From: an uncultured bacterium | Lineage (GTDB): Bacteria > Armatimonadota > Abditibacteriia > Abditibacteriales > Abditibacteriaceae | NCBI GenBank assembly: GCA_963843795.1 | Contig: CAWJLW010000006.1 | Location: forward strand, 2,170,001-2,234,000 | Reading direction: 5' to 3' | DNA: 64,000 bases | Shown: in pieces, positions 1 through 64,000 of the stretch | How the letters are laid out: every line of letters begins with the position of its first letter | Numbering within the stretch: the first letter of the stretch is position 1 | Made by a program: the position numbers and the translations under genes | The notes under the pieces: generated by a model | The model's input: only the letters and a program-made list of their open reading frames with translations | Databases searched by the model: none | What the model was told of the DNA's origin: nothing

Positions 1-709
1 AACCGCCACGCACTGTGACGCGCGCGGCACTCATAGTGCGTTCAACGACATCAAGCACGACCGGCAAAGTCGTGAACACATCTAAAGCGCTCCGAAAATT
101 GTCGCAGCGTGCCAGGAGTTCAATCGAAGGTACGGTTTCACAGCCGCGCCGCACATCGCCAACGATTTCAACGCGCTCCATTATGGGCGCTTGTCGCAGC
201 AGATCGCATAAAGAATTTGCCAGCGCAAGCGCTTCGCCAAGGGGCAGTTCCTGCGTGGTTTGCTCCAAGCGCTCGATACCTTGCGCGATGTTTTGTAGCG
301 CTTTGGGTCCGAAACCGGAAACGTCTTTCAACGCGCCGCTTTCGATGGCTTGTTTTAAAGCCGCTACTGAACTGATGTTTTGCTCGCGATACAGTTGCGC
401 GACGCGCTTGGGCCCAAGGCCGGGTACTCGCAAAACATCGATCAGCCCGGGCGGATATTCTTCGCGCAAACGTTCGAGATAACGCATCTGGCCCGTAGCG
501 ACATATTCGCGGATTTTGGCGGCGGTTGCTTCGCCAATGCCTTCGAGTTCGCGCAACGATTTTTCTTCGACATCTTCAATCGGTTCGGGATAAGCGGCAA
601 CGGCTTCGGCGGCGCGCTTGTAGGCGCGAATTTTAAACGGGTTTTCGCCCGCCACTTCCATCAGGGCGGCAATTTCATCGAAGTGTGCGACGATGCGTGC
701 ATTTTCCAT
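1..709 (-). CDS. polX: DNA polymerase X family protein (PolX), N-terminal part; continues beyond the window edge
   Basis: Not in the ORF track; translated by hand from ATG 709: MENARIVAHFDEIAALMEVAGENPFKIRAYKRAA...EGIGEATAAKIREY...VPGLGPKRVAQLY...GFGPK...VGDVRRGCETVPSIELL. These are the PolX 8-kDa/HhH and palm motifs. Confidence 0.9.
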   Translation of the reverse strand, partial: MENARIVAHFDEIAALMEVAGENPFKIRAYKRAAEAVAAYPEPIEDVEEKSLRELEGIGEATAAKIREYVATGQMRYLERLREEYPPGLIDVLRVPGLGPKRVAQLYREQNISSVAALKQAIESGALKDVSGFGPKALQNIAQGIERLEQTTQELPLGEALALANSLCDLLRQAPIMERVEIVGDVRRGCETVPSIELLARCDNFRSALDVFTTLPVVLDVVERTMSAARVTVRGG

Positions 710-842
710 ATTTCATCAGCGACATTAAATTGAAATTACGCCCCTGCAAGTACTTGCAGAGCCGATTTGGCACGCACGCACCGCAAAAGCCACGCCCAAC
801 AAACGCGCTGCAGTGCAAGTACTTGCCAGTTGAATGTTAGTG

Positions 843-3134
843 TTATGAAACAACTTCGTCGATTTGCCAAAGGAAAAGTGTGACGAATTGCGGTGTGTCG
901 TCGATATTTTGAACCTGAAGATTGGCGACCGGCTGCGTACCCCACGCGACCAGATAGCTGCTATTTTCGTTGATTTGTGCTTGAGCCAGCGCTGCACTCA
1001 AAGCCGCACTCGCCATCTTCTGCCGCGCATCGGTGCCTTCATCGGGAAAAATCGCTTCGATTTGGCTTTTCGTTAAAATCCATGTGGCTCCGTTCTGACT
1101 GGAAGCAGTGAGGTCAACGCTGTCTTTCGAGGCAACAGTCGCGGTAGCGCCGCTTTTCAAATCGCCCAGCGCACTGGCGCGGCGTTTTTCGATCCAGACT
1201 GCGCCGCGCCAATCGAAAGGCGTGCGATTGGAAACCGAGAATCTTGGCCCATTACGCTGCAAAACCACGCCCCGTCCGCCATCGATAACCGCGTGGCCGA
1301 CGAAAGTTTTGTAATCCCACATATTGATCGGTGCTTCTTCGATTTTCATGCTGCGGTCGATGGCAGATTGCACGATTTCCGAATTATCCAGCGCATCGCT
1401 GCGGCGCGCGTCGGCAAAGGGCGCCACGCTCATGGTCGCCAGATCGTTGCCTGCGGCGTTTTGGCCTTCAATGGCGTAGGAAGTTTTGCGCGGCGAAAAC
1501 AGCCACAGCAGGCTGTCGGCGCGCGCGCGTCCGCTCTCATTGCTGCCGAAAACAATATTGACCTGACGCTGGCGCACCTGCGTGCCTTTGATGCGCAGCG
1601 CGGCCACAAACGACAGCACGGAAAAAACGATGACTACTAAAGGCACAGTCAGCCACGCCAGTTCGCGCCGATCTATCGCGCGTAAAACGACATAGTTCAC
1701 CGGCACCAGAAAGAAAACATACAAGGCCAAAAACCACGCGATAGCCGATGAAGGCGGCGTTTTCAGTTGCGGTGAACGCACCATTTCTCCACGCAGACGA
1801 TCGGCCAACGCCGAAGCCGAACTACTGTCGTTCATGTCGGCAGTGCGCCGGTAATAATTCGCTGAAGAATAATTGCTCGGCCCACCGAAACTTTCCATCT
1901 GCGGATCGACGCCTTCCATACCCAACGTTTGAGAGCGCAGAGCAAAAATATTGGCCCACAGCAAATTTTGTCCGCTCCAACCGATAAACGGTGGCCGCGT
2001 CGGGTCGAACGCCAGCCACACCACGCGACCAGCACCAAAGGAACGCCAACCCGCTATTGCGGGCGCTAATTTCGTGGAAATTGGCTGCGCTGATGAGAAC
2101 AATTTCCCGGTGGCAATCACGACCGGCGCGCCGCCCAGTCGGTCGCCGCCATCAGAGAATTTTTGGACGTAAGTGCTGACAATTTTCGCAGTTTCACTGT
2201 CGCTGGCGCTTTGCGAATTCTCGGGTTGCAGCGGCCACATTTCACGCAGCGGCGATTGCGCTAAACGCTGCCAGTTAGCGCCGCCCAAAACTAAAATTGT
2301 GCCGCCGCTCGCCGCGTAATCGCGCAAAGCGTCCAACTGTTCGGGAGCCAAACTCGAATGTGGAAAGTCGTGCAGCACGACCACGTCAACACCATCCAAA
2401 CCGACCCAGCGCGTCGGTACCCATTCGTGACCGGCACCCAGCGTCTCCACCGCGCGCGCGCCACTGCTGAAGCTGGGAATCAGCGTTTTTCGCGCACCGC
2501 GATTGCGAGCAGCATAATTGGGCGTGCCGCTACCATTTCCAGCATTCAACGCTTGGCGTTCGATGCGCTCGTCCTCAACTGTGCGAATCGAGGGCAAAGT
2601 TGAGATAAACGCCAAACGTTCGTCGCTATCGCTGATGGTGAGAGCGATGGGCGTTTGTTCGTCGGGTGAAGTCAGCGTAAATTTAAAAACTTGAGTTTCA
2701 ACGCCGCGACCAATGAAAGTAACCGTGCCACCATCAATTGCGCCGCGTTCGATACGTCCATAAAGCCAGATACGTTTGCGCGCGTTGCTGGGCAAATCGA
2801 CAGTGGAAACGAAGTTTGATACCGCGCCCATATCACCCGCGCTCGAAGTCAGGCGCAGTTGTACGCGCCCGCTGACGGCTTCGCCGGTGTTGTTGAAAGT
2901 TACGGCGACAGGAAACCAGCGCCCAAAGCGCGCGACAATCGAAAGTGGGCGCACATTTTTCGGGTCGAGCGGAACTTCTGATAAGGGGCCAACGCGCGAA
3001 AGCGGCGAATCGACGCTCATCGTGAGCGGCGGCGCGTTTTGCGCCCACGCTTTGTTACCGATCAAAAGCCACAGCCCACAAAAAAGGCAAAGCGCGACAC
3101 GCCAAAAGTCACGGCCACGAGAAAAACGCTTCAT
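843..3134 (-). CDS. Exported membrane protein with class I glutamine-amidotransferase-like domain and two TM helices (hypothetical)
   Basis: 763 aa; signal peptide ending AWA; LDGVDVVVLHD...ALRDYAASGGTILVLGG and GAGRVVWLAFD resemble a GATase-like fold; TM pair ALYVFFLVPVNY...LAWLTVPLVVIVFS. Confidence 0.65.
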   Translation of the reverse strand: MKRFSRGRDFWRVALCLFCGLWLLIGNKAWAQNAPPLTMSVDSPLSRVGPLSEVPLDPKNVRPLSIVARFGRWFPVAVTFNNTGEAVSGRVQLRLTSSAGDMGAVSNFVSTVDLPSNARKRIWLYGRIERGAIDGGTVTFIGRGVETQVFKFTLTSPDEQTPIALTISDSDERLAFISTLPSIRTVEDERIERQALNAGNGSGTPNYAARNRGARKTLIPSFSSGARAVETLGAGHEWVPTRWVGLDGVDVVVLHDFPHSSLAPEQLDALRDYAASGGTILVLGGANWQRLAQSPLREMWPLQPENSQSASDSETAKIVSTYVQKFSDGGDRLGGAPVVIATGKLFSSAQPISTKLAPAIAGWRSFGAGRVVWLAFDPTRPPFIGWSGQNLLWANIFALRSQTLGMEGVDPQMESFGGPSNYSSANYYRRTADMNDSSSASALADRLRGEMVRSPQLKTPPSSAIAWFLALYVFFLVPVNYVVLRAIDRRELAWLTVPLVVIVFSVLSFVAALRIKGTQVRQRQVNIVFGSNESGRARADSLLWLFSPRKTSYAIEGQNAAGNDLATMSVAPFADARRSDALDNSEIVQSAIDRSMKIEEAPINMWDYKTFVGHAVIDGGRGVVLQRNGPRFSVSNRTPFDWRGAVWIEKRRASALGDLKSGATATVASKDSVDLTASSQNGATWILTKSQIEAIFPDEGTDARQKMASAALSAALAQAQINENSSYLVAWGTQPVANLQVQNIDDTPQFVTLFLWQIDEVVS

Positions 3135-3313
3135 AGCTTCATTTTACTTCCAATTGTGCCCCGGAGGTTTCATGGCCGCTGGCCACGATAATTTTGTTGA
3201 AGAATTGGCCAACGCTCTGCAAGTACTTGCAACTCGCTCGCAGCGCTCAGCAAAAGGCAACGGGCGAGCGAAATCGCCGTCCAACCCCAGCAACACAGGA
3301 AAACTTAAAACTT

Positions 3314-4270
3314 ATGCTTTCATTTCGTCATCTTGCAAGTCGTTCCGCTCTGCTCTGCGCGGTTACGCTTTCCACTTCAACTGCCTTTTCTCTCGATACT
3401 CCGCGCCGCGCCGGAGATCGGGCTTCGCAATCGAATCGCAACAGCGATTTGGGCAATCCTGAGCGCGTCAATACGGCGCAATCGTTGATGCGTTTTCAGC
3501 TCGCTTTGGATCAAATCAGCGGCGGTCGGCTGGTTGAAGCCCGCGTTTTGCTGGAAGACGCGGTGCGCCGCGACACCGATACAGTTGAAACCGATTTGCT
3601 GCTGGCTTATCTGTTGGAACGCGAAGGCCGCATGAGCGATGCCCGCACAGTTTTACAGCGTGCCGCGCCCGCCTCGCCTCTGGCCGCGACATATATCGAA
3701 CGCTTAAAAAACCTGCCCGATGCGCCACTCGCCACGCACATTCTGCCGCCTACAACTCCCCAACCCGAATCTGACGCACCCGCGAGCACGCGCATTACAG
3801 GCAGCGCCGCCAACAACGCGGCGCGTTCGCCGATTGCAGATCAACGTTTATCGAAGCTGGAACATCGTCTGGCGCAACTGGTCAACGAAGCGCGCGCGAC
3901 CAACGGTCTGGACGATTTGGCATGGAACGATGAACTGGCCGAAGTCGCGCGTGCACATTCGGTCGAAATGCGCGATAAAAAATATTTCGCCCACGAATCG
4001 CCAACGCCCAGCCTGTATCGTCCGATGAATCGCTATGTTGTGGGCCTCAATCGCACGCCGCGCATCGTGGCCGAAAATATTTATCGCGCGTGGGGCGTGC
4101 ACCACACTCCCAATGAAGCCGATATCGAAGCTGCCATGAAATCGTTTATGAATTCGCCCGGACACCGCGCCAACATCATGTTGTCTTCGGTTACCCGCAT
4201 CGGTATCGGTTTGGCCGCCAACGATAACGGCGATATTTGGGTCACGCAAATGTTTGAAAAGCCGATGTAA
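3314..4270 (+). CDS. CAP/SCP-domain protein with N-terminal signal peptide and TPR-like segment
   Basis: VNEARA...LAEVARAHSVEM...YFAHES...AENI...FMNSPGHRANIM...IGIG...WVTQMF is the CAP signature; start moved to ATG 3314. Confidence 0.85.
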   Translation: MLSFRHLASRSALLCAVTLSTSTAFSLDTPRRAGDRASQSNRNSDLGNPERVNTAQSLMRFQLALDQISGGRLVEARVLLEDAVRRDTDTVETDLLLAYLLEREGRMSDARTVLQRAAPASPLAATYIERLKNLPDAPLATHILPPTTPQPESDAPASTRITGSAANNAARSPIADQRLSKLEHRLAQLVNEARATNGLDDLAWNDELAEVARAHSVEMRDKKYFAHESPTPSLYRPMNRYVVGLNRTPRIVAENIYRAWGVHHTPNEADIEAAMKSFMNSPGHRANIMLSSVTRIGIGLAANDNGDIWVTQMFEKPM

Positions 4271-4301
4271 AACGCCCGGGAAATACTGGCCGCATCATCT
4301 C

Positions 4302-4344
4302 TTAAAAAGCCCGCGAGCAAGTTACTTGCTCGCGGGCTTTTTAA
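4302..4344. terminator. Bidirectional intrinsic terminator between convergent genes, built on a centre-split copy of the palindrome
   Basis: TTAAAAAGCCCGCGAGCAAGT-T-ACTTGCTCGCGGGCTTTTTAA: perfect 21-bp arms with A/T tails on both sides. Confidence 0.85.
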
Positions 4345-4357
4345 ATTTTCTCCAACG

Positions 4358-4687
4358 TTACGCCGCCATTTTCTGACAGTGTTCGGCGCATGCGCGACAA
4401 GTTTTGGCGCACTCTTCCATACCTTCGAGGTTTTCACAACTTTCAGCACAAGCAGTGCAAATCTGAGCACACACGCCGCAGGTCAGTTTGTGGTGTTCCG
4501 AACCGTGCAACATGAAGTTAGCGCTCGTTTGACACATTTCGGCGCAATTCAACATCGTGCGAAAATGTTTGGCTTCGGTGTGTTCGCCGCCATTTTCCAG
4601 GCAATGATTCATTGCCATGCCCAAACACGTCGCGTGGCATTTCAAACACTCGGTGATACAATCCTGCATTTCCTGTGAAATTCCCAT
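4358..4687 (-). CDS. Four-helix-bundle copper storage protein (Csp3/DUF326-like)
   Basis: Repeated CxxxCxxC motifs (CITECLKCHATC, CAQICTACAESC, CAKTCRACAEHC); GGAGG RBS before ATG 4687. Confidence 0.9.
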   Translation of the reverse strand: MGISQEMQDCITECLKCHATCLGMAMNHCLENGGEHTEAKHFRTMLNCAEMCQTSANFMLHGSEHHKLTCGVCAQICTACAESCENLEGMEECAKTCRACAEHCQKMAA

Positions 4688-4768
4688 CAAAAACCTCCTC
4701 AGATTTTTCCTGCAAGTACTTGCAGGGCGTTATGACTCCGGCAATTTACAAATACCTTGACAGATTAT

Positions 4769-5155
4769 TCAAAGTTTTTTGGATTCGGAGACGATGAGCG
4801 TGCCGCGTACCATATTCATCGCGCAGTGAAAGGGAAACTGCCCGGTTTTTTCGGGCGTAAATTCGACGGGCACGGTTTCGCCCTGTGGCAAATCGCGCAC
4901 GATATTCCACGCGCCAATAACGACTTTTTCGGTGCATGGATTATCTTCTTCGCGCTTGAACAGCAAACGCACCGGTTTTCCCTTGACGACTTCGATGCGG
5001 TCGGGCGAATAACCGCCATTGACGACAATTGTAATTTCCTGATTGCCGTGCGCGCTTTTGGCGACCGTCGCTTCGCGCGCGCCAAAGAAAAACCACAATA
5101 CAAAAGCGATCAGCAGCGCGCCGGTGATTGTGACGATAATTTGTGAAGTATCCAT
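4769..5155 (-). CDS. Membrane-anchored cupredoxin-domain protein (CupA-like)
   Basis: N-terminal TM helix; GGYSPDRIEV, PCTEKVV, FHCAMNMVRG. Confidence 0.88.
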   Translation of the reverse strand: MDTSQIIVTITGALLIAFVLWFFFGAREATVAKSAHGNQEITIVVNGGYSPDRIEVVKGKPVRLLFKREEDNPCTEKVVIGAWNIVRDLPQGETVPVEFTPEKTGQFPFHCAMNMVRGTLIVSESKKL

Positions 5156-5170
5156 AATAAAATGTGGGAG

Positions 5171-7522
5171 TTATTTATCGAAGCGAAAAGCGCGCAATCG
5201 CAGCGCGTTGGTCACAACGCTGACGCTTGAAAGCGCCATTGCTAAAGACGCGAAAATGGGAGTCAGCATCCAGCCGGTAAACGGGAACAAAACGCCCGCT
5301 GCGAGCGGAATACCAAGCACGTTATAAATGAACGCGAAAAACAAGTTTTGACGCACGTTACTGATAGTGGCTTTTGAAAGGGCAATCGCATTGGCGACCC
5401 CGTGCAAATCGCCGCGCACGAGCGTAATATCGGCGGCTTCTATCGCCACGTCGGTTCCGCTACCCATCGCAATGCCGATGTCAGCACGAGCCAGTGCGGG
5501 CGCATCATTGATGCCATCGCCGACCATCGCGACGACTGAACCTTGGTTTTGCAATTTTTCGATTTCTGTCGCTTTATCTTCGGGCCTCACTTCGGCGCGC
5601 ACATTTGCGGCCTCAATTCCGACTTGCTGCGCGACGGCGCGCGCAGTGCCCACGTTATCGCCGGTCAGCATCACGACTTTCAAACCCAGTTCGCGCAAAT
5701 TTCCAATCGCGGCTTTGGACGATTCTTTGGGCGCATCGGCAATCGCGATAATGCCCGCGTATTCGCCATCAAGCGCGACGAAAACCGGCGTTTTGCCCTG
5801 CTCGGCTAAACGCTGCGCGACGCTTTCATCGGGCGTGATCTTTTGGTCTCGCATCAGGCGCGCATTGCCCGCAAGTACTTGCACAGCGCCCACACGTGCC
5901 TGCAGACCTCCGCCGGTAATCGATTGAAAATCTTGTGGCGTTTCCAATTCCAATTCCCGCAGACGTGCTGCTTCGATCATCGCTTCGCCCAAAGGATGTT
6001 CGCTCGATTGTTCGGCGCTCGCCGCCAATTGCAAAAGCTCATTTTCATCGCGGCCATTTGTCGGACAAATATCGGTAACTTCGGGCTGTCCGCGCGTGAT
6101 GGTGCCAGTTTTATCGAGAACAATCATATCCAAGCGGTGGGCGGTTTCCAGTGCTTCGCCGCCTTTAATGAGAATTCCGTTTTGCGCACCGCGACCGGTT
6201 CCGACCATAATCGCCGTCGGCGTCGCCAAACCCAGCGCGCACGGGCAAGCGATAATCAGCACGGAAACGAAAGTCAAAAGCGCCATTGTCAGGCGACTTG
6301 CGGGCGGCGTGAAATCGAACCAGACGACAAACGTTGCAATCGCCACGCACAAAACGACGGGCACAAAGACGCCGGAAATTGTGTCGGCCAAGCGCTGAAT
6401 TGGTGCTTTGGAGCCTTGCGCTTCCTGCACCATGCGCACGATCTGCGACAAAACCGTGTCGCTTCCCACTTTGGTCGCACGCATGCGGAAAGCGCCAGTT
6501 TTGTTCAGAGTCGCACCAATCACCACATCGCCAGTTTTCTTGGCGACCGCAATCGCTTCGCCGGTCAGCATTGATTCGTCAATTTGCGAACTGCCGTCGA
6601 TAATTTCGCCATCGACCGGCACTTTTTCGCCCGGTCTCACCAGAATGGTATCGCCGATTTGCACGTCGTCCAACGCCACATCAAGCGTTTTTCCGTCGCG
6701 TTCGACGCGCGCGGTTTTAGCTCCCAAATCCATCAATGCGCGAATTGCACCACCAGTTTGTGCGCGCGCCCGCGCTTCCAACAATCGGCCCATCAAAATT
6801 AGCGTGATGACAATCGCCGAAGTCTCGAAATAGACATTCGGCCCCGCCATTCCCTCACGCGCCATGTCGCTTGCCGGTGCGCTTTGCGCCATTACCAGTT
6901 GCGGCGCGACCGTTGCCACCACGCTAAACGCCCACGCGCTAAACGTGCCAATCGCGACCAACGTGTTCATATCCGCTGCACGATGGCGCGCCGCTTTGTA
7001 AGCACCGCTGAAAAATTCTGCGCCCGCACCAAACAGCACTGCGCCCGACAAAAACAGTTCAAACCACAGCCGCCAACTCGCGTTTGCCAGACCGTGAAGC
7101 GCGGGAATTAAATGGCTGCCCATCGCCGTAAATGTAACTGGCAGTGTGAGAAGCAAAGCCAGCCAGAATTTATTTTTCTGCTTTTGATAAGCCGCTTCGC
7201 GCGCCTGAGTTTCCGCATCGACTTCGTCGTTTTTCTGCTTTGCAGTTTGTGGAGTGCCATCAGCGTTTTGTTCCGGCAAAAGCGCATCGTAACCGGCATC
7301 TTTCACCACGTCGCGCAAATGGGCGGCGTCGGTTTCTGAGGCATCGTAATGCACAGTCGCGCGCGTCGTAGCGAAATTGACGCTGCAACTTTCAACGCCC
7401 GGCGCTTTGTTCAACGCGCGCTCGATGCGATTCGCACACGCTGCGCAACTCATGCCCAACAAGGGCAGCTCGATGCGCGCACGTTGTTCTTTCGTCGCAA
7501 GTTCCTTCATGGTTTCACTCAT
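5171..7522 (-). CDS. copA: Cu(I)-translocating P1B-type ATPase
   Basis: GMSCAAC HMA domain, [34 protein letters not shown] and MALSS motifs. Start set at ATG 7522 because the ORF-track extension overlaps csoR. Confidence 0.95.
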
Positions 7523-7528
7523 AATGAT

Positions 7529-7545
7529 ATACCCCCATAGGGTAT
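7529..7545 (-). promoter_or_regulatory. CsoR operator upstream of copA
   Basis: Minus strand ATACCCTATGGGGGTAT: the G/C-tract pseudo-palindrome typical of CsoR sites, 6 nt before the copA ATG and adjacent to csoR. Confidence 0.85.
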
Positions 7546-7596
7546 CAATTTTGATGCCACGATGGTTCGTAGGTTCCCGCAAGTACTTGCACGGCT

Positions 7597-7887
7597 TTAT
7601 TTCAAGAATCGTTTCAGGGAAAGTTGCACTTCGGCCAACAGTTCTTCGTGAGAAAGGTGGGTGGCATCGGGGTGTTCGCTGCCCGAACCGTGCCCTATCA
7701 CACAGCAATCGATGTGATTGGACAACAGTTCGATGCCCAGCGCATCAAGTGCTGAGCGCACGGCAGCGATTTGAGTGAGAATATCGACGCAGTAACGGTC
7801 ATCTTCGACCATTTTTTGAATGCCATTAATTTGTCCGGCGATGCGATTGATGCGCGCTTTGGCTTTGCGGCGAGTAGGTTCGTTCAT
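7597..7887 (-). CDS. csoR: Copper-sensing transcriptional repressor
   Basis: [36 protein letters not shown]...HIDCCV carries the C-H-C ligand set. Confidence 0.92.
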
Positions 7888-7985
7888 GAGCTAATACCTT
7901 GCTCAGTTTGACAGAACCCAAAGCTCAAGCGTTCCAGTGGAAAGGTTTTCGCAGGGCGCGGGCCTTGTGCTTACCCTACACAATT

Positions 7986-9626
7986 CTATTTCACAATCAG
8001 CGCGCCCTGATACATTCCCATGCCGCAGGTAAATTTCAGCGTGCCACTTTTGGGCGGCGTCACGGTGAGGACCGTGCGACCGGCAGGTAACTCGCGGCGC
8101 AAATTCAAGTCGGGAAAAACTACGACATTTCCGCAGCCTTCGTCTTTGGCGCGCTCGAAAACGATTTGCAGCGGTTCGCCACCACGCACTTGAAGTTGCG
8201 AAAGCGTATAACCGCCATCGATTTTCACCGTCACGCTTTGCATTTTCGAGTTAATTTGCTCGGCAAGTACTTGTGGGGCTTTCACAGATGGCGCAGCGAC
8301 ATTAAAGGTAAATGGAACCGTGATGACCTGTCCCCGGTGCTGGAATTGCGCCCAGATTTTATACAAACCAGAGGTCGGTAACGCAAGATCGTATGTGACG
8401 CGCGGACCGTGGGAAGTCGCCATTTGTGGCGTGACTTGTCCGCCCTCACCAACAGTGTGCGTGTGAACCGCGTCCTGACCGTTTTGGCTAATCGCCATCA
8501 TGTGCCCGCTCGCGCCGAGATACATTTCCAAATCGTTCACGTCACGCCCATTTTTGCGCAAGGTGTAAGTCAGCAAACTGGGTCGTCCGGCTTGCAGAGG
8601 TCGCGATAATTGCAACGAAATTTGGTAACCCGCAACCGTTTTGCTCAAGGTTTTATCCGGCATTAAATGAGCTTTATGAGGTTGACCGCCGCCGACTTCG
8701 AGGACGCTGCGTTTGATCTGATTCAAACCGTCCGCAGGTGTAAAATCGGCGAACATCAGATAACGACCGGGACGCGGAAAACTTTGGTCGAGATAAAATT
8801 TGCCATCTTTGGCCTGTTGCGGATGAACGTGAGCAAACCAGCTTAAATCCTCGCTGACCGCGATCAAGTGCATCTGTTTTTCGTGCACCAGTTCGAATTT
8901 GGAAACCAACTGGTCGCTTTCTTTTTCGCGCACCGCGAACGCCAGACGGATGGGCACCTTCGGGCGCGATGCGTCACTAGCGTGCAAACCCATTTGAAAC
9001 TGTTTGGGCGCGCCAAAGCTCAATTCTTCGTAAAGCGCGGCATATTTCTGCGGCGCGGTTTGAAACTGTCTGGCATCATCAGGCGAGCAAAAATAGTAAG
9101 TTTGGCCTGCGTAAACCACAGTGCTGGGCGCTGTCGTAGGCTCAACCGTCATGCGACAAACCGGATCTTTCACCGCACTGGTCGCACGAACGGCACCGAT
9201 GGGCAACAGCGCGCCAGCTGGAAAAATCGCCGCGATCTGGTCCAGCAAAACGTGCATCTGGCGCTGATTTTTGGTCGTTGCGCGCAGGTCGTTATTGTCG
9301 CCGCTTGCGTCCAATGCATTGGCTAAAGTCGCGATTTGTTCCAAGACCACGCGTAACGCTTCTTTTTGTGCAGCCGACAAATTTTGTGAACTGGCCAGCA
9401 ATTGAACATTATCGCGGATATTAAACGCCGTGTCATGAACTTCGGACAATTTTTTCTGTGCCACGATTTCATCGAGATAATCGACTTCTTCGCGCACGTC
9501 GTTCCAACTGCTTCTCGCAGCCGCAAACGGTGCGGGCTGCACGATATTTGACTCGCTGTTCTGTGCATTTGCAACCAGCGGCACATTAAAAATGGCCAGA
9601 GCGCAAAGTATGAATGTGTGTTTCAT
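7986..9626 (-). CDS. Exported multidomain metal-binding protein (helical N-domain, YHS domain, His-rich domains, C-terminal cupredoxin)
   Basis: Signal peptide; KDPVCRMTV...YYFCS (YHS); VHEKQMHLI...FAHVHP; YLGASGHMM...HTH; C-terminal GCG...FTCGMGMYQG. Confidence 0.75.
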   Translation of the reverse strand: MKHTFILCALAIFNVPLVANAQNSESNIVQPAPFAAARSSWNDVREEVDYLDEIVAQKKLSEVHDTAFNIRDNVQLLASSQNLSAAQKEALRVVLEQIATLANALDASGDNNDLRATTKNQRQMHVLLDQIAAIFPAGALLPIGAVRATSAVKDPVCRMTVEPTTAPSTVVYAGQTYYFCSPDDARQFQTAPQKYAALYEELSFGAPKQFQMGLHASDASRPKVPIRLAFAVREKESDQLVSKFELVHEKQMHLIAVSEDLSWFAHVHPQQAKDGKFYLDQSFPRPGRYLMFADFTPADGLNQIKRSVLEVGGGQPHKAHLMPDKTLSKTVAGYQISLQLSRPLQAGRPSLLTYTLRKNGRDVNDLEMYLGASGHMMAISQNGQDAVHTHTVGEGGQVTPQMATSHGPRVTYDLALPTSGLYKIWAQFQHRGQVITVPFTFNVAAPSVKAPQVLAEQINSKMQSVTVKIDGGYTLSQLQVRGGEPLQIVFERAKDEGCGNVVVFPDLNLRRELPAGRTVLTVTPPKSGTLKFTCGMGMYQGALIVK

Positions 9627-9643
9627 GATATGTTTTTAAGTCT

Positions 9644-10450
9644 TTAAAATTGTTTTGAGTAGCCAGCGATGAACTTCAGCGCCGAACGCCCGCGTCCGCC
9701 GGTCAGGTCGCTTTTAAAGCCGATGTCGAAAACGCTATCGACGGTGACTTGTTGGCGCATTCCGATGCCGACATTAAAAATGCCGCTCTGCCCGCGTTTG
9801 GGATTGGCGCGCAACGCGACTTGCGCCAGCAAAGTGCGATTGAAGCTAGTCGGATAGCCAATAGGTTTGGAATAACCCACAATCGCGCCCGGCAAGTACT
9901 TGCGCTCGCCATTGGACGCACTATTGTTGAGGCCCAAGTCGATATTGAGATGCAGGCGCGCATACTGTTGAAACTGGCGCGACGCGATGCCGCGCAAACG
10001 AAAATCGACGCCGCTGCTGTCGCGTCCGGTCGGCAAAAACGCATCGACGCGCGCGCCCAAAGCCGGAACGTTGCCATACTCACGATTAAAGTTGTGCAAC
10101 ACCCCAACACTTAAATCGCCGTTATCGAAACGCCGATTGCCGTTCTGCGCGCGCCCGTATTGCGGATCGATTCCAACGCTGAAATGCGTGTTGGGCGCGA
10201 AGCCACTGAGAAATTCCAGCGCGCCCGCTGCATTGACATCGCCACCCGAACTCACATCCAGAGCGCCGCCCACATCAAGCGCGCGCTCGCGATACGCGAT
10301 GGCCTGCGCATCATCGAAATCCAAGGGACGACCGGCGTCGATGTTGTTGTGATCGACAGCGCGCGCGGCGGGCGCAAAGGCCGTGCAAGTACTTGCAGCG
10401 ATTGTAGCGATTAATATGAAATGTGACGATTTCGGCAGGAGCATTTTCAT
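9644..10450 (-). CDS. Putative outer-membrane beta-barrel protein
   Basis: Signal peptide; alternating beta-strand pattern; FLPTG motif; terminal ...GYSKQF. Start overlaps the upstream stop (ATGA). Confidence 0.65.
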   Translation of the reverse strand: MKMLLPKSSHFILIATIAASTCTAFAPAARAVDHNNIDAGRPLDFDDAQAIAYRERALDVGGALDVSSGGDVNAAGALEFLSGFAPNTHFSVGIDPQYGRAQNGNRRFDNGDLSVGVLHNFNREYGNVPALGARVDAFLPTGRDSSGVDFRLRGIASRQFQQYARLHLNIDLGLNNSASNGERKYLPGAIVGYSKPIGYPTSFNRTLLAQVALRANPKRGQSGIFNVGIGMRQQVTVDSVFDIGFKSDLTGGRGRSALKFIAGYSKQF

Positions 10451-12021
10451 CCGCGCGCCTCCTTACCCATTTGCATTTCGACATAAGGATTTTCGTTGGC
10501 GCTACCATGTGGGCCTTTTTCGCGCACATAAGTGTCGGGCGTGCCCGCATTGTCGATTTTGGCCCAGTCGGCAAAGCTCAATGGTTTGGCTTCTTTGTAT
10601 TTTGGATTCTGGCTGATGTAAGCCTCAAATGCGGCGCGATTGGTGAAAGCGCGCGACCATTGGTTGCAGCGCGGATGCGATTCGCGTTCTTCCAGGAAAA
10701 CCGCATCGTTCATGTCGGTCGTGAGGTTCCCCTTCTCATCCGAAATCACGACCAAGGTTTGCAGCGGGTCTTGCGTCGCCAAGCGCAGCACGGCGCGGCC
10801 TTTGGTTTCGCTGCTCATGTCGCGCGCGCACAGCGCACAACGCACGCGCATCGACCAACCATCAGCCGTCACAGTTGAAGACTGCCACGCATCAGCGCCC
10901 ATTCCGTCATCTGGCAGTGGCATCGAGCAATGATGACATTCGCTCATGTTCATCCAGCCGATGCCCTGAGTCCACATTTTTTCGGGCGTCATGTTCGGCA
11001 TTAGCGCCATGCCATCCATGCCCTGAAAAAAGCGGTGATCGTGCGGAATGCCATCAATCACGCCGCGATTTTCGCCAGCTTTGCAATCGCGATGCGCGGC
11101 ATCGGAAACCATCCAGATGGCGCGCTTGATTTGCGCGTCTTTTTCGCGCTCGCTCATCCAATCGCTGGCCAAAATATCGTTGACCATATCGTGCAACATA
11201 TGCAAATTGTCGAACGCGTTCGCGATATAAGGATAGTGCGCGGCAAAACGCGGGCTGACTTCGGCGAACATCGGCATAAACGGACGTTTGGTGTTATAAA
11301 GCTCGACATCGCGATAACGCGCGCCAATCAGTTCGTATTCGCGCTTTTGCGCTTCCATACCGGTGCGCCATAGCGTGTCATACATGCCGCCTTGCAACCA
11401 GTGGTAACCCCAGAAAAGTGCGTTGACCTTGGGATACTTTCGGCGAAACGCACCCGAATACGGCTGACCATCCAACAGCGCCATATTAATGGGCAAAGGC
11501 GAAATTGCATACGGAACACTCTCGAAATAATAACGCCACAGTTTTTGAATTTCGCGATCTTTTTCCCGTTCGCTGAGCTTGGTCGAAGCCATCACATCGA
11601 CGGTCTGCGCGTGCAAAACGTGCGTCCAATCGAAAACTTGTTCCAACACGCCGTAACGTTTGGCAAAAGTCGGCGAAATCGCGCGTTCGTCTGGCATCAG
11701 TTTCGGCGGGTTCTTCAACACCTTTTGAATGCGCGCGAAAGTTTGGGTTTCCAGCTCATCAGCGTGCCCAGTCACCAAATCTTCATACGCCATCGCGTGC
11801 CCAACGCTTACCGCGTTGAGGTCGCGCGCTAAAGCGGGCAAGTTGTAAATATCGAAATTATACGCGCCACGCTTCCTGAAAATATGGTTGGTATCGCGGT
11901 TGTCCAACCACGACGCGGTGCTTTGCGGCAATGGCGGTAAAACGTGCGCAGAACTTTGCGCAAAAGCAGTGCGGCCAGCCGCGCAAACGAGCGCGGCCAG
12001 AAGCCAGAGTCTGAAATTCAT
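10447..12021 (-). CDS. Exported His/Met-rich protein with C-terminal CxxC...CxxC domain (hypothetical, likely metal binding)
   Basis: Signal peptide from ATG 12021; FDWTHVLH, YHWLQ, FDNLHMLHDM; C-terminal CHHCSMP...RCALCA...HPRC. Confidence 0.7.
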   Translation of the reverse strand: MNFRLWLLAALVCAAGRTAFAQSSAHVLPPLPQSTASWLDNRDTNHIFRKRGAYNFDIYNLPALARDLNAVSVGHAMAYEDLVTGHADELETQTFARIQKVLKNPPKLMPDERAISPTFAKRYGVLEQVFDWTHVLHAQTVDVMASTKLSEREKDREIQKLWRYYFESVPYAISPLPINMALLDGQPYSGAFRRKYPKVNALFWGYHWLQGGMYDTLWRTGMEAQKREYELIGARYRDVELYNTKRPFMPMFAEVSPRFAAHYPYIANAFDNLHMLHDMVNDILASDWMSEREKDAQIKRAIWMVSDAAHRDCKAGENRGVIDGIPHDHRFFQGMDGMALMPNMTPEKMWTQGIGWMNMSECHHCSMPLPDDGMGADAWQSSTVTADGWSMRVRCALCARDMSSETKGRAVLRLATQDPLQTLVVISDEKGNLTTDMNDAVFLEERESHPRCNQWSRAFTNRAAFEAYISQNPKYKEAKPLSFADWAKIDNAGTPDTYVREKGPHGSANENPYVEMQMGKEARG

Positions 12022-12094
12022 AAGTTTCTCGGGAAAAATGCGACCGAAATTTGTCTTGCAAGATGCTTGCAAGAACGCATTACAAAGGGAAAAT

Positions 12095-12628
12095 TTACGC
12101 GGTCAGCGCGATCATCTGCGCCAGCGTGAGAGATTCGCTTTTGGCGTCGAAAACTTCGGCATTGGCTTTAACCCACGCTTCGAAAGCGGCCTGATTGCTA
12201 AAGGCGCGATATGCGGTTTGGCAGAGCTTGTGCTTCACTTTTTCCGCTGCGAAAACGATCTCCGAACTGGCTTGCCAGGCGCCATCTTTTTGCACACTGG
12301 CCATCCATTTGTCGTCTTTGCGCGCGATTTGAATTGGCGCGCCTTTGGTTTCGCTTGGTGCTAAGATGCTCAAATCGCCCTTATAATCGTTCTGTGCTTC
12401 GCTCAACGCGCAGAACACGCACCGATATTCAATGCGCTTGCGCCCGTATTTCAGGGCAACTTCGTTGTCCTGCGTGTCAGTGTCTTGCACAACCGGCATG
12501 CTGCAAAACGGGCAGTCGGCTTCATGCGCAAAAGCGATTTGTGAACCGCCAAAACTGCTCAGGGCAAGAGCGCCCGCAAGTACGGCAATCGTCGCGCGAC
12601 GGGTCAAGAAAAATGTGAAACGTGTCAT
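12095..12628 (-). CDS. Exported CxxC...CxxC protein (distantly NosL/TRASH-like)
   Basis: GGAGG RBS; signal peptide (TRR...AFA-H); CPFCSMP...RCVFCA...HKLC. Confidence 0.7.
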   Translation of the reverse strand: MTRFTFFLTRRATIAVLAGALALSSFGGSQIAFAHEADCPFCSMPVVQDTDTQDNEVALKYGRKRIEYRCVFCALSEAQNDYKGDLSILAPSETKGAPIQIARKDDKWMASVQKDGAWQASSEIVFAAEKVKHKLCQTAYRAFSNQAAFEAWVKANAEVFDAKSESLTLAQMIALTA

Positions 12629-12749
12629 GGATTAGCCTCCAAACTGGTAACAATTGCCAATTTTCAAGATTCTAGAGAATCAGAAAACGGCCTCGAATTG
12701 AACGACGCAAAAGCATCGCCTACAAAAGGACTGTGTAAATATCGACTTG

Positions 12750-13277
12750 TTAAACCAGAGGCGGCGAGCGGCCCGCAGCGCGCAACGTGATGGGCGCGGG
12801 CGGAGTGGCGAAGGTGGCGACTGAGAAGGTGAATGACGCGGTTTGAAAACGCGACGCGGAAATCGCGGGCAAAACCGCCACGAGGTGCGAAATGTGATGC
12901 GCGCCGAGCAAATCGTCACTGGCGACGGCCACAGTTTCGGAAGAAGAACACGAACAAATCTGCGTGAGATGCCTGGATTGCAATGAATTGAACTGATAAT
13001 TTTCCGCAGATGGTGCGCTTGAAGTTTGCCCTTTATCAGCAACTTCGGGCGCGCAACATGTCATCACGATAGATTGAACGTTCGTGGCTTTCGCTGGTGT
13101 GGCGTCATCGTGACAGGGCGCATTCGTTTTTTGAGTTGTGGCGACTTTTTGAGTTGAGGCAACAACAGTTTCAGAAGCGCAACAGCACTGCGAGGCGAAT
13201 GCAGGCGCGCCCACTAAAATTAGTAGGGCGTGGAGCGTGAGAAGTAGCCAGGTTTTTGAAGTTCGCAGTGCACGCAT
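12750..13277 (-). CDS. Cys-rich exported leader-type protein ending in RSPP (DUF2946/CruR-like architecture)
   Basis: 175 aa from ATG 13277; hydrophobic signal; QCCC, PCH, TCC and CSC clusters; C-terminus ...LRAAGRSPPLV*; first gene of the copper cluster. Confidence 0.65.
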   Translation of the reverse strand: MRALRTSKTWLLLTLHALLILVGAPAFASQCCCASETVVASTQKVATTQKTNAPCHDDATPAKATNVQSIVMTCCAPEVADKGQTSSAPSAENYQFNSLQSRHLTQICSCSSSETVAVASDDLLGAHHISHLVAVLPAISASRFQTASFTFSVATFATPPAPITLRAAGRSPPLV

Positions 13278-13283
13278 AAAAAA

Positions 13284-13300
13284 ATGCCCCAGCGGGGTAT
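13284..13300 (-). promoter_or_regulatory. Second CsoR-type operator, upstream of the leader gene
   Basis: Minus strand ATACCCCGCTGGGGCAT; same 17-bp length and same 6-nt distance to the ATG as the copA operator. Confidence 0.65.
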
Positions 13301-13526
13301 TTGTGTTCTTTGAAAAACGTATCGCAAATCGCCAGGTTCCTCTCCGCAACTTATGCCTGCAAGTACTTGCAGCGCGCATTACGGATGCAAATACGAGGGG
13401 CGTGATGCTTACAAATCGAGCAGCCGTCGAAATCTGGTGGCAAAACTTCACCCAGTTATTCCCATTTTCAGAGGCTTTGAAATATGTAGTTAACGTAAAA
13501 GCCTGACCTGAACACTCACTCGTGTT

Positions 13527-15551
13527 ATGCTTTTTGGCATGAAATGCAGGCAATTCTGCGGTGGTCTGGCAATCTTGGGCGCGCTGTCGGGCATTTTGGG
13601 TGGCTGTGGCAACAATCCTTATCCACCCGGCATGACCGATGAGTCGATTTTGTTTCGTTCGCAGGCCGACGATCCGCGCAAGCTCGATCCGGCGACTTCT
13701 TATCGCGCCGATGAGGGTGCAATTCTCGACGTTATCACGCCGTCATTCTATCATTATCAATATCTCAAAACCCAGCCGTTTCAATTGGAACTGATGCTGG
13801 GAGCCGAAGAAGCCAAGGCCGAGCCGTTTTCCTATCTCGACCCCAAAACCAGAACCTCGAAAACCGGCCAGCGCTGGACATTTCGCATTCGGCGCGACTT
13901 GCGTTTCCAAGACGATCCGTGTTTTCCCGGTGGCAAAGGCCGCCCGATTACCGCAGAAGATTTCGTTTACGCATTTCGTCGCATGGCCGATCCGGTCAAC
14001 GGTTCGCCGGTACAGGGTTTTTTCTCCGACAAAGTTTTGGGCTTTCCCGAACTCATCGCGCGCAACACCGCGCTGCAAAAAGCGGGCAAGGCCGCCGATT
14101 ATCTGCGTCCCATCGAAGGCGTGCAAGTCGATAAAGCCGATCCTTACACGTTTCGCATCACGCTCAACCAGCCGTATCCACAGTTGCGCTACCTGATGGC
14201 GATGCACTTCACCGCGCCGATGGCGCACGAAGCGACCCAATTTTACGGCAAAGACATCGCGCGCCATCCGATTGGTTGCGGGCCGTATATGTTGGAAGAA
14301 TGGACGCCCAAACGTCGCATTGTGCTGACAAAGAACCCCAACCGCGTCACCGAATATTATCCGACCGAAGGCGAACCGGGCGACCGCGAGGCCGGACTTT
14401 TGAAGTTGGCCGGACAACAGCTGCCCCTCACCGATAAAATTATCGTCACCAATATCACCGAAGCCACGACCGGTTGGAACCTGTTTTTGCAGGGTTACAT
14501 GGATGCGTGGGGCGTGACGCAAACCAATTATCAACAGGCTGTCACGCAGCAGGGCACGCTTTCGAAAGAAATGCGCGAAAAAGGTATTCGCCTCACCAAA
14601 GCCAATTCGGTCGGCATTTCTTACTTCGCCTTCAACATGAACGATCCGGTAGTTGGAGGCTACACGCCACAAAAACGCAAATTGCGTCAGGCAATTTCTT
14701 TAGCTGTCAATTCGCGCGACTTTATTCAATTGTTTTCGCAGGGAAATGGCATCGCCGCACAAAGCATTATTCCGCCGGGCATTTTTGGATACGAGGAAAA
14801 CTACGTCAATCCGTATCGCCAATATGACCCGCAATTAACGCGTGCCAAGCAGTTGATGAAAGAAGCCGGTTATCCCAACGGCATCAATTCCAGAGGCGAG
14901 CGCTTGACCTTGTATTACGACAACGCCAAAACCGACGCTTCGGGTCGTCAGTTCAACGGACTTATCGAGCGCCAGTTGGAAGCTTTGGGCATTAATTTTC
15001 AATCGCGCGCTCAACGCGATATCGTGTGGCAGAACAAAATCGACGGCAACGATTGGCAGTTCACCGATTACGGTTGGTTGGCCGATTATCCCGACCCGGA
15101 AAATTTCGTTTTTCTGCTTTATGGCCCCAACAAGCGGCCCGGTCCTAACCTCACCGCTTACAATAATCCCGAATACAACCGTATTTTTGAAAAAATGCGC
15201 GCGATGGAAGATGGTCCAGAGCGTTTGAAATTAATTCATCAACTGCGCTCTATCGCCAACGAAGATTGTCCGCTGGTTTGGCTGCAACATGGTCAAAGTC
15301 TGGGTTTGTCCTACAATTGGCTTTCGCCGGCCAAGCAAAATCCGATTGCCAACGACACAATTAAATATCGCGCCGTCGATGCCGCACAACGCTCGCGCTT
15401 GCAAAAGAAATGGAATCAGCCCAATGTGTGGCCGATCTTGGCGTTATTCGCTGCTTTGGCTCTGGGCAGCTTGCCCGCGTTGCAAGTCGTGAAAAATCGC
15501 CATCGGCGCCGCGTCACACGCATCGACGAAACGTCCACTGATGAATCGTAA
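13527..15551 (+). CDS. oppA: Peptide/nickel-type ABC transporter substrate-binding lipoprotein (family 5)
   Basis: Lipobox LGGC; LDPA, ITAEDFVYAFRR, PIGCGPY, KLRQAISLA, GWLADYPDPENF; C-terminal TM helix. Confidence 0.85.
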   Translation: MLFGMKCRQFCGGLAILGALSGILGGCGNNPYPPGMTDESILFRSQADDPRKLDPATSYRADEGAILDVITPSFYHYQYLKTQPFQLELMLGAEEAKAEPFSYLDPKTRTSKTGQRWTFRIRRDLRFQDDPCFPGGKGRPITAEDFVYAFRRMADPVNGSPVQGFFSDKVLGFPELIARNTALQKAGKAADYLRPIEGVQVDKADPYTFRITLNQPYPQLRYLMAMHFTAPMAHEATQFYGKDIARHPIGCGPYMLEEWTPKRRIVLTKNPNRVTEYYPTEGEPGDREAGLLKLAGQQLPLTDKIIVTNITEATTGWNLFLQGYMDAWGVTQTNYQQAVTQQGTLSKEMREKGIRLTKANSVGISYFAFNMNDPVVGGYTPQKRKLRQAISLAVNSRDFIQLFSQGNGIAAQSIIPPGIFGYEENYVNPYRQYDPQLTRAKQLMKEAGYPNGINSRGERLTLYYDNAKTDASGRQFNGLIERQLEALGINFQSRAQRDIVWQNKIDGNDWQFTDYGWLADYPDPENFVFLLYGPNKRPGPNLTAYNNPEYNRIFEKMRAMEDGPERLKLIHQLRSIANEDCPLVWLQHGQSLGLSYNWLSPAKQNPIANDTIKYRAVDAAQRSRLQKKWNQPNVWPILALFAALALGSLPALQVVKNRHRRRVTRIDETSTDES

Positions 15552-15581
15552 ATTTAGCGAATCGTAAAGGCGCACCAAAAA

Positions 15582-15605
15582 GCTCCTGCAAGTACTTGCA
15601 GGAGC
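15582..15605. repeat. 24-bp perfect palindrome between convergent genes (possible terminator)
   Basis: GCTCCTGCAAGTACTTGCAGGAGC preceded by an A-run. Confidence 0.7.
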
Positions 15606-15661
15606 CGATAACTGCAAAAATCCACAACAAATGCTGTCGATTTTTGACACAGCTTTGATTT

Positions 15662-16102
15662 TCAATCCAAAAGCAGGTGGCTTTCGTCGTCGCCGAGTAA
15701 AGTTTGAATGTAGGTGAATTGGCCGTGATGATTGATAGATTCCGTGACCGGCAAAGCTGCAGCCGCAATCATAGAGAACTCGCCGATGGGCAAAGTGGCG
15801 GTCTGCTCCAATTGTTCGGGCGTGAGCGCTTTAATGACGTTTTGATGATGGCTAATCGCCTGATCGACCAAGCGTTTGGCTTCTGTGGCGTTAGTAGCGG
15901 GCGTGAGAATTTTCTTCTCGCCAGTGATGCCGGAAGTCATCATGTTGATGGTGTCGGTCATGTGATGCACAATTTCGAGCGGCGATTTCGCGCTCGGTTG
16001 CGGCTTCCAGTTCAGCTTGTCTTCGGGTAGAAAATCGAGGTTGTGACAAATGTTCTTGTTTGCCCAGTCTAGTTGCGCGCAAATCAGTTCAATCGGTGTC
16101 AT
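15662..16102 (-). CDS. DinB family protein
   Basis: LNWKPQPSAKSPLEIVHH...HHGQFTYIQTLLG. Confidence 0.8.
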   Translation of the reverse strand: MTPIELICAQLDWANKNICHNLDFLPEDKLNWKPQPSAKSPLEIVHHMTDTINMMTSGITGEKKILTPATNATEAKRLVDQAISHHQNVIKALTPEQLEQTATLPIGEFSMIAAAALPVTESINHHGQFTYIQTLLGDDESHLLLD

Positions 16103-16223
16103 AACAGTGTTCCTTTGATAATTGTCGCGCGCGATGCTAAAAATTTAAATTTTGTCGCGCGCTTCGTTATGACAGAGCGGCAATCGTGCCGCAAATCCGT
16201 GTCAGAAAACTCTAACTTTCACT

Positions 16224-17435
16224 ATGAAACAATTTTTGAATACAAACACCAGACTCGCAGCTTGCTTTTTGTTGACGACAACAGCAGCCACGCAATTTCA
16301 CGTCGTTGCCGCGCCGAAGATGAAAACGGCGCAAAAAACCAGTGCGCTCACAATGATTGCGCCGCTTCCCTCGCAGAAATTCGCCGCGTGGGGCGAAGAT
16401 TCGCTGGCAGCGATTCGACGCGATTTGTGGATGCCCGAACGCAACTTATACGCGGATAAAGTAAAAATCGGCCAAAAGCCACGCGATCCAGCTTTCATGT
16501 GGGGCGTCGGCGTGCAGCTTTCGGCCCTCACTGCCGCCGCCGAATTCGAGCCGCAAAAGTACCGCGAACAGATGACGAACTACACAAATGCCATTGATGT
16601 GTATCTCAACAAAACGACCGTGGTCGTGCCCGAAGGCATTATCGGCTACGACGTGCTACCAGCGCCCAAGCCGACCGACTTATATTACGACGACAACCAG
16701 TGGATCGTGCTGGATCTCGTTGAAGGCTACGAAACGACAGGCGATGCGAAATTTTTAGAGCGCGCCGAAAAAACTTTCGCTTATGTTATGAGCGGCTACG
16801 ACGACAAACTTGGCGGCGGTATTTACTGGAAAGAAAACGAACTTTCCTCGAAAAACACCTGCTCGAATGCGCCCGCGATGACCGCCGCTCTACGTTTGTA
16901 TCAGGTCACTAAAAAGCCCGTTTATCTAATGACGGCGCGTCGTTTATACAATTGGACGTGCGACAAATTGCAAGACAGCGACGGTTTGTTCTGGGACAAT
17001 ATCAAGCTCGATGGCCGCGTGGACAAGGCAAAGTTCTCCTATAACTCGGCGCTGATGATTCGCGCCAACACCTTGTTTTACGAAATTACCGGCGCGCAAA
17101 AACATCTCGATGAAGCTCAGCGCATCGCCAAAGCTGCCAAAGCGAAATGGGTGCGCGACGATGGCTCGATGGACGACACCGGTCGTTTCGCGCATTTGCT
17201 GCTGGGTTCGTTTTTGGAATTAGGCGAACAAACCGGCGATAAGCAATGGCTGGAAACCGCACAAAGCGTGATGACTTACGCGCACGAAAAACTGCGCGAT
17301 CCCAATGGCCATTATCCCGAAAATTGGCGCAAACCGCAGGCCGGCGCACTGGAAACGGTCGCCATTATCGACAGCGCAAGCGTAGCGCGCGCTTACTGGG
17401 AATTGGCGTTGGCGTTGCGAGAAGCGGGTTTGTAA
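16224..17435 (+). CDS. Glycoside hydrolase family 76 (alpha-1,6-mannanase-like), exported
   Basis: YYDDNQW catalytic DD, GGGIYW, KNTCSNAP, FSYNS. Confidence 0.88.
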   Translation: MKQFLNTNTRLAACFLLTTTAATQFHVVAAPKMKTAQKTSALTMIAPLPSQKFAAWGEDSLAAIRRDLWMPERNLYADKVKIGQKPRDPAFMWGVGVQLSALTAAAEFEPQKYREQMTNYTNAIDVYLNKTTVVVPEGIIGYDVLPAPKPTDLYYDDNQWIVLDLVEGYETTGDAKFLERAEKTFAYVMSGYDDKLGGGIYWKENELSSKNTCSNAPAMTAALRLYQVTKKPVYLMTARRLYNWTCDKLQDSDGLFWDNIKLDGRVDKAKFSYNSALMIRANTLFYEITGAQKHLDEAQRIAKAAKAKWVRDDGSMDDTGRFAHLLLGSFLELGEQTGDKQWLETAQSVMTYAHEKLRDPNGHYPENWRKPQAGALETVAIIDSASVARAYWELALALREAGL

Positions 17436-17501
17436 CGCGCAAAACTCAAATCGCGCGGCAAGTACTTGCAGCACAGCATTTCAGAAGAAAAACCAACAAC
17501 T

Positions 17502-18443
17502 ATGCTGAATTATGTTATTCGTCGTGTTTTGTATGCGGTTCCGATTTTAATCGGTGTATCGCTCATCACGTTCATTTTGTTTTACGTCGTGTTTCCGCCC
17601 GAAGCGGTGGCGCGGCGCAATTTGTCGGCGAAAAATCCGACTAAAACTCAAATTCAGCAATGGCTCATCGCGCACGATTACGACAAACCGCTGCCTCAGC
17701 AATTCACCAAACACATGAGCCAGTTGTTTTTGTTCGATTTTGGGCGCTCCGATTCGACCGGTGAAGAAATCTGGACTCGCATTCGCGCTGGAGCCGGGCC
17801 GTCGTTTATGATCGCCGCTCCGGTGTTCTTTTTCTCCATTCTGACCCAGCTTTTTTTCTCGCTTTACGCGGCTTATTTCCGAGGCACTTACGTCGATACG
17901 TGGATCACGTTTGTCAGCGTTTTATTGATGAGCGTGGTCTACATCGTTTTCGTTTTAGTCGGGCAGTATCTTCTGGGCATTGTGCTACGCATTTATCCAA
18001 TTGCCGGTTATCAAAGCGGCCCGGGCGCGTGGCGTTTCGTGATTTTGCCAGCGATTATCGGCGTCATCAGCGGTATTGGTGGCGGGGTGCGTTTGTATCG
18101 TACTTTTATCTTAGAAGAAATCAATCAGGATTATGTTCGTACCGCGCGCGCCAAAGGCGTTCCCGAAAGCCGCATTTTGTTCCGTCACGTCTTGAAAAAT
18201 GCTGCAATTCCCATCATCACGTCAACGGTTTTGGCGATTCCGGGCTTGTTTTTGGGCAATCTGGTGTTGGAATCGTTTTTCGGGATTCCGGGATTGGGCA
18301 GTTATACAGTTGACGCAATCAACTCGCAGGATTTCGCGATTGTGCGCGCGATGGTATTTTTGAGCGCGGTGCTTTATATCGTCGGCGCGATTCTCACCGA
18401 TATTTGCTACGCCATCGCCGACCCGCGCATTCGCATCGAATAG
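17502..18443 (+). CDS. oppB: ABC transporter permease
   Basis: MLNYVIRR...FDFGRS...QDYVRTARAKG...HVLKNA...DPRIR. Confidence 0.88.
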   Translation: MLNYVIRRVLYAVPILIGVSLITFILFYVVFPPEAVARRNLSAKNPTKTQIQQWLIAHDYDKPLPQQFTKHMSQLFLFDFGRSDSTGEEIWTRIRAGAGPSFMIAAPVFFFSILTQLFFSLYAAYFRGTYVDTWITFVSVLLMSVVYIVFVLVGQYLLGIVLRIYPIAGYQSGPGAWRFVILPAIIGVISGIGGGVRLYRTFILEEINQDYVRTARAKGVPESRILFRHVLKNAAIPIITSTVLAIPGLFLGNLVLESFFGIPGLGSYTVDAINSQDFAIVRAMVFLSAVLYIVGAILTDICYAIADPRIRIE

Positions 18444-18511
18444 CTTTCCATTGAACAGCTTCGTATGAATCGACACGCGGCAAGTACTTGCAAGGCCCTT
18501 TTTTCCATTTT

Positions 18512-19519
18512 ATGACAGTTCTCGATTGGCTTTCCAACTTAATTCCACTGCTTTTAATCTCTGGTTTCGTCTGGGGCGTGAAGCGCGCCGGACGCACGCC
18601 ATTGTGGAAAGAAGCGTATCGTCGTTTGCGCTCGAACTGGCTGGCAATGACGGCACTTGGCATCATCAGTCTTTACGTTTTCACCGCGCTGTGCGATTCA
18701 ATTTCGTGGCGCGACAACCGCAATGCGCCTAATCGTTCCATCGTTGACCGCGTTTTCGAGCGACCTACGGAACCGACTTATTCGTATCCGATGGCGGATA
18801 TGACTTTCGGCGAACCAACGCCGCGACCACTCAAAGCGAAACATCTTCTCGGCACCGATGGCGTGGGTAAAGACGTTTTGTATCTCACGCTCAAAGGTTG
18901 TCGAACCGCGATGATTATCGGCGGCCTGACGCTGGCGATTTCGACGCCGCTGGCCTTGCTTTTCGGCATGATGGCCGGTTATTTCGGTAAACGCGTCGAT
19001 GATGCCGTGCAATATTTTTACACTGTGCTCGACTCGATTCCGGGCATTTTGCTGTTAATTTCGCTGCTTTTGATTTTAGGGCGCGGTTTGCCACAGTTAT
19101 GCGTGGCGCTGGGCGTAACTTCGTGGGTTGGTTTGTGCCGCTTGTCGCGTGGCGAAACGCTCAAACATCGCGAGCGAGAATATGTGCGCGCCGCGCGTGC
19201 CTTGGGCGTTTCGCACGGGCGCATTCTGTTTCGTCACATTTTGCCTAACTTGCTGCCGATTGTCATTATCAACGTCACGCTGGGCTTTTCGGGTTTGGTT
19301 TTGAACGAAGCGATTCTGTCGTATTTGCAACTCGGCGTCGCTGCTGGCACCGGTTCGTGGGGCAATATGATCGACGCGGCGCGTCTGGAATTGGCACGAG
19401 AACCAGTTATCTGGTGGAACTTGAGTTCGGCCAGTATCGCACTTTTTGTTCTGGTGCTGGCGTTCAATATCTTCGGCGATGCCCTACGAGATTCGATTGA
19501 TCCGCGCCTCAGTTCCTGA
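18512..19519 (+). CDS. oppC: ABC transporter permease
   Basis: HLLGTDGVGKD, REYVRAARALG, HILPN, GDALRDSIDPR. Confidence 0.88.
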   Translation: MTVLDWLSNLIPLLLISGFVWGVKRAGRTPLWKEAYRRLRSNWLAMTALGIISLYVFTALCDSISWRDNRNAPNRSIVDRVFERPTEPTYSYPMADMTFGEPTPRPLKAKHLLGTDGVGKDVLYLTLKGCRTAMIIGGLTLAISTPLALLFGMMAGYFGKRVDDAVQYFYTVLDSIPGILLLISLLLILGRGLPQLCVALGVTSWVGLCRLSRGETLKHREREYVRAARALGVSHGRILFRHILPNLLPIVIINVTLGFSGLVLNEAILSYLQLGVAAGTGSWGNMIDAARLELAREPVIWWNLSSASIALFVLVLAFNIFGDALRDSIDPRLSS

Positions 19520-19569
19520 ACCTCGCTAAAAACTCTGCACGTACTTGCACCGCTCATTTTCGATTTATT

Positions 19570-20610
19570 ATGGCTTTATTAGAAGTTGACGATCTACGCA
19601 CTTCAATTCGCACACGTAGCGGAGTGGCGCGCCCAGTCGATGGCGTGAGCTTTTCGCTCGAACGCGGCAAAACGCTGGCGTTGGTAGGCGAATCGGGCTG
19701 CGGGAAAAGTATGACGGCGCTTTCACTGCTTCAATTAGTGCCCGAACCAATGGGCGTTATCGAAGGCGGGCGCGTAAGATTTGAAGACCGCGATTTGTTG
19801 GGCCTTACGTGGGAAGAAATGCGTCCATTGCGTGGCCAGGATATCGGCATGATTTTCCAAGAGCCGATGACCAGCCTGAACCCGACGCTCACTATCGGCG
19901 AACAGCTCACCGAAGCCCTCAAAATTCACGGCAGCGCGCAGGGCAATGCCGCATCGACCAAAGCTGCGGCCTCACTTGAACGGGTTGGCGTGCGCGCTGG
20001 CGCGATGAAACAGTATCCACACGAGCTTTCTGGCGGAATGCGCCAACGCGTGATGATCGCGATGGCACTTTTGAACGAACCCAAATTGCTGATTGCCGAC
20101 GAGCCGACCACGGCTTTGGATGTGACGGTACAAGCGCAAATTCTCACTTTGATCCGCCAACTTCAACAAGAAACCGGTATGGCGGTTCTAATTATCACGC
20201 ATGATCTGGGTATTGTCGCCGAAGTCGCCGATGATGTCGCTGTGATGTATGCGGGCCAAATCGTCGAAAACGCGCCAGTGCATGACTTGTTCGGCCATCC
20301 TCTGCATCCTTACACGCAAGGACTTTTCGCCAGCATTCCCGCACGCGCGCGGCGTGGGCAGGATTTGGCGACGCTCGAAGGCCGCGTGCCCGAAGCGACC
20401 AATTGGCCCTCAGGATGCCGTTTCGCGCCGCGCTGCCCGTATGCATGGAAAACCTGTGAAACTACAATGCCGCGTTTTCAGCCGCCCGATGCCCCACATC
20501 CCGCACGCTGCCACTTATATGATCCCGAAACCGACCGGCCACAAAAAGGCACGCCGCTCAAAGTTCAGGAGCAAGCGCAAGAAATCAGCGCGGAGGGCAT
20601 TTCGGCATGA
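19570..20610 (+). CDS. oppD: ABC transporter ATP-binding protein
   Basis: [41 protein letters not shown]. Confidence 0.92.
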
Positions 20611-21452
20611 GCCAATCCAATCAAAATAGCGATAATCCGCAAAACGAGGGCTTGCTCGAAGTGCATAATCTGGTGAAAGAATTCTCGCAGCGTCAGGGTT
20701 TTCTCGCCCGCTCGACCAGTTTTCGCGCTGTTGATAATGTCAGCTTCACCGTGCCGCGCGGCAAAACGCTGGCTTTAGTGGGAGAATCGGGTTCGGGCAA
20801 AAGCACGGTCGGCCTGATGTTGATGGACTTATTAGAGCCCACCAGCGGGCAAATCATTTTCGATAACCAAACCCTGGCGCAGTGGCGCGGACAAGACCGC
20901 CTGGCGCTGCGGCGGCAAATTCAAATCGTCTTTCAAGACCCGTATGCTTCGCTGAACGCGCGCCTGACCGTGCGCGAAACCCTTAGCGAAGCGTTCGCCG
21001 TGCATTCGCTGTATCCAAAAAACGAATGGGAACAACGCGTGGGCGATTTGCTGGAAAGCGTGGGTTTATCGCGCGGCGTGTTAGATCGTTATCCACATGA
21101 ATTTTCCGGTGGCCAACGTCAGCGCGTCGCGATTGCGCGCGCGCTTTCGGTCGAGCCAAGTTTCATCGTTTTGGACGAACCGACCAGCGCCTTGGATGTT
21201 TCGGTACAAAGCCAAATTCTAAACTTGCTACGCAGCTTGCAACGCGAACGCGGCCTGACTTATCTGTTCATCACTCATAACTTAGGCGTCGTCGATTATT
21301 TTGCCGATAGCGTCGCGGTAATGGAAAAGGGTCGCATCGTCGAGCGCGGCCCGACTGACGCGATTTTCGACGCGCCACAACAGGAATACACGCAGCGGCT
21401 GTTGTCGGCTGTTCCGTCTTTTGATCCATCGCATCGTAGAATCGGCGTATGA
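20607..21452 (+). CDS. oppF: ABC transporter ATP-binding protein
   Basis: GESGSGKS, YPHEFSGGQRQR, LDEPTSALD; ATGA overlap with oppD. Confidence 0.92.
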   Translation: MSQSNQNSDNPQNEGLLEVHNLVKEFSQRQGFLARSTSFRAVDNVSFTVPRGKTLALVGESGSGKSTVGLMLMDLLEPTSGQIIFDNQTLAQWRGQDRLALRRQIQIVFQDPYASLNARLTVRETLSEAFAVHSLYPKNEWEQRVGDLLESVGLSRGVLDRYPHEFSGGQRQRVAIARALSVEPSFIVLDEPTSALDVSVQSQILNLLRSLQRERGLTYLFITHNLGVVDYFADSVAVMEKGRIVERGPTDAIFDAPQQEYTQRLLSAVPSFDPSHRRIGV

Positions 21453-21663
21453 CGATACGTAAAATCAGCGAAAAATTTAAAAAACACTCAGCGCGGGTTA
21501 AAGTCTGGTAAGCAAAATGCGGACAGTTCGAGCGTTTTTCAGCCGTGCAAGCAACTCCAGGCTAGCCGGTAGAGTCAAACTCTTTGCATTCTCCGCATAG
21601 AAGTTGATGTACTGCAAGTACTTGCTGCACGACAATCACCTATTTTTCTGAGTTTCCAGCTAC

Positions 21664-22887
21664 GTGAATATTTCCGATTTTCTCCCTACATCTTGGGTGC
21701 AAGCGCACGCCGCCGTCACCCACTTCCCCATCGCACTGTTGTTAGTGGCTGTCGCCTTGGAAGGTGGCGGCCTGTTATTACGCCGCGCGGTCTGGCGCGA
21801 AATCGCGTTTGTCGTGTTGACTCTGGCGGTGATTTCCCTCCCGTTTTCGCTGCTTTCGGGCTACCTTACCGGGCTGGCTATGGGACGTCCGCCAGTCGGC
21901 TTCGATTTGCACTGGAAGGTTTCCCTGGTCGCGACCGCGCTCGCGACCGCATGGTGGATTTGGCGCTGGCAAGGGCGCAAAAAAGCCGCTATCATCAGCA
22001 TCACCGAAGCATTAATGATGTCCGAAAAAATCGCTACGCCACGCGCAACCGGCGCGCAGTGGGCGATGTTGGGCTTGGCCGGATTATCGGCTCTCAGCGT
22101 TGGTTACACGGGACATCTCGGCGGGGAAATGGTTTTCGGTGGACGCGACGAAGAAACCACGATTACCAGCGTGCCGGTTGAATCCGACGATAATCGCATG
22201 GAAAAAATCGCGCTTGCCGCGGGAAAAATGGAAAACGCCGCCGGACAGCTCGATGTCGCCACCGACCGACTGGCCTTGGCCGCCCAAAGCCAAAAACCCG
22301 CTGCGCCTAACGCGCCCGCTGCTCCTGCCCCGCCCACTGTTATCGCGGCTCCGCCCAGTGAAGTGAAAATCGATGCCTCAGCTTTGGAGCGCGCGGCGCA
22401 AAAAATGGAAAGCGTGGCCACACGTTTCGAAAGCACCGCGCAAAAATTGGAAGCTATTACACAGCAAATGCAAAGCGCCAGCGCGGCCCAATCGAATAAC
22501 GCGACCAAAACGGCGCCCGCGAAAAGCGGTGCGCCTTCCAAGCAGTCGCAATCAAACGCGCCCAATAAACCGACTGCCCTCACGCAGGTAATTCCCACGA
22601 CGGCTCCGGCCAAAGCCGCTTTCGACCCGCAATTAGTGGCGCTGGGCACCAAGCTGTTTCAAAGCGAAGATTTGGGTTGCACGGGCTGCCATAAAATTAA
22701 TGGCAAAGGCGGACGCAGCGGCCCCGACCTGACCAACGCCGGACGTTTGCATCCCGATATCGAATGGCAAATCGCGCACTTGAAGAAACCCGACAGCAAA
22801 ATTCCCGGCTCCAAAATGCCCGCTTACGACGATGTGCCTGCAAGCGATTTGCGTGCGCTCGCCACTTACATGGCCAGTCTCCAATAA
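21664..22887 (+). CDS. DUF2231-type membrane domain fused to C-terminal cytochrome c
   Basis: HAAVTHFPIALL...H...GHLGGEMVF; Ala/Pro linker; CTGCH, GPDL, SKMP. Confidence 0.8.
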   Translation: MNISDFLPTSWVQAHAAVTHFPIALLLVAVALEGGGLLLRRAVWREIAFVVLTLAVISLPFSLLSGYLTGLAMGRPPVGFDLHWKVSLVATALATAWWIWRWQGRKKAAIISITEALMMSEKIATPRATGAQWAMLGLAGLSALSVGYTGHLGGEMVFGGRDEETTITSVPVESDDNRMEKIALAAGKMENAAGQLDVATDRLALAAQSQKPAAPNAPAAPAPPTVIAAPPSEVKIDASALERAAQKMESVATRFESTAQKLEAITQQMQSASAAQSNNATKTAPAKSGAPSKQSQSNAPNKPTALTQVIPTTAPAKAAFDPQLVALGTKLFQSEDLGCTGCHKINGKGGRSGPDLTNAGRLHPDIEWQIAHLKKPDSKIPGSKMPAYDDVPASDLRALATYMASLQ

Positions 22888-22933
22888 TTTCTGGCAGCAA
22901 GTACTTGCAGGGCGCAAAACGCAAAAACTGGCG

Positions 22934-23749
22934 ATGATTTCCCCAACCGAAACACTCATTCGTCCGATTCGCACCGTGCGGGCGACTCGTTATGTCACGC
23001 CGCTGCGCGAAGGAGGCTCGCTACCCGCGATCATCGAGGCCGATGACGATGGCACGTATGTCGTGAAATTCCGTGGCGCGGGGCAGGGAGCCAAAGCGCT
23101 AATCGCGGAACTGGTCGCCGGTGAAATCGCGCGTTATCTGGGCTTGCCAATTCCCGAAATCGTGTTTCTGGAAGTGCCGGTTGAACTGGGTCGCAACGAA
23201 GCCGACCCCGAAATCCGCGATTTGCTCAAGGCCAGCGTCGGACTCAATTTAGCACTGGATTATCTGCCCGGTTCGATGAGTTACGATCCACTTGTCAGCC
23301 GCTCGATTCGTCATCAACAAGGCCTGGCTTCGCGTATCGTGTGGTTCGATGCGTTCGTTACCAATATCGACCGCACGCCTCGCAACACCAATTTGCTGGT
23401 CTGGCACGAGCGCCCTTATCTGATCGATCACGGCGCAGCGCTGTATTTTCATCACAGCTGGGACAATTATTTAGAGCGCGCCAAAACGCCTTTTCCCGCC
23501 ATCAAAGATCACGTTTTGCTGCCTTTAGCCGATGAAATTACTGCCGCCGATGCCGAACTTGCACCGCAATTAACGCGGCAAGTACTTGCAAATGTGTTGC
23601 AATTGATTCCTGAGAACTGGCTGGGAACTGAATCCCAGTTTGCGGATGACCAGTCGCATCGCGCAGCCTATTTGGAGTGGTTTTTGACGCGTTTGCAGGA
23701 GCCGCGCGAGTGGATGGAGGAGGCGAAACGTGCCCACGATCTGGTTTGA
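22934..23749 (+). CDS. HipA-like kinase
   Basis: REGGSLP, YVVKFRGAGQG, NIDRTPRNTN, LIDHGA. Confidence 0.85.
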   Translation: MISPTETLIRPIRTVRATRYVTPLREGGSLPAIIEADDDGTYVVKFRGAGQGAKALIAELVAGEIARYLGLPIPEIVFLEVPVELGRNEADPEIRDLLKASVGLNLALDYLPGSMSYDPLVSRSIRHQQGLASRIVWFDAFVTNIDRTPRNTNLLVWHERPYLIDHGAALYFHHSWDNYLERAKTPFPAIKDHVLLPLADEITAADAELAPQLTRQVLANVLQLIPENWLGTESQFADDQSHRAAYLEWFLTRLQEPREWMEEAKRAHDLV

Positions 23750-24134
23750 TTATGCCATCATCCGCGTCGTGCCACGGGTTGAGCGCGAAGAATTTTTCAA
23801 CGTTGGGGCGATTGTCTTTTGCCCGACCGAACGTTTTCTGTGCGCGCGCATTGAATGGGACGAAACGCGTTTCACGGCTTTCGCGCCGCATTTGGATTTC
23901 GCGGCTATCCGCGAACATATAGAAATGATTCCGCGCATTTGCGAAGGCGGCGCGCATGGCGGCCCGATTGGGCAACTCGCGCTCAGTGCACGCTTCCACT
24001 GGCTGGTTGCGCCGCGCAGTACTTGCGTGCAATGCTCGGCTGTCCACAGCGCCGCTTGCGAAGATTTAAGCAGTGCTCTGGAACATTTATTGAATAAAAT
24101 GGTGCGGCTGCCCGAAGTCCCATGCAACCGATAG
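23730..24134 (+). CDS. DUF3037 domain protein
   Basis: FDYAIIRVVPRVEREEFFNVG...RFHWLVAPRST; overlaps the kinase by 20 nt. Confidence 0.85.
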   Translation: MPTIWFDYAIIRVVPRVEREEFFNVGAIVFCPTERFLCARIEWDETRFTAFAPHLDFAAIREHIEMIPRICEGGAHGGPIGQLALSARFHWLVAPRSTCVQCSAVHSAACEDLSSALEHLLNKMVRLPEVPCNR

Positions 24135-24169
24135 TCGAACAACCGTAATTTACAATTAGGAGAAATTTC

Positions 24170-24976
24170 ATGAAACGACGCGATTTTGTCACCACATCAA
24201 TAGCAGCGAGCGCGGCGCTTAGCCTATCGCAAACTCAATCCTATGCACAAGCCGACAACGATATGAATAGCAAGCAACAATGGTATGAACTGCGCATTTA
24301 CACATTGAAAGCCGGACAATCACCGGATACATTGCACGACTTTCTACGCCAAGCCGCGATACCAGCTTTGAATCGTTTGGGCAGCCAGCCTATCGGCGTT
24401 TTTTCACCGCGCGATGCGACCGATATGCCACAGATTTACCTCCTAATCCCGCATCGTTCACTCCAAGACGCCGCAACCTTGACCGAGCGTTTGGCCCAAG
24501 ATAACGAATTTCTGCAAGCGGGCGCGACTTATCTCGACTTGCCCGCGACCAATCCAGCTTATGTGCGCTTCGAAAGTTCGCTGATGCGCGCGTTTGCCGG
24601 AATGCCGCAACTGGTTGTGCCGCCCTACTCGCCCGCACAAAAATCGCGCGTTTTCGAATTGCGCACTTATGAAAGCCACAGCGAAACCGCCGCGCTCAAG
24701 AAAATCGAGATGTTCAACAACGGCGAAATCGAGATCATGCAGCGCGTCGGTTTGGGTCCGGTTTTCTACGGCGAAACCGTGTTCGGCACGCGCCTGCCGC
24801 AATTAACTTATCTGTTGTCGGCAGAAAACCAGGAAGCGCACGGGCAGCATTGGGGCGCGTTCGGCAAAGATGCTGAATGGAAAAAAATCAGCGCGATTCC
24901 CGAATACAGCAATGCCAATATCGTGTCGAAAATCACCAACATTTTTCTACTGCCAACAGCGTATTCGCAGATTTAA
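24170..24976 (+). CDS. Tat-exported NIPSNAP family protein
   Basis: MKRRDF signal; two YELRIY/FELRTY NIPSNAP repeats; AGGAG RBS. Confidence 0.85.
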   Translation: MKRRDFVTTSIAASAALSLSQTQSYAQADNDMNSKQQWYELRIYTLKAGQSPDTLHDFLRQAAIPALNRLGSQPIGVFSPRDATDMPQIYLLIPHRSLQDAATLTERLAQDNEFLQAGATYLDLPATNPAYVRFESSLMRAFAGMPQLVVPPYSPAQKSRVFELRTYESHSETAALKKIEMFNNGEIEIMQRVGLGPVFYGETVFGTRLPQLTYLLSAENQEAHGQHWGAFGKDAEWKKISAIPEYSNANIVSKITNIFLLPTAYSQI

Positions 24977-24981
24977 ATTCC

Positions 24982-25431
24982 ATGAAATTAGCGGTTTTAT
25001 CTGAAGCGCTCGAGTTGATTCGCGCGACGCCCGGTTATCTGGAAACCGGCGTTGCGCTGGCGCAGTTGGCTTCCGAAAACCGCATTCGCATCGATGGAAA
25101 TTTGCCCGACCGTGCTTGTACCAATGTGTGGGGAATTATCACTTTAGGGCCAGAAGCCATCGAATCGAGCGCACTTTCGCTTGCACAAACGCTGGTTCAC
25201 GAGCGTTATCATCTGCGCCAAAATCCGTTCTTGAAAACCGCATCGTTCTGGACTGGCGTTCTCACACGAACGCCGGTAATGCGCCGCTACGAACAGCCCG
25301 CTTACCAAGCCGCGCTCGATTTTCTGGAAGTGGTGAAGCGAACACAACCGCATTTAACCGTTGAGGCCAATAGCGAACAAAACGCAATTCGCGTCGTTTT
25401 CGCCAATGATTACGGTGTTGCGTTGAATTGA
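24982..25431 (+). CDS. Small hypothetical protein with HExxH motif
   Basis: 149 aa; LAQTLVHERYH...RYEQPAY. Confidence 0.6.
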   Translation: MKLAVLSEALELIRATPGYLETGVALAQLASENRIRIDGNLPDRACTNVWGIITLGPEAIESSALSLAQTLVHERYHLRQNPFLKTASFWTGVLTRTPVMRRYEQPAYQAALDFLEVVKRTQPHLTVEANSEQNAIRVVFANDYGVALN

Positions 25432-25437
25432 AATATT

Positions 25438-25475
25438 AAAAAAGCGCTCTGCAAGTACTTGCAGAGCGCTTTTTT
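25438..25475. terminator. 38-bp perfect palindrome; bidirectional terminator between convergent genes
   Basis: AAAAAAGCGCTCTGCAAGTACTTGCAGAGCGCTTTTTT. Confidence 0.85.
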
Positions 25476-25493
25476 GTTCAAATAGGCAATGCT

Positions 25494-26465
25494 TCAAGCG
25501 AAGCCTGCGACTGGATGTGGCGTATAAGGTTCTTCCAGAGCATTAATTTCTTCATCCGAAAGTTTCAATTCCAGTGCGGCCACGGCGTCATCGAGATGAT
25601 GAGGTTTCGAGGCTCCGATAATTGGCGCTGTGATGAACGGTTTGCTCAGCATCCACGCCAGCGCGACTTGCGCTTTGGGCACATCGCGCTTTTGGGCGAC
25701 TTCGGCAACGCGCTCGACAATTTGTTTATCGCCTGCGGAATACAAAGTTTTGCCGAACTCATCGGTTTGCGCGCGTTCAGTTTGCTCGTCCCAATCGCGC
25801 GTCAGGCGGCCACGCGCCAGCGGACTCCACGGAATCACACCGATATTTTGGTCCAGACACAAATTCATCATCTCGCGTTCTTCTTCGCGATAAAGCAAAT
25901 TGTAATGGTTTTGCATTGAAACAAAACGCGTCCAGCCGTTCAAATCGGCCAGAAAAAGTGCTTTGGCGAACTGCCAGGCATACATCGACGACGCGCCGAT
26001 ATAACGCGCTTTGCCCGCTTTTACCACGTCATGCAGCGCTTCCAAAGTTTCTTCAATCGGCGTCGTGGAATCCCAGCGATGAATTTGGTACAAGTCAACG
26101 TAATCAGTGCCCAGGCGTTTTAGGCTGGCGTCGATTTCTTGAAAGATCGCTTTGCGCGACAAACCGGCACCGTTGGGACCGGGACGCATCCGGCCATGCA
26201 CTTTGGTCGCGATGACAACATCTTCGCGCGCGGCGAAATCTTTCAAAGCGCGCCCGACAATTTCTTCACTGGTGCCATCGGAATACACGTTGGCGGTATC
26301 GAAAAAATTGATGCCCAGTTCCAGCGCTTTTTGAATAAAAGGCCGACTGGTTTCTTCGTCCAAAGTCCATTCGTGATTGCCGCGCTCCGACACACCATAC
26401 GTCATGCAGCCCAGACAAAGTTTCGAGACCTTCAGTCCGGTGCAGCCCAAATTCACAATTTCCAT
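25494..26465 (-). CDS. Aldo/keto reductase
   Basis: GLKVSKLCLGCM, FFDTANVY, IATK, DLYQIHRWD, PWSPLARG; AAGGAG RBS. Confidence 0.93.
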   Translation of the reverse strand: MEIVNLGCTGLKVSKLCLGCMTYGVSERGNHEWTLDEETSRPFIQKALELGINFFDTANVYSDGTSEEIVGRALKDFAAREDVVIATKVHGRMRPGPNGAGLSRKAIFQEIDASLKRLGTDYVDLYQIHRWDSTTPIEETLEALHDVVKAGKARYIGASSMYAWQFAKALFLADLNGWTRFVSMQNHYNLLYREEEREMMNLCLDQNIGVIPWSPLARGRLTRDWDEQTERAQTDEFGKTLYSAGDKQIVERVAEVAQKRDVPKAQVALAWMLSKPFITAPIIGASKPHHLDDAVAALELKLSDEEINALEEPYTPHPVAGFA

Positions 26466-26597
26466 TCTCATTTCTCCTTGTGGCACATTCTGCCAGCGAG
26501 ATGGGAAACGCAGCAAATACAAATCCCGCAAGCAAGTACTCGAGCAAGTACTTGCCTGCGGGATTTACGTTTTGGTAGCGCCGATTATACTGTGACT

Positions 26598-26828
26598 ATG
26601 AACGAGCCTTTATCGAATTCCTCACCCGAAACTTTGGCATCGACAGATGCGGCTGTCGAGCAACTGGCCGTTGCCTCGGAACGGCTTCAAGTCGCGCGAA
26701 AAGAATTGCGCCGCGATTGGGAGCAGCTGCAACCGCGCGAGCGTTCGGAACAAACCCGACGTGTCAAGGAACTCGAAGAGCAAGAGCGAAAATTGTTGGA
26801 AGAAATCGAACTGGGTCATTTGGACTAA
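26598..26828 (+). CDS. Small coiled-coil hypothetical protein
   Basis: 76 aa from ATG 26598, Glu/Arg-rich heptads; TATACT box 6 nt upstream; fills the gap between two minus-strand genes. Confidence 0.55.
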   Translation: MNEPLSNSSPETLASTDAAVEQLAVASERLQVARKELRRDWEQLQPRERSEQTRRVKELEEQERKLLEEIELGHLD

Positions 26829-26835
26829 ACGCGAT

Positions 26836-27870
26836 TTACTGGGTTGTTTTCGCCGCGTTGTTTTCTACGGGCTGGCGAAACGAACGTTCGATATTGTCAT
26901 TGACATCCGTCGAAACCGGCCCATCGCGCCACAACCAGCGCATCATTTCCGGCATAATCGCGCCGCCGAAACGTTGTCCGTGACTGTTCATGCCCCACGA
27001 ATAATTCACATCATAGCCTTTTTGCGTCAAGGCTTTCATCAAGCGCACGTTCTGCAAAAACCAGTCGCGCTTTTCGTCGTAAACGCCATCGCGCACGCCG
27101 CGATTATCGTTGCGCCCATCGCACAAAAACACGCGAATCGGCTTTTTTTCGCTCGCTAAAATCAGTTCGGGATAAACGTGCCCGCCGCGCAGATTGGTGA
27201 AACTACCCACGATGCTCAACACCTTACGAAACTCAGCAGGCCGCTGCCATGCCACAGTAAACGCCGCAATTGCGCCCGAGCTTGAGCCGCCGATGCCGTG
27301 CATTTCCGGGTCGGGAGAAATGTTGTAATCCTTTTTCAATGCGGGCATCAATTCTTCGGTAATCACGCGCGCATACTTGTCGTCGAGCGTGTTATATTCG
27401 GTGGGCCGGTTGGTGTTGCTATCGCCCCAATTTTGCGGCGTGGCTTCGGGCTGTTGCGGCGTGCGACCGGGATTGATGAAAACACCGATCATCACGGGAA
27501 TTTCGCGCCGATAAATCAAATTATCCATCACGTTCTGTGCTCGCACTTCGCCGTTTTCGTTTTTGAACGCTTGTCCGTCTTGAAAAACCATCAGCGCCGT
27601 GGGAATTTTGGCATCATATTGCGCCGGGACGTAAACCCAATACGTGTGCTGCGTGCCGGGATAAGCGTTGCTTGGCAAGACGAACGGCCCACGAATTTCG
27701 CCTTTGGGAACGCCATCTTGCGGCAAGGAATCCGGCCCCAAACGATATTGGGAATTGGGATCAGCTTTGGGCGTTTCTGACTTAGGCGCGGCAGTGTTTT
27801 GTGCACGAGCCAGCGTCGTTGTTCCTGCTACCAGCGCGGTTGCGATTACGCAATATTTGATGTTTTTCAT
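26836..27870 (-). CDS. Exported esterase, alpha/beta hydrolase (Fes-like family)
   Basis: [21 protein letters not shown] nucleophile elbow, C-terminal His. Confidence 0.85.
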
Positions 27871-28111
27871 GCTTTTTTGCATTCTTAAATTCAATCTTCT
27901 TCAAAAGATTTTCAGTAGTAAGGCCACGACGCCAGAAGCTAACGCGACAATAGCTGGCATAATACAGCCACACGGCAAAACAATACAACATCCTCTTGAT
28001 TGCATTCTTCAAACTCCTGTTTTCACACTATCCAATCGACAAAAATACGGAGCATTAGTTGTATCTCAGAATACGAAGTGAGCCAAGAAAACGCGGCAGG
28101 TGGAGAAAACG

Positions 28112-28151
28112 AAAATCCCGCTCGCGATTATTCAATCGCGAGCGGGATTTT
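28112..28151 (-). terminator. Intrinsic terminator downstream of tRNA-Ala
   Basis: AAAATCCCGCTCGCGATT-ATTC-AATCGCGAGCGGGATTTT. Confidence 0.85.
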
Positions 28152-28155
28152 AAAG

Positions 28156-28228
28156 TGGAGCTTAGCGGGATCGAACCGCTGACCTCCTGAATGCAAATCA
28201 GGCGCTCTCCCAGCTGAGCTAAAGCCCC
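28156..28228 (-). tRNA. tRNA-Ala (TGC), CCA not encoded
   Basis: GGGGCTTTAGCTCAGCTGGGAGAGCGCCTGATTTGCATTCAGGAGGTCAGCGGTTCGATCCCGCTAAGCTCCA; cloverleaf with G3-U70. Confidence 0.97.
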
Positions 28229-28327
28229 AAACGTAAAGGCAAATTCATTTTAATCGCTTTGCGCATAGAAAACAAGGCACACTGAGAAAAGTTGGTTTTT
28301 GCTTTGGTTTCTATTCCAAATTTTCTC

Positions 28328-29080
28328 ATGAAATTGCCCACTTTGCCGCTGCTTGGAACGCGCGCGCCGTATTTTGACCGCGCTTTAAAATTGTATTTCG
28401 CTGCCTTTGCTGTTTTCGCCATTCTTTCGTGGATTTTACCCGACAATTCCGAACCGTTGATTTTCATTTCCGCTCTGATTGGCTCGTGGTCGGCGATTGG
28501 CTTGGTATGGCTTTATAGCGAAGGCAAAAGTTCGGTTTCGTGGCTGCGCCAACTGATTGTCAGCGGCATCGTGATCGACATTTTGTTCAATTTGCTGGCC
28601 GGGCGCAGTACTTATTTTCCAATATTGGCCGCGCCTTTGGCCTCAATTGGCAATCTGGGCGTTTTGATGTTTGCGATTGGTTTGGGTCTGGCGGTCGCGC
28701 GCGGCTTGCAAAAGCCGAATTATCTGGTTTTGGCGGCAATTGTCGGCGCGCTGACCGATATTTTCAGCGTTTACGCGGGGCCGACCAAACATCTCATTGG
28801 CAGCAGCGCTTTTGGTTATCTTTCCTTCGCGTGGCCACTTGTTGGCGCGGGCGGCGTGCAGGGAATTGTTGGCGTGGGCGATTTCGTATTTCTGACTTTA
28901 TTCTTCGATGGCGCGCGCCGCTTCAAAATTGATGATCGCGTGACGTTATGCGCAATGTGCGCCGCGATGATCGTAGGCTTTGCGTTCACCTGGATCACGC
29001 AAGCTGGTGTGCCCGCCCTGCCCTTTTTCGCGGTTGCGCTGTTATTGGCGCATGGACGCGAATTAAAAGCGCAAATGTAA
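28328..29080 (+). CDS. Presenilin/signal-peptide-peptidase-like GxGD intramembrane aspartyl protease
   Basis: Multi-TM; LTDIFSV, VGVGDF and VPALPF occur in the expected order. Confidence 0.7.
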   Translation: MKLPTLPLLGTRAPYFDRALKLYFAAFAVFAILSWILPDNSEPLIFISALIGSWSAIGLVWLYSEGKSSVSWLRQLIVSGIVIDILFNLLAGRSTYFPILAAPLASIGNLGVLMFAIGLGLAVARGLQKPNYLVLAAIVGALTDIFSVYAGPTKHLIGSSAFGYLSFAWPLVGAGGVQGIVGVGDFVFLTLFFDGARRFKIDDRVTLCAMCAAMIVGFAFTWITQAGVPALPFFAVALLLAHGRELKAQM

Positions 29081-29185
29081 AGCTGATTTCGCGATTATTG
29101 GCCCTGCAAGTACTTGCGAGCCTCATTAAGCGGTGCGAACCCGTGCTAAAATAAGAAGTGGTTACTTGCACCCCTCATCGCCGCC

Positions 29186-30313
29186 ATGAACCTTTCTTCA
29201 CTCGATTCTCCCGCCGATTTTCTGCGCCGCCACAACGCGCGCCGCATGAGCGATTACCAAGCGCCCCCATTTATGAGCGCTGCCGTTGTGCCCATTCTTT
29301 CCGACGATTCGGCTGACGATGCACACGAAACACCTGCTCCCGAACGCAAAGCGCCCGATGTAACGCTTGACTACGAAAGCGAACTCGCTTTTTGGAAAAC
29401 GCGCCGCGTTTCCGATTGCGGCTCGTGGCCTCAATTGGACGATTGGGCGTTGCGTCCGCGTCGTTTTGTCGATGGCAAAGATGTGGGCCGCACCGTCGCG
29501 TGGCTGCAAAGCGAAGATGGTTTTCCGATTCCGCTGCGCTTATCTATCGTCGGCGCGATTGCACTCAACAACCAAAACGGGCGTTTGCAGCGCCAATGGC
29601 ACAGCGTGCAGCGCGTTTTAACGATGGTGACGGACGCGTTTCCCCTCGAAGAAACTGCAGCGTTTGCCGATGCGTTGTCTTCGGGGCGCGACAACATTCG
29701 TTTGCATTCGGTGCCCTGCCCGCGCGATGGATTAAGCTTTGATTGGGAGCGCACCAGCGGGCGAACGCGCAGCGAATCGCGCAAGCAGATGAACGAATTG
29801 GAAAAGCAAGCGATTCGCTTTGAAGCCGAAGTTCCCACGCTCGTCGATGGCCCGCTGACCACGCACACCGGCGGCTTTGATGCGGAACTTTCGCCGGTTA
29901 TCGGATTGGTGAAATCGCATCACGTCGAGTATTTCGCGGGCGATAATCGTTGCTGGAATATCCTTTATAGTCTGGAACCCGGCGAGCGCACACCAGGCTT
30001 TCTCATTCAAAGCAAAGCGGCGAGTTACGACGTGGTTTCCTGGTATCTCCGGCTTTGTGGCGCTGATGGCGAAATGCCGAACTGGGGCATTGTGCGCGTC
30101 GAAGTGGCGCAACCGTTTTTTGAAGCGCATTGCGATTGGAGCGACGTGGATAAATGGTCGCGTTTGATTTGTCAGTATCGCTGCACCGACCAAACTTATG
30201 GGCGTGCCGCGGTTTCGATTCACCCAATTGTGCGCGCCGAACAATCGCTGGCCGAGACTTTTTCGCCCCTCGATTCGCTCGTGCACCGCTTTTACCGCAC
30301 CAGCGGACTTTAA
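29186..30313 (+). CDS. nurA: NurA-like nuclease
   Basis: RFVDGK, TLVDGP, GLVKSH, GERT, SWYLRL, PIVRAE; directly upstream of a HerA ATPase. Confidence 0.7.
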   Translation: MNLSSLDSPADFLRRHNARRMSDYQAPPFMSAAVVPILSDDSADDAHETPAPERKAPDVTLDYESELAFWKTRRVSDCGSWPQLDDWALRPRRFVDGKDVGRTVAWLQSEDGFPIPLRLSIVGAIALNNQNGRLQRQWHSVQRVLTMVTDAFPLEETAAFADALSSGRDNIRLHSVPCPRDGLSFDWERTSGRTRSESRKQMNELEKQAIRFEAEVPTLVDGPLTTHTGGFDAELSPVIGLVKSHHVEYFAGDNRCWNILYSLEPGERTPGFLIQSKAASYDVVSWYLRLCGADGEMPNWGIVRVEVAQPFFEAHCDWSDVDKWSRLICQYRCTDQTYGRAAVSIHPIVRAEQSLAETFSPLDSLVHRFYRTSGL

Positions 30314-30318
30314 ATCTT

Positions 30319-32181
30319 ATGAATATTGAAGATTCTGTTGAAAATTTGAATAAAAATGGCGCTGCAAGTACTTGCGAGGCCGTTCGCGCGGTCGGTCGCG
30401 TCGGTTGCCCCTTAGGACAAGAAGCGACCAGCGAACTGTTTCACTTCTGGATTCCAACCGATACTTTGGTCGAGAAAACTCAACTTGTGACCTGTCGCAG
30501 CGTTATCGCCGGACAAGAACTGCACTTTTATGCGATTATCAACGAAGTTCATCGTTCGAGCCGCAAGAAAAGCATGGGCGCCGAATTCGATGAGGCCGAT
30601 GGCGATTTGGGCTACGCACCGCCGTTTGAAAGCGAAGGCTGCACCTGGGCCGAAGCGGCAATTTTGCGCACCGAACCGCCTTATTTCACGCCGCCGCGCG
30701 AACGCGCGACAGTGCAACTGGCCAACGCCAAAGACGCCGAGTTTGCTTATCGCGCCGATGAAATCGACGATGACAAGCGCTTTCCGGTCGGATTGGTGCG
30801 CAACGGCGGGCGCGAAGTTCTGGGGCCGGGTTTCATTGATTTGGACTATCTGCTGGGCACAAACGGCGGACACATGAACGTTAATGGCGCGGCGGGGCGC
30901 GGCACTAAATCGAGTTTTTTGTTATTCGTCAATTATTTGCTCTTGCGCGAGGCGCGTGAACAGGCGCGATTGCGGCCTTCAGATGAAAATCGTCTGCGAG
31001 TAGTGCCGATTATCCTTAATGTCAAGGGCAAAGATTTGTTTTATATCGACCGCGCTTCCAAACGTTTCACAGCTGAACATCGCGAATCGTGGACGCAGTT
31101 AGGCGTGGAAAATCCGGGTTCATTTGGCGAAGTCGAGTATCTCGCGCCACAGCAAAAAGGCAGCGAACTTTCCATTGCAATTCAAGGTCGCGGGCGCGAA
31201 GTGAATGCTTACAGTTGGAGCTTGCGCGATGTCGTCGAGGCCGACTTGCTGCTGTATTTGTTCGCCGAAGATGATGCGACACAGGCCAACTTTGCCGCGC
31301 TGGTCTATGACATTATTGATTTAATCACCGATGAAAAGATGAGCAACGATGGCGAAATTCGGCGCGAACTGAGAACCGGCGCCAATTCGCCGTTCGCGAC
31401 CAATGCACCGACTTTTCGCGGGCTGCTGAATTGGCTGCGCGATGAAAGCGATAAAGCTGTCAAGCTGCAAAAACATCAAGTCGGCACGATCCGCAAACTT
31501 TATCGGCGCTTATTCAAATTGCTCCAAGAAGGCGCAGGCGTGTTGCGCTATGACGAAGAGCGCGGCAAACCGTTGAACGTGGTGCGCCAAGATACTTGCG
31601 CGCCGATTGTGATTGATTTATCGGAACTTGGCGCTCAGCTCGATGTGCAGCGCTTTGTGGTCGCAACGATTTTGCGCCAACTGGTGAGCGCGCGCACCGG
31701 CACCAAAAGTGTCGCCGGTTTGCGTTATTTGGTGACGCTGGACGAGTTGAACCGCTTTGCGCCCAAAGGCAGTCGCGACCCAATTACTCAACTCATTGAA
31801 CTGGTCGCCGCCGAAATGCGTTCGCAGGGCATCATTCTGCTGGGCGCGCAACAACAAGCCTCGCGGGTTTCAGATCGTGTGATTGAAAACAGCGCGATTC
31901 GCGTATTAGGTAAAAGCGGTTCGCTGGAAATGACACAACCGGTGTGGCGCTTTTTGAGTGAAGCCGCGCGCCGCAAAGCCGAAACGCTTTTGCCCGATGA
32001 AAAACTCATCGTGCAGGACAACTTCCGCGAACCGATGCACGTTCGCGTGCCATTTCCCGCCTGGGCGATGAACCGCGAAGAATCGCTGCAAAGCTATTCC
32101 ATTATCGACGACGTATCCAATTCGCTGGGTTCTTCCGCGCGCAGCGATATGGGCAATAATTTGGACGACATTATTGATTGA
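30319..32181 (+). CDS. herA: HerA-family ATPase/helicase
   Basis: N-terminal HAS-barrel-like region; HMNVNGAAGRGTKS (variant Walker A); LVTLDELNRFAP (Walker B); RSQGIILLGAQQ. Confidence 0.82.
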   Translation: MNIEDSVENLNKNGAASTCEAVRAVGRVGCPLGQEATSELFHFWIPTDTLVEKTQLVTCRSVIAGQELHFYAIINEVHRSSRKKSMGAEFDEADGDLGYAPPFESEGCTWAEAAILRTEPPYFTPPRERATVQLANAKDAEFAYRADEIDDDKRFPVGLVRNGGREVLGPGFIDLDYLLGTNGGHMNVNGAAGRGTKSSFLLFVNYLLLREAREQARLRPSDENRLRVVPIILNVKGKDLFYIDRASKRFTAEHRESWTQLGVENPGSFGEVEYLAPQQKGSELSIAIQGRGREVNAYSWSLRDVVEADLLLYLFAEDDATQANFAALVYDIIDLITDEKMSNDGEIRRELRTGANSPFATNAPTFRGLLNWLRDESDKAVKLQKHQVGTIRKLYRRLFKLLQEGAGVLRYDEERGKPLNVVRQDTCAPIVIDLSELGAQLDVQRFVVATILRQLVSARTGTKSVAGLRYLVTLDELNRFAPKGSRDPITQLIELVAAEMRSQGIILLGAQQQASRVSDRVIENSAIRVLGKSGSLEMTQPVWRFLSEAARRKAETLLPDEKLIVQDNFREPMHVRVPFPAWAMNREESLQSYSIIDDVSNSLGSSARSDMGNNLDDIID

Positions 32182-32255
32182 ATTTACAATCTATTCAATT
32201 CAATAAAATGCCACAATAGAATTGTGCCGCAAGTACTTACGGCACTCTCCCGAAC

Positions 32256-33506
32256 ATGAAAATTTTACACACCGGCGACTGGCACATGAACGATGCGCTG
32301 GGACGCATCGACCGTAGCGACGATATTTTTGCTGTTATCGAACAAATCGCCAATTATCTCGAAGAATACGAAGTCGATGTATTGCTGATCGCGGGCGATT
32401 TATTTTCCGAGCGCTCGAGCCGCGAACAATTGCGGCGCGCCATTTCGCGCCTGAGCAAATTGTTCACGCCGTTTTTGTTACGCGGCGGGACAATTGTGGC
32501 GATTTCGGGCAATCACGATTCTGAAATTTTCTTTGAAACGCTGCGCGATGCACTCGATTTGGCCCTGCCCGTCAGCGCCGAAAAAGACAATTCCGAAAAG
32601 AATTTCCACAGCGGTGGGCGTTTGTGGATCGCGCCCAATCCGCGCATTTTAACGCTCAAAGATAAAAATGATGTCCGCGTGCAGTTCGTTTTGATGCCTT
32701 ATCCCACAGCGCGCTGTTATCTGCGCGGCACCAATGTGGTTTATGGCTCGATAGAAGAAAAGCATCGCGCCGTGCAAAGCAGTTTCAGCGCGATGCTGGA
32801 CAGATTGCGCGAACGCATTGATGTCACGCTGCCTTCGGTTCTGGTTTCGCACGTTCACATTCGCGGCGCGCAAACGCACACTTTGTATAAAGTCAGCGAA
32901 GTGGAAGATGTGGTTTTCGAGCCGGGCGATATTCCCACCGGTTGGGCTTACTGCGCTTACGGTCACATCCACAAACCGCAAGCGCCTCTCCCCGGTGCGC
33001 CTCATGTACGCTATTGCGGCAGCATCGAGCGCTTAGATGGGGCGGAAGCGGGCGACGAAAAAAGCGTGGTTTTGATTGATATTGGCCCCGAAGGTCGGAG
33101 TGGTGAACCTCAACTGCTGCCCTTGGAAACGTCCACTCTGCGCCGTCTGGAAATCGGGTTAAGCGATAATCCGAGCGCGGAAATTGAAACATTGGCCGAA
33201 AATTTTCCCAATCACGCCGAAGAATTGTTGTCGTATCGCCTGCACTGGCTGCCGGGCCGCGACAATCGTGACGAATTGTGCCGCCAAATCAACGCCTTGT
33301 TTCCGCGCTGGTATGCGCGCGAATTAGTTCAAAGCGACGCGTTGCAAAACGCCAAAGGCGAAAGCGCCCATTTAGATTTGCGTGATGTCGCCCACAATGT
33401 GCGCACTTACCTTGAAAGCCAACTCGAAGCCAATTATCCTCAACGCGAAGCCGTCTTGAAACTGGCCGAAAGCACATTGGCCAGTCGCGATGAGGCAAGA
33501 GACTGA
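32256..33506 (+). CDS. sbcD: SbcD/Mre11 nuclease
   Basis: HTGDWH, AGDLF, GNHD, VSH, YGHIHKPQ, YCGS. Confidence 0.92.
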   Translation: MKILHTGDWHMNDALGRIDRSDDIFAVIEQIANYLEEYEVDVLLIAGDLFSERSSREQLRRAISRLSKLFTPFLLRGGTIVAISGNHDSEIFFETLRDALDLALPVSAEKDNSEKNFHSGGRLWIAPNPRILTLKDKNDVRVQFVLMPYPTARCYLRGTNVVYGSIEEKHRAVQSSFSAMLDRLRERIDVTLPSVLVSHVHIRGAQTHTLYKVSEVEDVVFEPGDIPTGWAYCAYGHIHKPQAPLPGAPHVRYCGSIERLDGAEAGDEKSVVLIDIGPEGRSGEPQLLPLETSTLRRLEIGLSDNPSAEIETLAENFPNHAEELLSYRLHWLPGRDNRDELCRQINALFPRWYARELVQSDALQNAKGESAHLDLRDVAHNVRTYLESQLEANYPQREAVLKLAESTLASRDEARD

Positions 33507-33551
33507 AAGACAAAACACCCTGCAAGTACTTGCAGCCCCGATAAAGGTAAA

Positions 33552-33585
33552 GAAAACGCCCTGCAAGTACTTGCAGGGCGTTTTC
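33552..33585. repeat. 34-bp perfect palindrome between sbcD and sbcC
   Basis: GAAAACGCCCTGCAAGTACTTGCAGGGCGTTTTC, preceded by a partial copy whose core starts at 33522. Confidence 0.9.
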
Positions 33586-33638
33586 AACGCTTAATTGGGT
33601 TAAAATTCCATTCACACTTTGATTTAATTTCAACAATT

Positions 33639-36600
33639 ATGGTTCCCTTGCGCGTGGAGTTAGACGGATTTATGAGCTACCGCGAACCCGCCGAACTTTG
33701 TTTCGACGATTCGCCGCTTTGGATGTTGGAAGGGCCGAACGGGGCCGGAAAATCGACGGTTTTCGATGCCATCACTTTCGCGCTTTACGGTCTGCATCGC
33801 GGCGGCAAGCGCGATGTCACCGAACTGATTAACCACGAGCGCGACAGTTTCAAAGTCGTTTTCGATTTTCGATTGGGCGACACGGTTTATCGCATTCAAC
33901 GCACGCAATCGAAGAAAAAATCGGATGTGCGCGCAGCGATTCTCGATAAAAACGGTTTCGAGCACTCCATTGGCGAAGCCAATATGCAGACCGGTTTCAA
34001 AACGTGGCTCGAAGAAACCATCGGTTTGGACGACCGCACTTTCACGACTTGCGTGATGTTGCAGCAGGGCAAAAGCGACGCGCTGCTTTCGGCCAATCCC
34101 GAAGAACGACGCAAAATCCTCACGCAAATTGTCGATTTATCGGCCTACGAAAGTCTGCACAAAACTATCAACGACAAGTTCAAATATCTCAGAACCGAAG
34201 CCGAAGTTTTGGATAATCGCTTGCAAGGTATCGAGCGCGTCGATGACAACGAAATCGACCGTTTGCGCCGTGAAGCCGAACAAGCGCGCCAGGCGCAGGC
34301 CGATCTCAGTGCGCAATTGGAAATTCTGGCGGTCGCGCGCGAAAAATGTCAGGAGTACGCGCGCAAGACTCAGGAATTGCAACAGGTCACGCGCGAACTC
34401 GAAGGCGCACAGCAATTATTCGATTCCGCCGCTCAAATTCAAAGCGATCACGAGCGCTGGGCCGAACTTAAACACGCTCTTCCGCAACTGAAAAATGCCG
34501 TCGAATTGAGTGAAAAGCTCGATTCGTGTCGCGCGCAACAAGAAAGGTTCGAGCGCGAAAGCGCCCTCTGGCATGACAAAGCGCAGTTCGCACAGCAAAA
34601 CGTCGATAAATTGTACGACGAAATCGAACAATTGCAAAGCGAGCGAGACAATTGGTCGCAAAAGCGTGACGACGCGCGCGCGGTTCAATTTGAACTCACC
34701 AGCACAATTTACGAACTTGATAATCTGCAAGACGAACAAAAGGCGCTGCAAGTACTTGCCGCGCAATTGGCGGAATTCGCGCCTGATTTTGACGCGCAAC
34801 TGGCCGCTAAAAACGAGGAAGCGCAGGAATTGGCGAGTTTAAAAAGCGCCCTGCCCTTTTTGACTCAGTTCGCCGAGGCGCGCGAAGGCTGGGACGAAAT
34901 GAAAAGCGCGGCCAAACGCTTGAAAAAGCAGTTGGAAACCATCGAAAGCCAGATCGCACAACACGAAGCCCAGCGTGCGCCCGCTCAGCAAGCGTTACAA
35001 CTCGCTGAAGATAAATCGGCTCACGCTCAAACCGATAAAGTTCAAGCGCGCACCTGGTTGGAACAAGAACGCAAGCACCTGCAATTGTTGGATGAAGTCG
35101 ATAACGAAGCGCAGTGCCATTATTGCGGGCACGAACTCACGCCACAACACATCGAAGATGAGCGCCGCGCGCGCACCCAGGAAGTCGCGCGCCGCCTGCA
35201 AGAACTGGAAACGCGCGATGTGGCGCAGAAAAGTGCGCAGACACAGCTTCAGGACGCGCGCAAGTACTTGCAGGAAGTCGAGCAGCAAGTACTTGCTGCA
35301 CAAAATGAACACAGCAAAATCCAAAACGAACTTGAAAATCAACTGCGCGATGGACGCGCCACCAAGCGCAACGCGCAGAACGCTCTAGACAATTTGCCGC
35401 CGCAGTTTCGCGCGCATTACACGCCCGATCAGGAAGTAACCGGCGTGGCCGAACATTTCAACAACCCTTATCCCAGCGCAGCCGAACTGCGCGATTTGCG
35501 CGAACAAGTTCGGCGTTTTGGCACTGTTGAACATCAACTCAAAACGTTGCAAAATCAGGCCGAGGAGCGTCGCGATTTGCGCACGCGCCACGCGCCATTG
35601 GAAGAAAGTGTCACGCGCTTGGAACAGAAATATCCGCCTGAACGCGCGCGCGATTTGCGCGAACAATTCAGCGCGGCACAAGGTCAGGCCGGTTTGGCCG
35701 AAGCGCGCTTGAAAGACGTGACGTCGCAACTGCGCGAACGCGAAGACGCACTCAAAACCGCAGCCAGCAACCAGCAAAGCGCCGAGCGCGCTCGGAACGC
35801 CGCGCAACAAAATTTGGTCGAGTGGCGCGCGCGAGGGGAAGAAATTAACGCGCGATTGAACGATGTTTATCGCACGCTAGAAGCCGATTGGCTGGTTTTG
35901 GCGCGCAGTGCGCGGGCCGACGATGTGTCACGTTTGGAAACCGAATTTTCGGGTTTGAGTGATGCGCCGCAGCGGTTGCGCGCCTTGAATGCCGCGCAAC
36001 AAAATAACGCCGCGCGCTTGGAACAGCAGCGCGTTTTAGCGAATGATTTGGCCGCAATGCCGCAAGAAGCGCGCGACGATTTAGGAGCCATCGAAGCGCA
36101 AATTCAAGGCGCGCGCGCTGAACGAGACAGATTGAGCGAGCGTGAGCGGGAATGGGATGGCGAGCGTCAGGCGTTAGAAGGTCAGCGTTTGCAACGCGCG
36201 GAATTGGTCAAAGATCATCGTCGTGTCAGCGGCGAAGCCAACACCCACAAAACTCTGGCCGAACTGCTTGGCCCGGCGCGTTTGCAGCGTTTTTTGTTGC
36301 AGCAGGCCGAAACCGCCATTGTTAGCAACGCCAATAGCGTGCTCGACAAAATTTCCGGTGGCACATTGCAAATTGAACTGCGCAACGACAATGACCCGAC
36401 GCAAAGCAGTCGCACCGCCGCGCCCAAAGCGCTCGAACTGCTGGCGCGCAACACCCAGACCGGCTCGCAGCCAATGCCGGTTTATCTGCTCAGTGGCAGC
36501 CAGCGTTTCCGCGTCGCCGTCGCCCTGGCTCTGGGAATCGGGCAGTTCGCTGGTGGTGGACAAAGCGGTCACACCCAAAACGAAAGCGGCAGCACGCGTC

Positions 36601-36812
36601 GCATCGAATCGGTGATTATCGACGAAGGTTTCGGAAGCTTAGACGCCATCGGTCGTCAAGAAATCATCGACGAATTGCACAACTTGAAAAACGTCTTGAA
36701 GCGCGTGATTCTGGTGTCGCATCAAGAAGAATTTTCCGACCGCTTTCCCACGCGCTATCGCATCGCCATTGAAAACGGCACTTCGACGGCGAAATTAGTG
36801 AATAGTAGCTAA
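33639..36812 (+). CDS. sbcC: SbcC/Rad50 SMC-type ATPase
   Basis: GPNGAGKS, LQQG Q-loop, long coiled coils, central CHYCG zinc hook, LSGSQ, IDEGFGSLD, VSH. Confidence 0.93.
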   Translation: MVPLRVELDGFMSYREPAELCFDDSPLWMLEGPNGAGKSTVFDAITFALYGLHRGGKRDVTELINHERDSFKVVFDFRLGDTVYRIQRTQSKKKSDVRAAILDKNGFEHSIGEANMQTGFKTWLEETIGLDDRTFTTCVMLQQGKSDALLSANPEERRKILTQIVDLSAYESLHKTINDKFKYLRTEAEVLDNRLQGIERVDDNEIDRLRREAEQARQAQADLSAQLEILAVAREKCQEYARKTQELQQVTRELEGAQQLFDSAAQIQSDHERWAELKHALPQLKNAVELSEKLDSCRAQQERFERESALWHDKAQFAQQNVDKLYDEIEQLQSERDNWSQKRDDARAVQFELTSTIYELDNLQDEQKALQVLAAQLAEFAPDFDAQLAAKNEEAQELASLKSALPFLTQFAEAREGWDEMKSAAKRLKKQLETIESQIAQHEAQRAPAQQALQLAEDKSAHAQTDKVQARTWLEQERKHLQLLDEVDNEAQCHYCGHELTPQHIEDERRARTQEVARRLQELETRDVAQKSAQTQLQDARKYLQEVEQQVLAAQNEHSKIQNELENQLRDGRATKRNAQNALDNLPPQFRAHYTPDQEVTGVAEHFNNPYPSAAELRDLREQVRRFGTVEHQLKTLQNQAEERRDLRTRHAPLEESVTRLEQKYPPERARDLREQFSAAQGQAGLAEARLKDVTSQLREREDALKTAASNQQSAERARNAAQQNLVEWRARGEEINARLNDVYRTLEADWLVLARSARADDVSRLETEFSGLSDAPQRLRALNAAQQNNAARLEQQRVLANDLAAMPQEARDDLGAIEAQIQGARAERDRLSEREREWDGERQALEGQRLQRAELVKDHRRVSGEANTHKTLAELLGPARLQRFLLQQAETAIVSNANSVLDKISGGTLQIELRNDNDPTQSSRTAAPKALELLARNTQTGSQPMPVYLLSGSQRFRVAVALALGIGQFAGGGQSGHTQNESGSTRRIESVIIDEGFGSLDAIGRQEIIDELHNLKNVLKRVILVSHQEEFSDRFPTRYRIAIENGTSTAKLVNSS

Positions 36813-36833
36813 AGCAATAGAATTTTCACACAG

Positions 36834-36869
36834 AAAAGCCGTGCTGCAAGTACTTGCGGCACGGCTTTT
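36834..36869. terminator. Bidirectional terminator between convergent sbcC and GH13 genes
   Basis: AAAAGCCGTGCT-GCAAGTACTTGC-GGCACGGCTTTT with one T/G mismatch. Confidence 0.85.
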
Positions 36870-36906
36870 TCGGAATATGAGCGCTACAGATTATCGCCGA
36901 TGAATT

Positions 36907-39091
36907 TCATTGCTTCGACAAGGCCACAAACTTTGGCGTTGCGGGCAAAAGAATCGCGGCTTTCAATGGCGCTAAAGTCACTTTCACTGTCACGTTTTCT
37001 ATTTTCATGCGTTGTCCCGATAAGCCATCGACTAAATTAGTTGGCTTTACGAGATTTTTCGGCAGCGTAATTTCTATAGTTTGCGATTCTATCCGAACGA
37101 TTAAGGGCGATAATCGCGGTTTCATTATTCAACGTGCGCGCATACGCCAGAGTTTGCGCATTGTCATCGGTTTTGAGAATTGTCGGTTCGCCCGCTTGCA
37201 AAGCCACGCTGGCATTACGCAGGGCGATTAACCGTTTGTAGTAACGCAGCATCGTGTTGTCGGGCGTGTTCAAATCCCAGCGCATTCCGCGCCGATTATC
37301 GGGATCATTGCCGCCTTCCATGCCCAATTCTTCGCCATAATAAATCGAAGGCGCGCCAACCCAAGTGAACTGAACCGTGGTCGCCAAGCGATGCAAATCT
37401 TGATTGTTATTGCAAACCGTCAAGAAGCGCGCTGTATCGTGACTGCTCAGTAAGTTCAACATGTTGCGCGATACTTGCGGTACATAACTGGTATAGATTT
37501 GCATCAATCGATTGGCGAATTGCGTGGGCGAGCTTTTGCTTTCGGCGAAGAAATCGCGGTTGGCGAACAAGAACTGATAATTCATCGCCGCATCCCACTG
37601 ATCGCCTTTGAGCCACGGCGACGCATCGCTCCAACGCTCGCCGACAATCCACATTTGCGAATCCAAACCTTTAACACGCGTGCGTAAGGCGCGCCAGAAA
37701 CGCATATCCACTTCATCGGCCACATCAAGGCGCAAGCCGGACAGCGGAATCTGGCTCTTCCAATAATTGACCAGATTCAACATATAATCTTCTGTCGGCG
37801 GATTTGATAAATTCAATTTTGGCATCGCTGCGTAGCCATACCAAGCGACATAATTAGGTGGGTTTTCAACTTTCACCGGATACGATTTAATCGTGTACCA
37901 ATCTTTATATTTGGAAGCTGCACCTTTTTCGCGAATATCCATAAAAGGCGCAAACGTAGTGGCCGTGTGGTTGAACACGAAATCCATCACGGTGCGGATT
38001 TTATTGGCTTGCAGTTCTTTGCTCAGCGCGATAAATTCCGCGTTGGTACCGAATTGCGGGTCGATGGTTTTGAAATCTTCAGCATCGTAGCGATGATTGG
38101 AAGGCGATTTAAAAACGGGATTGAAATAAACGCTGGAAACGCCCAGTTTTTCCAGATACGGCAAGTGATCGCGCACGCCCTTCACATCTCCGCCCAGCCG
38201 CGAAAAACCATTTGGCGCGATATTCCACGGCTGCACATCGGGTGGATCGTTGGTTTTGTCGCCGTTGGCAAAGCGGTCGGGAAATATCTGATAAAAAACG
38301 GTGCGCTGCACCCAATCGGGCACCACAAATGGCTGAAATTTCCGAGCGTTCAATTGAAACGGCTTGACGCGCGCCATAGCGCCCAAACCATTGGCGCCGA
38401 ATTCTTGTGTCTGCGCGCCGTCTTTCACTTCAAAGCTATATTTCAAATCGCTTTTTCTATTCCACGGCAGTGTGACATTGTAGCGCGCATAGAGATCGTC
38501 GCTAGAAATCAGCTTCATTGAATAACGTCGCGCGCCGACTTTCAATGCCACGCTTTTGATGTCATCGGGCCGCGCACGCAACGAAAGCATGAGCTGGCCG
38601 CGATCATAGTTCAGATAAGGAATTTCAGTCTGATGCGATAAAGCGCTGCGCGCGGTAATGCCATCGTTGGGGCTGGCCGGTCGCGCATAATCGGCGGGCA
38701 AAATCATGAGCACGGAATTGGTGTATCCGCTGCTATCGGTTTCGTTTTTCGCCGCTTTGGGATCGACAATCCAGTTATCGCCATTGAGCACAAATTTATA
38801 GAAATGCTTACCAAAGGCCACGGGAACTGTCGCGCGCCAGATTTTACCTGCGGCGTCGCTCGTCATCGGGTTGGCGTCTTTGTTCCAATTGTTGAACGTG
38901 CCAGCGACGTTTACCGCAGAAAGCTTGGTCGGCGATTCGTAAATAAAAACGTGTTGTTCCGCTTCTGCAAGTACTTGCTGCGCAGCAGGTGCGTTCTGAG
39001 CGCGCGCCAGAGGTGCATTTAAAAGTGGGCTCCACAGTAAAGCAGCACAAAAAATCGACAACTTTTTATTCCATTGAATAGGATTGTTCAT
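36907..39091 (-). CDS. Exported GH13 alpha-amylase family enzyme (neopullulanase/cyclomaltodextrinase-like) with N-terminal CBM48-like domain; frameshift near the 3' end (in-frame stop at 37037)
   Basis: VAGTFNNW, YQIFPDRF, DFVFNH, GLRLDVA, GERW, SSHD, IYYGEE. The natural C-terminal beta-domain continues in another frame to 36907. Confidence 0.88.
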
Positions 39092-39103
39092 AGGAAATTA
39101 GTT

Positions 39104-40267
39104 TCAGACTGCAAAATTCATCGGCAAAATGCCGCGCTCGACTTGATCTTGAAAATTCCACTCGCCGGGCTTTTCGTGCTTCAAGCTCCAGTAAAACCAG
39201 CCATGCGTGCGTTCGTAGCTGCTCAGTTGCGCGGCACCGTAACCGCGAGTCGTGAGTTCGCGTTGTAGGGACGACAAATCTTTGACCGCGTCCCACGCAA
39301 TAGCGTTCGACCATTCGCCAACTATCGTCCATAATTGCGCCTTGATTTTATCCAGTTCAACCGTGCGATCTAAAGCCTTCTTGATGTGGTCTTGCGGCGA
39401 ACGTTTGCGGTCGTCATCCGTGTAAGCCTGATAAATGTGCGTGTCCAAAACCACGTTTTGCCACTGGTCCCCGCGCATGAAATTTTCCCAGTTAAAAGGC
39501 CGGAAACCGTCGTGCATCACGAAAGCGCGATCTTCGGGCAAATACTTGCGCACGCGCGGATAGGCCGCGAGGTAAAAATTTTTCAAGACATCCAAAGGCA
39601 CGTCCCAGCGCGGCTCGTTGAGGCATTCCAACCCCCACAAGTTTGGATGTTTACCGTAACGCTCGGCCATAATTTCGAGCGCGCGAATCGAGGCCGCGAC
39701 GTTTTCCGGCTTGGGCCAATCCAAAGCGCCGCTGTGACCCGAATGATCCCAGCCATTCTGACTGCCAGGCGCACCGTGCAAATCGAGCAGAATTTGCAAA
39801 TCGTATTTCTGCGCCCATCGAAAAGCGTTATCAACGTGTTCGGCTGCCGCGAAGTAAGGCGCGTGGGTTTCCAACGTCCAATAACCAATCGGCAAACGCA
39901 CCGCGTCCAAACCGTGCGCTTTCACCCACGCGAACTCCCTTTCGGTGATCCAATTTTGGCGATGGCGCTCGAGTTTTTCGCGCGCGCCGGGCGTTTGCGA
40001 AAAAGTCCATTCGTCGCCCGCTTCCACACCTTCAAATAGCGAAGGCGTCATCCATTTTTCCAAAACCAGCCACGCGCCCAGATTAACGCCGCGAACTGCG
40101 CGCGAAGGTTGTCGCCAATCGCCCTCTTTCCATTGATGCGTCACTGGTTTGGGCGGCGCTTGAGCCAGAACAGCGCGCGTCAGGTGGGGTTCGATTGCGA
40201 TGGCAGCGCCACTCAGAACGGCGTTGCGAAGAAAAGTGCGGCGCGGGAGAGAAATTTTGGAGGACAT
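39104..40267 (-). CDS. Tat-exported glycoside hydrolase family 5 (exo-beta-1,3-glucanase-like)
   Basis: RRTFL signal; RGVNLGAWLVLEKW, VRLPIGYW, DLHGAPGSQNG, LNEP, DTHIY, VGEWS. Confidence 0.9.
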   Translation of the reverse strand: MSSKISLPRRTFLRNAVLSGAAIAIEPHLTRAVLAQAPPKPVTHQWKEGDWRQPSRAVRGVNLGAWLVLEKWMTPSLFEGVEAGDEWTFSQTPGAREKLERHRQNWITEREFAWVKAHGLDAVRLPIGYWTLETHAPYFAAAEHVDNAFRWAQKYDLQILLDLHGAPGSQNGWDHSGHSGALDWPKPENVAASIRALEIMAERYGKHPNLWGLECLNEPRWDVPLDVLKNFYLAAYPRVRKYLPEDRAFVMHDGFRPFNWENFMRGDQWQNVVLDTHIYQAYTDDDRKRSPQDHIKKALDRTVELDKIKAQLWTIVGEWSNAIAWDAVKDLSSLQRELTTRGYGAAQLSSYERTHGWFYWSLKHEKPGEWNFQDQVERGILPMNFAV

Positions 40268-40536
40268 AATAAATTTGATGAGTGCAAGTACTTGCAGACA
40301 ATTCCGCGTGCGAATTGTGACGCGACTGGAATAATTATCCTGCATAATTCGCGGTGTGTCGCCCAGATTGCCACAATCGCTTCACTTTCTCGCGATGACA
40401 CGCGACACGAAAGTGTCGGGCCACAATTCGTCGCCACCCGAACGATGGACGCACTCACTTAAGCAACATTGCGTTGCCAGAGATTTTGAAGCGCCACGCC
40501 ATCGGTTATGATTATTGTAGCTATAGGAGCCAAATT

Positions 40537-41691
40537 ATGAATTCTTCATTCCCGAAAACCGCGCGTTTACTCGTCTTTTTCTGCGCTTTTGTGTTGTCGA
40601 TGAGCGATTTTGCGCGGGCGGAAAGTGTGGACAGCGTGGTCAATCCCAAGCGCGCCAACAATAGTTGGGTCAGCGATATGGCGCGCGTATTGGACAGCTC
40701 AACCAAGCAAAAATTGAACACGATGCTCAATAATTTGGAGCGCGAAACCAAAGCCGAAATGGCAGTCGTGACGATTCAACGCGCCGAGGGCGCAACGCCC
40801 AAGCAGTTCGCCACACGCTTGTTCAATCGTTGGGGTGTTGGTAAAAATAGCTCGGATAGCGGCGTGCTGTTTCTTTTGGTGATGGATTCGCGCCGCGTAG
40901 AAGTCGAAACCGGCAATGGCATGAGCAACATTTTGCCCGCGGGCGAAGTGCAAGATGTTTTGCAGCAGTTCGCCGTGCCGCGCTTCAAGCAAAACGATTA
41001 TTCTGGCGGCGTGGTCGCTGCCACGCAAGCGATTATCGGAAAAATCAAAGCTTCAGATACCGACCCCGCGCCCGGAAAATATGCGACGCCCGCGTCGGGA
41101 CAATCATCGGTCGCGCTTTCCGATCCCTTCGATGGCGTTGCTCAAGGCCAACAAACTTCGCGCGATTCGTCCTCCACTACTCTATTGCCTTTGGCGGGCG
41201 GCGCTCTGTTGCTGCCGCTGGGCGGGCTGGCGTGGATGAAAATGCGCCCGCGCAAATGTCCGCGCTGCGCTGGTAAAATGCGGATGATGAGCGAAAGCGA
41301 AGACGATGCGGCGCTGGCGTCCGATCAACGTTTTGAAGAAAGCATCGGCAGCGTCGATTATCGCGTCTGGCATTGCCAATCGTGCAACATGAACACGGTC
41401 GAACGTGCGGCCAAATGGTTCAGCGGCTACGACGATTGCCCCAACTGTCGCCACCGCACCTTGCAATCGCAAACGACTATTGTGCGCCACCCAAGCTACA
41501 CGCATACCGGATTGTCTCTGGTCACGCGCAGTTGCCGCTTTCCCAACTGCAATTTCCGCGACCAGAGCGAACACATTCTGCCCGTCAAAACCCGCTCGAC
41601 CTCACATTCATCCAGCAGCTCGTCGTCTTCGAGTTCGGGCAGTTTCGGCGGCGGCTCATCGAGCGGCGGTGGGGCCGGAGCCTCGTGGTAA
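40537..41691 (+). CDS. TPM-domain membrane protein with zinc-ribbon C-terminus
   Basis: WVSDMARVL...LFNRWGVG...GVLFLL...VETGNG; TM helix; four CxxC-type motifs; SFGGGSSSGGGAGASW tail. Confidence 0.85.
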   Translation: MNSSFPKTARLLVFFCAFVLSMSDFARAESVDSVVNPKRANNSWVSDMARVLDSSTKQKLNTMLNNLERETKAEMAVVTIQRAEGATPKQFATRLFNRWGVGKNSSDSGVLFLLVMDSRRVEVETGNGMSNILPAGEVQDVLQQFAVPRFKQNDYSGGVVAATQAIIGKIKASDTDPAPGKYATPASGQSSVALSDPFDGVAQGQQTSRDSSSTTLLPLAGGALLLPLGGLAWMKMRPRKCPRCAGKMRMMSESEDDAALASDQRFEESIGSVDYRVWHCQSCNMNTVERAAKWFSGYDDCPNCRHRTLQSQTTIVRHPSYTHTGLSLVTRSCRFPNCNFRDQSEHILPVKTRSTSHSSSSSSSSSSGSFGGGSSSGGGAGASW

Positions 41692-41712
41692 CTCGAAGTT
41701 GCAAAAGCAAAA

Positions 41713-41745
41713 AAAGCCGCAAGTTCGTAATGAACTTGCGGCTTT
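41713..41745. terminator. Terminator between convergent TPM gene and tRNA-Met
   Basis: AAAGCCGCAAGTTC-GTAAT-GAACTTGCGGCTTT. Confidence 0.8.
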
Positions 41746-41759
41746 CTAACAACATAAAA

Positions 41760-41833
41760 TGGCGGGGGCCAGATTCGAACTGACGACCTCAAGGTTATGA
41801 GCCTTGCGAGCTACCGGGCTGCTCCACCCCGCG
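41760..41833 (-). tRNA. tRNA-Met (CAT), initiator type, CCA not encoded
   Basis: CGCGGGGTGGAGCAGCCCGGTAGCTCGCAAGGCTCATAACCTTGAGGTCGTCAGTTCGAATCTGGCCCCCGCCA; unpaired 1-72 and A11-U24. Confidence 0.95.
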
Positions 41834-42025
41834 ATGCTCATCAAATATTACCGCTTTTTCGTCAGCCTGTCAAGGCCAACCCAAATTATTTTTGCAACAT
41901 CCGCTCACAATCCTACCGCAAGTACTTGCCAGCGCCACCTGTATGCTTGATAAAATTCCTCGCATGAACCAGCCTTCACTCTCATTGATATTAAAATACG
42001 AGAGAATGTTTTTGGGTTTTGATTT

Positions 42026-43618
42026 ATGAAAGAAAGTGAAGTGGCGAGTGGAATCACTTTTGGTCGTGAGCACGAGGAGCGCAGCGCATCGCGCGAGGCG
42101 TCGTTATTGGAGTGGCCGCTGTGGGATGACAGCCGCTGGCGGGTGGCGGCACTGCTCGTTGTGCTAATAGCGCTATTATTGCGCGGCTTGGTGTTAAGTT
42201 CACCGCTGGTTTTATCGGGCGATGCGCAGGCGCGCTATGTGCCGCTGGCGAGCAATTTGTGGCAAGGACATGGCTATTCGCGCCAATCGAGCGCGCCCTT
42301 TCGTCCCGATAGCTTCGACCAGCCGGGTTATCCGGCGTTTTTGGCGACGGCTCTGGATTTTGGGCGTGGCACTCTGGCTCTGGTTTCGCCGTTACAAATG
42401 GGGTTGGAAATCGCAATTGTCGGGCTAGTTTTCGCCATTGCTGGTGCGACGGGCTTGCCACGCGCCACGCGCTTGGGCGGGCTAGCGATCGCTTTACTCT
42501 GCCCATTTTTGCCCTTGTGGAGCGGACGCGCGATGACCGAAATTCTAACCACGTTTTGCTTGAGCGTTTTGTGTTGGCTGTGCGTACAGGCAGCGCGCGA
42601 TGACGAAGCAAGCGAGCGCAAAATTAAATGGTGGCTGTGTGCCGGAATCACGGGAGGCGCGTGTTTAATGGTGCGTGCCGATACCCTTCCAGCAGTCGGT
42701 TTGATGCTGTTAGCGAGCGCCATCGCCCAATGGTTTCACGAACGGCGGCGCGCTCGACGCTTGAATTTCGGGCTCAATCGATTTGGCGCGCGCACCGGCG
42801 ACGCGACGCGCGCGGCGAGCGGTTTCATAGTCGCGACATTAGCTTTGATGCTCGTAATGGTGCCGTGGACAGGGCGCAACTTCGGGGTTTTCGGTGAATT
42901 TTTGCCCCTCGGACGTGTGGGCGAACAGCAACGCAACGGTTATGTCGTGTGGCTGGGAACCTGGGTCGATGACACGCGCTATCACAAGCCGCTATGGTGG
43001 GACATTTTGAAGCCCGAACACGACATTCGCTTTCCCGTCGCCAAAATCACCGACCCGTTCGAGCGCCAAGTCGCGGTGCGCGGTGTGGAATTAGCGCGCA
43101 AACGTAAAATGTTCGCGGGCGATGCATCGCGGATATTTTTTAATTTGGCCGCACGCGCACGCGAGGAAAATCCACTGCTCGTGCGCGTGGTTGTGCCACT
43201 CAAACGCACTATAATGACGTGGCTGCGTATGCCCGATTACACGCCAATTACCGCCGTGCGCGGTTTCAAACGCGATCCCGCCCGACCGCACATTCCACGA
43301 CCGCACGAAGAATTTTTCATCGCTCTCATCGGCATCAGTTGGTATGCGCTGCTGATTTTCGCCCTCATTGGCATCGGACGCGCGATTTACCAACGCCGCT
43401 GGCTTTGCGCGCCGCTGCTGGGTTTAATTTTGGGACGCTCACTTCTGCCATTTGTCAGCGGCATCGGAACCGAACCGCGCTATATGATCGAAGCACTGCC
43501 TGCCGTATTCATTTTCGCCGCACTGGGCGCGACAACGATTTTGCATTTTTTAAGCTCAGGCCGCCAAAAGCCACTTAAAAGCATTCTGCAAGTACTTGCA
43601 GAACAATTGCAACGCTGA
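42026..43618 (+). CDS. GT-C fold membrane glycosyltransferase (PMT/ArnT-like)
   Basis: GDAQARY...PGYPAFLA...MTEIL...MVRAD...PWTGRN...EPRYM; many TM helices. Start uncertain. Confidence 0.7.
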   Translation: MKESEVASGITFGREHEERSASREASLLEWPLWDDSRWRVAALLVVLIALLLRGLVLSSPLVLSGDAQARYVPLASNLWQGHGYSRQSSAPFRPDSFDQPGYPAFLATALDFGRGTLALVSPLQMGLEIAIVGLVFAIAGATGLPRATRLGGLAIALLCPFLPLWSGRAMTEILTTFCLSVLCWLCVQAARDDEASERKIKWWLCAGITGGACLMVRADTLPAVGLMLLASAIAQWFHERRRARRLNFGLNRFGARTGDATRAASGFIVATLALMLVMVPWTGRNFGVFGEFLPLGRVGEQQRNGYVVWLGTWVDDTRYHKPLWWDILKPEHDIRFPVAKITDPFERQVAVRGVELARKRKMFAGDASRIFFNLAARAREENPLLVRVVVPLKRTIMTWLRMPDYTPITAVRGFKRDPARPHIPRPHEEFFIALIGISWYALLIFALIGIGRAIYQRRWLCAPLLGLILGRSLLPFVSGIGTEPRYMIEALPAVFIFAALGATTILHFLSSGRQKPLKSILQVLAEQLQR

Positions 43619-43632
43619 ACTTCTTATTTTTA

Positions 43633-44940
43633 ATGTTTAATTTCTTTACACGCTTGCTATTGCCGGTTCTAATGCTGTCATCGGCAAAAGCACAAATCCA
43701 AGACGTTCAAATTCCGCAAGTCACGGTAACAGTTAATTCCCAACAACGCGAAAGCATCACTCGTTTGCAGTTGGGCATCACGCACACGCAGCGCGATTTG
43801 GATACCGTTGCGGCTCACGATAAGGAAACGTTGGCACGAGCCAAGAAGTTATTTTCGCGCGTAGTGAGTTATCAGAACGTGCATATTATGGGCTGGGGAA
43901 CGGATAACCCAAATCCGGCTCCGGGCGTCTACAATTGGGATTCGCTCGACCGCCGCATGGCAATGGTGCGCTCGATTGGCGCGATTCCGGTCATTACGCT
44001 GTGCGCCGCGCCCGATTGGATGAAAGGTGGCGCAGCGGGCAAAACCGATTGGAAAAATATCGAAGTCGCGCCCACGCCCGAACATTTCGCCGACTTTGCG
44101 AAATTAGCCGCGACTATCGCCCAACGTTATCCCGACGTTCAATACTTTCAAGTTTGGAACGAGATGAAAGGCTTGTGGAAAGCCGACATCAACAACTGGG
44201 ATGCCGTCGCCTACACCGATTTATACAACGCGTGTTACCGCGCACTGAAATCTGTTAACAAAAATATCAAAGTCGGCGGGCCATATTTGGTGATTGAAGG
44301 CACCGGCGGTGGCAAAACGCCTGAAAACGACGCCACGCGCGCGCCACTTTCGCCGCGCAATGCGCAATTCATTGATTACTGGCTAGCACACAAAACCGGT
44401 GCCGATTTCATTGTGCTCGACCGTGGCTTGCAAAGTTTTCACGACAAAAACCAATATACGCCCGATGAATTGATGCGTTTGACACTTCAATTCGGCAACG
44501 CCGCGCGCCAAATTCGCGCGAAAACTGACTTGCCAATTTGGTGGGCCGAGTATTATCCCAACATGTCTGGAGGCCCGCAGGCCATCGCCGCTTCACACGC
44601 CGCCACTCTGGCGCAAATGGCGCGCAATGTCAGCTCGGTCGCGCTGTTATGGCAGCCGATGGAAAGCGGCGAAATTCCCGCTGCGTTAATCTCCGATGTG
44701 CGCGTTGCTAACGGCGGGCGCGCTTTGCCGTTATGGGACGTGTATCGCATTTTTCACGATGATTTTCCGCCTGGCACAGCGTTCGTCGCCGCCACTTCAT
44801 CATCCGACGCGGTGCAAGTACTTGCCTCGCCCGAACGCACGCTGCTTATCAACACGACCGAGCAAACGTTCATCGCCAATGTCAATGGCGTACCTTACGC
44901 GCTGGGGCGTTATGATGTGCGCAGTATTCCCACGCCGTGA
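43633..44940 (+). CDS. Exported GH39-like glycoside hydrolase
   Basis: YNWDSLD, APDWM, FQVWNE, KVGGP, WWAEY. Confidence 0.75.
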   Translation: MFNFFTRLLLPVLMLSSAKAQIQDVQIPQVTVTVNSQQRESITRLQLGITHTQRDLDTVAAHDKETLARAKKLFSRVVSYQNVHIMGWGTDNPNPAPGVYNWDSLDRRMAMVRSIGAIPVITLCAAPDWMKGGAAGKTDWKNIEVAPTPEHFADFAKLAATIAQRYPDVQYFQVWNEMKGLWKADINNWDAVAYTDLYNACYRALKSVNKNIKVGGPYLVIEGTGGGKTPENDATRAPLSPRNAQFIDYWLAHKTGADFIVLDRGLQSFHDKNQYTPDELMRLTLQFGNAARQIRAKTDLPIWWAEYYPNMSGGPQAIAASHAATLAQMARNVSSVALLWQPMESGEIPAALISDVRVANGGRALPLWDVYRIFHDDFPPGTAFVAATSSSDAVQVLASPERTLLINTTEQTFIANVNGVPYALGRYDVRSIPTP

Positions 44941-45507
44941 TTATTCGCTTTTCTGTGGCGCTTCCCGCAGCACGCGACATGGATTGCCTGCTGCAATGAC
45001 ATTGGCGGGCACATCTTTGGTCACTACGCTGCCCGCGCCGATCACCGAATTTTCGCCAATCGTGACGCCGGGTAACACAATCGCGCCGCCGCCGATCCAT
45101 ACGTTATCACCAATAGTAATCGGCGAGGCCGATTCCAACATTGTGATGCGCGTTTCCGCGTCCAGCGGATGATGAGCAGTGTAAAGCTGCACATTGGGCG
45201 CGAGCATTACGTTATCGCCGATAGTGATGGTCGCGCAATCGAGGAAAATCGCGCCGAAGTTGGCGTAAAAATTATCGCCCACCAAAATATTGATGCCGTA
45301 ATCGCAGCGAAAAGGCGGTTCGATTTCGATGCGCGGTCCCATTTTGCCCAAAAAACGATTCAACAAAGCGCGCCGCACATCGCGTTCTTTGGCGCGCGTG
45401 GCGTTGTAAGCGCCGGTAAATTCACGCGCGCGTTCGCGCAGCAAAGCCAAGGCTTTGTCATCGGGATTATAAAGTTCGCCAGCCAGCATTTTTTCACGTT
45501 CAGTCAT
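44941..45507 (-). CDS. maa: Sugar O-acetyltransferase (maltose O-acetyltransferase family)
   Basis: MTEREKMLAGELY, PPFRCDYG, hexapeptide repeats, AGNPCRV. Confidence 0.9.
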   Translation of the reverse strand: MTEREKMLAGELYNPDDKALALLRERAREFTGAYNATRAKERDVRRALLNRFLGKMGPRIEIEPPFRCDYGINILVGDNFYANFGAIFLDCATITIGDNVMLAPNVQLYTAHHPLDAETRITMLESASPITIGDNVWIGGGAIVLPGVTIGENSVIGAGSVVTKDVPANVIAAGNPCRVLREAPQKSE

Positions 45508-45574
45508 AAAGTGTAGTTTGCTCGGTTTCGCTCAGAGACACAGAGATTTCGTAGAGAACACAGAGGAAATCAAA

Positions 45575-45612
45575 AGAACTTCACGCTGCAAGTACTTGCA
45601 GCGTGAAGTTCT
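45575..45612. repeat. 38-bp perfect palindrome between divergently transcribed genes
   Basis: AGAACTTCACGCTGCAAGTACTTGCAGCGTGAAGTTCT. Confidence 0.9.
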
Positions 45613-45671
45613 GAAAATTTTAGGGTTAAATCTCTGCGCGCTTTGGCGAAATTGAAAGCTAAACTGTGACA

Positions 45672-47453
45672 ATGCCTGATTCTCCTCAAAAGCGTTCTGA
45701 AATTTCTGTATTCCATCGCTTGTGGCCTTATTTGCTGCCGCATCGCACCAAAATTTTCACTGGTTTTGCCCTGCTGTTGGTTTCGATTCCCGCCCAGAAC
45801 TTTCATCCCATCGTGTGGGCGTATATAGTCGATACCGTGATTGGAAAACAGCGCGTCGAAATGCTGTTGCCCGCCATCGTTGCTATGTTCGGCGTGCAGG
45901 CGCTGGGCACGGTTTTGGGCGCGTGGCGCAATAACATTCTGGAAAAAGTCGGGCAGGAAATGGTCTACGACCTGCGCAACCAAACCTACGCCAAATTACA
46001 GCGCCAATCTTTGAGCTATCATCACGATAATCGTTCCGGCGATTTAGTTTCGCGCACCATGGGCGATATTGATGTGTTGCAAGAAGTCGCAGTTCAAGGA
46101 ACCGATTCGATTGTCGCCAACGGACTGAGCTTTCTGTGGGTTGCAGGCGTTCTGGTTTCTTACAACTGGAAATTGGCGACGGCGACTCTGTTGCCAATTT
46201 TTCTGGTTGGCGTGCTCACCAAGTACTTCAACACGCGGGTCAAGGTGATTTATCGCGAATCGCGCGAACGTTTGGGCGATGTGAACGCGCGCTTGCAGGA
46301 AAATTTGCAGGGCTTACCACTGATAAAAGCTTTCGCACGCGAACCCTTTGAATCGGAGCGCTTTGGCAACGTCACGCGCGCGCATCGCGCGGTGCAATTT
46401 GAAGTCATTAACGCGCGCAATCTGTTCTTTCCGGCGGTGGGCTTTGTCGGTTTCTTTTCCAATATCATTTCGGTTGGCTTTGGCGCGTGGCTGGTTTTGC
46501 AGGGCCAGTTTACGGTCGGCGGTTTAGTGCTGTATCGCGGTTACTGGTGGCCCTTGTTCGCACCGATTAACCAGTTGGCCAATATCAACGAAATGTTGCA
46601 GCGCGCCCAAGCCGCTGGCGCGCGCGTTTTTGAAGTGATCGATGCGCCCGAAACCATTCAAGACGGCACGCAAGTACTTGCGTGGGGCGAAGGCCGCGTG
46701 CGCTTCGACCATGTTTCGTTCGCTTACAACGAGCGCACACAAACCCTGAATGACGTTTCGTTTGCAGTTGAACCCGGACAGATGATCGCACTCGCTGGCC
46801 CATCGGGCGCGGGCAAATCGACGGTTTTGAATTTGTTGCTGCGCTTCTATGATCCACTCGAAGGCAAAGTGTTAATCGACGAGCAAAACATTCGCGACGT
46901 GACGCAGCAAAGTTTGCGCGAAGGCATGGCGTTCGTGCCGCAAGAAGCGTTTCTCTTCAACGGTTCTATTGCCGATAACATCGCTTACGGTCGGCCCGAT
47001 GCGACACGCGCCGAAATGGAAAGCGCCACGCGAGCGGCCAATGCGCACGATTTTATCGCCGCTCTACCCGATGGTTACGACACCGAAATCGGCGAGCGCG
47101 GCCTGAAACTTTCGGGCGGGCAACGTCAACGATTGGCCATTGCGCGCGCCTTTCTGGCCGATCCGCAACTGTTAATTTTGGATGAACCCACAAGCGCCGT
47201 CGAAGCCGAAAGTGAAAGCATCGTGCAACAATCTCTCGAACGCTTGATGCGTGGCCGCACAACTTTCGTTACCAGTCACAGATTAAGTTTGATTCGCAAC
47301 GCCGATCTGATTTTGGTGTTCGATGGTGGCCAATTAATCGAACGCGGCACCCACGCGCAACTGCTGGAAAGCGAAGGCTTGTATGCTGGAATGTATCGTA
47401 TGCAAATGGGTTTGGACGAAGTGGCGCGTGAAGAATTAGCTTTTGAAGCCTAA
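45672..47453 (+). CDS. ABC exporter, fused permease/ATPase (MsbA/MdlB-like)
   Basis: TM domain followed by GPSGAGKS, LSGGQRQR, LDEPTS, SHRLS. Confidence 0.92.
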   Translation: MPDSPQKRSEISVFHRLWPYLLPHRTKIFTGFALLLVSIPAQNFHPIVWAYIVDTVIGKQRVEMLLPAIVAMFGVQALGTVLGAWRNNILEKVGQEMVYDLRNQTYAKLQRQSLSYHHDNRSGDLVSRTMGDIDVLQEVAVQGTDSIVANGLSFLWVAGVLVSYNWKLATATLLPIFLVGVLTKYFNTRVKVIYRESRERLGDVNARLQENLQGLPLIKAFAREPFESERFGNVTRAHRAVQFEVINARNLFFPAVGFVGFFSNIISVGFGAWLVLQGQFTVGGLVLYRGYWWPLFAPINQLANINEMLQRAQAAGARVFEVIDAPETIQDGTQVLAWGEGRVRFDHVSFAYNERTQTLNDVSFAVEPGQMIALAGPSGAGKSTVLNLLLRFYDPLEGKVLIDEQNIRDVTQQSLREGMAFVPQEAFLFNGSIADNIAYGRPDATRAEMESATRAANAHDFIAALPDGYDTEIGERGLKLSGGQRQRLAIARAFLADPQLLILDEPTSAVEAESESIVQQSLERLMRGRTTFVTSHRLSLIRNADLILVFDGGQLIERGTHAQLLESEGLYAGMYRMQMGLDEVAREELAFEA

Positions 47454-47550
47454 ACACGAATTTTGCCAACTTCGTCTTTCGACTTCCTGATTTCTTTGCT
47501 ACTCTTAAAACGCACAAATCAATAAAATCACTAAGGCAATTCCCAATTTT

Positions 47551-48294
47551 ATGTCTCGTCTGAAAGTACTTTTTACCGGCACCACGGGCCGTATCGGCAG
47601 CCAAATTACTCCGATGCTGCGCGACCGCTACGATTTACGCACCTACGATCTTCAACCCAATCCCGATGTGGACGACGCCATTGGCGGCGACATTTCCGAT
47701 TTCGATGCAGTAAAAAACGCCATGACCGGCTGCGATGTCGTACTTCATCTCGCGGCGACTTCAGACGAAGCGCCGTTTGTCGAACAATTGTTGCCCAACA
47801 ATATTCTGGGCGTTTACAATGTGCTCGAAGCCGCGCATCAAAGCGGCGTGAAACGTGTCGTATTTGCTTCGAGCGTGCAGGCCATCGGGCGCGATTTGCA
47901 CCGCAACGATCCCGACGCACCTGCCTTGCAGACGGAACACATTCCGCGACCTTCTTCACAATATGGCGCGACCAAAGTGTGGGGCGAAACGCTGGGACGT
48001 TGGTATTACGATACGCATGGTTTGGAATTTGTCAGTCTGCGCATCGGCGCGTTTCAGCCTTACGATTCCGATTGGCTGCAACGCGATATTTGCCGCGACA
48101 TTTGGCTCAGCCCGCGCGATATGTTTCAACTCAGCTGGCGCGCTATTGAAACGCCGGATGTGGGTTATACGGTTGTCAACGCGACCAGCCAACCGCCACG
48201 CGAAGTGATGGGCTTAGATTCGGCGCGTCGCGTTCTGGGTTATCAGCCCGAAGATAAATCGGACGATTTTTATGCGCCGCGCAGAGAAAAGTAA
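47551..48294 (+). CDS. NAD-dependent epimerase/dehydratase family (uronate-dehydrogenase-like)
   Basis: TGTTGRIG, HLAA, FASS, YGATK, LRIG. Confidence 0.85.
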   Translation: MSRLKVLFTGTTGRIGSQITPMLRDRYDLRTYDLQPNPDVDDAIGGDISDFDAVKNAMTGCDVVLHLAATSDEAPFVEQLLPNNILGVYNVLEAAHQSGVKRVVFASSVQAIGRDLHRNDPDAPALQTEHIPRPSSQYGATKVWGETLGRWYYDTHGLEFVSLRIGAFQPYDSDWLQRDICRDIWLSPRDMFQLSWRAIETPDVGYTVVNATSQPPREVMGLDSARRVLGYQPEDKSDDFYAPRREK

Positions 48295-48302
48295 AGGGAG
48301 AA

Positions 48303-49274
48303 ATGAGGATGATGCAGCGAAAAACATACAAGCAGAAAAAATTACCACCGGTCGAACTGCCGGAAAATTTCGCGCGGTTTCAGGTCGGCTGCGTGCCGCT
48401 GCAATATGGCAGTTTTCGTCAGAAATCACCCGACGATTGGCCGGAAGAACGTGTACTCCGCGAAGTCGCATATGCTGGTTACGCGGGAATCAGCGCCGGG
48501 CCACGCAAAGAGATGACGCCGGCACAAACGGTTCTCTTTTATCGCGACTTCAATCTCGATGTCGCGCCGACTTACTTCGGTGGAAACTGGTGGAAAGTGG
48601 AAGAGCGCGAAAAAGCCATTGAGCGCGCTAAATTCCTCGGCGATTACTGCGCGCAAATGGGGCTGCGCGAACTGTTCGTTTCCGCTGGCGGATTTGGCGA
48701 CTACGTTTCGCGCCGCAACGGTAAGACGCGTGCAGAACTTTCCGGTCAGGTGCAAAGTGAAGACGGTTTAACGGAAGAGGAATGGCAGATCTTGGCAGAC
48801 ACACTCAATGCGATTGGCGAAGCTACCATGAATAGCGGCGTGCGCGCGTGTTATCACAATCACGTCGCCGCAGTCGTGGAAACACGCGAAGAAATGGAAA
48901 AGTTGCTTTCGCTGACCGACCGCGACAAAGTGTGGCTCGGCCCCGACACCGGACATTTGCTGTGGGCCGGTGCTGATGTCACACAATTTTTTCGCGATTA
49001 CGCGCCACTGATTAAAAGCGTGCATCTCAAAGATGCTTCCCAGAGCGTGCGCGAAAAAGGCGTCGAGAAAGAGTGGGATTACAACGAATTTAGCAAAGCA
49101 GGTATCTGGCGCGAACTCGGAGAAGGCGATATTGATTTTCCGGCTCTCATCGAAATTCTACGCGACCAAGATTTCGATGGCTGGCTTTTGTGTGAGACCG
49201 ATGTCACGCAAAAAGACACCCCGATGGAAAGCGCGCAAATTAATCGCAAGTACTTGCACGAACTGGGAATTTAA
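48303..49274 (+). CDS. Sugar phosphate isomerase/epimerase TIM barrel (IolE-like)
   Basis: YHNH, DTGH, VHLKD, ELGEG, WLLCETD. Confidence 0.85.
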   Translation: MRMMQRKTYKQKKLPPVELPENFARFQVGCVPLQYGSFRQKSPDDWPEERVLREVAYAGYAGISAGPRKEMTPAQTVLFYRDFNLDVAPTYFGGNWWKVEEREKAIERAKFLGDYCAQMGLRELFVSAGGFGDYVSRRNGKTRAELSGQVQSEDGLTEEEWQILADTLNAIGEATMNSGVRACYHNHVAAVVETREEMEKLLSLTDRDKVWLGPDTGHLLWAGADVTQFFRDYAPLIKSVHLKDASQSVREKGVEKEWDYNEFSKAGIWRELGEGDIDFPALIEILRDQDFDGWLLCETDVTQKDTPMESAQINRKYLHELGI

Positions 49275-49285
49275 ATTTGGCCACC

Positions 49286-49317
49286 AAAGCGTGCTGCAAG
49301 TACTTGCAGCACGCTTT
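49286..49317. repeat. 32-bp perfect intergenic palindrome within an operon
   Basis: AAAGCGTGCTGCAAGTACTTGCAGCACGCTTT. Confidence 0.9.
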
Positions 49318-49340
49318 CAATTTGCATCAAAGGAAAAATT

Positions 49341-50375
49341 ATGGCATTACGCGCAGCAATTATCGGTTGTGGACGTCCCTTCAAAAGCGATGGCTCAACA
49401 GGCTTCGGCATGTCGCACGCGCACGCGGTCGCGCTGAAAAAAGCCGGTGTCGAACTTGTAGCCGCCGCTGATATCAGCGAAGAAAACGCGCGTGCGTTTC
49501 AGGAAACGCATGGCGTCGAAACCACCTATTCCGATTATCACGAAATGCTTGCCAGCGAAAAATTCGATTGGGTTTCGATCTGCACGTGGCCACATCTGCA
49601 TGCCGATATGGTCGTCGCAGCGGCACAATCGGGCGCGCGCGCCGTTCACTGCGAAAAGCCGATGTCGACCACTTACGGTGACGCCAAGCGCATGGTCGCG
49701 GCGTGCAAAGAATCGAACACACAACTCACTTTCAACCATCAGCGCCGCTTTGGCGCGCCGTTTCAAAAAGCGCGCGAGCTTGTCCAAGATGGCGCGATTG
49801 GCGAACTGAAACGCATGGAAGCGCGCTGCGGCGATTTGTACGACTGGGGCACGCACTGGATCGATATGATGTTCTTTTTCAACGACCAGAAAGAAGTCGA
49901 ATGGGTTTTTGGCCAGGTCGATTTGAACGGAGCGCGCCGCATTTTCGGCGCTCCGGTCGAAGGCGCGGGTTTGAGCCATTTTCATTTTGAAAACGGTGTT
50001 GATGCGACGCTCATCACGGTTGGCAACAGCGGACAGCCCAACCATCGTTTGATTGGCACCAAAGGCATCATCGAAGTCGGCGTTGATGGCGAACTCGACT
50101 TGCGTATGATGAACGATCAGCAAGCCGGTTGGCAGAATTTCGAAGAAAAAGGGATTCACGGCGACAATCACATCGACATGGCGATTGCCGACGGGGTCAG
50201 CGCGTTGCACAACGGCACGACGCCGCTGCTGTCAGGCGATTTCGCGTTGCAAACCACGGAAGTGATTTTCGCGACTTACGAATCGGCACGTCGACGCGCC
50301 AGAATTAATCTGCCACTGGATATTGATGATTCACCGCTGCAAGATATGCTCGATGAAGCAGGCATTAAGTTGTAA
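49341..50375 (+). CDS. Gfo/Idh/MocA family oxidoreductase
   Basis: AIIGCG, HCEKPM, HQRRF, DWGTHWID. Confidence 0.9.
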   Translation: MALRAAIIGCGRPFKSDGSTGFGMSHAHAVALKKAGVELVAAADISEENARAFQETHGVETTYSDYHEMLASEKFDWVSICTWPHLHADMVVAAAQSGARAVHCEKPMSTTYGDAKRMVAACKESNTQLTFNHQRRFGAPFQKARELVQDGAIGELKRMEARCGDLYDWGTHWIDMMFFFNDQKEVEWVFGQVDLNGARRIFGAPVEGAGLSHFHFENGVDATLITVGNSGQPNHRLIGTKGIIEVGVDGELDLRMMNDQQAGWQNFEEKGIHGDNHIDMAIADGVSALHNGTTPLLSGDFALQTTEVIFATYESARRRARINLPLDIDDSPLQDMLDEAGIKL

Positions 50376-50378
50376 ACC

Positions 50379-50413
50379 AAAGCGCCCTGCAAGTACTTGC
50401 AGGGCGCTTTTTT
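50379..50413 (+). terminator. 32-bp perfect palindrome with U-tail
   Basis: AAAGCGCCCTGCAAGTACTTGCAGGGCGCTTTTTT immediately after a stop codon. Confidence 0.8.
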
Positions 50414-50445
50414 GTGTTTATTTTTAGATAAAGCAAAGGTTTTCT

Positions 50446-51513
50446 ATGACTCAAACTCAAAGTTCTAACGATGTTTTCTGGCCTCTGCTCGACCGGCGCG
50501 TGCGTGCTGTCGTTATCGGCTACGGGCGCTGGGGACGTTTGTGCCACGCCACACTAATCGAACTCGCGCCTCAGATGGAACTTTATGGAATTATGTCGGG
50601 CGATGCGCAAAAGCGCGCGCAAATTGAGCACGACCACAAATGTCGCGCTTATGAAAATTTCGAGCAAGTGATCGCCGACCCACAAGTCGATCTGGTCATT
50701 TTGGCCACGCCCAGCGACACGCACAAACCGCTCAGCATCGCGGCTTTAAACGCAGGCAAACACGTCGTGACTGACAAAGTGATGACGCTTTCTTTGGAAG
50801 ATTGCGACCAGATGATTCAGGCCGCGCGCGATAACCAACGTTTGTTAAGCGTGTTTCAAAACCGCCGTCGCGATGGCGATTTTCTCACGCTGCAAAAGTC
50901 GATTGCCGATGGTGATTTGGGAATGGTGAATTGGGTCGAGATGGCGTGGCAGCGTTGGGGCAGCTGGGGCAGCTGGCGCGGAAAAGTCGAGCGCGGTGGC
51001 GGCAAGTTTTATGATTTAGGCGCGCATTTGGTCGATCAACTGCAACTCTTGTTTCCGCAGCCGGTGGAAAGCGTGTATTGCCGCCAGCACCACGATTTCG
51101 AGGGTCAAGACATCGACAGCGAATCGCTTTTTGTGGTCACTTTTGAAGGCGGCTGTACTGGCGTTCTCGACGTTTCGAGCCGCGACGGTTTCACCAAACC
51201 GCGCTTCCGCGTGCATGGCGAAAAGGCCACGTGGATGAAATTTGGCCTCGACCCTCAAGAAGACGCCTTGATGGCGGGCGACATCAACAGCGCGCAAGAG
51301 AACCCAGAATTGTACGCGCACATCAAAGGCCCAGAAATCGACAAGCGCATTCCGACCATCGCGGGCCGCTGGCGCGATTACTATGAGAACATCGCCGATG
51401 CGCTGCAAAACGGCGCCACGCCGATTGTTACTGTCGATTCCGCGCGCCGCACCATGATGATTATCGACGCCGCCTTGCAATCGGCACGCAGCGGCGAAGT
51501 CGTGAAATTCTGA
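50446..51513 (+). CDS. Gfo/Idh/MocA family oxidoreductase (IolW/YdgJ-like)
   Basis: VIGYG, KHVVTDK, FQNRRRDGDF, DLGAHLVDQ, DPQE. Confidence 0.9.
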   Translation: MTQTQSSNDVFWPLLDRRVRAVVIGYGRWGRLCHATLIELAPQMELYGIMSGDAQKRAQIEHDHKCRAYENFEQVIADPQVDLVILATPSDTHKPLSIAALNAGKHVVTDKVMTLSLEDCDQMIQAARDNQRLLSVFQNRRRDGDFLTLQKSIADGDLGMVNWVEMAWQRWGSWGSWRGKVERGGGKFYDLGAHLVDQLQLLFPQPVESVYCRQHHDFEGQDIDSESLFVVTFEGGCTGVLDVSSRDGFTKPRFRVHGEKATWMKFGLDPQEDALMAGDINSAQENPELYAHIKGPEIDKRIPTIAGRWRDYYENIADALQNGATPIVTVDSARRTMMIIDAALQSARSGEVVKF

Positions 51514-51536
51514 ATTTTTGTACTGCGAACACAACT

Positions 51537-51572
51537 TAAAAGCGCTTTGCAAGTACTTGCAAAGCGCTTTTA
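51537..51572. terminator. 36-bp perfect palindrome after a stop codon
   Basis: TAAAAGCGCTTTGCAAGTACTTGCAAAGCGCTTTTA. Confidence 0.75.
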
Positions 51573-51633
51573 GGTTTCTATACCCGCAAGCACGATTGCA
51601 ACGAAAAACTGGTAACGCAGTCGAAGCTTGGCT

Positions 51634-54600
51634 ATGAAAAGTCCGTATGTTGGTCTTGCTATCGGCATCACTTTAACCGCAAGCGCATTGGCGCAAGCGA
51701 TGCCATTTGCACTGCAAAAGTCCGATTCAAAGAGCGCTGCGTTGACTGAGCCATATGAAGCAACGCGCCACCGCCCACCGCCGTTTGGTGCGATTTCGTA
51801 TTACAATCAGCCGTGGCGCGGTTACATGGATACATGGCCCGCGGCCAAATTTCTGGGCGCGCTGGGTTCGCAATACAACGGACTGGATGCGAAAGTGGCC
51901 GCGCCTTTGTTTCAACTGATGGACGAAAGCGGCATCCGCAATTTGCGCGTGGAGATTGGTTGGAATAATTTAAATTGGAACGATGAAGTTGCACCCGACC
52001 GCAAAGAATATTTCACGCAAATCCTGCAACTGGCCAAAGCTCATCACATTCGACCGCTCATTCTGCTCAACGCCAATCACGGTGCGCCCGGCCCCATGCG
52101 CGAAGTGCGCGCTCAATTACGCTCCGATGCGCACAAAGGCGACCGTGCTCTTCAACTCGAACCCAACGCCGCGATTCGTCCCGGTTACACCGGACTGGGA
52201 CGTTTGCAAGACAACATCGCGGCTTTTCCTCTCATCACGAGTGTGCAAAACGATGGCACAGCGCAGCTTTCCGCACCTTTACCCAGCGATCTCAAAGCCG
52301 GACCAATTTCGCTGCTCGATTTGAAATATCAACCGTTTCAAGATGTGCAACTCAAAGATGGCACGCCAGTTCCCGCTTCAGCCGAAACATTTGAAGGTTG
52401 GCAGAAATACGCAGCGAATGTCGGCGCTTTTGTGCGCTCGATTGTGGGCACGCCCAAAGACGCGGGTTTCGATATTGAAGTGTGGAACGAGCAAACGTTT
52501 GGCTCCAATTTTCTCGACATCAACAACTATTACGAGCCAAAACGCGAATATGGACAGAAGTTCATCTATCGAAAAACCCGCGCGCGTACTGCGCAGATGA
52601 AGCCGGATGCCAAATTGGAGTTCGAGCAGCCGGGGTTTCAGCCCGACGCGGGCGGCAAAAGCGTGTATGCGATTTTGCCGATGACAATCGATTATTTCAG
52701 CGACGCCAGCCACCGTTTTCCCGGCGTTAAAGTAGTGAGCGGCTTTTCCAATCAGTGGCCGTGGGACGCTGGTTCGCTGCTGTGGCCGGGTCAGGCTGGC
52801 TTTTCGCGCCATTATTACAGCGGTGATTACGGTGATATCGGCCCAAACCATCCCGCCAACAGCGGCGATGCTATCGACGCAATGGGGCAGCGCGAAACGT
52901 CGCCTTTCGTGCCAACTTTTCATCTCGGATTTCCCGAATATTTTCAAAGCGGCTTCAAAACCGAAACCGCCGCGCGCGATTTGTTCCCGTCTTCACAAAA
53001 TATTGGCATCGGAGACACCGCGCACGGACGATTTACAGGTACGGGCGATTGGAAGCGCGCCGAATGGTGGGAAACCGAAACTGAATGGAATCGCGAGCAT
53101 TTTCTGCAAAACGTGCAGCGTGCAAGCGGTGTCTCTGAAAACGACCCGCGACTGCTGGCTTTGGTCAGGCACACGATTTCCAAAATGATGTTGCGTCAGG
53201 CATTGTTCAACCTTCACAAAGGTTTTGACCGCATTTATCTTTACAGCTTACAGTCCGAAACGTTGAATTACGGCCTGCTCACTCCCGATTTTTATCAAGC
53301 GCTCGAAGCCGATAATTATCAACTCACGCCCAGAGTGCTCGAGCTATTGCCTCAAGGCTGGAACAGTTGGAAATGGTTCACGCAGCTGATGGAAAGCGGT
53401 GAAAAAATCGATGCGCCGCGCGCATTGAACATAGCAGAATTAATCGAACATCAACCACGATTGGTTTTTGCGGGCGATGGCACGCCCGCGCATCCCGATG
53501 TTTACAATCGAGATTGGTTCGCGATGCTACCGATTCAACTTGGAGCCAATCGCTTCGCCATTCCCTATTATGTGGTTTCGCCTGACGCGATGCATGATTG
53601 GAACCCACAGAAAAATCCGCTCGATCCAACGCGCTACGACTTACCCGATCAGGATTTCGAGATCGTAATCGGAAACATTGCAGGTGCTGGTGCGAAAGTA
53701 TCGGTTTACGATCCGCTCACCAGCAAAACCATACCCGTCAAAGTACTTGGAGCGAACCAAAGCCGTGTGCGCGTCCAACTCAAAACCACCGATTATCCGC
53801 GCATTTTGCTTATCGACGAAGCTCAAGCCGGCCCACAAATCATCGCGCCGCACCTGGCGCTCAATGGAGACAATACGGCAACGCTCAGTTGGAAAACTAA
53901 TGTCCCTCTGAAATCGGCGCGCATTTTTTTTGGTAACGAGAGCAGCCATCGCGAAATACATGAAAGAGAAATAAAAGTCCAACCTAATCAGCGCGACTTC
54001 AAAGTCGAAATTCCGGCTGCTGGCGCCTCTCTGCTCGCCACGCGCATACGCGTGGCGGCGAACCACCTCGTTAATACTTGGCCACGCTGGAACGAAGATC
54101 CGCAAGGCCAAATCGTGCTACCAAACGCCATCGCGAAAGCTAAACTCCCATCTTCGTCCGAAAAACCCACGCTAATTGATGCACCCAAAACCCCACTCAA
54201 TGCCTTGACTTCACCCGCAGACATTGCACTTCCCGTAACTGAAGCCAACGTAGTGCGCGGTTACAGTTTGCGCGTGCCACGAGACGCGCAATTGTCGGGT
54301 CCAGAGGATGATCGTGAAATGACTCTGGGCAATGGGGCGAATACCGTAACTTTGAGAGCGCGCTGGATGGAAAACGGCGCGAAAAACCCAGCCAGATATT
54401 TGCCCGTGACCGCAGTCGGCGACACTAACCAAACGTCCCGTGTCATTCTGCCTTCGCGCTTGGAAGCAAATCTTTCGGAGTATCGACTGGCAGCCACCTC
54501 ACATCCCGACATCAAAGATTTAACCCGCAAGTACTTGCAAGTAGTAAATGGTCCCAACCACGCCGATTTGCTGGTTTTATCCGCCACCGGCACAGCTCAA

Positions 54601-54672
54601 GCGATGGCGCGATGGGAGCCGACAATTATGGCAATATTTGCCAGCTTACAGCAAACGAAACCAGCGCTTTGA
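51634..54672 (+). CDS. Large exported protein, possible clan GH-A glycoside hydrolase with extra C-terminal domains
   Basis: Signal peptide; LRVEIGW, IEVWNE, SRHYY and WWETE are spaced like a (beta/alpha)8 GH-A fold. Confidence 0.55.
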   Translation: MKSPYVGLAIGITLTASALAQAMPFALQKSDSKSAALTEPYEATRHRPPPFGAISYYNQPWRGYMDTWPAAKFLGALGSQYNGLDAKVAAPLFQLMDESGIRNLRVEIGWNNLNWNDEVAPDRKEYFTQILQLAKAHHIRPLILLNANHGAPGPMREVRAQLRSDAHKGDRALQLEPNAAIRPGYTGLGRLQDNIAAFPLITSVQNDGTAQLSAPLPSDLKAGPISLLDLKYQPFQDVQLKDGTPVPASAETFEGWQKYAANVGAFVRSIVGTPKDAGFDIEVWNEQTFGSNFLDINNYYEPKREYGQKFIYRKTRARTAQMKPDAKLEFEQPGFQPDAGGKSVYAILPMTIDYFSDASHRFPGVKVVSGFSNQWPWDAGSLLWPGQAGFSRHYYSGDYGDIGPNHPANSGDAIDAMGQRETSPFVPTFHLGFPEYFQSGFKTETAARDLFPSSQNIGIGDTAHGRFTGTGDWKRAEWWETETEWNREHFLQNVQRASGVSENDPRLLALVRHTISKMMLRQALFNLHKGFDRIYLYSLQSETLNYGLLTPDFYQALEADNYQLTPRVLELLPQGWNSWKWFTQLMESGEKIDAPRALNIAELIEHQPRLVFAGDGTPAHPDVYNRDWFAMLPIQLGANRFAIPYYVVSPDAMHDWNPQKNPLDPTRYDLPDQDFEIVIGNIAGAGAKVSVYDPLTSKTIPVKVLGANQSRVRVQLKTTDYPRILLIDEAQAGPQIIAPHLALNGDNTATLSWKTNVPLKSARIFFGNESSHREIHEREIKVQPNQRDFKVEIPAAGASLLATRIRVAANHLVNTWPRWNEDPQGQIVLPNAIAKAKLPSSSEKPTLIDAPKTPLNALTSPADIALPVTEANVVRGYSLRVPRDAQLSGPEDDREMTLGNGANTVTLRARWMENGAKNPARYLPVTAVGDTNQTSRVILPSRLEANLSEYRLAATSHPDIKDLTRKYLQVVNGPNHADLLVLSATGTAQAMARWEPTIMAIFASLQQTKPAL

Positions 54673-54691
54673 GCGCGCGATTTCAAAGCGA

Positions 54692-54725
54692 AAAAGCGCG
54701 CTGCAAGTACTTGCAGCGCGCTTTT
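54692..54725. terminator. 34-bp perfect palindrome; bidirectional terminator between convergent genes
   Basis: AAAAGCGCGCTGCAAGTACTTGCAGCGCGCTTTT. Confidence 0.85.
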
Positions 54726-54738
54726 CTTCTTTCGGTTC

Positions 54739-55752
54739 TTACTTTTTATGGCGCGGCAGTGCAGCAGTGTGCGTGCGCCACGCGGCGACGAGTTCGTCCT
54801 CATATTTGTCGCTGTCGCTATCGCTGGATTTTACGCGATCATTTTCTTCCAGCCATTGCAGGGTGCGCCGCACGCCTTCGCGGAAGTCAATGGTCTGGCC
54901 AGTGTAATTGGTATCACGCTTAATTTTCGAGTTATCAAAAATCGAAGGCCAACTTAAAATTTCAGCAGAACTGCCCGACAAACCGGGCGCGACTTCCTGC
55001 AGCGTTTCGGTTGGAATGTGAACTGCTTCTAGCGTGCCGCCCGCAACTTCTGCGACCTGTTCGTGATAAGTGTTCCACGTCATCCATTCATCGCCGGTAA
55101 TGTTATACGCTTCGCCGATACACTTTTCGTTTTGCATCACTCCGATAAAGCCACGCGCCACATCATCGACGTGGCAACTCGCCCACAAATTGGTGCCATC
55201 GCCGGGGATGATGATCGGCTTGCCGGTGCGCAAGCGGTCAACGAAAGTCGCGTTTGAACCGAAGCAGCGAATGATGTCGCCGCCTTCGCCATACGAGTGC
55301 GACGGACGCATAATCGTGACCGGAAATTCGTCGTTGCTATACGCATCCCACAGCAATTCTTCGCAGCGAATTTTATTCTTGCCGTAACCGCCAATCGAAT
55401 GATAGGGTTCGGTTTCAGTCGTCGGCAATTGCTCGACCGGTCCAGAATAAACACATACCGTCGAACAATGAATGAATTGCTTGGTACGGCCTTTAAACGC
55501 GCGAATCGCCGATTGCGTGTCTTCGGGCGTAAACGCCACCATATCGACTACTACATCGTAATTTTCATCAGCGAACTGCTTTTCAAAGGTTTCGGTGTCT
55601 TTGCGGTCGCCTTCGATAATTTTGCAATCGCCCGTCACACGATTTTTGGTTTTGCCACGATTGTATAAAACGACTTCGTGACCTTGCTCGCACAATTGTG
55701 TGGCAATAGAAGTTGAAATTAAACCGGTTCCGCCGACAAACAAAACTTTCAT
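54739..55752 (-). CDS. NAD-dependent epimerase/dehydratase (extended SDR)
   Basis: VGGTGLIS, YGKNK, RPSHSYG, HVDDVA. Confidence 0.88.
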   Translation of the reverse strand: MKVLFVGGTGLISTSIATQLCEQGHEVVLYNRGKTKNRVTGDCKIIEGDRKDTETFEKQFADENYDVVVDMVAFTPEDTQSAIRAFKGRTKQFIHCSTVCVYSGPVEQLPTTETEPYHSIGGYGKNKIRCEELLWDAYSNDEFPVTIMRPSHSYGEGGDIIRCFGSNATFVDRLRTGKPIIIPGDGTNLWASCHVDDVARGFIGVMQNEKCIGEAYNITGDEWMTWNTYHEQVAEVAGGTLEAVHIPTETLQEVAPGLSGSSAEILSWPSIFDNSKIKRDTNYTGQTIDFREGVRRTLQWLEENDRVKSSDSDSDKYEDELVAAWRTHTAALPRHKK

Positions 55753-55859
55753 TTTCATTCCTTTCAAATCAAACGCTTAAATCAAACGCCCTGCAAGTAC
55801 TTGCACAAGTACTTGCAGGGCGAAAACTTTTGAATTTCTTCTCTGCGATGGAAGTTCAA

Positions 55860-56843
55860 CTACACAAACCGACGCACTTTCACCGGCTGACCCGATTCCA
55901 TCGATTCGTTGGCCGCGAGTGTGATTGCCAGCGTTTGCGCACCGGAGATATACGGACTCATCACGCCTTCCATACTGTTGGTTTGAATTGCTTTGACAAA
56001 AGCGCGGTCGCCGTTGCCCAATTGTTCGGCCCAGGTTTGGTCACCCTCGAACTCGACTTCGCCGTTTTCATCTTGCAACTTTGCGCCATCGGCACCAACC
56101 TCAGCTGCCCAGTTGCGACCTTTCACAGTTAAACCAACTTTACCTTTGCCATGCTTCTCGGCAATGCAACCGCTCGTGACCTGTCCGATTGCGCCCGAAT
56201 CGAACATCATCGTCACAATCGAAGTGTCATGAATATCGTAGTTTTCGATATCGGTCATTGCGCCGGTCGCGCCCGCACCGAAAACAGTGTGCACTTCGCC
56301 CGCCAGATAACGTGCCAGGTCAACCGCGTGCGTGCTTTGCTCGACCAGTTGACCGCCCGACAATTTCATCTGGCGCCACCACGGGCCGCCCACAAAACCG
56401 CCATACCAATACGCCTCGACAATGCTAATTTTGTGGTCTTCCAACCATTTCTTGCTTTTTTGCACCGGCGTCGTATAGCGCCAGTGATAGCCGACGCTGT
56501 TAATTAAATTGTTCTTTTCAATGGCTTCAATCACTCGCGCGCACGCATCTAACTCCAAATGCACCGGCTTTTCCGCATAAAATGGCAGTTTGGCATTGGC
56601 TAAATCCAATTCAATGGTGCCGTGACCGGCGGGAATAACACAAACGTAACAGCCATCGAGCGATTCGTTTTTCAGCATTTCGTGATAATCGGTGTAAGGC
56701 GTTGCGCTGTATTTTTCGCCGACTTCGCGCGCGCGATCTTCCATGATGTCGCAGACGGCGCTAATTTCCACACCTTCCATTTCCGATAAATTCTTCAAAT
56801 GCGGCTGCGCGACGCCTCCAACTCCAATAAATCCAATCTTCAT
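55860..56843 (-). CDS. Gfo/Idh/MocA family oxidoreductase
   Basis: IGFIGVG, AEKPV, GYHWRY, SGGQLVEQSTH; GGAGG RBS. Confidence 0.9.
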   Translation of the reverse strand: MKIGFIGVGGVAQPHLKNLSEMEGVEISAVCDIMEDRAREVGEKYSATPYTDYHEMLKNESLDGCYVCVIPAGHGTIELDLANAKLPFYAEKPVHLELDACARVIEAIEKNNLINSVGYHWRYTTPVQKSKKWLEDHKISIVEAYWYGGFVGGPWWRQMKLSGGQLVEQSTHAVDLARYLAGEVHTVFGAGATGAMTDIENYDIHDTSIVTMMFDSGAIGQVTSGCIAEKHGKGKVGLTVKGRNWAAEVGADGAKLQDENGEVEFEGDQTWAEQLGNGDRAFVKAIQTNSMEGVMSPYISGAQTLAITLAANESMESGQPVKVRRFV

Positions 56844-57107
56844 TTGGCCTCCATGCCAAGATTTTTGTGGCTTGCCACTATTCTAACCCGTCTAAAACCG
56901 CTCGCAAATACCTTTTAGCATTTCGGTCACCAAAAGCTCTTGCAAGTACTTGCATAGCATTTCACATCACGAATTATTCATGATGCGAAATCTTGAATTA
57001 TCAGCATGGATTGAATTTGTGGCGTATCAATCGGAGCGATTTCCGTTCCGTTGGTTTCGGTTTCGGCTGGCAAGTACTGGCATTAAATTAATGTCATACT
57101 CAAAGCC

Positions 57108-57773
57108 ATGAGGACCTTTGCTATCGGTGATATTCACGGCTGTGCGACGGCGCTTGATTTGATTTTACTGGAGATTGAATTACAGCCGACAGATGTTTTG
57201 GTCACGCTGGGCGATTATGTCGATAGAGGCCCAGATTCCAAAGGTGTCATCAATCGTTTATTGGGGCTGCAAAATCGGGTTCAACTCATCGCACTGCGCG
57301 GCAATCACGAAATAATGATGCTACAAGCACGCGATAATCCCGCAGCCGAAGAAACGTGGCGTTTCTATGGTGGCGATACCACGATAAGTTCTTATGGCTC
57401 CGATGCTTTGGCCGATATACCAGATGAACATTGGGATTTCATCGAAAACCAGTGCGTGAGGTATTGGGAAAACGATACGCATTTCTTCGTTCATGCCAAT
57501 GCCTATCCCAAGCTACCGTTATTCCAACAGCCCAATGACCGGCTTTTCTGGCGAAAATTTGATTATCCCGAACCGCACATTTCCGGAAAAATCATGATTT
57601 GCGGCCACACCAGCCAGCAAAGCGGCTTGCCGGTTCATATCGGCCACGCGATTTGTCTGGATACGTGGGCTTACGGCGACGGCTGGCTTTCGTGTTTGAA
57701 CTTGCAAAGCGGTCAACTGTGGCAAGCCAATCAAGCCGGAGAGCAACGACAGATGTGGCTGAATGAGCTTTGA
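57108..57773 (+). CDS. Ser/Thr protein phosphatase (PPP-family metallophosphoesterase)
   Basis: GDIHG, GDYVDRG, RGNHE, FVHA, CGHT, LDT. Confidence 0.92.
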   Translation: MRTFAIGDIHGCATALDLILLEIELQPTDVLVTLGDYVDRGPDSKGVINRLLGLQNRVQLIALRGNHEIMMLQARDNPAAEETWRFYGGDTTISSYGSDALADIPDEHWDFIENQCVRYWENDTHFFVHANAYPKLPLFQQPNDRLFWRKFDYPEPHISGKIMICGHTSQQSGLPVHIGHAICLDTWAYGDGWLSCLNLQSGQLWQANQAGEQRQMWLNEL

Positions 57774-57780
57774 GTTGCGC

Positions 57781-59235
57781 TCACGGTTTCGATTGGGCCA
57801 ACTGCTTTTTGTTCGCGTAGGTTTGCTGGCCATTAATGTCGCTGGCGACCAGTTCAAATTCGTCGCCGCCCGCGCGCTGCACAAATTCGCTGCGATTGAA
57901 AGTGACACGCTTGGGTGCGGAATCGGGATAAAAAATGGTGTCGCGCGATTGGTCGGCGCGATTGATGCCAATAAAGCGCACGCCCGCATTTGATGTGACG
58001 ATGATTTTTCCCCGCTCATCTATTGTAATTGCCGGATCTGTAATTGTCGGCTCGGCGCGGTTGGCTTGCGGGCGCGCATCCACTTCAAACCATCGATTGT
58101 AAGCCAGGCGCGCGGCGCTGGTGCGCTCAAAGCGCGCGATTTCGTCGTCGTGAAAGTCAATAATTTCAGTTTTGCCCTGACGCGGAGGTTCGCGCAGCGT
58201 AAAAACGCGATTGAATCCGTCGAAGCCACGCGACATGATAGAGAAATTATCGGGCGAGTGCGGCAAGCCGAACGTGTGTCCCATTTCGTGCAAAGTCGCA
58301 CCGATTGTTGTCGCGGCCAAACCCCAGATGCGGCTGCGAAATGCGCTATCATCCAAAACGAGCGCTGGGTCGACTAGCGTGGCATCGGAAAAAACGCTCT
58401 GCACTTCTTGCAAATCGCTTGGCCACGAAAACAAGTTCAAACTGCCGAACAAGCCCAAACCGCCACCGCCCAGTGCGGTGTGCGCGTAATCGGTGCGCGT
58501 GGCGCGATCGTAATCGGAAAAACCCATAATCACGATGTTTTTGGCCTGTTTGGTCGGATACAGCGGTTCGATAAAATTGTTGACTTCGTCATACAATTGA
58601 TAGCCGCCGCTATCGGTTTTCGACTTGCGAAAGGTGCGGTAATAAGCTTTGGGATGCGGCGTTTTCACGGTGTGAATTACGACTTCGCCCTGCGGGTCAA
58701 GCTCTAAACGAAAAGTTTTGCGACCGAAACCATGCGCATTCAGGGTTTCCGCCGTCATGGTTTGCATCAGCTTGGTCGCGGTCGATAAGCGCGCGCGGTA
58801 GTTCTGCGGATCGTTGTCGCGCTGTGTGCTGTAATTGGTGTTGCCGCTGCTGTCGGTCAGGTAAATCACGCGCACGACATACGGCGTCGTCATCGGCTGA
58901 TAATTCAAAGCTAGCGTGGTTTTCGATTGGCCATCCGACAATTCGATTTGGTTTTTGCCGGCCACTAACTGCGTCAAAGCTTTGAAGCGCCCACCGTAAA
59001 CTTCGGTTGTAAAGCGGCGCGAAGCCAGTTGCGAAGAATAATTATTCAAAATCAACTGCGTTTTGTCGGGCGCCTCGGTGCGACCTTCGATGAGCGCGAC
59101 TGGATAACGCAGCGTGGTATTCGGTTCCAAGTTGCTCACCGTTATTGCGGCGTGCGCAGTTCCGATTCCATTCCAAATTCCAACAGCACAAACAAACTTC
59201 GCCAGCCAGCGCACATGTTTTTTCATATTTCCCAT
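57781..59235 (-). CDS. Exported zinc metallopeptidase (metzincin-like)
   Basis: HTALGGG, LHEMGHTFGLPH, Met-turn IMSRGF. Confidence 0.82.
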   Translation of the reverse strand: MGNMKKHVRWLAKFVCAVGIWNGIGTAHAAITVSNLEPNTTLRYPVALIEGRTEAPDKTQLILNNYSSQLASRRFTTEVYGGRFKALTQLVAGKNQIELSDGQSKTTLALNYQPMTTPYVVRVIYLTDSSGNTNYSTQRDNDPQNYRARLSTATKLMQTMTAETLNAHGFGRKTFRLELDPQGEVVIHTVKTPHPKAYYRTFRKSKTDSGGYQLYDEVNNFIEPLYPTKQAKNIVIMGFSDYDRATRTDYAHTALGGGGLGLFGSLNLFSWPSDLQEVQSVFSDATLVDPALVLDDSAFRSRIWGLAATTIGATLHEMGHTFGLPHSPDNFSIMSRGFDGFNRVFTLREPPRQGKTEIIDFHDDEIARFERTSAARLAYNRWFEVDARPQANRAEPTITDPAITIDERGKIIVTSNAGVRFIGINRADQSRDTIFYPDSAPKRVTFNRSEFVQRAGGDEFELVASDINGQQTYANKKQLAQSKP

Positions 59236-59319
59236 CTAATTTCCCCTATCCTCAAAGAAAATCGCCCTGCAAGTACTTGCGTAAGTGCTTGCAGGGCGAA
59301 AGTTTGCATCACTGATGTT

Positions 59320-59841
59320 TCAGGGATAATTCTTGGCGTCGTTGCCATAACGCCAAAAGCGTTCATGACCGATTTGCGTCATCGGGCGGCCATTGGTTTC
59401 ATCGGCGCGCACGCCGACAAAGCCCAGCGATTGTTTACGCGTCGGACGCACGCGGCGCACGACTTCGCGCCCACCTTTGATTTCCTTCGGCGTGCCGCAC
59501 GAGCCGGTCGCTTTTTGCAACGTGCCACCGATGTGATAGGTTTCGCGTTCGATGCTGAGAATCAGGTGGTCTTTTTCAACGCGCCAGCGCCCATTCCAAC
59601 CGCGCAAGCGCGACTGACAATCCATCTGGCTGGCGTGGAAATGGACGCGGCCATTGGTGTAGAAACGATAGGTTTGCGCCCAGCCCGCCCCCATCGCGGG
59701 CGCAGCTTGCCACACACCAACCAAAGCCGCGCTATTGGCTTTTCTGGCTGGCTTGCGCTTCACGGTTTTAGCACTGGCCGCGTGCATCGCGACCACAGCC
59801 AACGCGCTCAATGTCAGACCTGTTAGGAAATTCCATCGCAT
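59320..59841 (-). CDS. Exported hypothetical protein
   Basis: GGAGG RBS before ATG 59841; signal peptide; LVGVW...YRFYTNG...GRWRV beta-rich pattern. Confidence 0.65.
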   Translation of the reverse strand: MRWNFLTGLTLSALAVVAMHAASAKTVKRKPARKANSAALVGVWQAAPAMGAGWAQTYRFYTNGRVHFHASQMDCQSRLRGWNGRWRVEKDHLILSIERETYHIGGTLQKATGSCGTPKEIKGGREVVRRVRPTRKQSLGFVGVRADETNGRPMTQIGHERFWRYGNDAKNYP

Positions 59842-59901
59842 TTTCGCACCTCCACTGTCACCAACTTTGTATCGCACTTACATCACACAGTTTACTACCA
59901 A

Positions 59902-61692
59902 CTATTTCCCCAACACCGCGCGATAGTTGAAACGGTCGTTGGGCGCGACATCGCCGTTAAGAGTGAAGTCGCGGGCTGAACCATCGCCCACGATGCCATC
60001 GGCCCATTTGAAATCGATAGTTTGCGCATTTGCACCGAAAATCCAGCGTGGAATTGCGATTTCCATTTCGTTGCCGCGATAAGCGCTTTTCAATCTGCGG
60101 CCTTTGTTCCATTGATATTGATTCTTCAAATTGGCGGCGATTTCGGCAGTTTGGCCATCTGCGCTGTAGCTGACACGGAAATCGTAGCCCAGCCATCCGG
60201 TTTGCGGATTGTTGTCTGCATCAAGGAACAGACACATCCAGTTTTTATCCGGTGCGCTCAAAGCGTTTAGTGTTTGTACATAGAAATACGCACTGTGCGT
60301 GTCATAAGAAACTTTTGCGTTGAAAATATCGTTGCGGCCCGTAGAATTTTTGTAAACGATGTCGGCCCAACCGGGATGATCGCGCCGCGCAGGATCACCC
60401 AGAGTGTCGCGAAATTCGGGCGCGGCCCGCTGCCAGTCGGTGAAGTCGCCGTCGATGCGAATCGGTGTCGCAAGTACTTGCCCGGCTTCACGCGCGCCTT
60501 TGTATTGGCGGATAAACGTGTGCAGTTGATAGAGATAGTTATCTGCAATTTTTCCATTCACGGGCTCAATGTCACGACTAAATTCTTCGTTGAAGGCATC
60601 GACGAAAAACGTGGCGCCAGTTTTTTGTGGCAATCCGGCGAAAATTTCATCTTTTTTCGAGGTGAAGCGCTGAGCAATCCATTCGTTCCAACCGGTGACA
60701 AAAACCAAAGGCGGATCGACATCCAAAGCGTGCTGCATTTGCTCGGTGAAATACAAGCCCTGTCCGGCTGTGGGCGTCAGATGGAATTTATCGACTGGCG
60801 GTTCTTTGCCGTTTTGATAGGAACGCCCAATAGAAGTTGTGGCGTGCTGCGCCGTCGCCACGCTGATGGCTTCGGGTTTATCGGGCGCATCGTGCCATCC
60901 GAACTTTTGCGGCGAATGGTCGAGCCACGGCCACTTGTCTTTGCCATCGCCGAACCAACTGCCCGCCGACCATGCCCACGAACGGCGAATCGTAAAATAA
61001 TCTTGCGCTTCGGGCGGCAGCTTGCCCAAATCAACTTCTGGCTTTAGCAAAAATAGCGGCTTAATTTGGCCCCTATCGTCGGGCCATTGAAACCATAAAT
61101 CTTGGAATAGAGATTTCGAATAGAACTCTTTCCATAAAGTTTCCGCCGCGCCTTGATTGGGAAAGAACGCGATAGAAGGCGTTTTCACACCTTGCGCGCG
61201 CATCGCAGCAAATTCGCGGCAAATCGCGGTGTAAACCGTCGGATAGGTCAAGCCGTTGGTGTTATCGAAGAAAAGGACATCGACACCGGCATCGCTCAGC
61301 ATTTGCGCGTGCTTGCGAATGATATACGGATCGTCATTGCGATAATAGCCAAACCACGGCTCGCCCCACCAGTGAAAAGCGCCCTCGCCACCATATTTTG
61401 GAGCATCGGGATCGGCAGCAAGAATTTTCGTAATGTCGAAAATAGGACGACTTTTCTCGCCCTGCCAGAGAAAATAAAACATTCCGACTGTGCGATTGGG
61501 TTTGGGCGGCCCAACATAAGCGCCCGTTGGCACTGCACGTCCCAACGCATCGGTCGCCACCCACGTATCGGCCATCACGTCGCGCGTCGGCATTTGGTTT
61601 TGGGGATTGGCATTGGCATTTTGCAATGCCCAAAAAGGCAGACCAGCACCCAAAATCGTGGCTGTCAAGGTTTTGCGAAAAAAACTTTTCAT
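59902..61692 (-). CDS. Exported GH99/GH71-like TIM-barrel protein with C-terminal beta-sandwich
   Basis: VGMFYFLW, HWWGEPWFGYY, RKHAQMLSDAGVD, VTGWNEW, FSRDIEP, IRIDGDFTDW. Confidence 0.6.
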   Translation of the reverse strand: MKSFFRKTLTATILGAGLPFWALQNANANPQNQMPTRDVMADTWVATDALGRAVPTGAYVGPPKPNRTVGMFYFLWQGEKSRPIFDITKILAADPDAPKYGGEGAFHWWGEPWFGYYRNDDPYIIRKHAQMLSDAGVDVLFFDNTNGLTYPTVYTAICREFAAMRAQGVKTPSIAFFPNQGAAETLWKEFYSKSLFQDLWFQWPDDRGQIKPLFLLKPEVDLGKLPPEAQDYFTIRRSWAWSAGSWFGDGKDKWPWLDHSPQKFGWHDAPDKPEAISVATAQHATTSIGRSYQNGKEPPVDKFHLTPTAGQGLYFTEQMQHALDVDPPLVFVTGWNEWIAQRFTSKKDEIFAGLPQKTGATFFVDAFNEEFSRDIEPVNGKIADNYLYQLHTFIRQYKGAREAGQVLATPIRIDGDFTDWQRAAPEFRDTLGDPARRDHPGWADIVYKNSTGRNDIFNAKVSYDTHSAYFYVQTLNALSAPDKNWMCLFLDADNNPQTGWLGYDFRVSYSADGQTAEIAANLKNQYQWNKGRRLKSAYRGNEMEIAIPRWIFGANAQTIDFKWADGIVGDGSARDFTLNGDVAPNDRFNYRAVLGK

Positions 61693-61708
61693 AGCTATGT
61701 TTCGTGTC

Positions 61709-61734
61709 GCGCACCGCAAGTACTTGCGGTGCGC
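61709..61734. repeat. 26-bp perfect palindrome between tandem paralogues
   Basis: GCGCACCGCAAGTACTTGCGGTGCGC. Confidence 0.9.
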
Positions 61735-61745
61735 CAGCAACAGTT

Positions 61746-64000
61746 TCAATCGCGCCACAGATAACGATACGCGAAGCGCCCATTGGGCGCGCTATCGCCA
61801 TGAGCATAAACGTTCAATAAATCGCTGTGAATTGCTGTATTGTCCGTCCATTTGAAATTCAGTTCGTTTTTTAATGCTGGCAACAAAGCGCGCGCCAGTG
61901 AAATTTCAATTTCGCGCCCGCGCACTTGGTAGCGCGCCGTTCCGACGTTTTGCCAGCGCCCATCGCGCCATTGCTCAACGCTTGTCGTTTGGTCATTGCG
62001 TGGCACACGATTTATCACAATATCGAAACCGTGCCAGCCAGTCGCAAAATTGTTGTCGGTATTAATCCATAAATTCATCCAATCAACGTCTGTTTTAACG
62101 CGCTTTGTAATCGGGTTCACAGTGCGCCCATAGAAACTGAAACTTTTCGCATCGCGCGCGACTTTGCTGGCTTCAAAGTCGTTGCGTCCGGTCTTGTCGG
62201 TGTAGCGCGTCGTAACGTTCCAACTCGCGTGATTGCGCGCTTGCACATCGAAGCGGTCATCGCGAAATTCTGGCGCGACTGAACGCCAGTCATTGAAACT
62301 GCCGTCTATCTTGATTAAACGCGACGCGCTGACAACTTCGGGCGCACGCACGCCTTTGTAGCGACGCACATTGTCAATCAATTGCAAAGTGAACGTGTCT
62401 CCGTGACCGCCGCGCATTGGTTCGATATCGCGCGAAAATTCGCGATTGAACTGATCGACGAAGCTGACCGGCCCCGCGCCCGCAAACGGCGCGCTCTGGT
62501 CGAAACGACCGGCAATCCACTCGTTCCAGCCGGTTACGAAGACAAACGGCGGAGCAGTTTCCAAAGCACGCTGCCACTGTTCGTTAAAATTGCGCCCGCT
62601 GAAATCAGTTTGTTCGGGCGCAGGTTCCAATCCAGCGTGAAAGCTGCGACCATAAGCGCGCGGATTGCTTAAGACGCCCAGCTTGCCATCGACCGCATTT
62701 TGCGCCACCCCAACCGTCATTTGCTCAACCGCGCCTTTATCATCGCGAAAAATGTGCTGCGGAAAGGCTTCGAGCCAGCCCCATTGATTCGGGCCGGTCG
62801 GGCCTTCAAAATAACTTGGCTGCGGCTTGCGAAACGTGAAAAACTCGTCGATATCGCGCTTCAATTGCGCGGCTTTCTCCGCACTTTGCACGACAGAATT
62901 TTCTCCGGCCAGCGTGGTAAGCGTGGTTTCACCCACATAACGAATGGCGAAGGTGCGGTCGCCGGGCGCGGGCAAACCGTCGGCGTAAGCGCGCCCGCCC
63001 TCGTAAACATCGCCCGAAAGCGTCCACCAGCCAATAGCATTCTTCGGCACACTCTGCTCGAGATAATAATCGCCCGCAGGCAGCGCGCGTTCCAGTTCTA
63101 CGCCGCCAAAGGAATTATCTACCACGTTTTCCAACTGGCGCTGCGCCAGAACGCGCCCGTTTGGGCGATCATATAATTTGACCGTCGCTCCCGAATTTTT
63201 GCCACTCCAAGTCGGAAAAGTGCCGCCAACAAAAGTGAACGACTTCAGGGCGCGAAAACTTTGGCCCAGCGAAGCACCTTTTTCCAAACGCGCCGGTTCG
63301 CGCCCGCTTTGTTGCAACGCGTCTTGGCTAATCAATTTCGGATCGGCCATAATCAGCGGTTTTTTAACGCCGTTTTCGTCGGGCCATCGAAACCACAATT
63401 CGGGCGTAATGTTTTCGTGGTAGAAATCTTGATAAAGCGTTTTCACGACCGCAGTGGGCGACCAGAACGGCGTCAAGAACGCGATTTGCGGAGTTTGTCC
63501 ACCTTCGCGACGAATTTGTGACCAGACGCGGCTTAGGGCACGATACGAGCGTGGATAAGTTAACTGGTTAGTGACATCGAAAATCACTACATCAACGCCC
63601 GCATCGCTCAACATTTGTGCATGCTTGCGTAACACCCATTCGTCGTCGGAACGATAATAACCAAACAAGGGTTCGCCCCAATGGTGCGGCGCGCCAATCG
63701 GCCCCCACAACGGATTGTCGGGCTGATTAATGGCATTGGGTTCACGGGCGAGAATTTTCGATATATCGAACGGGCCTTGCGAGCCGTGTTCGCCCAACCA
63801 GAGAAAATAGAACATCCCTACCGTATGATTGGCTTTAGGCGCGCCGACTTGTTCGTGTGTGGGCACAATTCGCCCCAAATCGTCCATCGCCGCCCACGTA
63901 TCGGGACGCGTGTCCCACGACGCAACTGCTTGGGCGCGTGCAATTGACGAAAACAAAGCACACGACAAAGCGCATCCGCTTAAATATTGGAATAATCGAC
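61746..64000 (-). CDS. Paralogue of the preceding GH99/GH71-like protein with an inserted domain; start lies beyond the window edge
   Basis: Same motifs (VGMFYFLW, HHWGEPLFGYY, VTGWNEW, FSRDIEP); the frame is open from 63968 to the window end. Confidence 0.65.
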   Translation of the reverse strand, partial: RLFQYLSGCALSCALFSSIARAQAVASWDTRPDTWAAMDDLGRIVPTHEQVGAPKANHTVGMFYFLWLGEHGSQGPFDISKILAREPNAINQPDNPLWGPIGAPHHWGEPLFGYYRSDDEWVLRKHAQMLSDAGVDVVIFDVTNQLTYPRSYRALSRVWSQIRREGGQTPQIAFLTPFWSPTAVVKTLYQDFYHENITPELWFRWPDENGVKKPLIMADPKLISQDALQQSGREPARLEKGASLGQSFRALKSFTFVGGTFPTWSGKNSGATVKLYDRPNGRVLAQRQLENVVDNSFGGVELERALPAGDYYLEQSVPKNAIGWWTLSGDVYEGGRAYADGLPAPGDRTFAIRYVGETTLTTLAGENSVVQSAEKAAQLKRDIDEFFTFRKPQPSYFEGPTGPNQWGWLEAFPQHIFRDDKGAVEQMTVGVAQNAVDGKLGVLSNPRAYGRSFHAGLEPAPEQTDFSGRNFNEQWQRALETAPPFVFVTGWNEWIAGRFDQSAPFAGAGPVSFVDQFNREFSRDIEPMRGGHGDTFTLQLIDNVRRYKGVRAPEVVSASRLIKIDGSFNDWRSVAPEFRDDRFDVQARNHASWNVTTRYTDKTGRNDFEASKVARDAKSFSFYGRTVNPITKRVKTDVDWMNLWINTDNNFATGWHGFDIVINRVPRNDQTTSVEQWRDGRWQNVGTARYQVRGREIEISLARALLPALKNELNFKWTDNTAIHSDLLNVYAHGDSAPNGRFAYRYLWRD

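What the first reader, a model, noticed from the sequence alone, without database searches (positions are those of the whole stretch)
746..61727. A highly iterated 12-bp palindrome, GCAAGTACTTGC, pervades the window: candidate new HIP1/uptake-sequence-like system
Seen: 43 perfect copies in 64 kb (one per ~1.5 kb) against about 0.004 expected for a 12-mer at uniform composition, plus several one-mismatch copies. They occur between convergent, tandem and divergent genes and inside unrelated CDSs. Known: the comparable phenomena are cyanobacterial HIP1 (GCGATCGC, which contains methyltransferase target sites), Neisseria DUS and Pasteurellaceae USS, and REPs. This motif matches none of them, and it is centred on AGTACT/GTAC, which are known R-M target types. 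Inference: a lineage-wide DNA signal maintained by a dedicated protein (methyltransferase-linked repair, DNA uptake receptor, nucleoid/partition protein or nuclease) encoded outside this window.
Basis: partly seen in the sequence, partly recalled or inferred. Interest (0 to 1): 0.92.

Follow-up and report, generated by a model that had tools for sequence, protein, structure and literature searches.

The report
Uptake-sequence-like DNA palindrome with dialects
A little-known soil bacterium has written one 12-letter DNA palindrome about 2,600 times into its genes and spacers, in the same evenly spread pattern as the 'self' tags that Neisseria and Haemophilus use to pick up their own DNA, and its relatives use different versions; the protein that reads it is unknown.

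Summary
Confirmed. GCAAGTACTTGC occurs 43 times in the window and 2,567 times in the 4.3-Mb genome (Markov expectation 0.1-7.5). The host belongs to Abditibacteriaceae. Seven of 27 family genomes carry GTAC-containing dialects (for example CAAAGTACTTTG, TCGAGTACTCGA and a 22-bp dyad). Most motif-free relatives sampled are depleted of GTAC, some almost completely.

The layout matches DNA uptake sequences: 29% of copies lie in genes, encoded tripeptides are enriched 2-4-fold, copies serve as terminator hairpins, and conserved genes and islands are depleted. Coding copies fill in where intergenic copies are missing. A DUS-like word in a Neisseria-labelled genome showed this fill-in; HIP1 on a cyanobacterial plasmid did not. 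Unlike DUS/USS, the site is a dyad with A/T tracts phased at 10.5 bp to about ±50 bp.

Best reading (0.55): a self-DNA uptake signal spread by biased transformation, possibly methyl-licensed at GTAC by a family-specific orphan methyltransferase whose specificity is only inferred. Competence genes are present but do not distinguish motif-bearing from motif-free genomes, and no receptor was found. Main rival: a DNA-wrapping nucleoid protein. Not found in print in eight searches; this scan noted the motif family before on other DNA (e1-5297255, e1-3282491).

The parts
746..61727 (.). Set of 43 perfect copies of the 12-bp palindrome GCAAGTACTTGC (starts: 746, 815, 3219, 4712, 5871, 7579, 9892, 10385, 13359, 15588, 17458, 18480, 21614, 22897, 23578, 25451, 26544, 29106, 30364, 33522, 33563, 34748, 35260, 35285, 36846, 38967, 40284, 41918, 43588, 44814, 45588, 46670, 49246, 49296, 50389, 51549, 54527, 54703, 55793, 56942, 59269, 60470, 61716)
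   Evidence: 28 intergenic and 15 in CDS
5871..60481 (.). 15 copies inside predicted CDSs (5871, 9892, 10385, 23578, 30364, 34748, 35260, 35285, 38967, 43588, 44814, 46670, 49246, 54527, 60470), mostly in the frame that reads x-Q-V-L-x; hosts include a heavy-metal P-type ATPase, SbcC, an amylase-family enzyme and an ABC transporter
8263..57081 (.). Six one-mismatch copies (8263, 19537, 32229, 39538, 55805, 57070)
25438..25475 (.). Copy extended by 13 bp per side into a perfect hairpin with A- and T-tracts, between convergent genes: bidirectional intrinsic-terminator form
   Evidence: -26.9 kcal/mol, z -7.1
33552..33585 (.). Hairpin-extended copy (11 bp per side) between sbcD and sbcC
45575..45612 (.). 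Hairpin-extended copy (13 bp per side) in a divergent spacer
49286..49317 (.). Hairpin-extended copy (10 bp per side) in a tandem spacer
50379..50410 (.). Hairpin-extended copy (10 bp per side) followed by a T-run; terminator form
   Evidence: -25.3 kcal/mol, z -6.2
51537..51572 (.). Hairpin-extended copy (12 bp per side) in a tandem spacer
54692..54725 (.). Hairpin-extended copy (11 bp per side) between convergent genes; bidirectional terminator form
   Evidence: -25.5 and -26.8 kcal/mol on the two strands, z -4.7 and -5.1

Best explanation
The palindrome is a DNA-uptake-type self signal. SHOWN: it is a DNA-level word held to an exact sequence; many coding copies sit at positions that align without a gap in relatives; it spreads until most 1-2-kb stretches hold one; it is reused as the top of terminator hairpins; and it has species- or genus-specific dialects. 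INFERRED: a receptor in the type IV pilus/competence apparatus (or an early step of transformation) prefers fragments that carry the dyad, bent about its centre as the 10.5-bp phased A/T flanks suggest. Biased uptake plus homologous recombination then drives the word through the chromosome, as for DUS/USS. INFERRED and weaker: the GTAC core is N6-methylated by the family's orphan beta-class methyltransferase (G000 C6:2517365-2518135), so recognition may be methyl-licensed, as reported for HIP1 and Campylobacter.
For: Density 0.6/kb and 29% in CDS (749 of 2,567), against 0.89/kb and 34.5% for meningococcal DUS (PMC2817400). 749 of 846 motif-compatible peptide positions use the exact word (4.6 expected from codon usage); QVL 935 vs 388, KYL 308 vs 137, STC 154 vs 35, reversed tripeptides not enriched. 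CDS density rises from 0.075/kb next to an intergenic copy to 0.45/kb at 2-3 kb, and is flat (0.18-0.29) against motif-free spacers; dispersion index 0.58 against 0.75±0.03 and 0.88±0.04 in position-matched nulls. The same fill-in appears in G006, G009 and the metagenome relatives, and for a DUS-like word in a Neisseria-labelled genome (0.25 to 0.93/kb, dispersion 0.52), but not for HIP1 on pAQ7 (1.1-1.6/kb, dispersion 1.21). 177 of 293 convergent-spacer copies extend to perfect hairpins of 10 bp or more, against about 7 in flank shuffles. Depleted in the most conserved genes (0.08 vs 0.30/kb) and absent from two 26-kb IS-rich islands. Perfect copies outnumber all one-mismatch copies 2,567 to 506. 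ComEC, ComEA, DprA, a ComM-like ChlI-family gene and PilB/PilT are present; short-read contigs of run X1 lack the extra base at five places in the pilus operon, so those frameshifts look like assembly errors. Every dialect contains GTAC. GTAC is the 4-mer most depleted in methyltransferase-positive, motif-free samples relative to methyltransferase-negative ones (170 of 823 expected vs 618 of 845).
Against: Known uptake sequences are not palindromic (PMC2817400); here both halves are required (561 half-only 8-mers against 5,126 inside perfect copies), and the G006 dyad has one fixed spacing in 61 of 61 pairs. That suits a dimeric binder. Phasing to about ±50 bp was absent from the DUS-like control and is weak in other dialects. 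Competence and pilus genes occur equally in motif-free genomes, and minor-pilin divergence showed no motif-related pattern. No receptor was identified. A phage-plasmid and plasmid-like contigs also carry the host dialect, which an intracellular reader explains as easily. The methyltransferase link is only a correlation across related genomes: G016 lacks a detectable ortholog yet has GTAC O/E 0.03, CTAG is also depleted, and families f11 and f34 avoid RAGTACTY without the ortholog. The controls are one partial genome (372 kb, an untested DUS-like word) and one plasmid (150 kb). Gaps lie near 27 of 113 coding sites against 11% background, so some copies may have arisen by insertion.
Confidence: 0.55

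Rival explanations
1. Binding site of an abundant sequence-specific dimeric nucleoid or topology protein that wraps about 110 bp of DNA every 1.3-1.6 kb (a nucleosome-like spool or a gyrase-recruiting factor). Selection for regular coverage keeps the lattice.
For: Strict dyad symmetry; fixed dyad geometry in G006; A/T-tract peaks at +8, +19, +29, +39 and +48 with period 10.5 even deep in CDSs (27, 19, 17, 16, 16% against 12% control); only 4 of 155 gaps under 500 bp in G006; resident mobile elements carry the host dialect; density is even along the chromosome.
Against: Dialect changes within a genus would need thousands of sites rewritten without a drive. 20 of 27 family genomes show no such AGTACT signal (other words sampled over only 6-50 kb each). 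The fill-in is reproduced by a DUS-like word. No histone-fold match in 5 genomes; HU shows no motif-linked pattern, with one copy in each motif-bearing genome. Phasing is weak in other dialects.
Confidence: 0.22
2. HIP1-like methylation system: hemimethylated GTAC in this context is a strand-discrimination or entry signal for mismatch repair (or a repair ratchet creates the word, as Elhai proposed for HIP1), needed within 1-2 kb of any base.
For: Palindrome with an internal methyltransferase-type site; orphan methyltransferase in all 7 motif-bearing genomes and in none of 137 genomes of other families; MutS and MutL present; range-limited action would also give fill-in.
Against: The HIP1 control has no fill-in, no intergenic excess and no phased flanks (plasmid only). 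The same methyltransferase and MutS occur in motif-free genomes. In G006 GTAC is not at the dyad centre. A mutational ratchet does not explain 10.5-bp flank phasing.
Confidence: 0.12
3. REP/REPIN-like repeat spread by a Y1 (RAYT) transposase or another hairpin-acting nuclease.
For: 70% of copies are intergenic and many form hairpins; G006's dyad looks REP-like; gaps are enriched near coding sites (27 of 113); G000 has one weak Y1_Tnp match.
Against: Arms outside the core differ from copy to copy; 749 in-frame coding copies have no hairpin arms; 111 aligned coding sites have no gap in the relative, and 52 of them differ by substitution only; copies repel each other, not cluster; no Y1_Tnp match in G006, and G000's is a partial hit in a small mobile region with no motif cluster.
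Confidence: 0.05
4. Intracellular self tag (Chi-like): a translocating nuclease or helicase is stopped or licensed by the word, so DNA lacking it over more than about 2 kb is destroyed; resident phages and plasmids acquire it for protection.
For: Range-limited spacing; mobile elements adopt the host dialect; dialects differ between lineages.
Against: Chi sites are short, asymmetric and read on single strands (recalled). Here the site is a 12-22-bp dyad with double-strand bending flanks, and 26-kb motif-free islands persist in the chromosome.
Confidence: 0.06

Closest known systems
Neisseriaceae DUS (receptor ComP) and Pasteurellaceae USS (receptor predicted to be ComN/PpdA); PMC2817400, PMC7811141, bioRxiv 10.1101/2025.10.24.684340, PMC12616744
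   Same: About one copy per 1-1.6 kb, more even than random, about a third in genes, reading-frame bias and doubled tripeptides, terminator hairpins, depletion in conserved and newly acquired DNA, dialects between relatives, A/T tracts in helical phase (USS).
   Different: Dyad-symmetric (DUS and USS are not palindromic); one copy forms the hairpin top, not a variably spaced inverted pair; phasing is symmetric and reaches about ±50 bp; invariant GTAC; different phylum (Armatimonadota); no receptor or uptake assay.
Cyanobacterial HIP1 (GCGATCGC) and alternate HIPs; PMC4390886, PMC5861425, PMC13756078
   Same: Perfect palindrome at about 1/kb in genes and spacers, spread largely by substitution, lineage variants, internal methyltransferase-type site and a conserved orphan methyltransferase; HIP1 is reported to raise transformation in a methylation-dependent way.
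   Different: 12-22 bp against 8 bp; 14-fold intergenic excess and terminator use; local fill-in and phased flanks that the HIP1 plasmid control lacks; sister lineages deplete the core 4-mer.
Campylobacter jejuni methylation-dependent DNA discrimination in transformation (Beauchamp 2017; seen only as a passage and reference in PMC12378983; the CtsM/RAATTY names are recalled)
   Same: An orphan methyltransferase marks a palindromic site proposed to license uptake.
   Different: There the signal is the 6-bp methylated site itself; here a 12-22-bp exact context is enriched thousands-fold while bare GTAC is depleted (O/E 0.62).
REP/REPIN with RAYT transposases (recalled)
   Same: Abundant short intergenic palindromes that form hairpins near gene ends.
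   Different: In-frame coding copies, variable arms, even spacing, no RAYT tied to the motif.
E. coli SlmA-binding sequence, also a 12-bp palindrome around AGTACT (recalled, not checked in a paper)
   Same: Length, symmetry and central hexamer.
   Different: About 100-fold more copies, and no depletion around the putative terminus.

Membership tests
DNA uptake sequences (DUS/USS) | Hundreds- to thousands-fold over-representation at about 1 per kb, perfect copies dominating | tested here: met
   2,567 vs 0.12-7.5 expected; 506 one-mismatch copies
DNA uptake sequences (DUS/USS) | More even than random spacing | tested here: met
   Dispersion 0.58 vs 0.75 and 0.88 in nulls; fill-in matches a DUS-like control
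DNA uptake sequences (DUS/USS) | Under-represented in CDS, frame-biased, enriched tripeptides | tested here: met
   0.20 vs 2.9/kb; frames 493/140/116; QVL, KYL and STC enriched 2.2-4.4-fold
DNA uptake sequences (DUS/USS) | Use in intrinsic terminators | tested here: met
   177 of 293 convergent copies form hairpins of 10 bp or more with covarying arms; termination itself not measured
DNA uptake sequences (DUS/USS) | Depleted in newly acquired DNA and in strongly conserved genes | tested here: met
   Two 26-kb IS-rich gaps; 0.08 vs 0.30/kb by protein conservation; phage-plasmid contig 0.24 vs 0.63/kb
DNA uptake sequences (DUS/USS) | Non-palindromic core | tested here: not met
   Perfect palindrome with both halves required; G006 form is a fixed dyad
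DNA uptake sequences (DUS/USS) | Competence and type IV pilus machinery present | tested here: met
   ComEC, ComEA, DprA, ComM-like, PilB/T/C/D and minor pilins; equally present in motif-free relatives
DNA uptake sequences (DUS/USS) | Cognate minor-pilin receptor (ComP, ComN) | tested here: inconclusive
   Pfam gives only N_methyl/DUF1559; two folded candidates from G009 gave no clear match
DNA uptake sequences (DUS/USS) | Motif-dependent DNA uptake | not testable with these tools
   Needs a transformation assay
HIP1-type highly iterated palindromes | Hyper-abundant perfect palindrome in coding and non-coding DNA, conserved in position between species | tested here: met
   61 of 113 aligned coding sites keep AGTACT in relatives at about 65% amino-acid identity
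HIP1-type highly iterated palindromes | Contains the site of a resident orphan methyltransferase | tested here: inconclusive
   Orphan PF01555 enzyme in 7 of 7 motif-bearing genomes; GTAC specificity inferred only from depletion, with exceptions
HIP1-type highly iterated palindromes | Distribution like HIP1 (no intergenic excess, no local fill-in) | tested here: not met
   HIP1 on pAQ7: 86% in CDS, CV 1.0, flat density; this motif: 29% in CDS with fill-in; the control is a plasmid
HIP1-type highly iterated palindromes | [quoted passage not shown] | not tested
   Only pair distances up to 6 kb were examined
REP/REPIN-RAYT | Extragenic copies with conserved arms | tested here: not met
   749 coding copies; arms vary between copies
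REP/REPIN-RAYT | Cognate Y1 transposase flanked by repeats | tested here: inconclusive
   Weak partial hit in G000 with no motif cluster; no match in G006; hits in G001, G009 and G012 not examined further
Replichore- or domain-positioned sites (parS, matS, SlmA sites, Chi) | Skewed towards or away from ori/ter, or polarised by strand | tested here: not met
   47-83 copies per 100 kb along C6 apart from the island-rich first bin (30); palindromic

The most novel reading that the evidence does not exclude
A third, independently evolved sequence-specific DNA-uptake system, the first outside Proteobacteria. A dimeric or two-armed receptor reads a methylated GTAC dyad and folds about 100 bp of A-tract-phased DNA around it. 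The system switched on, or was lost, several times within one family whose other members purge GTAC. It would join DUS/USS, HIP1 and methylation-licensed uptake in one mechanism.
Probability: 0.3. Interest if true: 0.92.

Novelty: new variant of a known kind. Interest (0 to 1): 0.78.

Why it matters
Sequence-specific uptake signals are described for two proteobacterial families (PMC2817400; bioRxiv 10.1101/2025.10.24.684340), and HIP1's function is still open after three decades (PMC13756078). A family in another phylum with motif-bearing, dialect-switched and GTAC-purging members side by side is a natural experiment. It can show how such signals start, how specificity changes, and whether methylation licenses them. 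The fill-in statistic used here separated a DUS-like word from HIP1 in the two controls tried, so it may help to classify other iterated motifs from sequence alone. If the nucleoid rival is right, it would be a regularly spaced, sequence-encoded DNA-wrapping signal in bacteria, which would also be surprising. In practice, the dialect and GTAC methylation may decide whether these bacteria can be transformed.

Tried and rejected
Viral scans for the G000 16-mer (6 single hits) and the g6 14-mer (119 stretches): no contig at host-like density among the loci held. PabI-family GTAC glycosylase as the cause of avoidance: 0 of 31 genomes. Histone fold: 0 of 5. HU: no pattern. Methyltransferase specificity by homology: best solved relatives are M.RsrI and others at low similarity, and plasmid and phage hits are 36% identical or less, none with a stated GTAC specificity; gene neighbours are not conserved. 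Codon-bias screen for an abundant basic protein: bias too weak. Folding two minor pilins of G009: the 594-aa model (pLDDT 73) gave only pilin-like matches at Z 4.8 or less, and the PilX-like model was poor (pLDDT 52) with no Foldseek match at E 0.001. No RNA holder listed. Atlas look-up with RecA gave no taxonomy. Nostoc alpha plasmid HIP1 control too sparse (36 clusters). A minor DUS word in G043 showed no fill-in (CV 1.29). The reading 'merely conserved terminators' was rejected because coding copies have no complementary arms. The reading 'competence is dead in G000' was rejected because 21 of 299 test genes also carry frameshifts and run X1 lacks the extra base at five places in the operon. 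No unbiased gene presence/absence screen was possible, because whole relative genomes were not available as files. PMC5617262 is not held. PMC8919816 mentions AGTACT only as a ScaI assay site.

Full report
1. OBSERVATION. The window holds 43 perfect copies of GCAAGTACTTGC at the stated coordinates; none arose in 100 shuffles. Six one-mismatch copies exist. The window is G000:C6:2170001-2234000. The genome (4.30 Mb, 11 contigs, 53% GC) holds 2,567 copies on all contigs, 0.63/kb on C6 and 0.07-0.56/kb on the small contigs. Expectation from the motif-masked genome is 0.12 (order 3) or 7.5 (order 5). One-mismatch copies total 506. Only 561 of 5,687 half-site 8-mers lie outside perfect copies, so both halves matter. 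Homologues of a G000 protein are named Abditibacterium utsteinense (77%) and Abditibacteriaceae bacterium, which places the host in Abditibacteriaceae (Armatimonadota).

2. ANATOMY. Gene positions come from my own dicodon gene caller (3,427 genes). 1,803 copies are intergenic, 749 in CDSs and 15 on edges: 2.9/kb against 0.20/kb. About half of tandem and divergent spacers and 64% of convergent spacers hold a copy. Coding copies use the three frames 493/140/116. Of 846 peptide positions compatible with the word, 749 use it exactly, against 4.6 expected from codon usage. QVL (935 vs 388), KYL (308 vs 137) and STC (154 vs 35) are enriched, and their reversals are not. In convergent spacers 177 of 293 copies extend into perfect hairpins of 10 bp or more, with copy-specific complementary arms and A/T tails (about 7 expected after shuffling flanks). 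Coding copies show no such complementarity. Three hairpin-type window sites fold at -25 to -27 kcal/mol, while two coding sites fold at -13 and -15. The word is therefore a DNA-level signal that is also used as a terminator top. Outside the core, A/T triplets peak at +8, +19, +29, +39 and +48 bp with period 10.5, even deep inside genes (27, 19, 17, 16, 16% against a flat 12% control). That indicates DNA bent or wrapped about the dyad (inference). The phasing is weaker in the other dialects.

3. SPACING. Copies are more even than position-matched nulls: dispersion 0.58 against 0.75±0.03 (real intergenic sites, coding sites randomised) and 0.88±0.04 (spacer counts permuted). Coding density climbs from 0.075/kb within 100 bp of an intergenic copy to 0.45/kb at 2-3 kb, but is flat against motif-free spacers. 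The two largest gaps (26 kb each) are IS-rich islands, one with a type I restriction-modification cluster, judged from protein starts. Among 470 orthologues, density falls from 0.30/kb at 45-65% identity to 0.08/kb above 75%. Density is even along the chromosome.

With one crude pipeline, the fill-in appears in G000 (0.12 to 0.52/kb), G006 (0 to 0.66), G009 (0.16 to 0.82) and metagenome relatives (0.26 to 0.86). It also appears for the dominant word GCCGTCTGCA, one base from the published DUS, in 372 kb of a Neisseria-labelled genome (0.25 to 0.93, dispersion 0.52). A minor DUS word there showed none. HIP1 on 150 kb of pAQ7 showed no fill-in, CV 1.0 and 86% coding. Both controls are limited: an untested dialect in a partial genome, and a plasmid.

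4. RELATIVES. The exact word has 0-3 copies in each of 40 relatives. RAGTACTY has 2,695-4,371 copies in 6 of 31 class genomes (G000, G001, G009, G012, G015, G019), 0-117 in the other 21 family genomes, and at most 354 in 137 genomes of other families. The dialects are CAAAGTACTTTG (G001), WTCGAGTACTCGAW (G009, G015, G019) and a looser YGAGTACTCR (G012). G006 has GTACGGTCGA 1,473 + 1,508 times. In 240 kb it forms a dyad with one fixed spacing in 61 of 61 pairs, most 'singles' keep a decayed second half, and only 4 of 155 gaps are under 500 bp. Motif-free genomes were sampled over only 3-50 kb each, so unrelated words could have been missed.

On a single-gene ComEC tree (28 sequences; G011 and G014 dropped as too short) the motif-bearing genomes fall in two groups, with motif-free G003, G005, G008 and G017 interleaved. 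This suggests more than one gain or several losses; support is modest. Metagenome loci at about 70% nucleotide identity carry AGTACT at 1.1-1.25/kb, with GCAAGTACTTGC the commonest form (132 stretches found, scan cut at its limit, flanks held for 80). In codon alignments 61 of 113 coding sites keep AGTACT at the same place. Part of this follows from conserved QVL: 13 of 22 conserved QVL sites without the motif in G000 also have AGTACT in the relative. 111 aligned sites have no gap in the 12 nt and 52 of these differ by substitution only. Gaps lie within 15 nt of 27 of 113 sites against 11% background. A 58-kb phage-like contig carries the G006 dialect and shares distant proteins with G000's contig C4, which carries the G000 dialect at 0.24/kb.

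5. GTAC AND THE METHYLTRANSFERASE. All dialects contain GTAC. Many motif-free relatives purge it: AAGTAC occurs 8-57 times per 5-6 Mb in the five genomes tested, against 2,100-3,800 for the reversed word (the control lacks a TA step, so it overstates the contrast). Sample O/E values are 0-0.5. In G000, GTAC outside the motif has O/E 0.62. G000 has one PF01555 methyltransferase (C6:2517365-2518135, DPPY type) with unconserved neighbours. Its orthologue is in 22 of 31 class genomes, including all 7 motif-bearing ones and two broken copies, and in 0 of 137 genomes of other families. GTAC is the 4-mer most depleted in orthologue-positive, motif-free samples relative to orthologue-negative ones (170 of 823 expected vs 618 of 845). 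Against this link: G016 (no orthologue found) has O/E 0.03 and G002 0.30, CTAG is also depleted, kin are not independent, and families f11 and f34 avoid RAGTACTY without the orthologue. No PabI-family enzyme was found in 31 genomes. Specificity remains an inference.

6. MACHINERY. G000 has ComEC (30 of 31 genomes), ComEA (29 of 31), DprA, a ComM-like ChlI-family gene, seven PilB/PilT-type matches and an operon pilB-pilT-pilC-pilD-four minor pilins-PilX-like. Its frameshifts look like assembly errors: 21 of 299 test genes are also frameshifted, and single low-depth contigs of run X1 lack the extra base at five places in the operon. PilB is found in 25 of 27 family genomes, and the operon in motif-bearing and motif-free genomes alike, with no motif-linked divergence. 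MutS, MutL, gyrase, SMC and HU are present. No receptor or binder was identified.

7. MECHANISM. Shown: an exact dyad word, mostly substitution-type placement, range-limited saturation, proteome imprint, terminator reuse, dialects and phased flanks. Inferred: biased uptake plus recombination drives the word (0.55), with methylation at GTAC as a possible licence. Fragment-level uptake predicts saturation once a fragment holds one site, and even spacing is described as the expected result of such drive (PMC7811141, passages). Rivals: a DNA-wrapping nucleoid or topology protein (0.22), favoured by the strict dyad, the long phasing and the copies on mobile elements; a methyl-directed repair signal (0.12); a Chi-like self tag (0.06); REP/RAYT (0.05).

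8. COMPARISON AND NOVELTY. It works most like DUS/USS but fails one described feature, the non-palindromic core (PMC2817400), and the defining assay could not be run, so I do not file it as a DUS/USS. It shares palindromy and a possible methyl site with HIP1 but not its distribution. Papers seen: first part (abstract, introduction) of PMC2817400, PMC13756078 and bioRxiv 10.1101/2025.10.24.684340; passages of PMC7811141, PMC5861425, PMC4390886, PMC12378983 and PMC8919816; search listings only for PMC12616744 and bioRxiv 10.1101/2024.09.10.611283. No supplements were read. SlmA, Chi, REP and CtsM details are recalled.

The exact 12-mer is in no held paper. Four dialect strings gave 62 papers, of which 25 were listed and none by title concerns bacterial repeats. 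Searches on Abditibacteria, palindromes, uptake and GTAC (only the top rows listed in most) showed no description. Subscription papers and supplements are not covered. This scan had already noted the AGTACT family with dialects in another Abditibacteriaceae genome (e1-5297255) and a 24-letter host palindrome in a phage (e1-3282491); I treated these as leads. The second prompted the viral scans.

9. VERDICT. Real, family-restricted and apparently undescribed in print; a new variant of the uptake-sequence/HIP kind. Interest 0.78. The reader protein and the function need experiments.

Noticed in passing
L484-L486, L491, L503, L504, L511, L512, L548, L563, L573, L587: AT-rich (37-46% GC) phage contigs with almost no protein similarity to G000 carry GTGCAAGTACTTGCAC repeatedly, in several cases about 15-30 bp upstream of start codons beside an RBS-like stretch; possibly a phage promoter or operator with the same core.
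   Followed up: partly
G005, G008, G013, G016, G007 (whole genomes): Near-total loss of GTAC-containing words, with no PabI-family enzyme found; cause unexplained. Families f11 and f34 of the phylum also avoid RAGTACTY.
   Followed up: partly
G043 via L031; L631-L650: A Neisseria-labelled genome whose commonest 10-mer is GCCGTCTGCA (425 in 372 kb) ahead of the canonical DUS (143); not checked against the published dialect list.
   Followed up: partly
G006 C14 (L611-L622): The half-site with its preferred flank, AAGTACGGT, differs by one base from the H. influenzae USS core AAGTGCGGT given in PMC2817400; probably chance. Several half-sites are followed by a second repeat starting GGGTGCCCAC.
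   Followed up: no
G007, G016, G018 samples (for example L128, L129): A repeated word around CAGCCACG, up to 13 times in 7-47 kb, in one motif-free clade; possibly a REP-like family.
   Followed up: no
G000 contigs C3 and C4: C4 (100 kb) looks like a phage-plasmid related to L353-L357; C3 (41 kb) looks like a contractile-tail (eCIS-like) gene cluster with only 3 motif copies. Both judged from protein starts, not from family searches.
   Followed up: partly
L194, L195, L202, L217: Small plasmid- or phage-like metagenome contigs with no hit to G000 proteins, yet carrying the G000 word at about 1 AGTACT per kb, some as terminator hairpins.
   Followed up: partly
window 32256-36812: An sbcD-sbcC pair with five motif copies in or between the genes (33522, 33563, 34748, 35260, 35285).
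   Followed up: no
G000 genome-wide: 21 of 299 tested genes carry frameshifts, including housekeeping genes, consistent with assembly indels.
   Followed up: partly
L022 (G016:C1): A repeat array with about 107 copies of one unit in 7.9 kb, CRISPR-like.
   Followed up: no
G020:C88:3115-3876: The methyltransferase orthologue of G020 (genus g2) is 75% identical to G000's, against 57-61% in other g2 genomes; a hint of transfer between genera.
   Followed up: no

Follow-up and report, generated by a model that had tools for sequence, protein, structure and literature searches.

The window analysed here, a 64,000-nucleotide stretch of an Abditibacteriaceae genome (labelled G000; other G and L numbers are labels of compared genomes and contigs), contains 43 copies of a 12-letter palindrome, GCAAGTACTTGC, and none of 100 shuffled windows contained any copy. 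Twenty of the 43 lie within the longest open reading frames (ORFs) and 23 are intergenic. The in-ORF copies are the 15 listed in a preliminary description of the window, each of which begins a perfect word in the frame and on the strand given there, plus those at 22897, 40284, 3219, 7579 and 61716, the last three being upstream of the starts chosen by the gene caller. As also stated there, the word is free of stop codons in every frame, reading ASTC, QVL(A) or KYL. The gene labels copA, sbcC, GH13, ABC and IolE-like were backed by NCBIfam, and there was no NCBIfam match for the kinase, GT, GH39 and GH99 labels; Rfam matched only two tRNAs. The features are listed below, with the strand where one applies.

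5871..5882, minus strand: 12-mer in copA, QVLA frame; 13 orthologues align here without a gap
9892..9903, minus strand: 12-mer, RKYL frame, in gene 9644-10450; ungapped against L372 (RKVQ)
10385..10396, minus strand: 12-mer, ASTC frame, codon 19 of gene 9644-10450; outside homologue coverage
23578..23589, plus strand: 12-mer, QVLA frame, in gene 22832-23749 (sequence match)
30364..30375, plus strand: 12-mer, ASTC frame, near the N-terminus of gene 30154/30319-32181
34748..34759, plus strand: 12-mer in sbcC, QVLA frame (sequence match, NCBIfam)
35260..35271, plus strand: 12-mer in sbcC, RKYL frame (sequence match, NCBIfam)
35285..35296, plus strand: 12-mer in sbcC, QVLA frame (sequence match, NCBIfam)
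38967..38978, minus strand: 12-mer in the GH13 gene, QVLA frame (sequence match, NCBIfam)
43588..43599, plus strand: 12-mer, QVLA frame, near the C-terminus of gene 42026-43618
44814..44825, plus strand: 12-mer, QVLA frame, in gene 43633-44940
46670..46681, plus strand: 12-mer in an MsbA-like ABC gene, QVLA frame; no insertion in G000
49246..49257, plus strand: 12-mer in the IolE-like C-terminus, RKYL frame; ungapped against RNYL, RHYL, REYL and REFL
54527..54538, plus strand: 12-mer, RKYL frame, in gene 51628-54672
60470..60481, minus strand: 12-mer, QVLA frame, in gene 59902-61692
22897..22908, plus strand: additional in-ORF copy near an N-terminus; start codon uncertain
40284, minus strand: additional in-ORF copy near an N-terminus; start codon uncertain
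25438..25475: perfect palindromic hairpin centred on the 12-mer at 25451, resembling an intrinsic terminator (folding z -6.35), between convergent genes, with an A tract 5' and a T tract 3'
33552..33585: terminator-like hairpin centred on 33563 (folding z -6.91), with a second copy of the 12-mer nearby at 33522
45575..45612: hairpin centred on 45588, with perfect 13-bp arms
49286..49317: terminator-like hairpin centred on 49296
50379..50410: terminator-like hairpin centred on 50389 (folding z -5.85)
51537..51572: terminator-like hairpin centred on 51549
54692..54725: terminator-like hairpin centred on 54703 (folding z -4.37)
746, 815, 3219, 4712, 7579, 13359, 15588, 17458, 18480, 21614, 26544, 29106, 36846, 41918, 55793, 56942, 59269 and 61716 (span 746..61727): other copies, intergenic or upstream of starts
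4317..4329: 13-mer GCAAGTTACTTGC, identical to the motif apart from an additional base at the centre; probably an assembly error

Across the 4.3-Mb genome the word occurs 2,567 times, against 0.45 expected. About 1,030 of these copies (~40%) are in called genes, where 604 are read as QVLA, 233 as xKYL and 193 as ASTC; synonymous shuffles of the same genes held 7-17 copies. In gene interiors QVLA was present 449 times compared with 29.6 expected (15-fold), 400 of these being written with the motif codons, and ASTC 103 times compared with 2.9 expected (35-fold; 88 motif-coded). The AT content of the flanks was also raised at +/-9-11, gene interiors included (0.58 and 0.56 vs 0.45).

Ninety coding sites were compared with those of kin at 67% amino acid identity. 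Seventy-one were ungapped in the kin, and a gap of at least three residues occurred at four of the 90 (background 1.5%). The core 10-mer had been kept at 34 of the 71 sites, compared with 2.1% of background windows being identical, and the GTA codon at 22/37 motif sites compared with 30/479 in the background. Since the kin keep synonymous positions, selection or drive on the coding copies is needed. Among the 15 listed sites homologues covered four (5871, 9892, 46670 and 49246), the other 11 being uncovered. The preliminary description had proposed substitution in copA and in the IolE-like C-terminus, and this was borne out: 13 of 13 copA orthologues cover the site, the four codons aligning without gaps (12 cover the full flank and one aligns only from just upstream), G001 and G009 having their own or nearly their own dialect of the word there, and the IolE-like site was ungapped in 4/4. 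The alignment at 46670 has a 2-residue gap on the side of G000, just upstream. Thus coding copies of the word originate in point substitutions where codons permit, not in the insertion of four codons, and their synonymous sites are conserved. Together with the peptide excess, mostly in motif codons, these alignments agree with the earlier suggestion that selection or drive acts on the DNA word itself, as with HIP1 and DUS. They also refute REP-like insertion as the origin of the coding copies. A mobile REP-like insert could draw on copies that now and then overlap or stand in tandem at 10-13 bp, and on the single REP-type tyrosine transposase of G000, but this enzyme has its own flanking GTAG hairpins, unlike the word in sequence, and we regard such an origin as extremely improbable.

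The intergenic copies gave a different picture from the one first proposed, in which the word was held to be unlike REPs or terminators. Some 59% of copies (1,509/2,567) are intergenic, at 249 per 100 kb compared with 28 in genes, a 9-fold difference, and 497 have arms of at least 6 with A- and T-tract flanks, a form assigned as a terminator hairpin from sequence and folding; between convergent genes this form was taken by 189 of 287 copies. Inverted repeats of the word therefore appear to be used as terminators, a co-option also known for DUS (PMC12616744). A primarily RNA-level signal, with the coding copies as spill-over, would fit the 643 perfect palindromes of at least 22 bp that centre on AAGTACTT (runner-up centre, 15) and the small excess of gene-interior copies with arms of at least 4 (30 vs 10). 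However, 409 of 609 interior copies had no extended arm, the copA copy folded no better than shuffles (z -0.07), and the synonymous conservation in kin demands selection or drive on the coding copies. This explanation, already weak, is thus very unlikely.

In nearest-neighbour analysis copies were spaced more evenly than chance (CV 0.89 vs 1.17 +/- 0.02), and on the large contig density was uniform at 98-144 copies per 200 kb. Interior density rose from 16-18 to 26-43 per 100 kb as the distance from other copies grew; within 300 bp of one another interior copies were slightly clustered (82 vs 62 +/- 10), with no repulsion. The word is depleted in conserved genes (10-13 per 100 kb above 70% identity, compared with 26 at 45-70%), in 16S rRNA, which had no copy, and in IS-rich islands, the two longest word-free gaps (26 kb) holding transposases and a type I RM island. 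The densest 3-kb clusters were ordinary genes where annotated. Primase-bearing phage-like contigs, found through a motif search, carried the word at 0.6-1.4 per kb (L226, 17 copies in 12 kb; L239, 5 in 5.4 kb; L217, 3 in 4.7 kb), an exception to the depletion in new DNA. A viral collection gave six single matches to a 16-mer, none dense, which were treated as chance.

Of the 31 genomes of the class, seven carried such a word, each having a single dialect at 0.6-1.0 copies per kb (0.75-1.03 in four kin). The dialects are clade-bound with a conserved core, and all have GTAC in common. Six of these genomes, G000 among them, have a palindromic word; only that of G006 is non-palindromic, TCGACCGTAC occurring there in 2,981 copies (1,508 plus, 1,473 minus). 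As in Neisseria DUS, 114 of 180 sampled G006 copies formed terminator-like inverted pairs, and single copies over 13 loci were divided 33 plus to 33 minus, so that, being without strand polarity, the word is not a canonical Chi. The word has been lost in G017, the sister of G012, and in other genera; at least 19 genomes of the family are motif-free, and 11 motif-free genomes (29-84 kb of each) gave no word at dialect density.

The genome encodes an orphan N6/N4 methyltransferase (G000:C6:2517368-2518135), the sole PF01555 gene in G000, which is conserved at 56-75% across the family. Its best solved match was M.RsrI (E 1.6e-36), and the names of its homologues were generic. Several observations hint at a specificity for GTAC. 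In other phyla, the DNA surrounding homologues of the gene is poor in this tetranucleotide (Markov o/e 0.14-0.81), though often equally poor in CTAG, GGCC or GATC, and in genus g2 the AGTACT/control ratio was 0.002-0.045 in six genomes with an intact enzyme compared with 0.035-0.31 in five without, the exceptions being G025, without it at 0.027, and G003, G004 and G017, with it at 0.20-0.24. In addition, 66 one-base insertions at the GTAC of the motif give a hint of a modified base. The gene is also found in 13 motif-free family members, which counts against the uptake reading preferred below.

Such an enzyme is what Elhai's model for HIP would call for, in which marked GTAC and word-requiring, strand-choosing nicking during methyl-directed repair fix mutations towards the word, near one per kb. 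The retention of GTAC by all dialects, the family-wide orphan gene, a density and gap filling that fit saturation at ~1 kb (PMC4390886), the hint from the insertions and the ability of such a ratchet to work on any replicon are in its favour. However, no MutH was found in 5/5 genomes, and MutL occurs whether or not a genome bears the motif; one-off variants occurred at all positions but were commonest at 4/9 (127) rather than at the ends (110 in total); the G006 word is non-palindromic and G009 lacks the insertion signal; and many methylase-bearing kin are nearly devoid of AGTACT. We therefore consider a repair ratchet improbable.

The reading that we prefer, with a probability of roughly 0.5, is that the word is a lineage-specific sequence for DNA uptake or self-recognition of the DUS/USS kind, fixed by molecular drive and possibly methylated by the family-wide orphan enzyme. 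A sequence-specific step in uptake or recombination would prefer word-bearing fragments, so that point mutations towards the word would spread by transformation, and this drive would continue until checked by protein constraint and by saturation near one copy per kb. The GTAC core might be methylated by the orphan N6/N4 enzyme, with recognition perhaps depending on the mark; reported precedents for such a dependence are RAATTY of Campylobacter jejuni (PMC10046745) and, likewise, HIP1.

Competence machinery is present in the form of ComEC, ComEA, DprA and a type IV pilus operon, and four pil frameshifts were absent from the short-read contigs of a close strain. The machinery is not specific to motif-bearers, however (ComEC was found in 30 of 31 class genomes), and the presence of ComEC and the pil operon in motif-free kin counts against the uptake reading, as does the lack of a receptor candidate. 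The search for one covered the pil operon and ComEA, G000 having 43 prepilin-like genes. No dialect-specific receptor was found in the pil operon of five genomes and one metagenome contig; in all six, four with the motif and two without it, the layout was the same and the pilins were neutral to acidic. ComEA had no dialect-specific domain in two dialect genomes or G000, and its alignment left out 9 of 26 loci, among them those of G000, G009, G015 and G019. The GIY-YIG matches were two long proteins (open frames of 672 and 450 aa), unlike the short Ssn type, and this candidate was rejected.

With no reader found, pili and ComEC equally common in motif-free kin and the word dense on phage-like contigs, an intracellular reader is favoured by these particular observations. 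A cytoplasmic protein might bind the word on any resident replicon as a self tag, selection keeping about one per kb; a nucleoid organiser, a nuclease guard or a recombination stimulator (Chi-like, though not polar) would be candidates. Besides the dense copies on phage- or plasmid-like contigs, the symmetry of word and AT flanks would suit a dimeric DNA-bending protein, and the density is even round the large contig. On the other hand, the unpolarised G006 singles do not fit Chi, the word lacks the regional bias of matS and parS, and its quick dialect turnover and loss in other lineages would be hard to reconcile with an essential chromosome function. Such a tag seems unlikely. The palindromic form of most dialects and the slight interior clustering are further points against uptake.

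Compared with the uptake sequences of Neisseriaceae and Pasteurellaceae (PMC12616744, PMC7811141, PMC2817400), the word is similar in several ways: it has hundreds to thousands of copies at about one per kb, originates by point mutation, follows clades in dialects that keep a core, forms terminators from inverted pairs (G006), is under-represented in new DNA, rRNA and conserved genes, and leaves a peptide imprint; its AT-rich flanks resemble those of USS. It differs in phylum and sequence, in its density on phage-like contigs, in being mostly palindromic where USS is not (PMC12616744) and in a stronger imprint (QVLA 15-fold and KYL ~3-fold, against roughly doubled tripeptides); no ComP- or ComN-like receptor was found. 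With HIP1 of cyanobacteria (GCGATCGC or GC-rich alternates; PMC4390886, PMC5861425, PMC13756078, bioRxiv 10.1101/2024.09.10.611283) it shares high iteration near one per kb, placement inside genes, non-random spacing, an orphan methyltransferase and species with alternative words. Unlike that GC-rich 8-mer, it is an AT-centred 10-12-mer on a GTAC core with 9-fold intergenic enrichment, heavy terminator use, a non-palindromic dialect and one-off variants not biased to the first or last base, and no C5 or Dam-type methylase was found in G000 (92% complete). RAATTY (CtsM) is likewise a palindromic, methylase-linked transformation signal (PMC10046745), methylation being putative here, but it is a common 6-mer, every ~60 bp (bioRxiv 10.1101/2024.09.10.611283), and not an enriched 12-mer. 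REP/RAYT elements share the intergenic palindromic hairpins and hundreds of copies; here, however, substitution has placed 40% of copies in genes, and the transposase has separate GTAG repeats. Chi is non-palindromic and polar on one strand, unlike the word of G000 and the singles of G006.

In the cited literature dialect-forming uptake sequences are a trait of Neisseriaceae and Pasteurellaceae, and the function of HIP1 is still open. No description of the word, or of a system concerning Abditibacteria palindromes or Abditibacterium transformation, was found in the literature covered, to which subscription journals did not belong. It is possible, though somewhat doubtful, that the Abditibacteriaceae hold a third, independent uptake sequence family on a methylated GTAC core, mostly palindromic and DUS-like in one member, with ~800 proteins rewritten, GTAC almost completely purged from sister genera and phage-like elements mimicking or inheriting the tag. 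If so, HIP1, the Campylobacter methyl signal and DUS/USS would be instances of a single mechanism, testable on naturally occurring gains, losses and shifts of dialect. The family has motif-bearing and motif-free sisters, both dialect types, a shared candidate methylase and an unusually strong imprint, and such variety makes the builder and reader of iterated words testable by profiling and uptake assays. The word distinguishes resident from newly acquired DNA, can point to the hosts of phages and metagenomic contigs, and may be required for transforming these bacteria. Sparser repeats were seen in G007, G016 and G017.

The palindrome GCAAGTACTTGC occurred 43 times in the window, compared with none in 100 shuffles; the longest ORFs contain 20 of these copies, and the other 23 lie beyond them. 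Across the genome under study (G000; 4.30 Mb, 11 contigs) there were 2,567 copies, where an order-4 model predicts 0.45, and no one-off variant of the 12-mer exceeded 68 copies on one strand. Judged by the named relatives of its methyltransferase, the genome belongs to Abditibacteriaceae. All 15 genic coordinates and frames listed in the preliminary description were correct. With our own gene calls (3,362 genes, 86% coding), 1,027 copies were genic, 1,509 intergenic and 31 on gene edges, giving a density 9-fold higher between genes (249 per 100 kb) than within them (28). Density was flat along the large contig, and the copies were spaced more evenly (CV 0.89) than in a compartment-matched null (1.17 ± 0.02). 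Gene-interior density rose with distance to other copies, up to 3 kb, although interior copies showed slight clustering among themselves, counter to this trend. The flanks at ±9-11 were AT-rich, even for genic copies. Conserved genes had a lower density, and the 16S rRNA had no copies. Of the two 26-kb gaps, one is an IS-rich island and the other a type I RM island. The sparsest contig, the 40-kb G000:C3 (L309, L310), bears an extracellular contractile injection system cluster. The 100-kb contig G000:C4 (L313, L314), with 40% of the main contig's density, carries replication initiator, ParA, integrase and large helicase genes and is probably a plasmid or integrative element. On the large contig, 22 neighbouring pairs of copies were less than 14 bp apart. 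Other features of the window were:

28156-28228, minus strand, tRNA gene
41760-41833, minus strand, tRNA gene
55793-55820 and 59269-59296, partial copies in tandem or overlapping, at a spacing of 13 bases (GCAAGTACTTGCACAAGTACTTGC)

At least one copy was present in 808 genes, and the genic copies were read as QVLA (604), xKYL (233) or ASTC (193). Since 296 of these 1,030 copies fell in the first 30 codons, where starts may be mis-called, over-representation of the peptides was assessed again on gene interiors. QVLA was found 449 times (29.6 expected; 400 motif-coded), KYL 257 times (89.7; 162) and ASTC 103 times (2.9; 88). The test for a proteome-wide excess proposed earlier was passed, and the excess is mostly motif-coded. 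Codon usage alone predicted a motif-coded share of 0.4% for QVLA, and synonymous shuffles of the genes gave 7-17 copies. The DNA word has bent the proteome towards itself.

The origin of the genic copies was followed in a metagenome scan of 117 loci, with 12 of little or no similarity to G000 set aside and 72 longer than 1 kb used (1.23 Mb, partly overlapping, GC 61-71%); in these kin loci CAAGTACTTG has a density of about 0.94 per kb. The 429 alignments (at least 50% identity) covered 90 G000 sites, of which 71 were ungapped and 7 gapped in G000, while the relative was short of 1-2 residues at 8 and of at least 3 at 4. Background windows were 91% ungapped, with 1.5% missing at least 3 residues; thus motif sites are somewhat gap-prone, but they are not 4-codon inserts, and the suggestion of point substitution held. 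It held also at the copA site, ungapped at the four codons in all 13 orthologues, and at the IolE-like site (ungapped in 4/4 homologues). Sites were ungapped in 8/12 cases against motif-free genomes and 23/34 against relatives with other words ('dialects'), and in copA the same codons read CAAAGTACTT in G001 and GCGTACTCG in G009, shifted towards the words of those relatives. The core 10-mer was retained at 34/71 sites (2.1% of background windows were identical), and at conserved residues so were the codons CAA (29/35 vs 296/1679 in background), GTA (22/37 vs 30/479) and CTT (25/43 vs 89/912).

The exact 12-mer had 0-3 copies in 40 relatives, and AGTACT exceeded 2,800 in 6 of 31 class genomes. 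The dialects were (C)AAAGTACTTT(G) in G001, TCGAGTACTCGA in G009, G015 and G019, GAGTACTC in G012 and the non-palindromic TCGACCGTAC in G006 (1,508 plus- and 1,473 minus-strand copies). In a G006 sample, 114/180 copies were paired head to head, together with A and T tracts, and unpaired copies had no strand bias. In 401 phylum genomes, a survey that left out G001 (below the completeness limit), RAGTACTY exceeded 2,600 in five, all within two motif-bearing genera, and elsewhere reached at most 481. On an RpoB tree of 30 rows, a quick tree whose family base is without resolution, the distribution takes 3 changes, and motif-free G017 is sister to G012. GTAC was nearly missing from many genomes of genera g2 and g5 (0-1 per 20-40 kb vs 75-155 expected). 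Avoidance of GTAC and AGTACT was extreme in G005 (1 AGTACT in 6 Mb), G008, G011, G014, G042 and G022, from motif-free sister genera. Samples of motif-free genomes had sparser dispersed repeats (0.15-0.3 per kb), containing CAGCCACG in G007 and G016 and CCAAGCTCACCC-like in G017. Contig L251, with mixed AGTACT variants (CAAAGTACTTTG, GCGAGTACTCGC, GCAAGTACTTGC), is perhaps a looser or intermediate dialect.

The preliminary description had set the word apart from terminators, and this was wrong: beyond the intergenic excess, 497 intergenic copies had perfect arms of at least 6 bp plus A and T tracts, mostly 10-40 bases past a stop, and four window hairpins folded with z of -4.4 to -6.9 (the copA copy did not). 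Between convergent genes, 189/287 copies were of this type. Perfect palindromes of at least 22 bp were centred on AAGTACTT in 643 cases, the next centre having 15. Genic copies need no hairpin, since 409/609 interior copies lack the extended arm.

The best reading, to which we give a probability of about 0.5, is biased uptake and recombination. It would jointly cover the origin by substitution, the even spacing and the depletion in new or constrained DNA, and also the AT flanks, terminator co-option and dialects. An RNA-level or mobile origin seems very improbable. A result against the uptake reading is that the word is as dense on primase-bearing phage-like contigs as in the host, or denser, in a sample that is biased because the contigs were retrieved via the motif itself. 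L226 has 17 copies in 12 kb, in QVLA, KYL and ASTC frames, and a tape-measure gene; it and L239, L217 and L206, phage- or plasmid-like (primase, tape measure; 0.6-1.4 copies per kb), are probably mobile elements whose host bears the motif. Long-resident prophages could acquire the word through transformation; an intracellular reader of a self tag, unlikely overall, would account for them more simply.

A methyl-directed repair ratchet appears somewhat less likely still. The single PF01555 gene of G000 is an orphan methyltransferase whose gene neighbourhood varies. Every one of the 7 motif-bearers has it, as do 13 motif-free family members; it is broken in 2 genomes, and in 5 it was not found. 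Most GTAC-avoiding sister-genus genomes retain it, and hints that GTAC is its site are weak and mixed. No MutH was found in the 5 genomes searched. One central insertion stood out in G000: GCAAGTAACTTGC or its complement occurred 66 times (others at most 2 each), never deep in genes, and genic cases sat at frameshifts, the genes affected being pilD and two more. Its core was absent from 1.2 Mb of kin, and G009 showed no such excess. The extra base is probably a systematic sequencing or assembly error, and the insertions suggest that the base there is possibly modified. Individual loci of G000 are:

window 4317-4329, motif with one extra central base (also at 65 other G000 places)
G000:C6:385800-402500 (L345, L421), type IV pilus operon
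G000:C6:751935-752500 (L302), gene for a REP-type tyrosine transposase; the GTAG hairpin repeat pair after it is unrelated to the motif

For uptake, G000 encodes ComEC, ComEA, DprA and the pilus operon, all equally present in motif-free kin, and comparison of pil operons from five genomes and one metagenome contig revealed no dialect-specific pilin. The operon's several frameshifts look like assembly errors, because a close strain's short-read contigs lack four of the extra bases and because, among the roughly 608 loci tested, 30 sites had frameshifts. G000 also has 43 prepilin-like genes, mostly of DUF1559 type, by the prepilin pattern.

Among other known elements, matS and parS show regional bias, Chi sites are polar and Ssn proteins are usually short. 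We found no published description of the word, which supplementary genome-wide oligomer surveys could list. It works like the uptake sequences DUS/USS and like HIP1, as portrayed in PMC12616744, PMC7811141 and PMC2817400 (DUS/USS) and in PMC4390886, PMC5861425, PMC13756078 and bioRxiv 10.1101/2024.09.10.611283 (HIP1); PMC10046745 covers the methylated RAATTY uptake signal of C. jejuni, and PMC7371117 was a further source. We file it under neither class, because it is mostly palindromic, unlike DUS/USS, because it shares neither the sequence nor the end-biased variants of HIP, and because its effect on uptake is a predicted one. The G006 pattern of a non-palindromic word in inverted pairs with A/T tracts closely replicates that of DUS.
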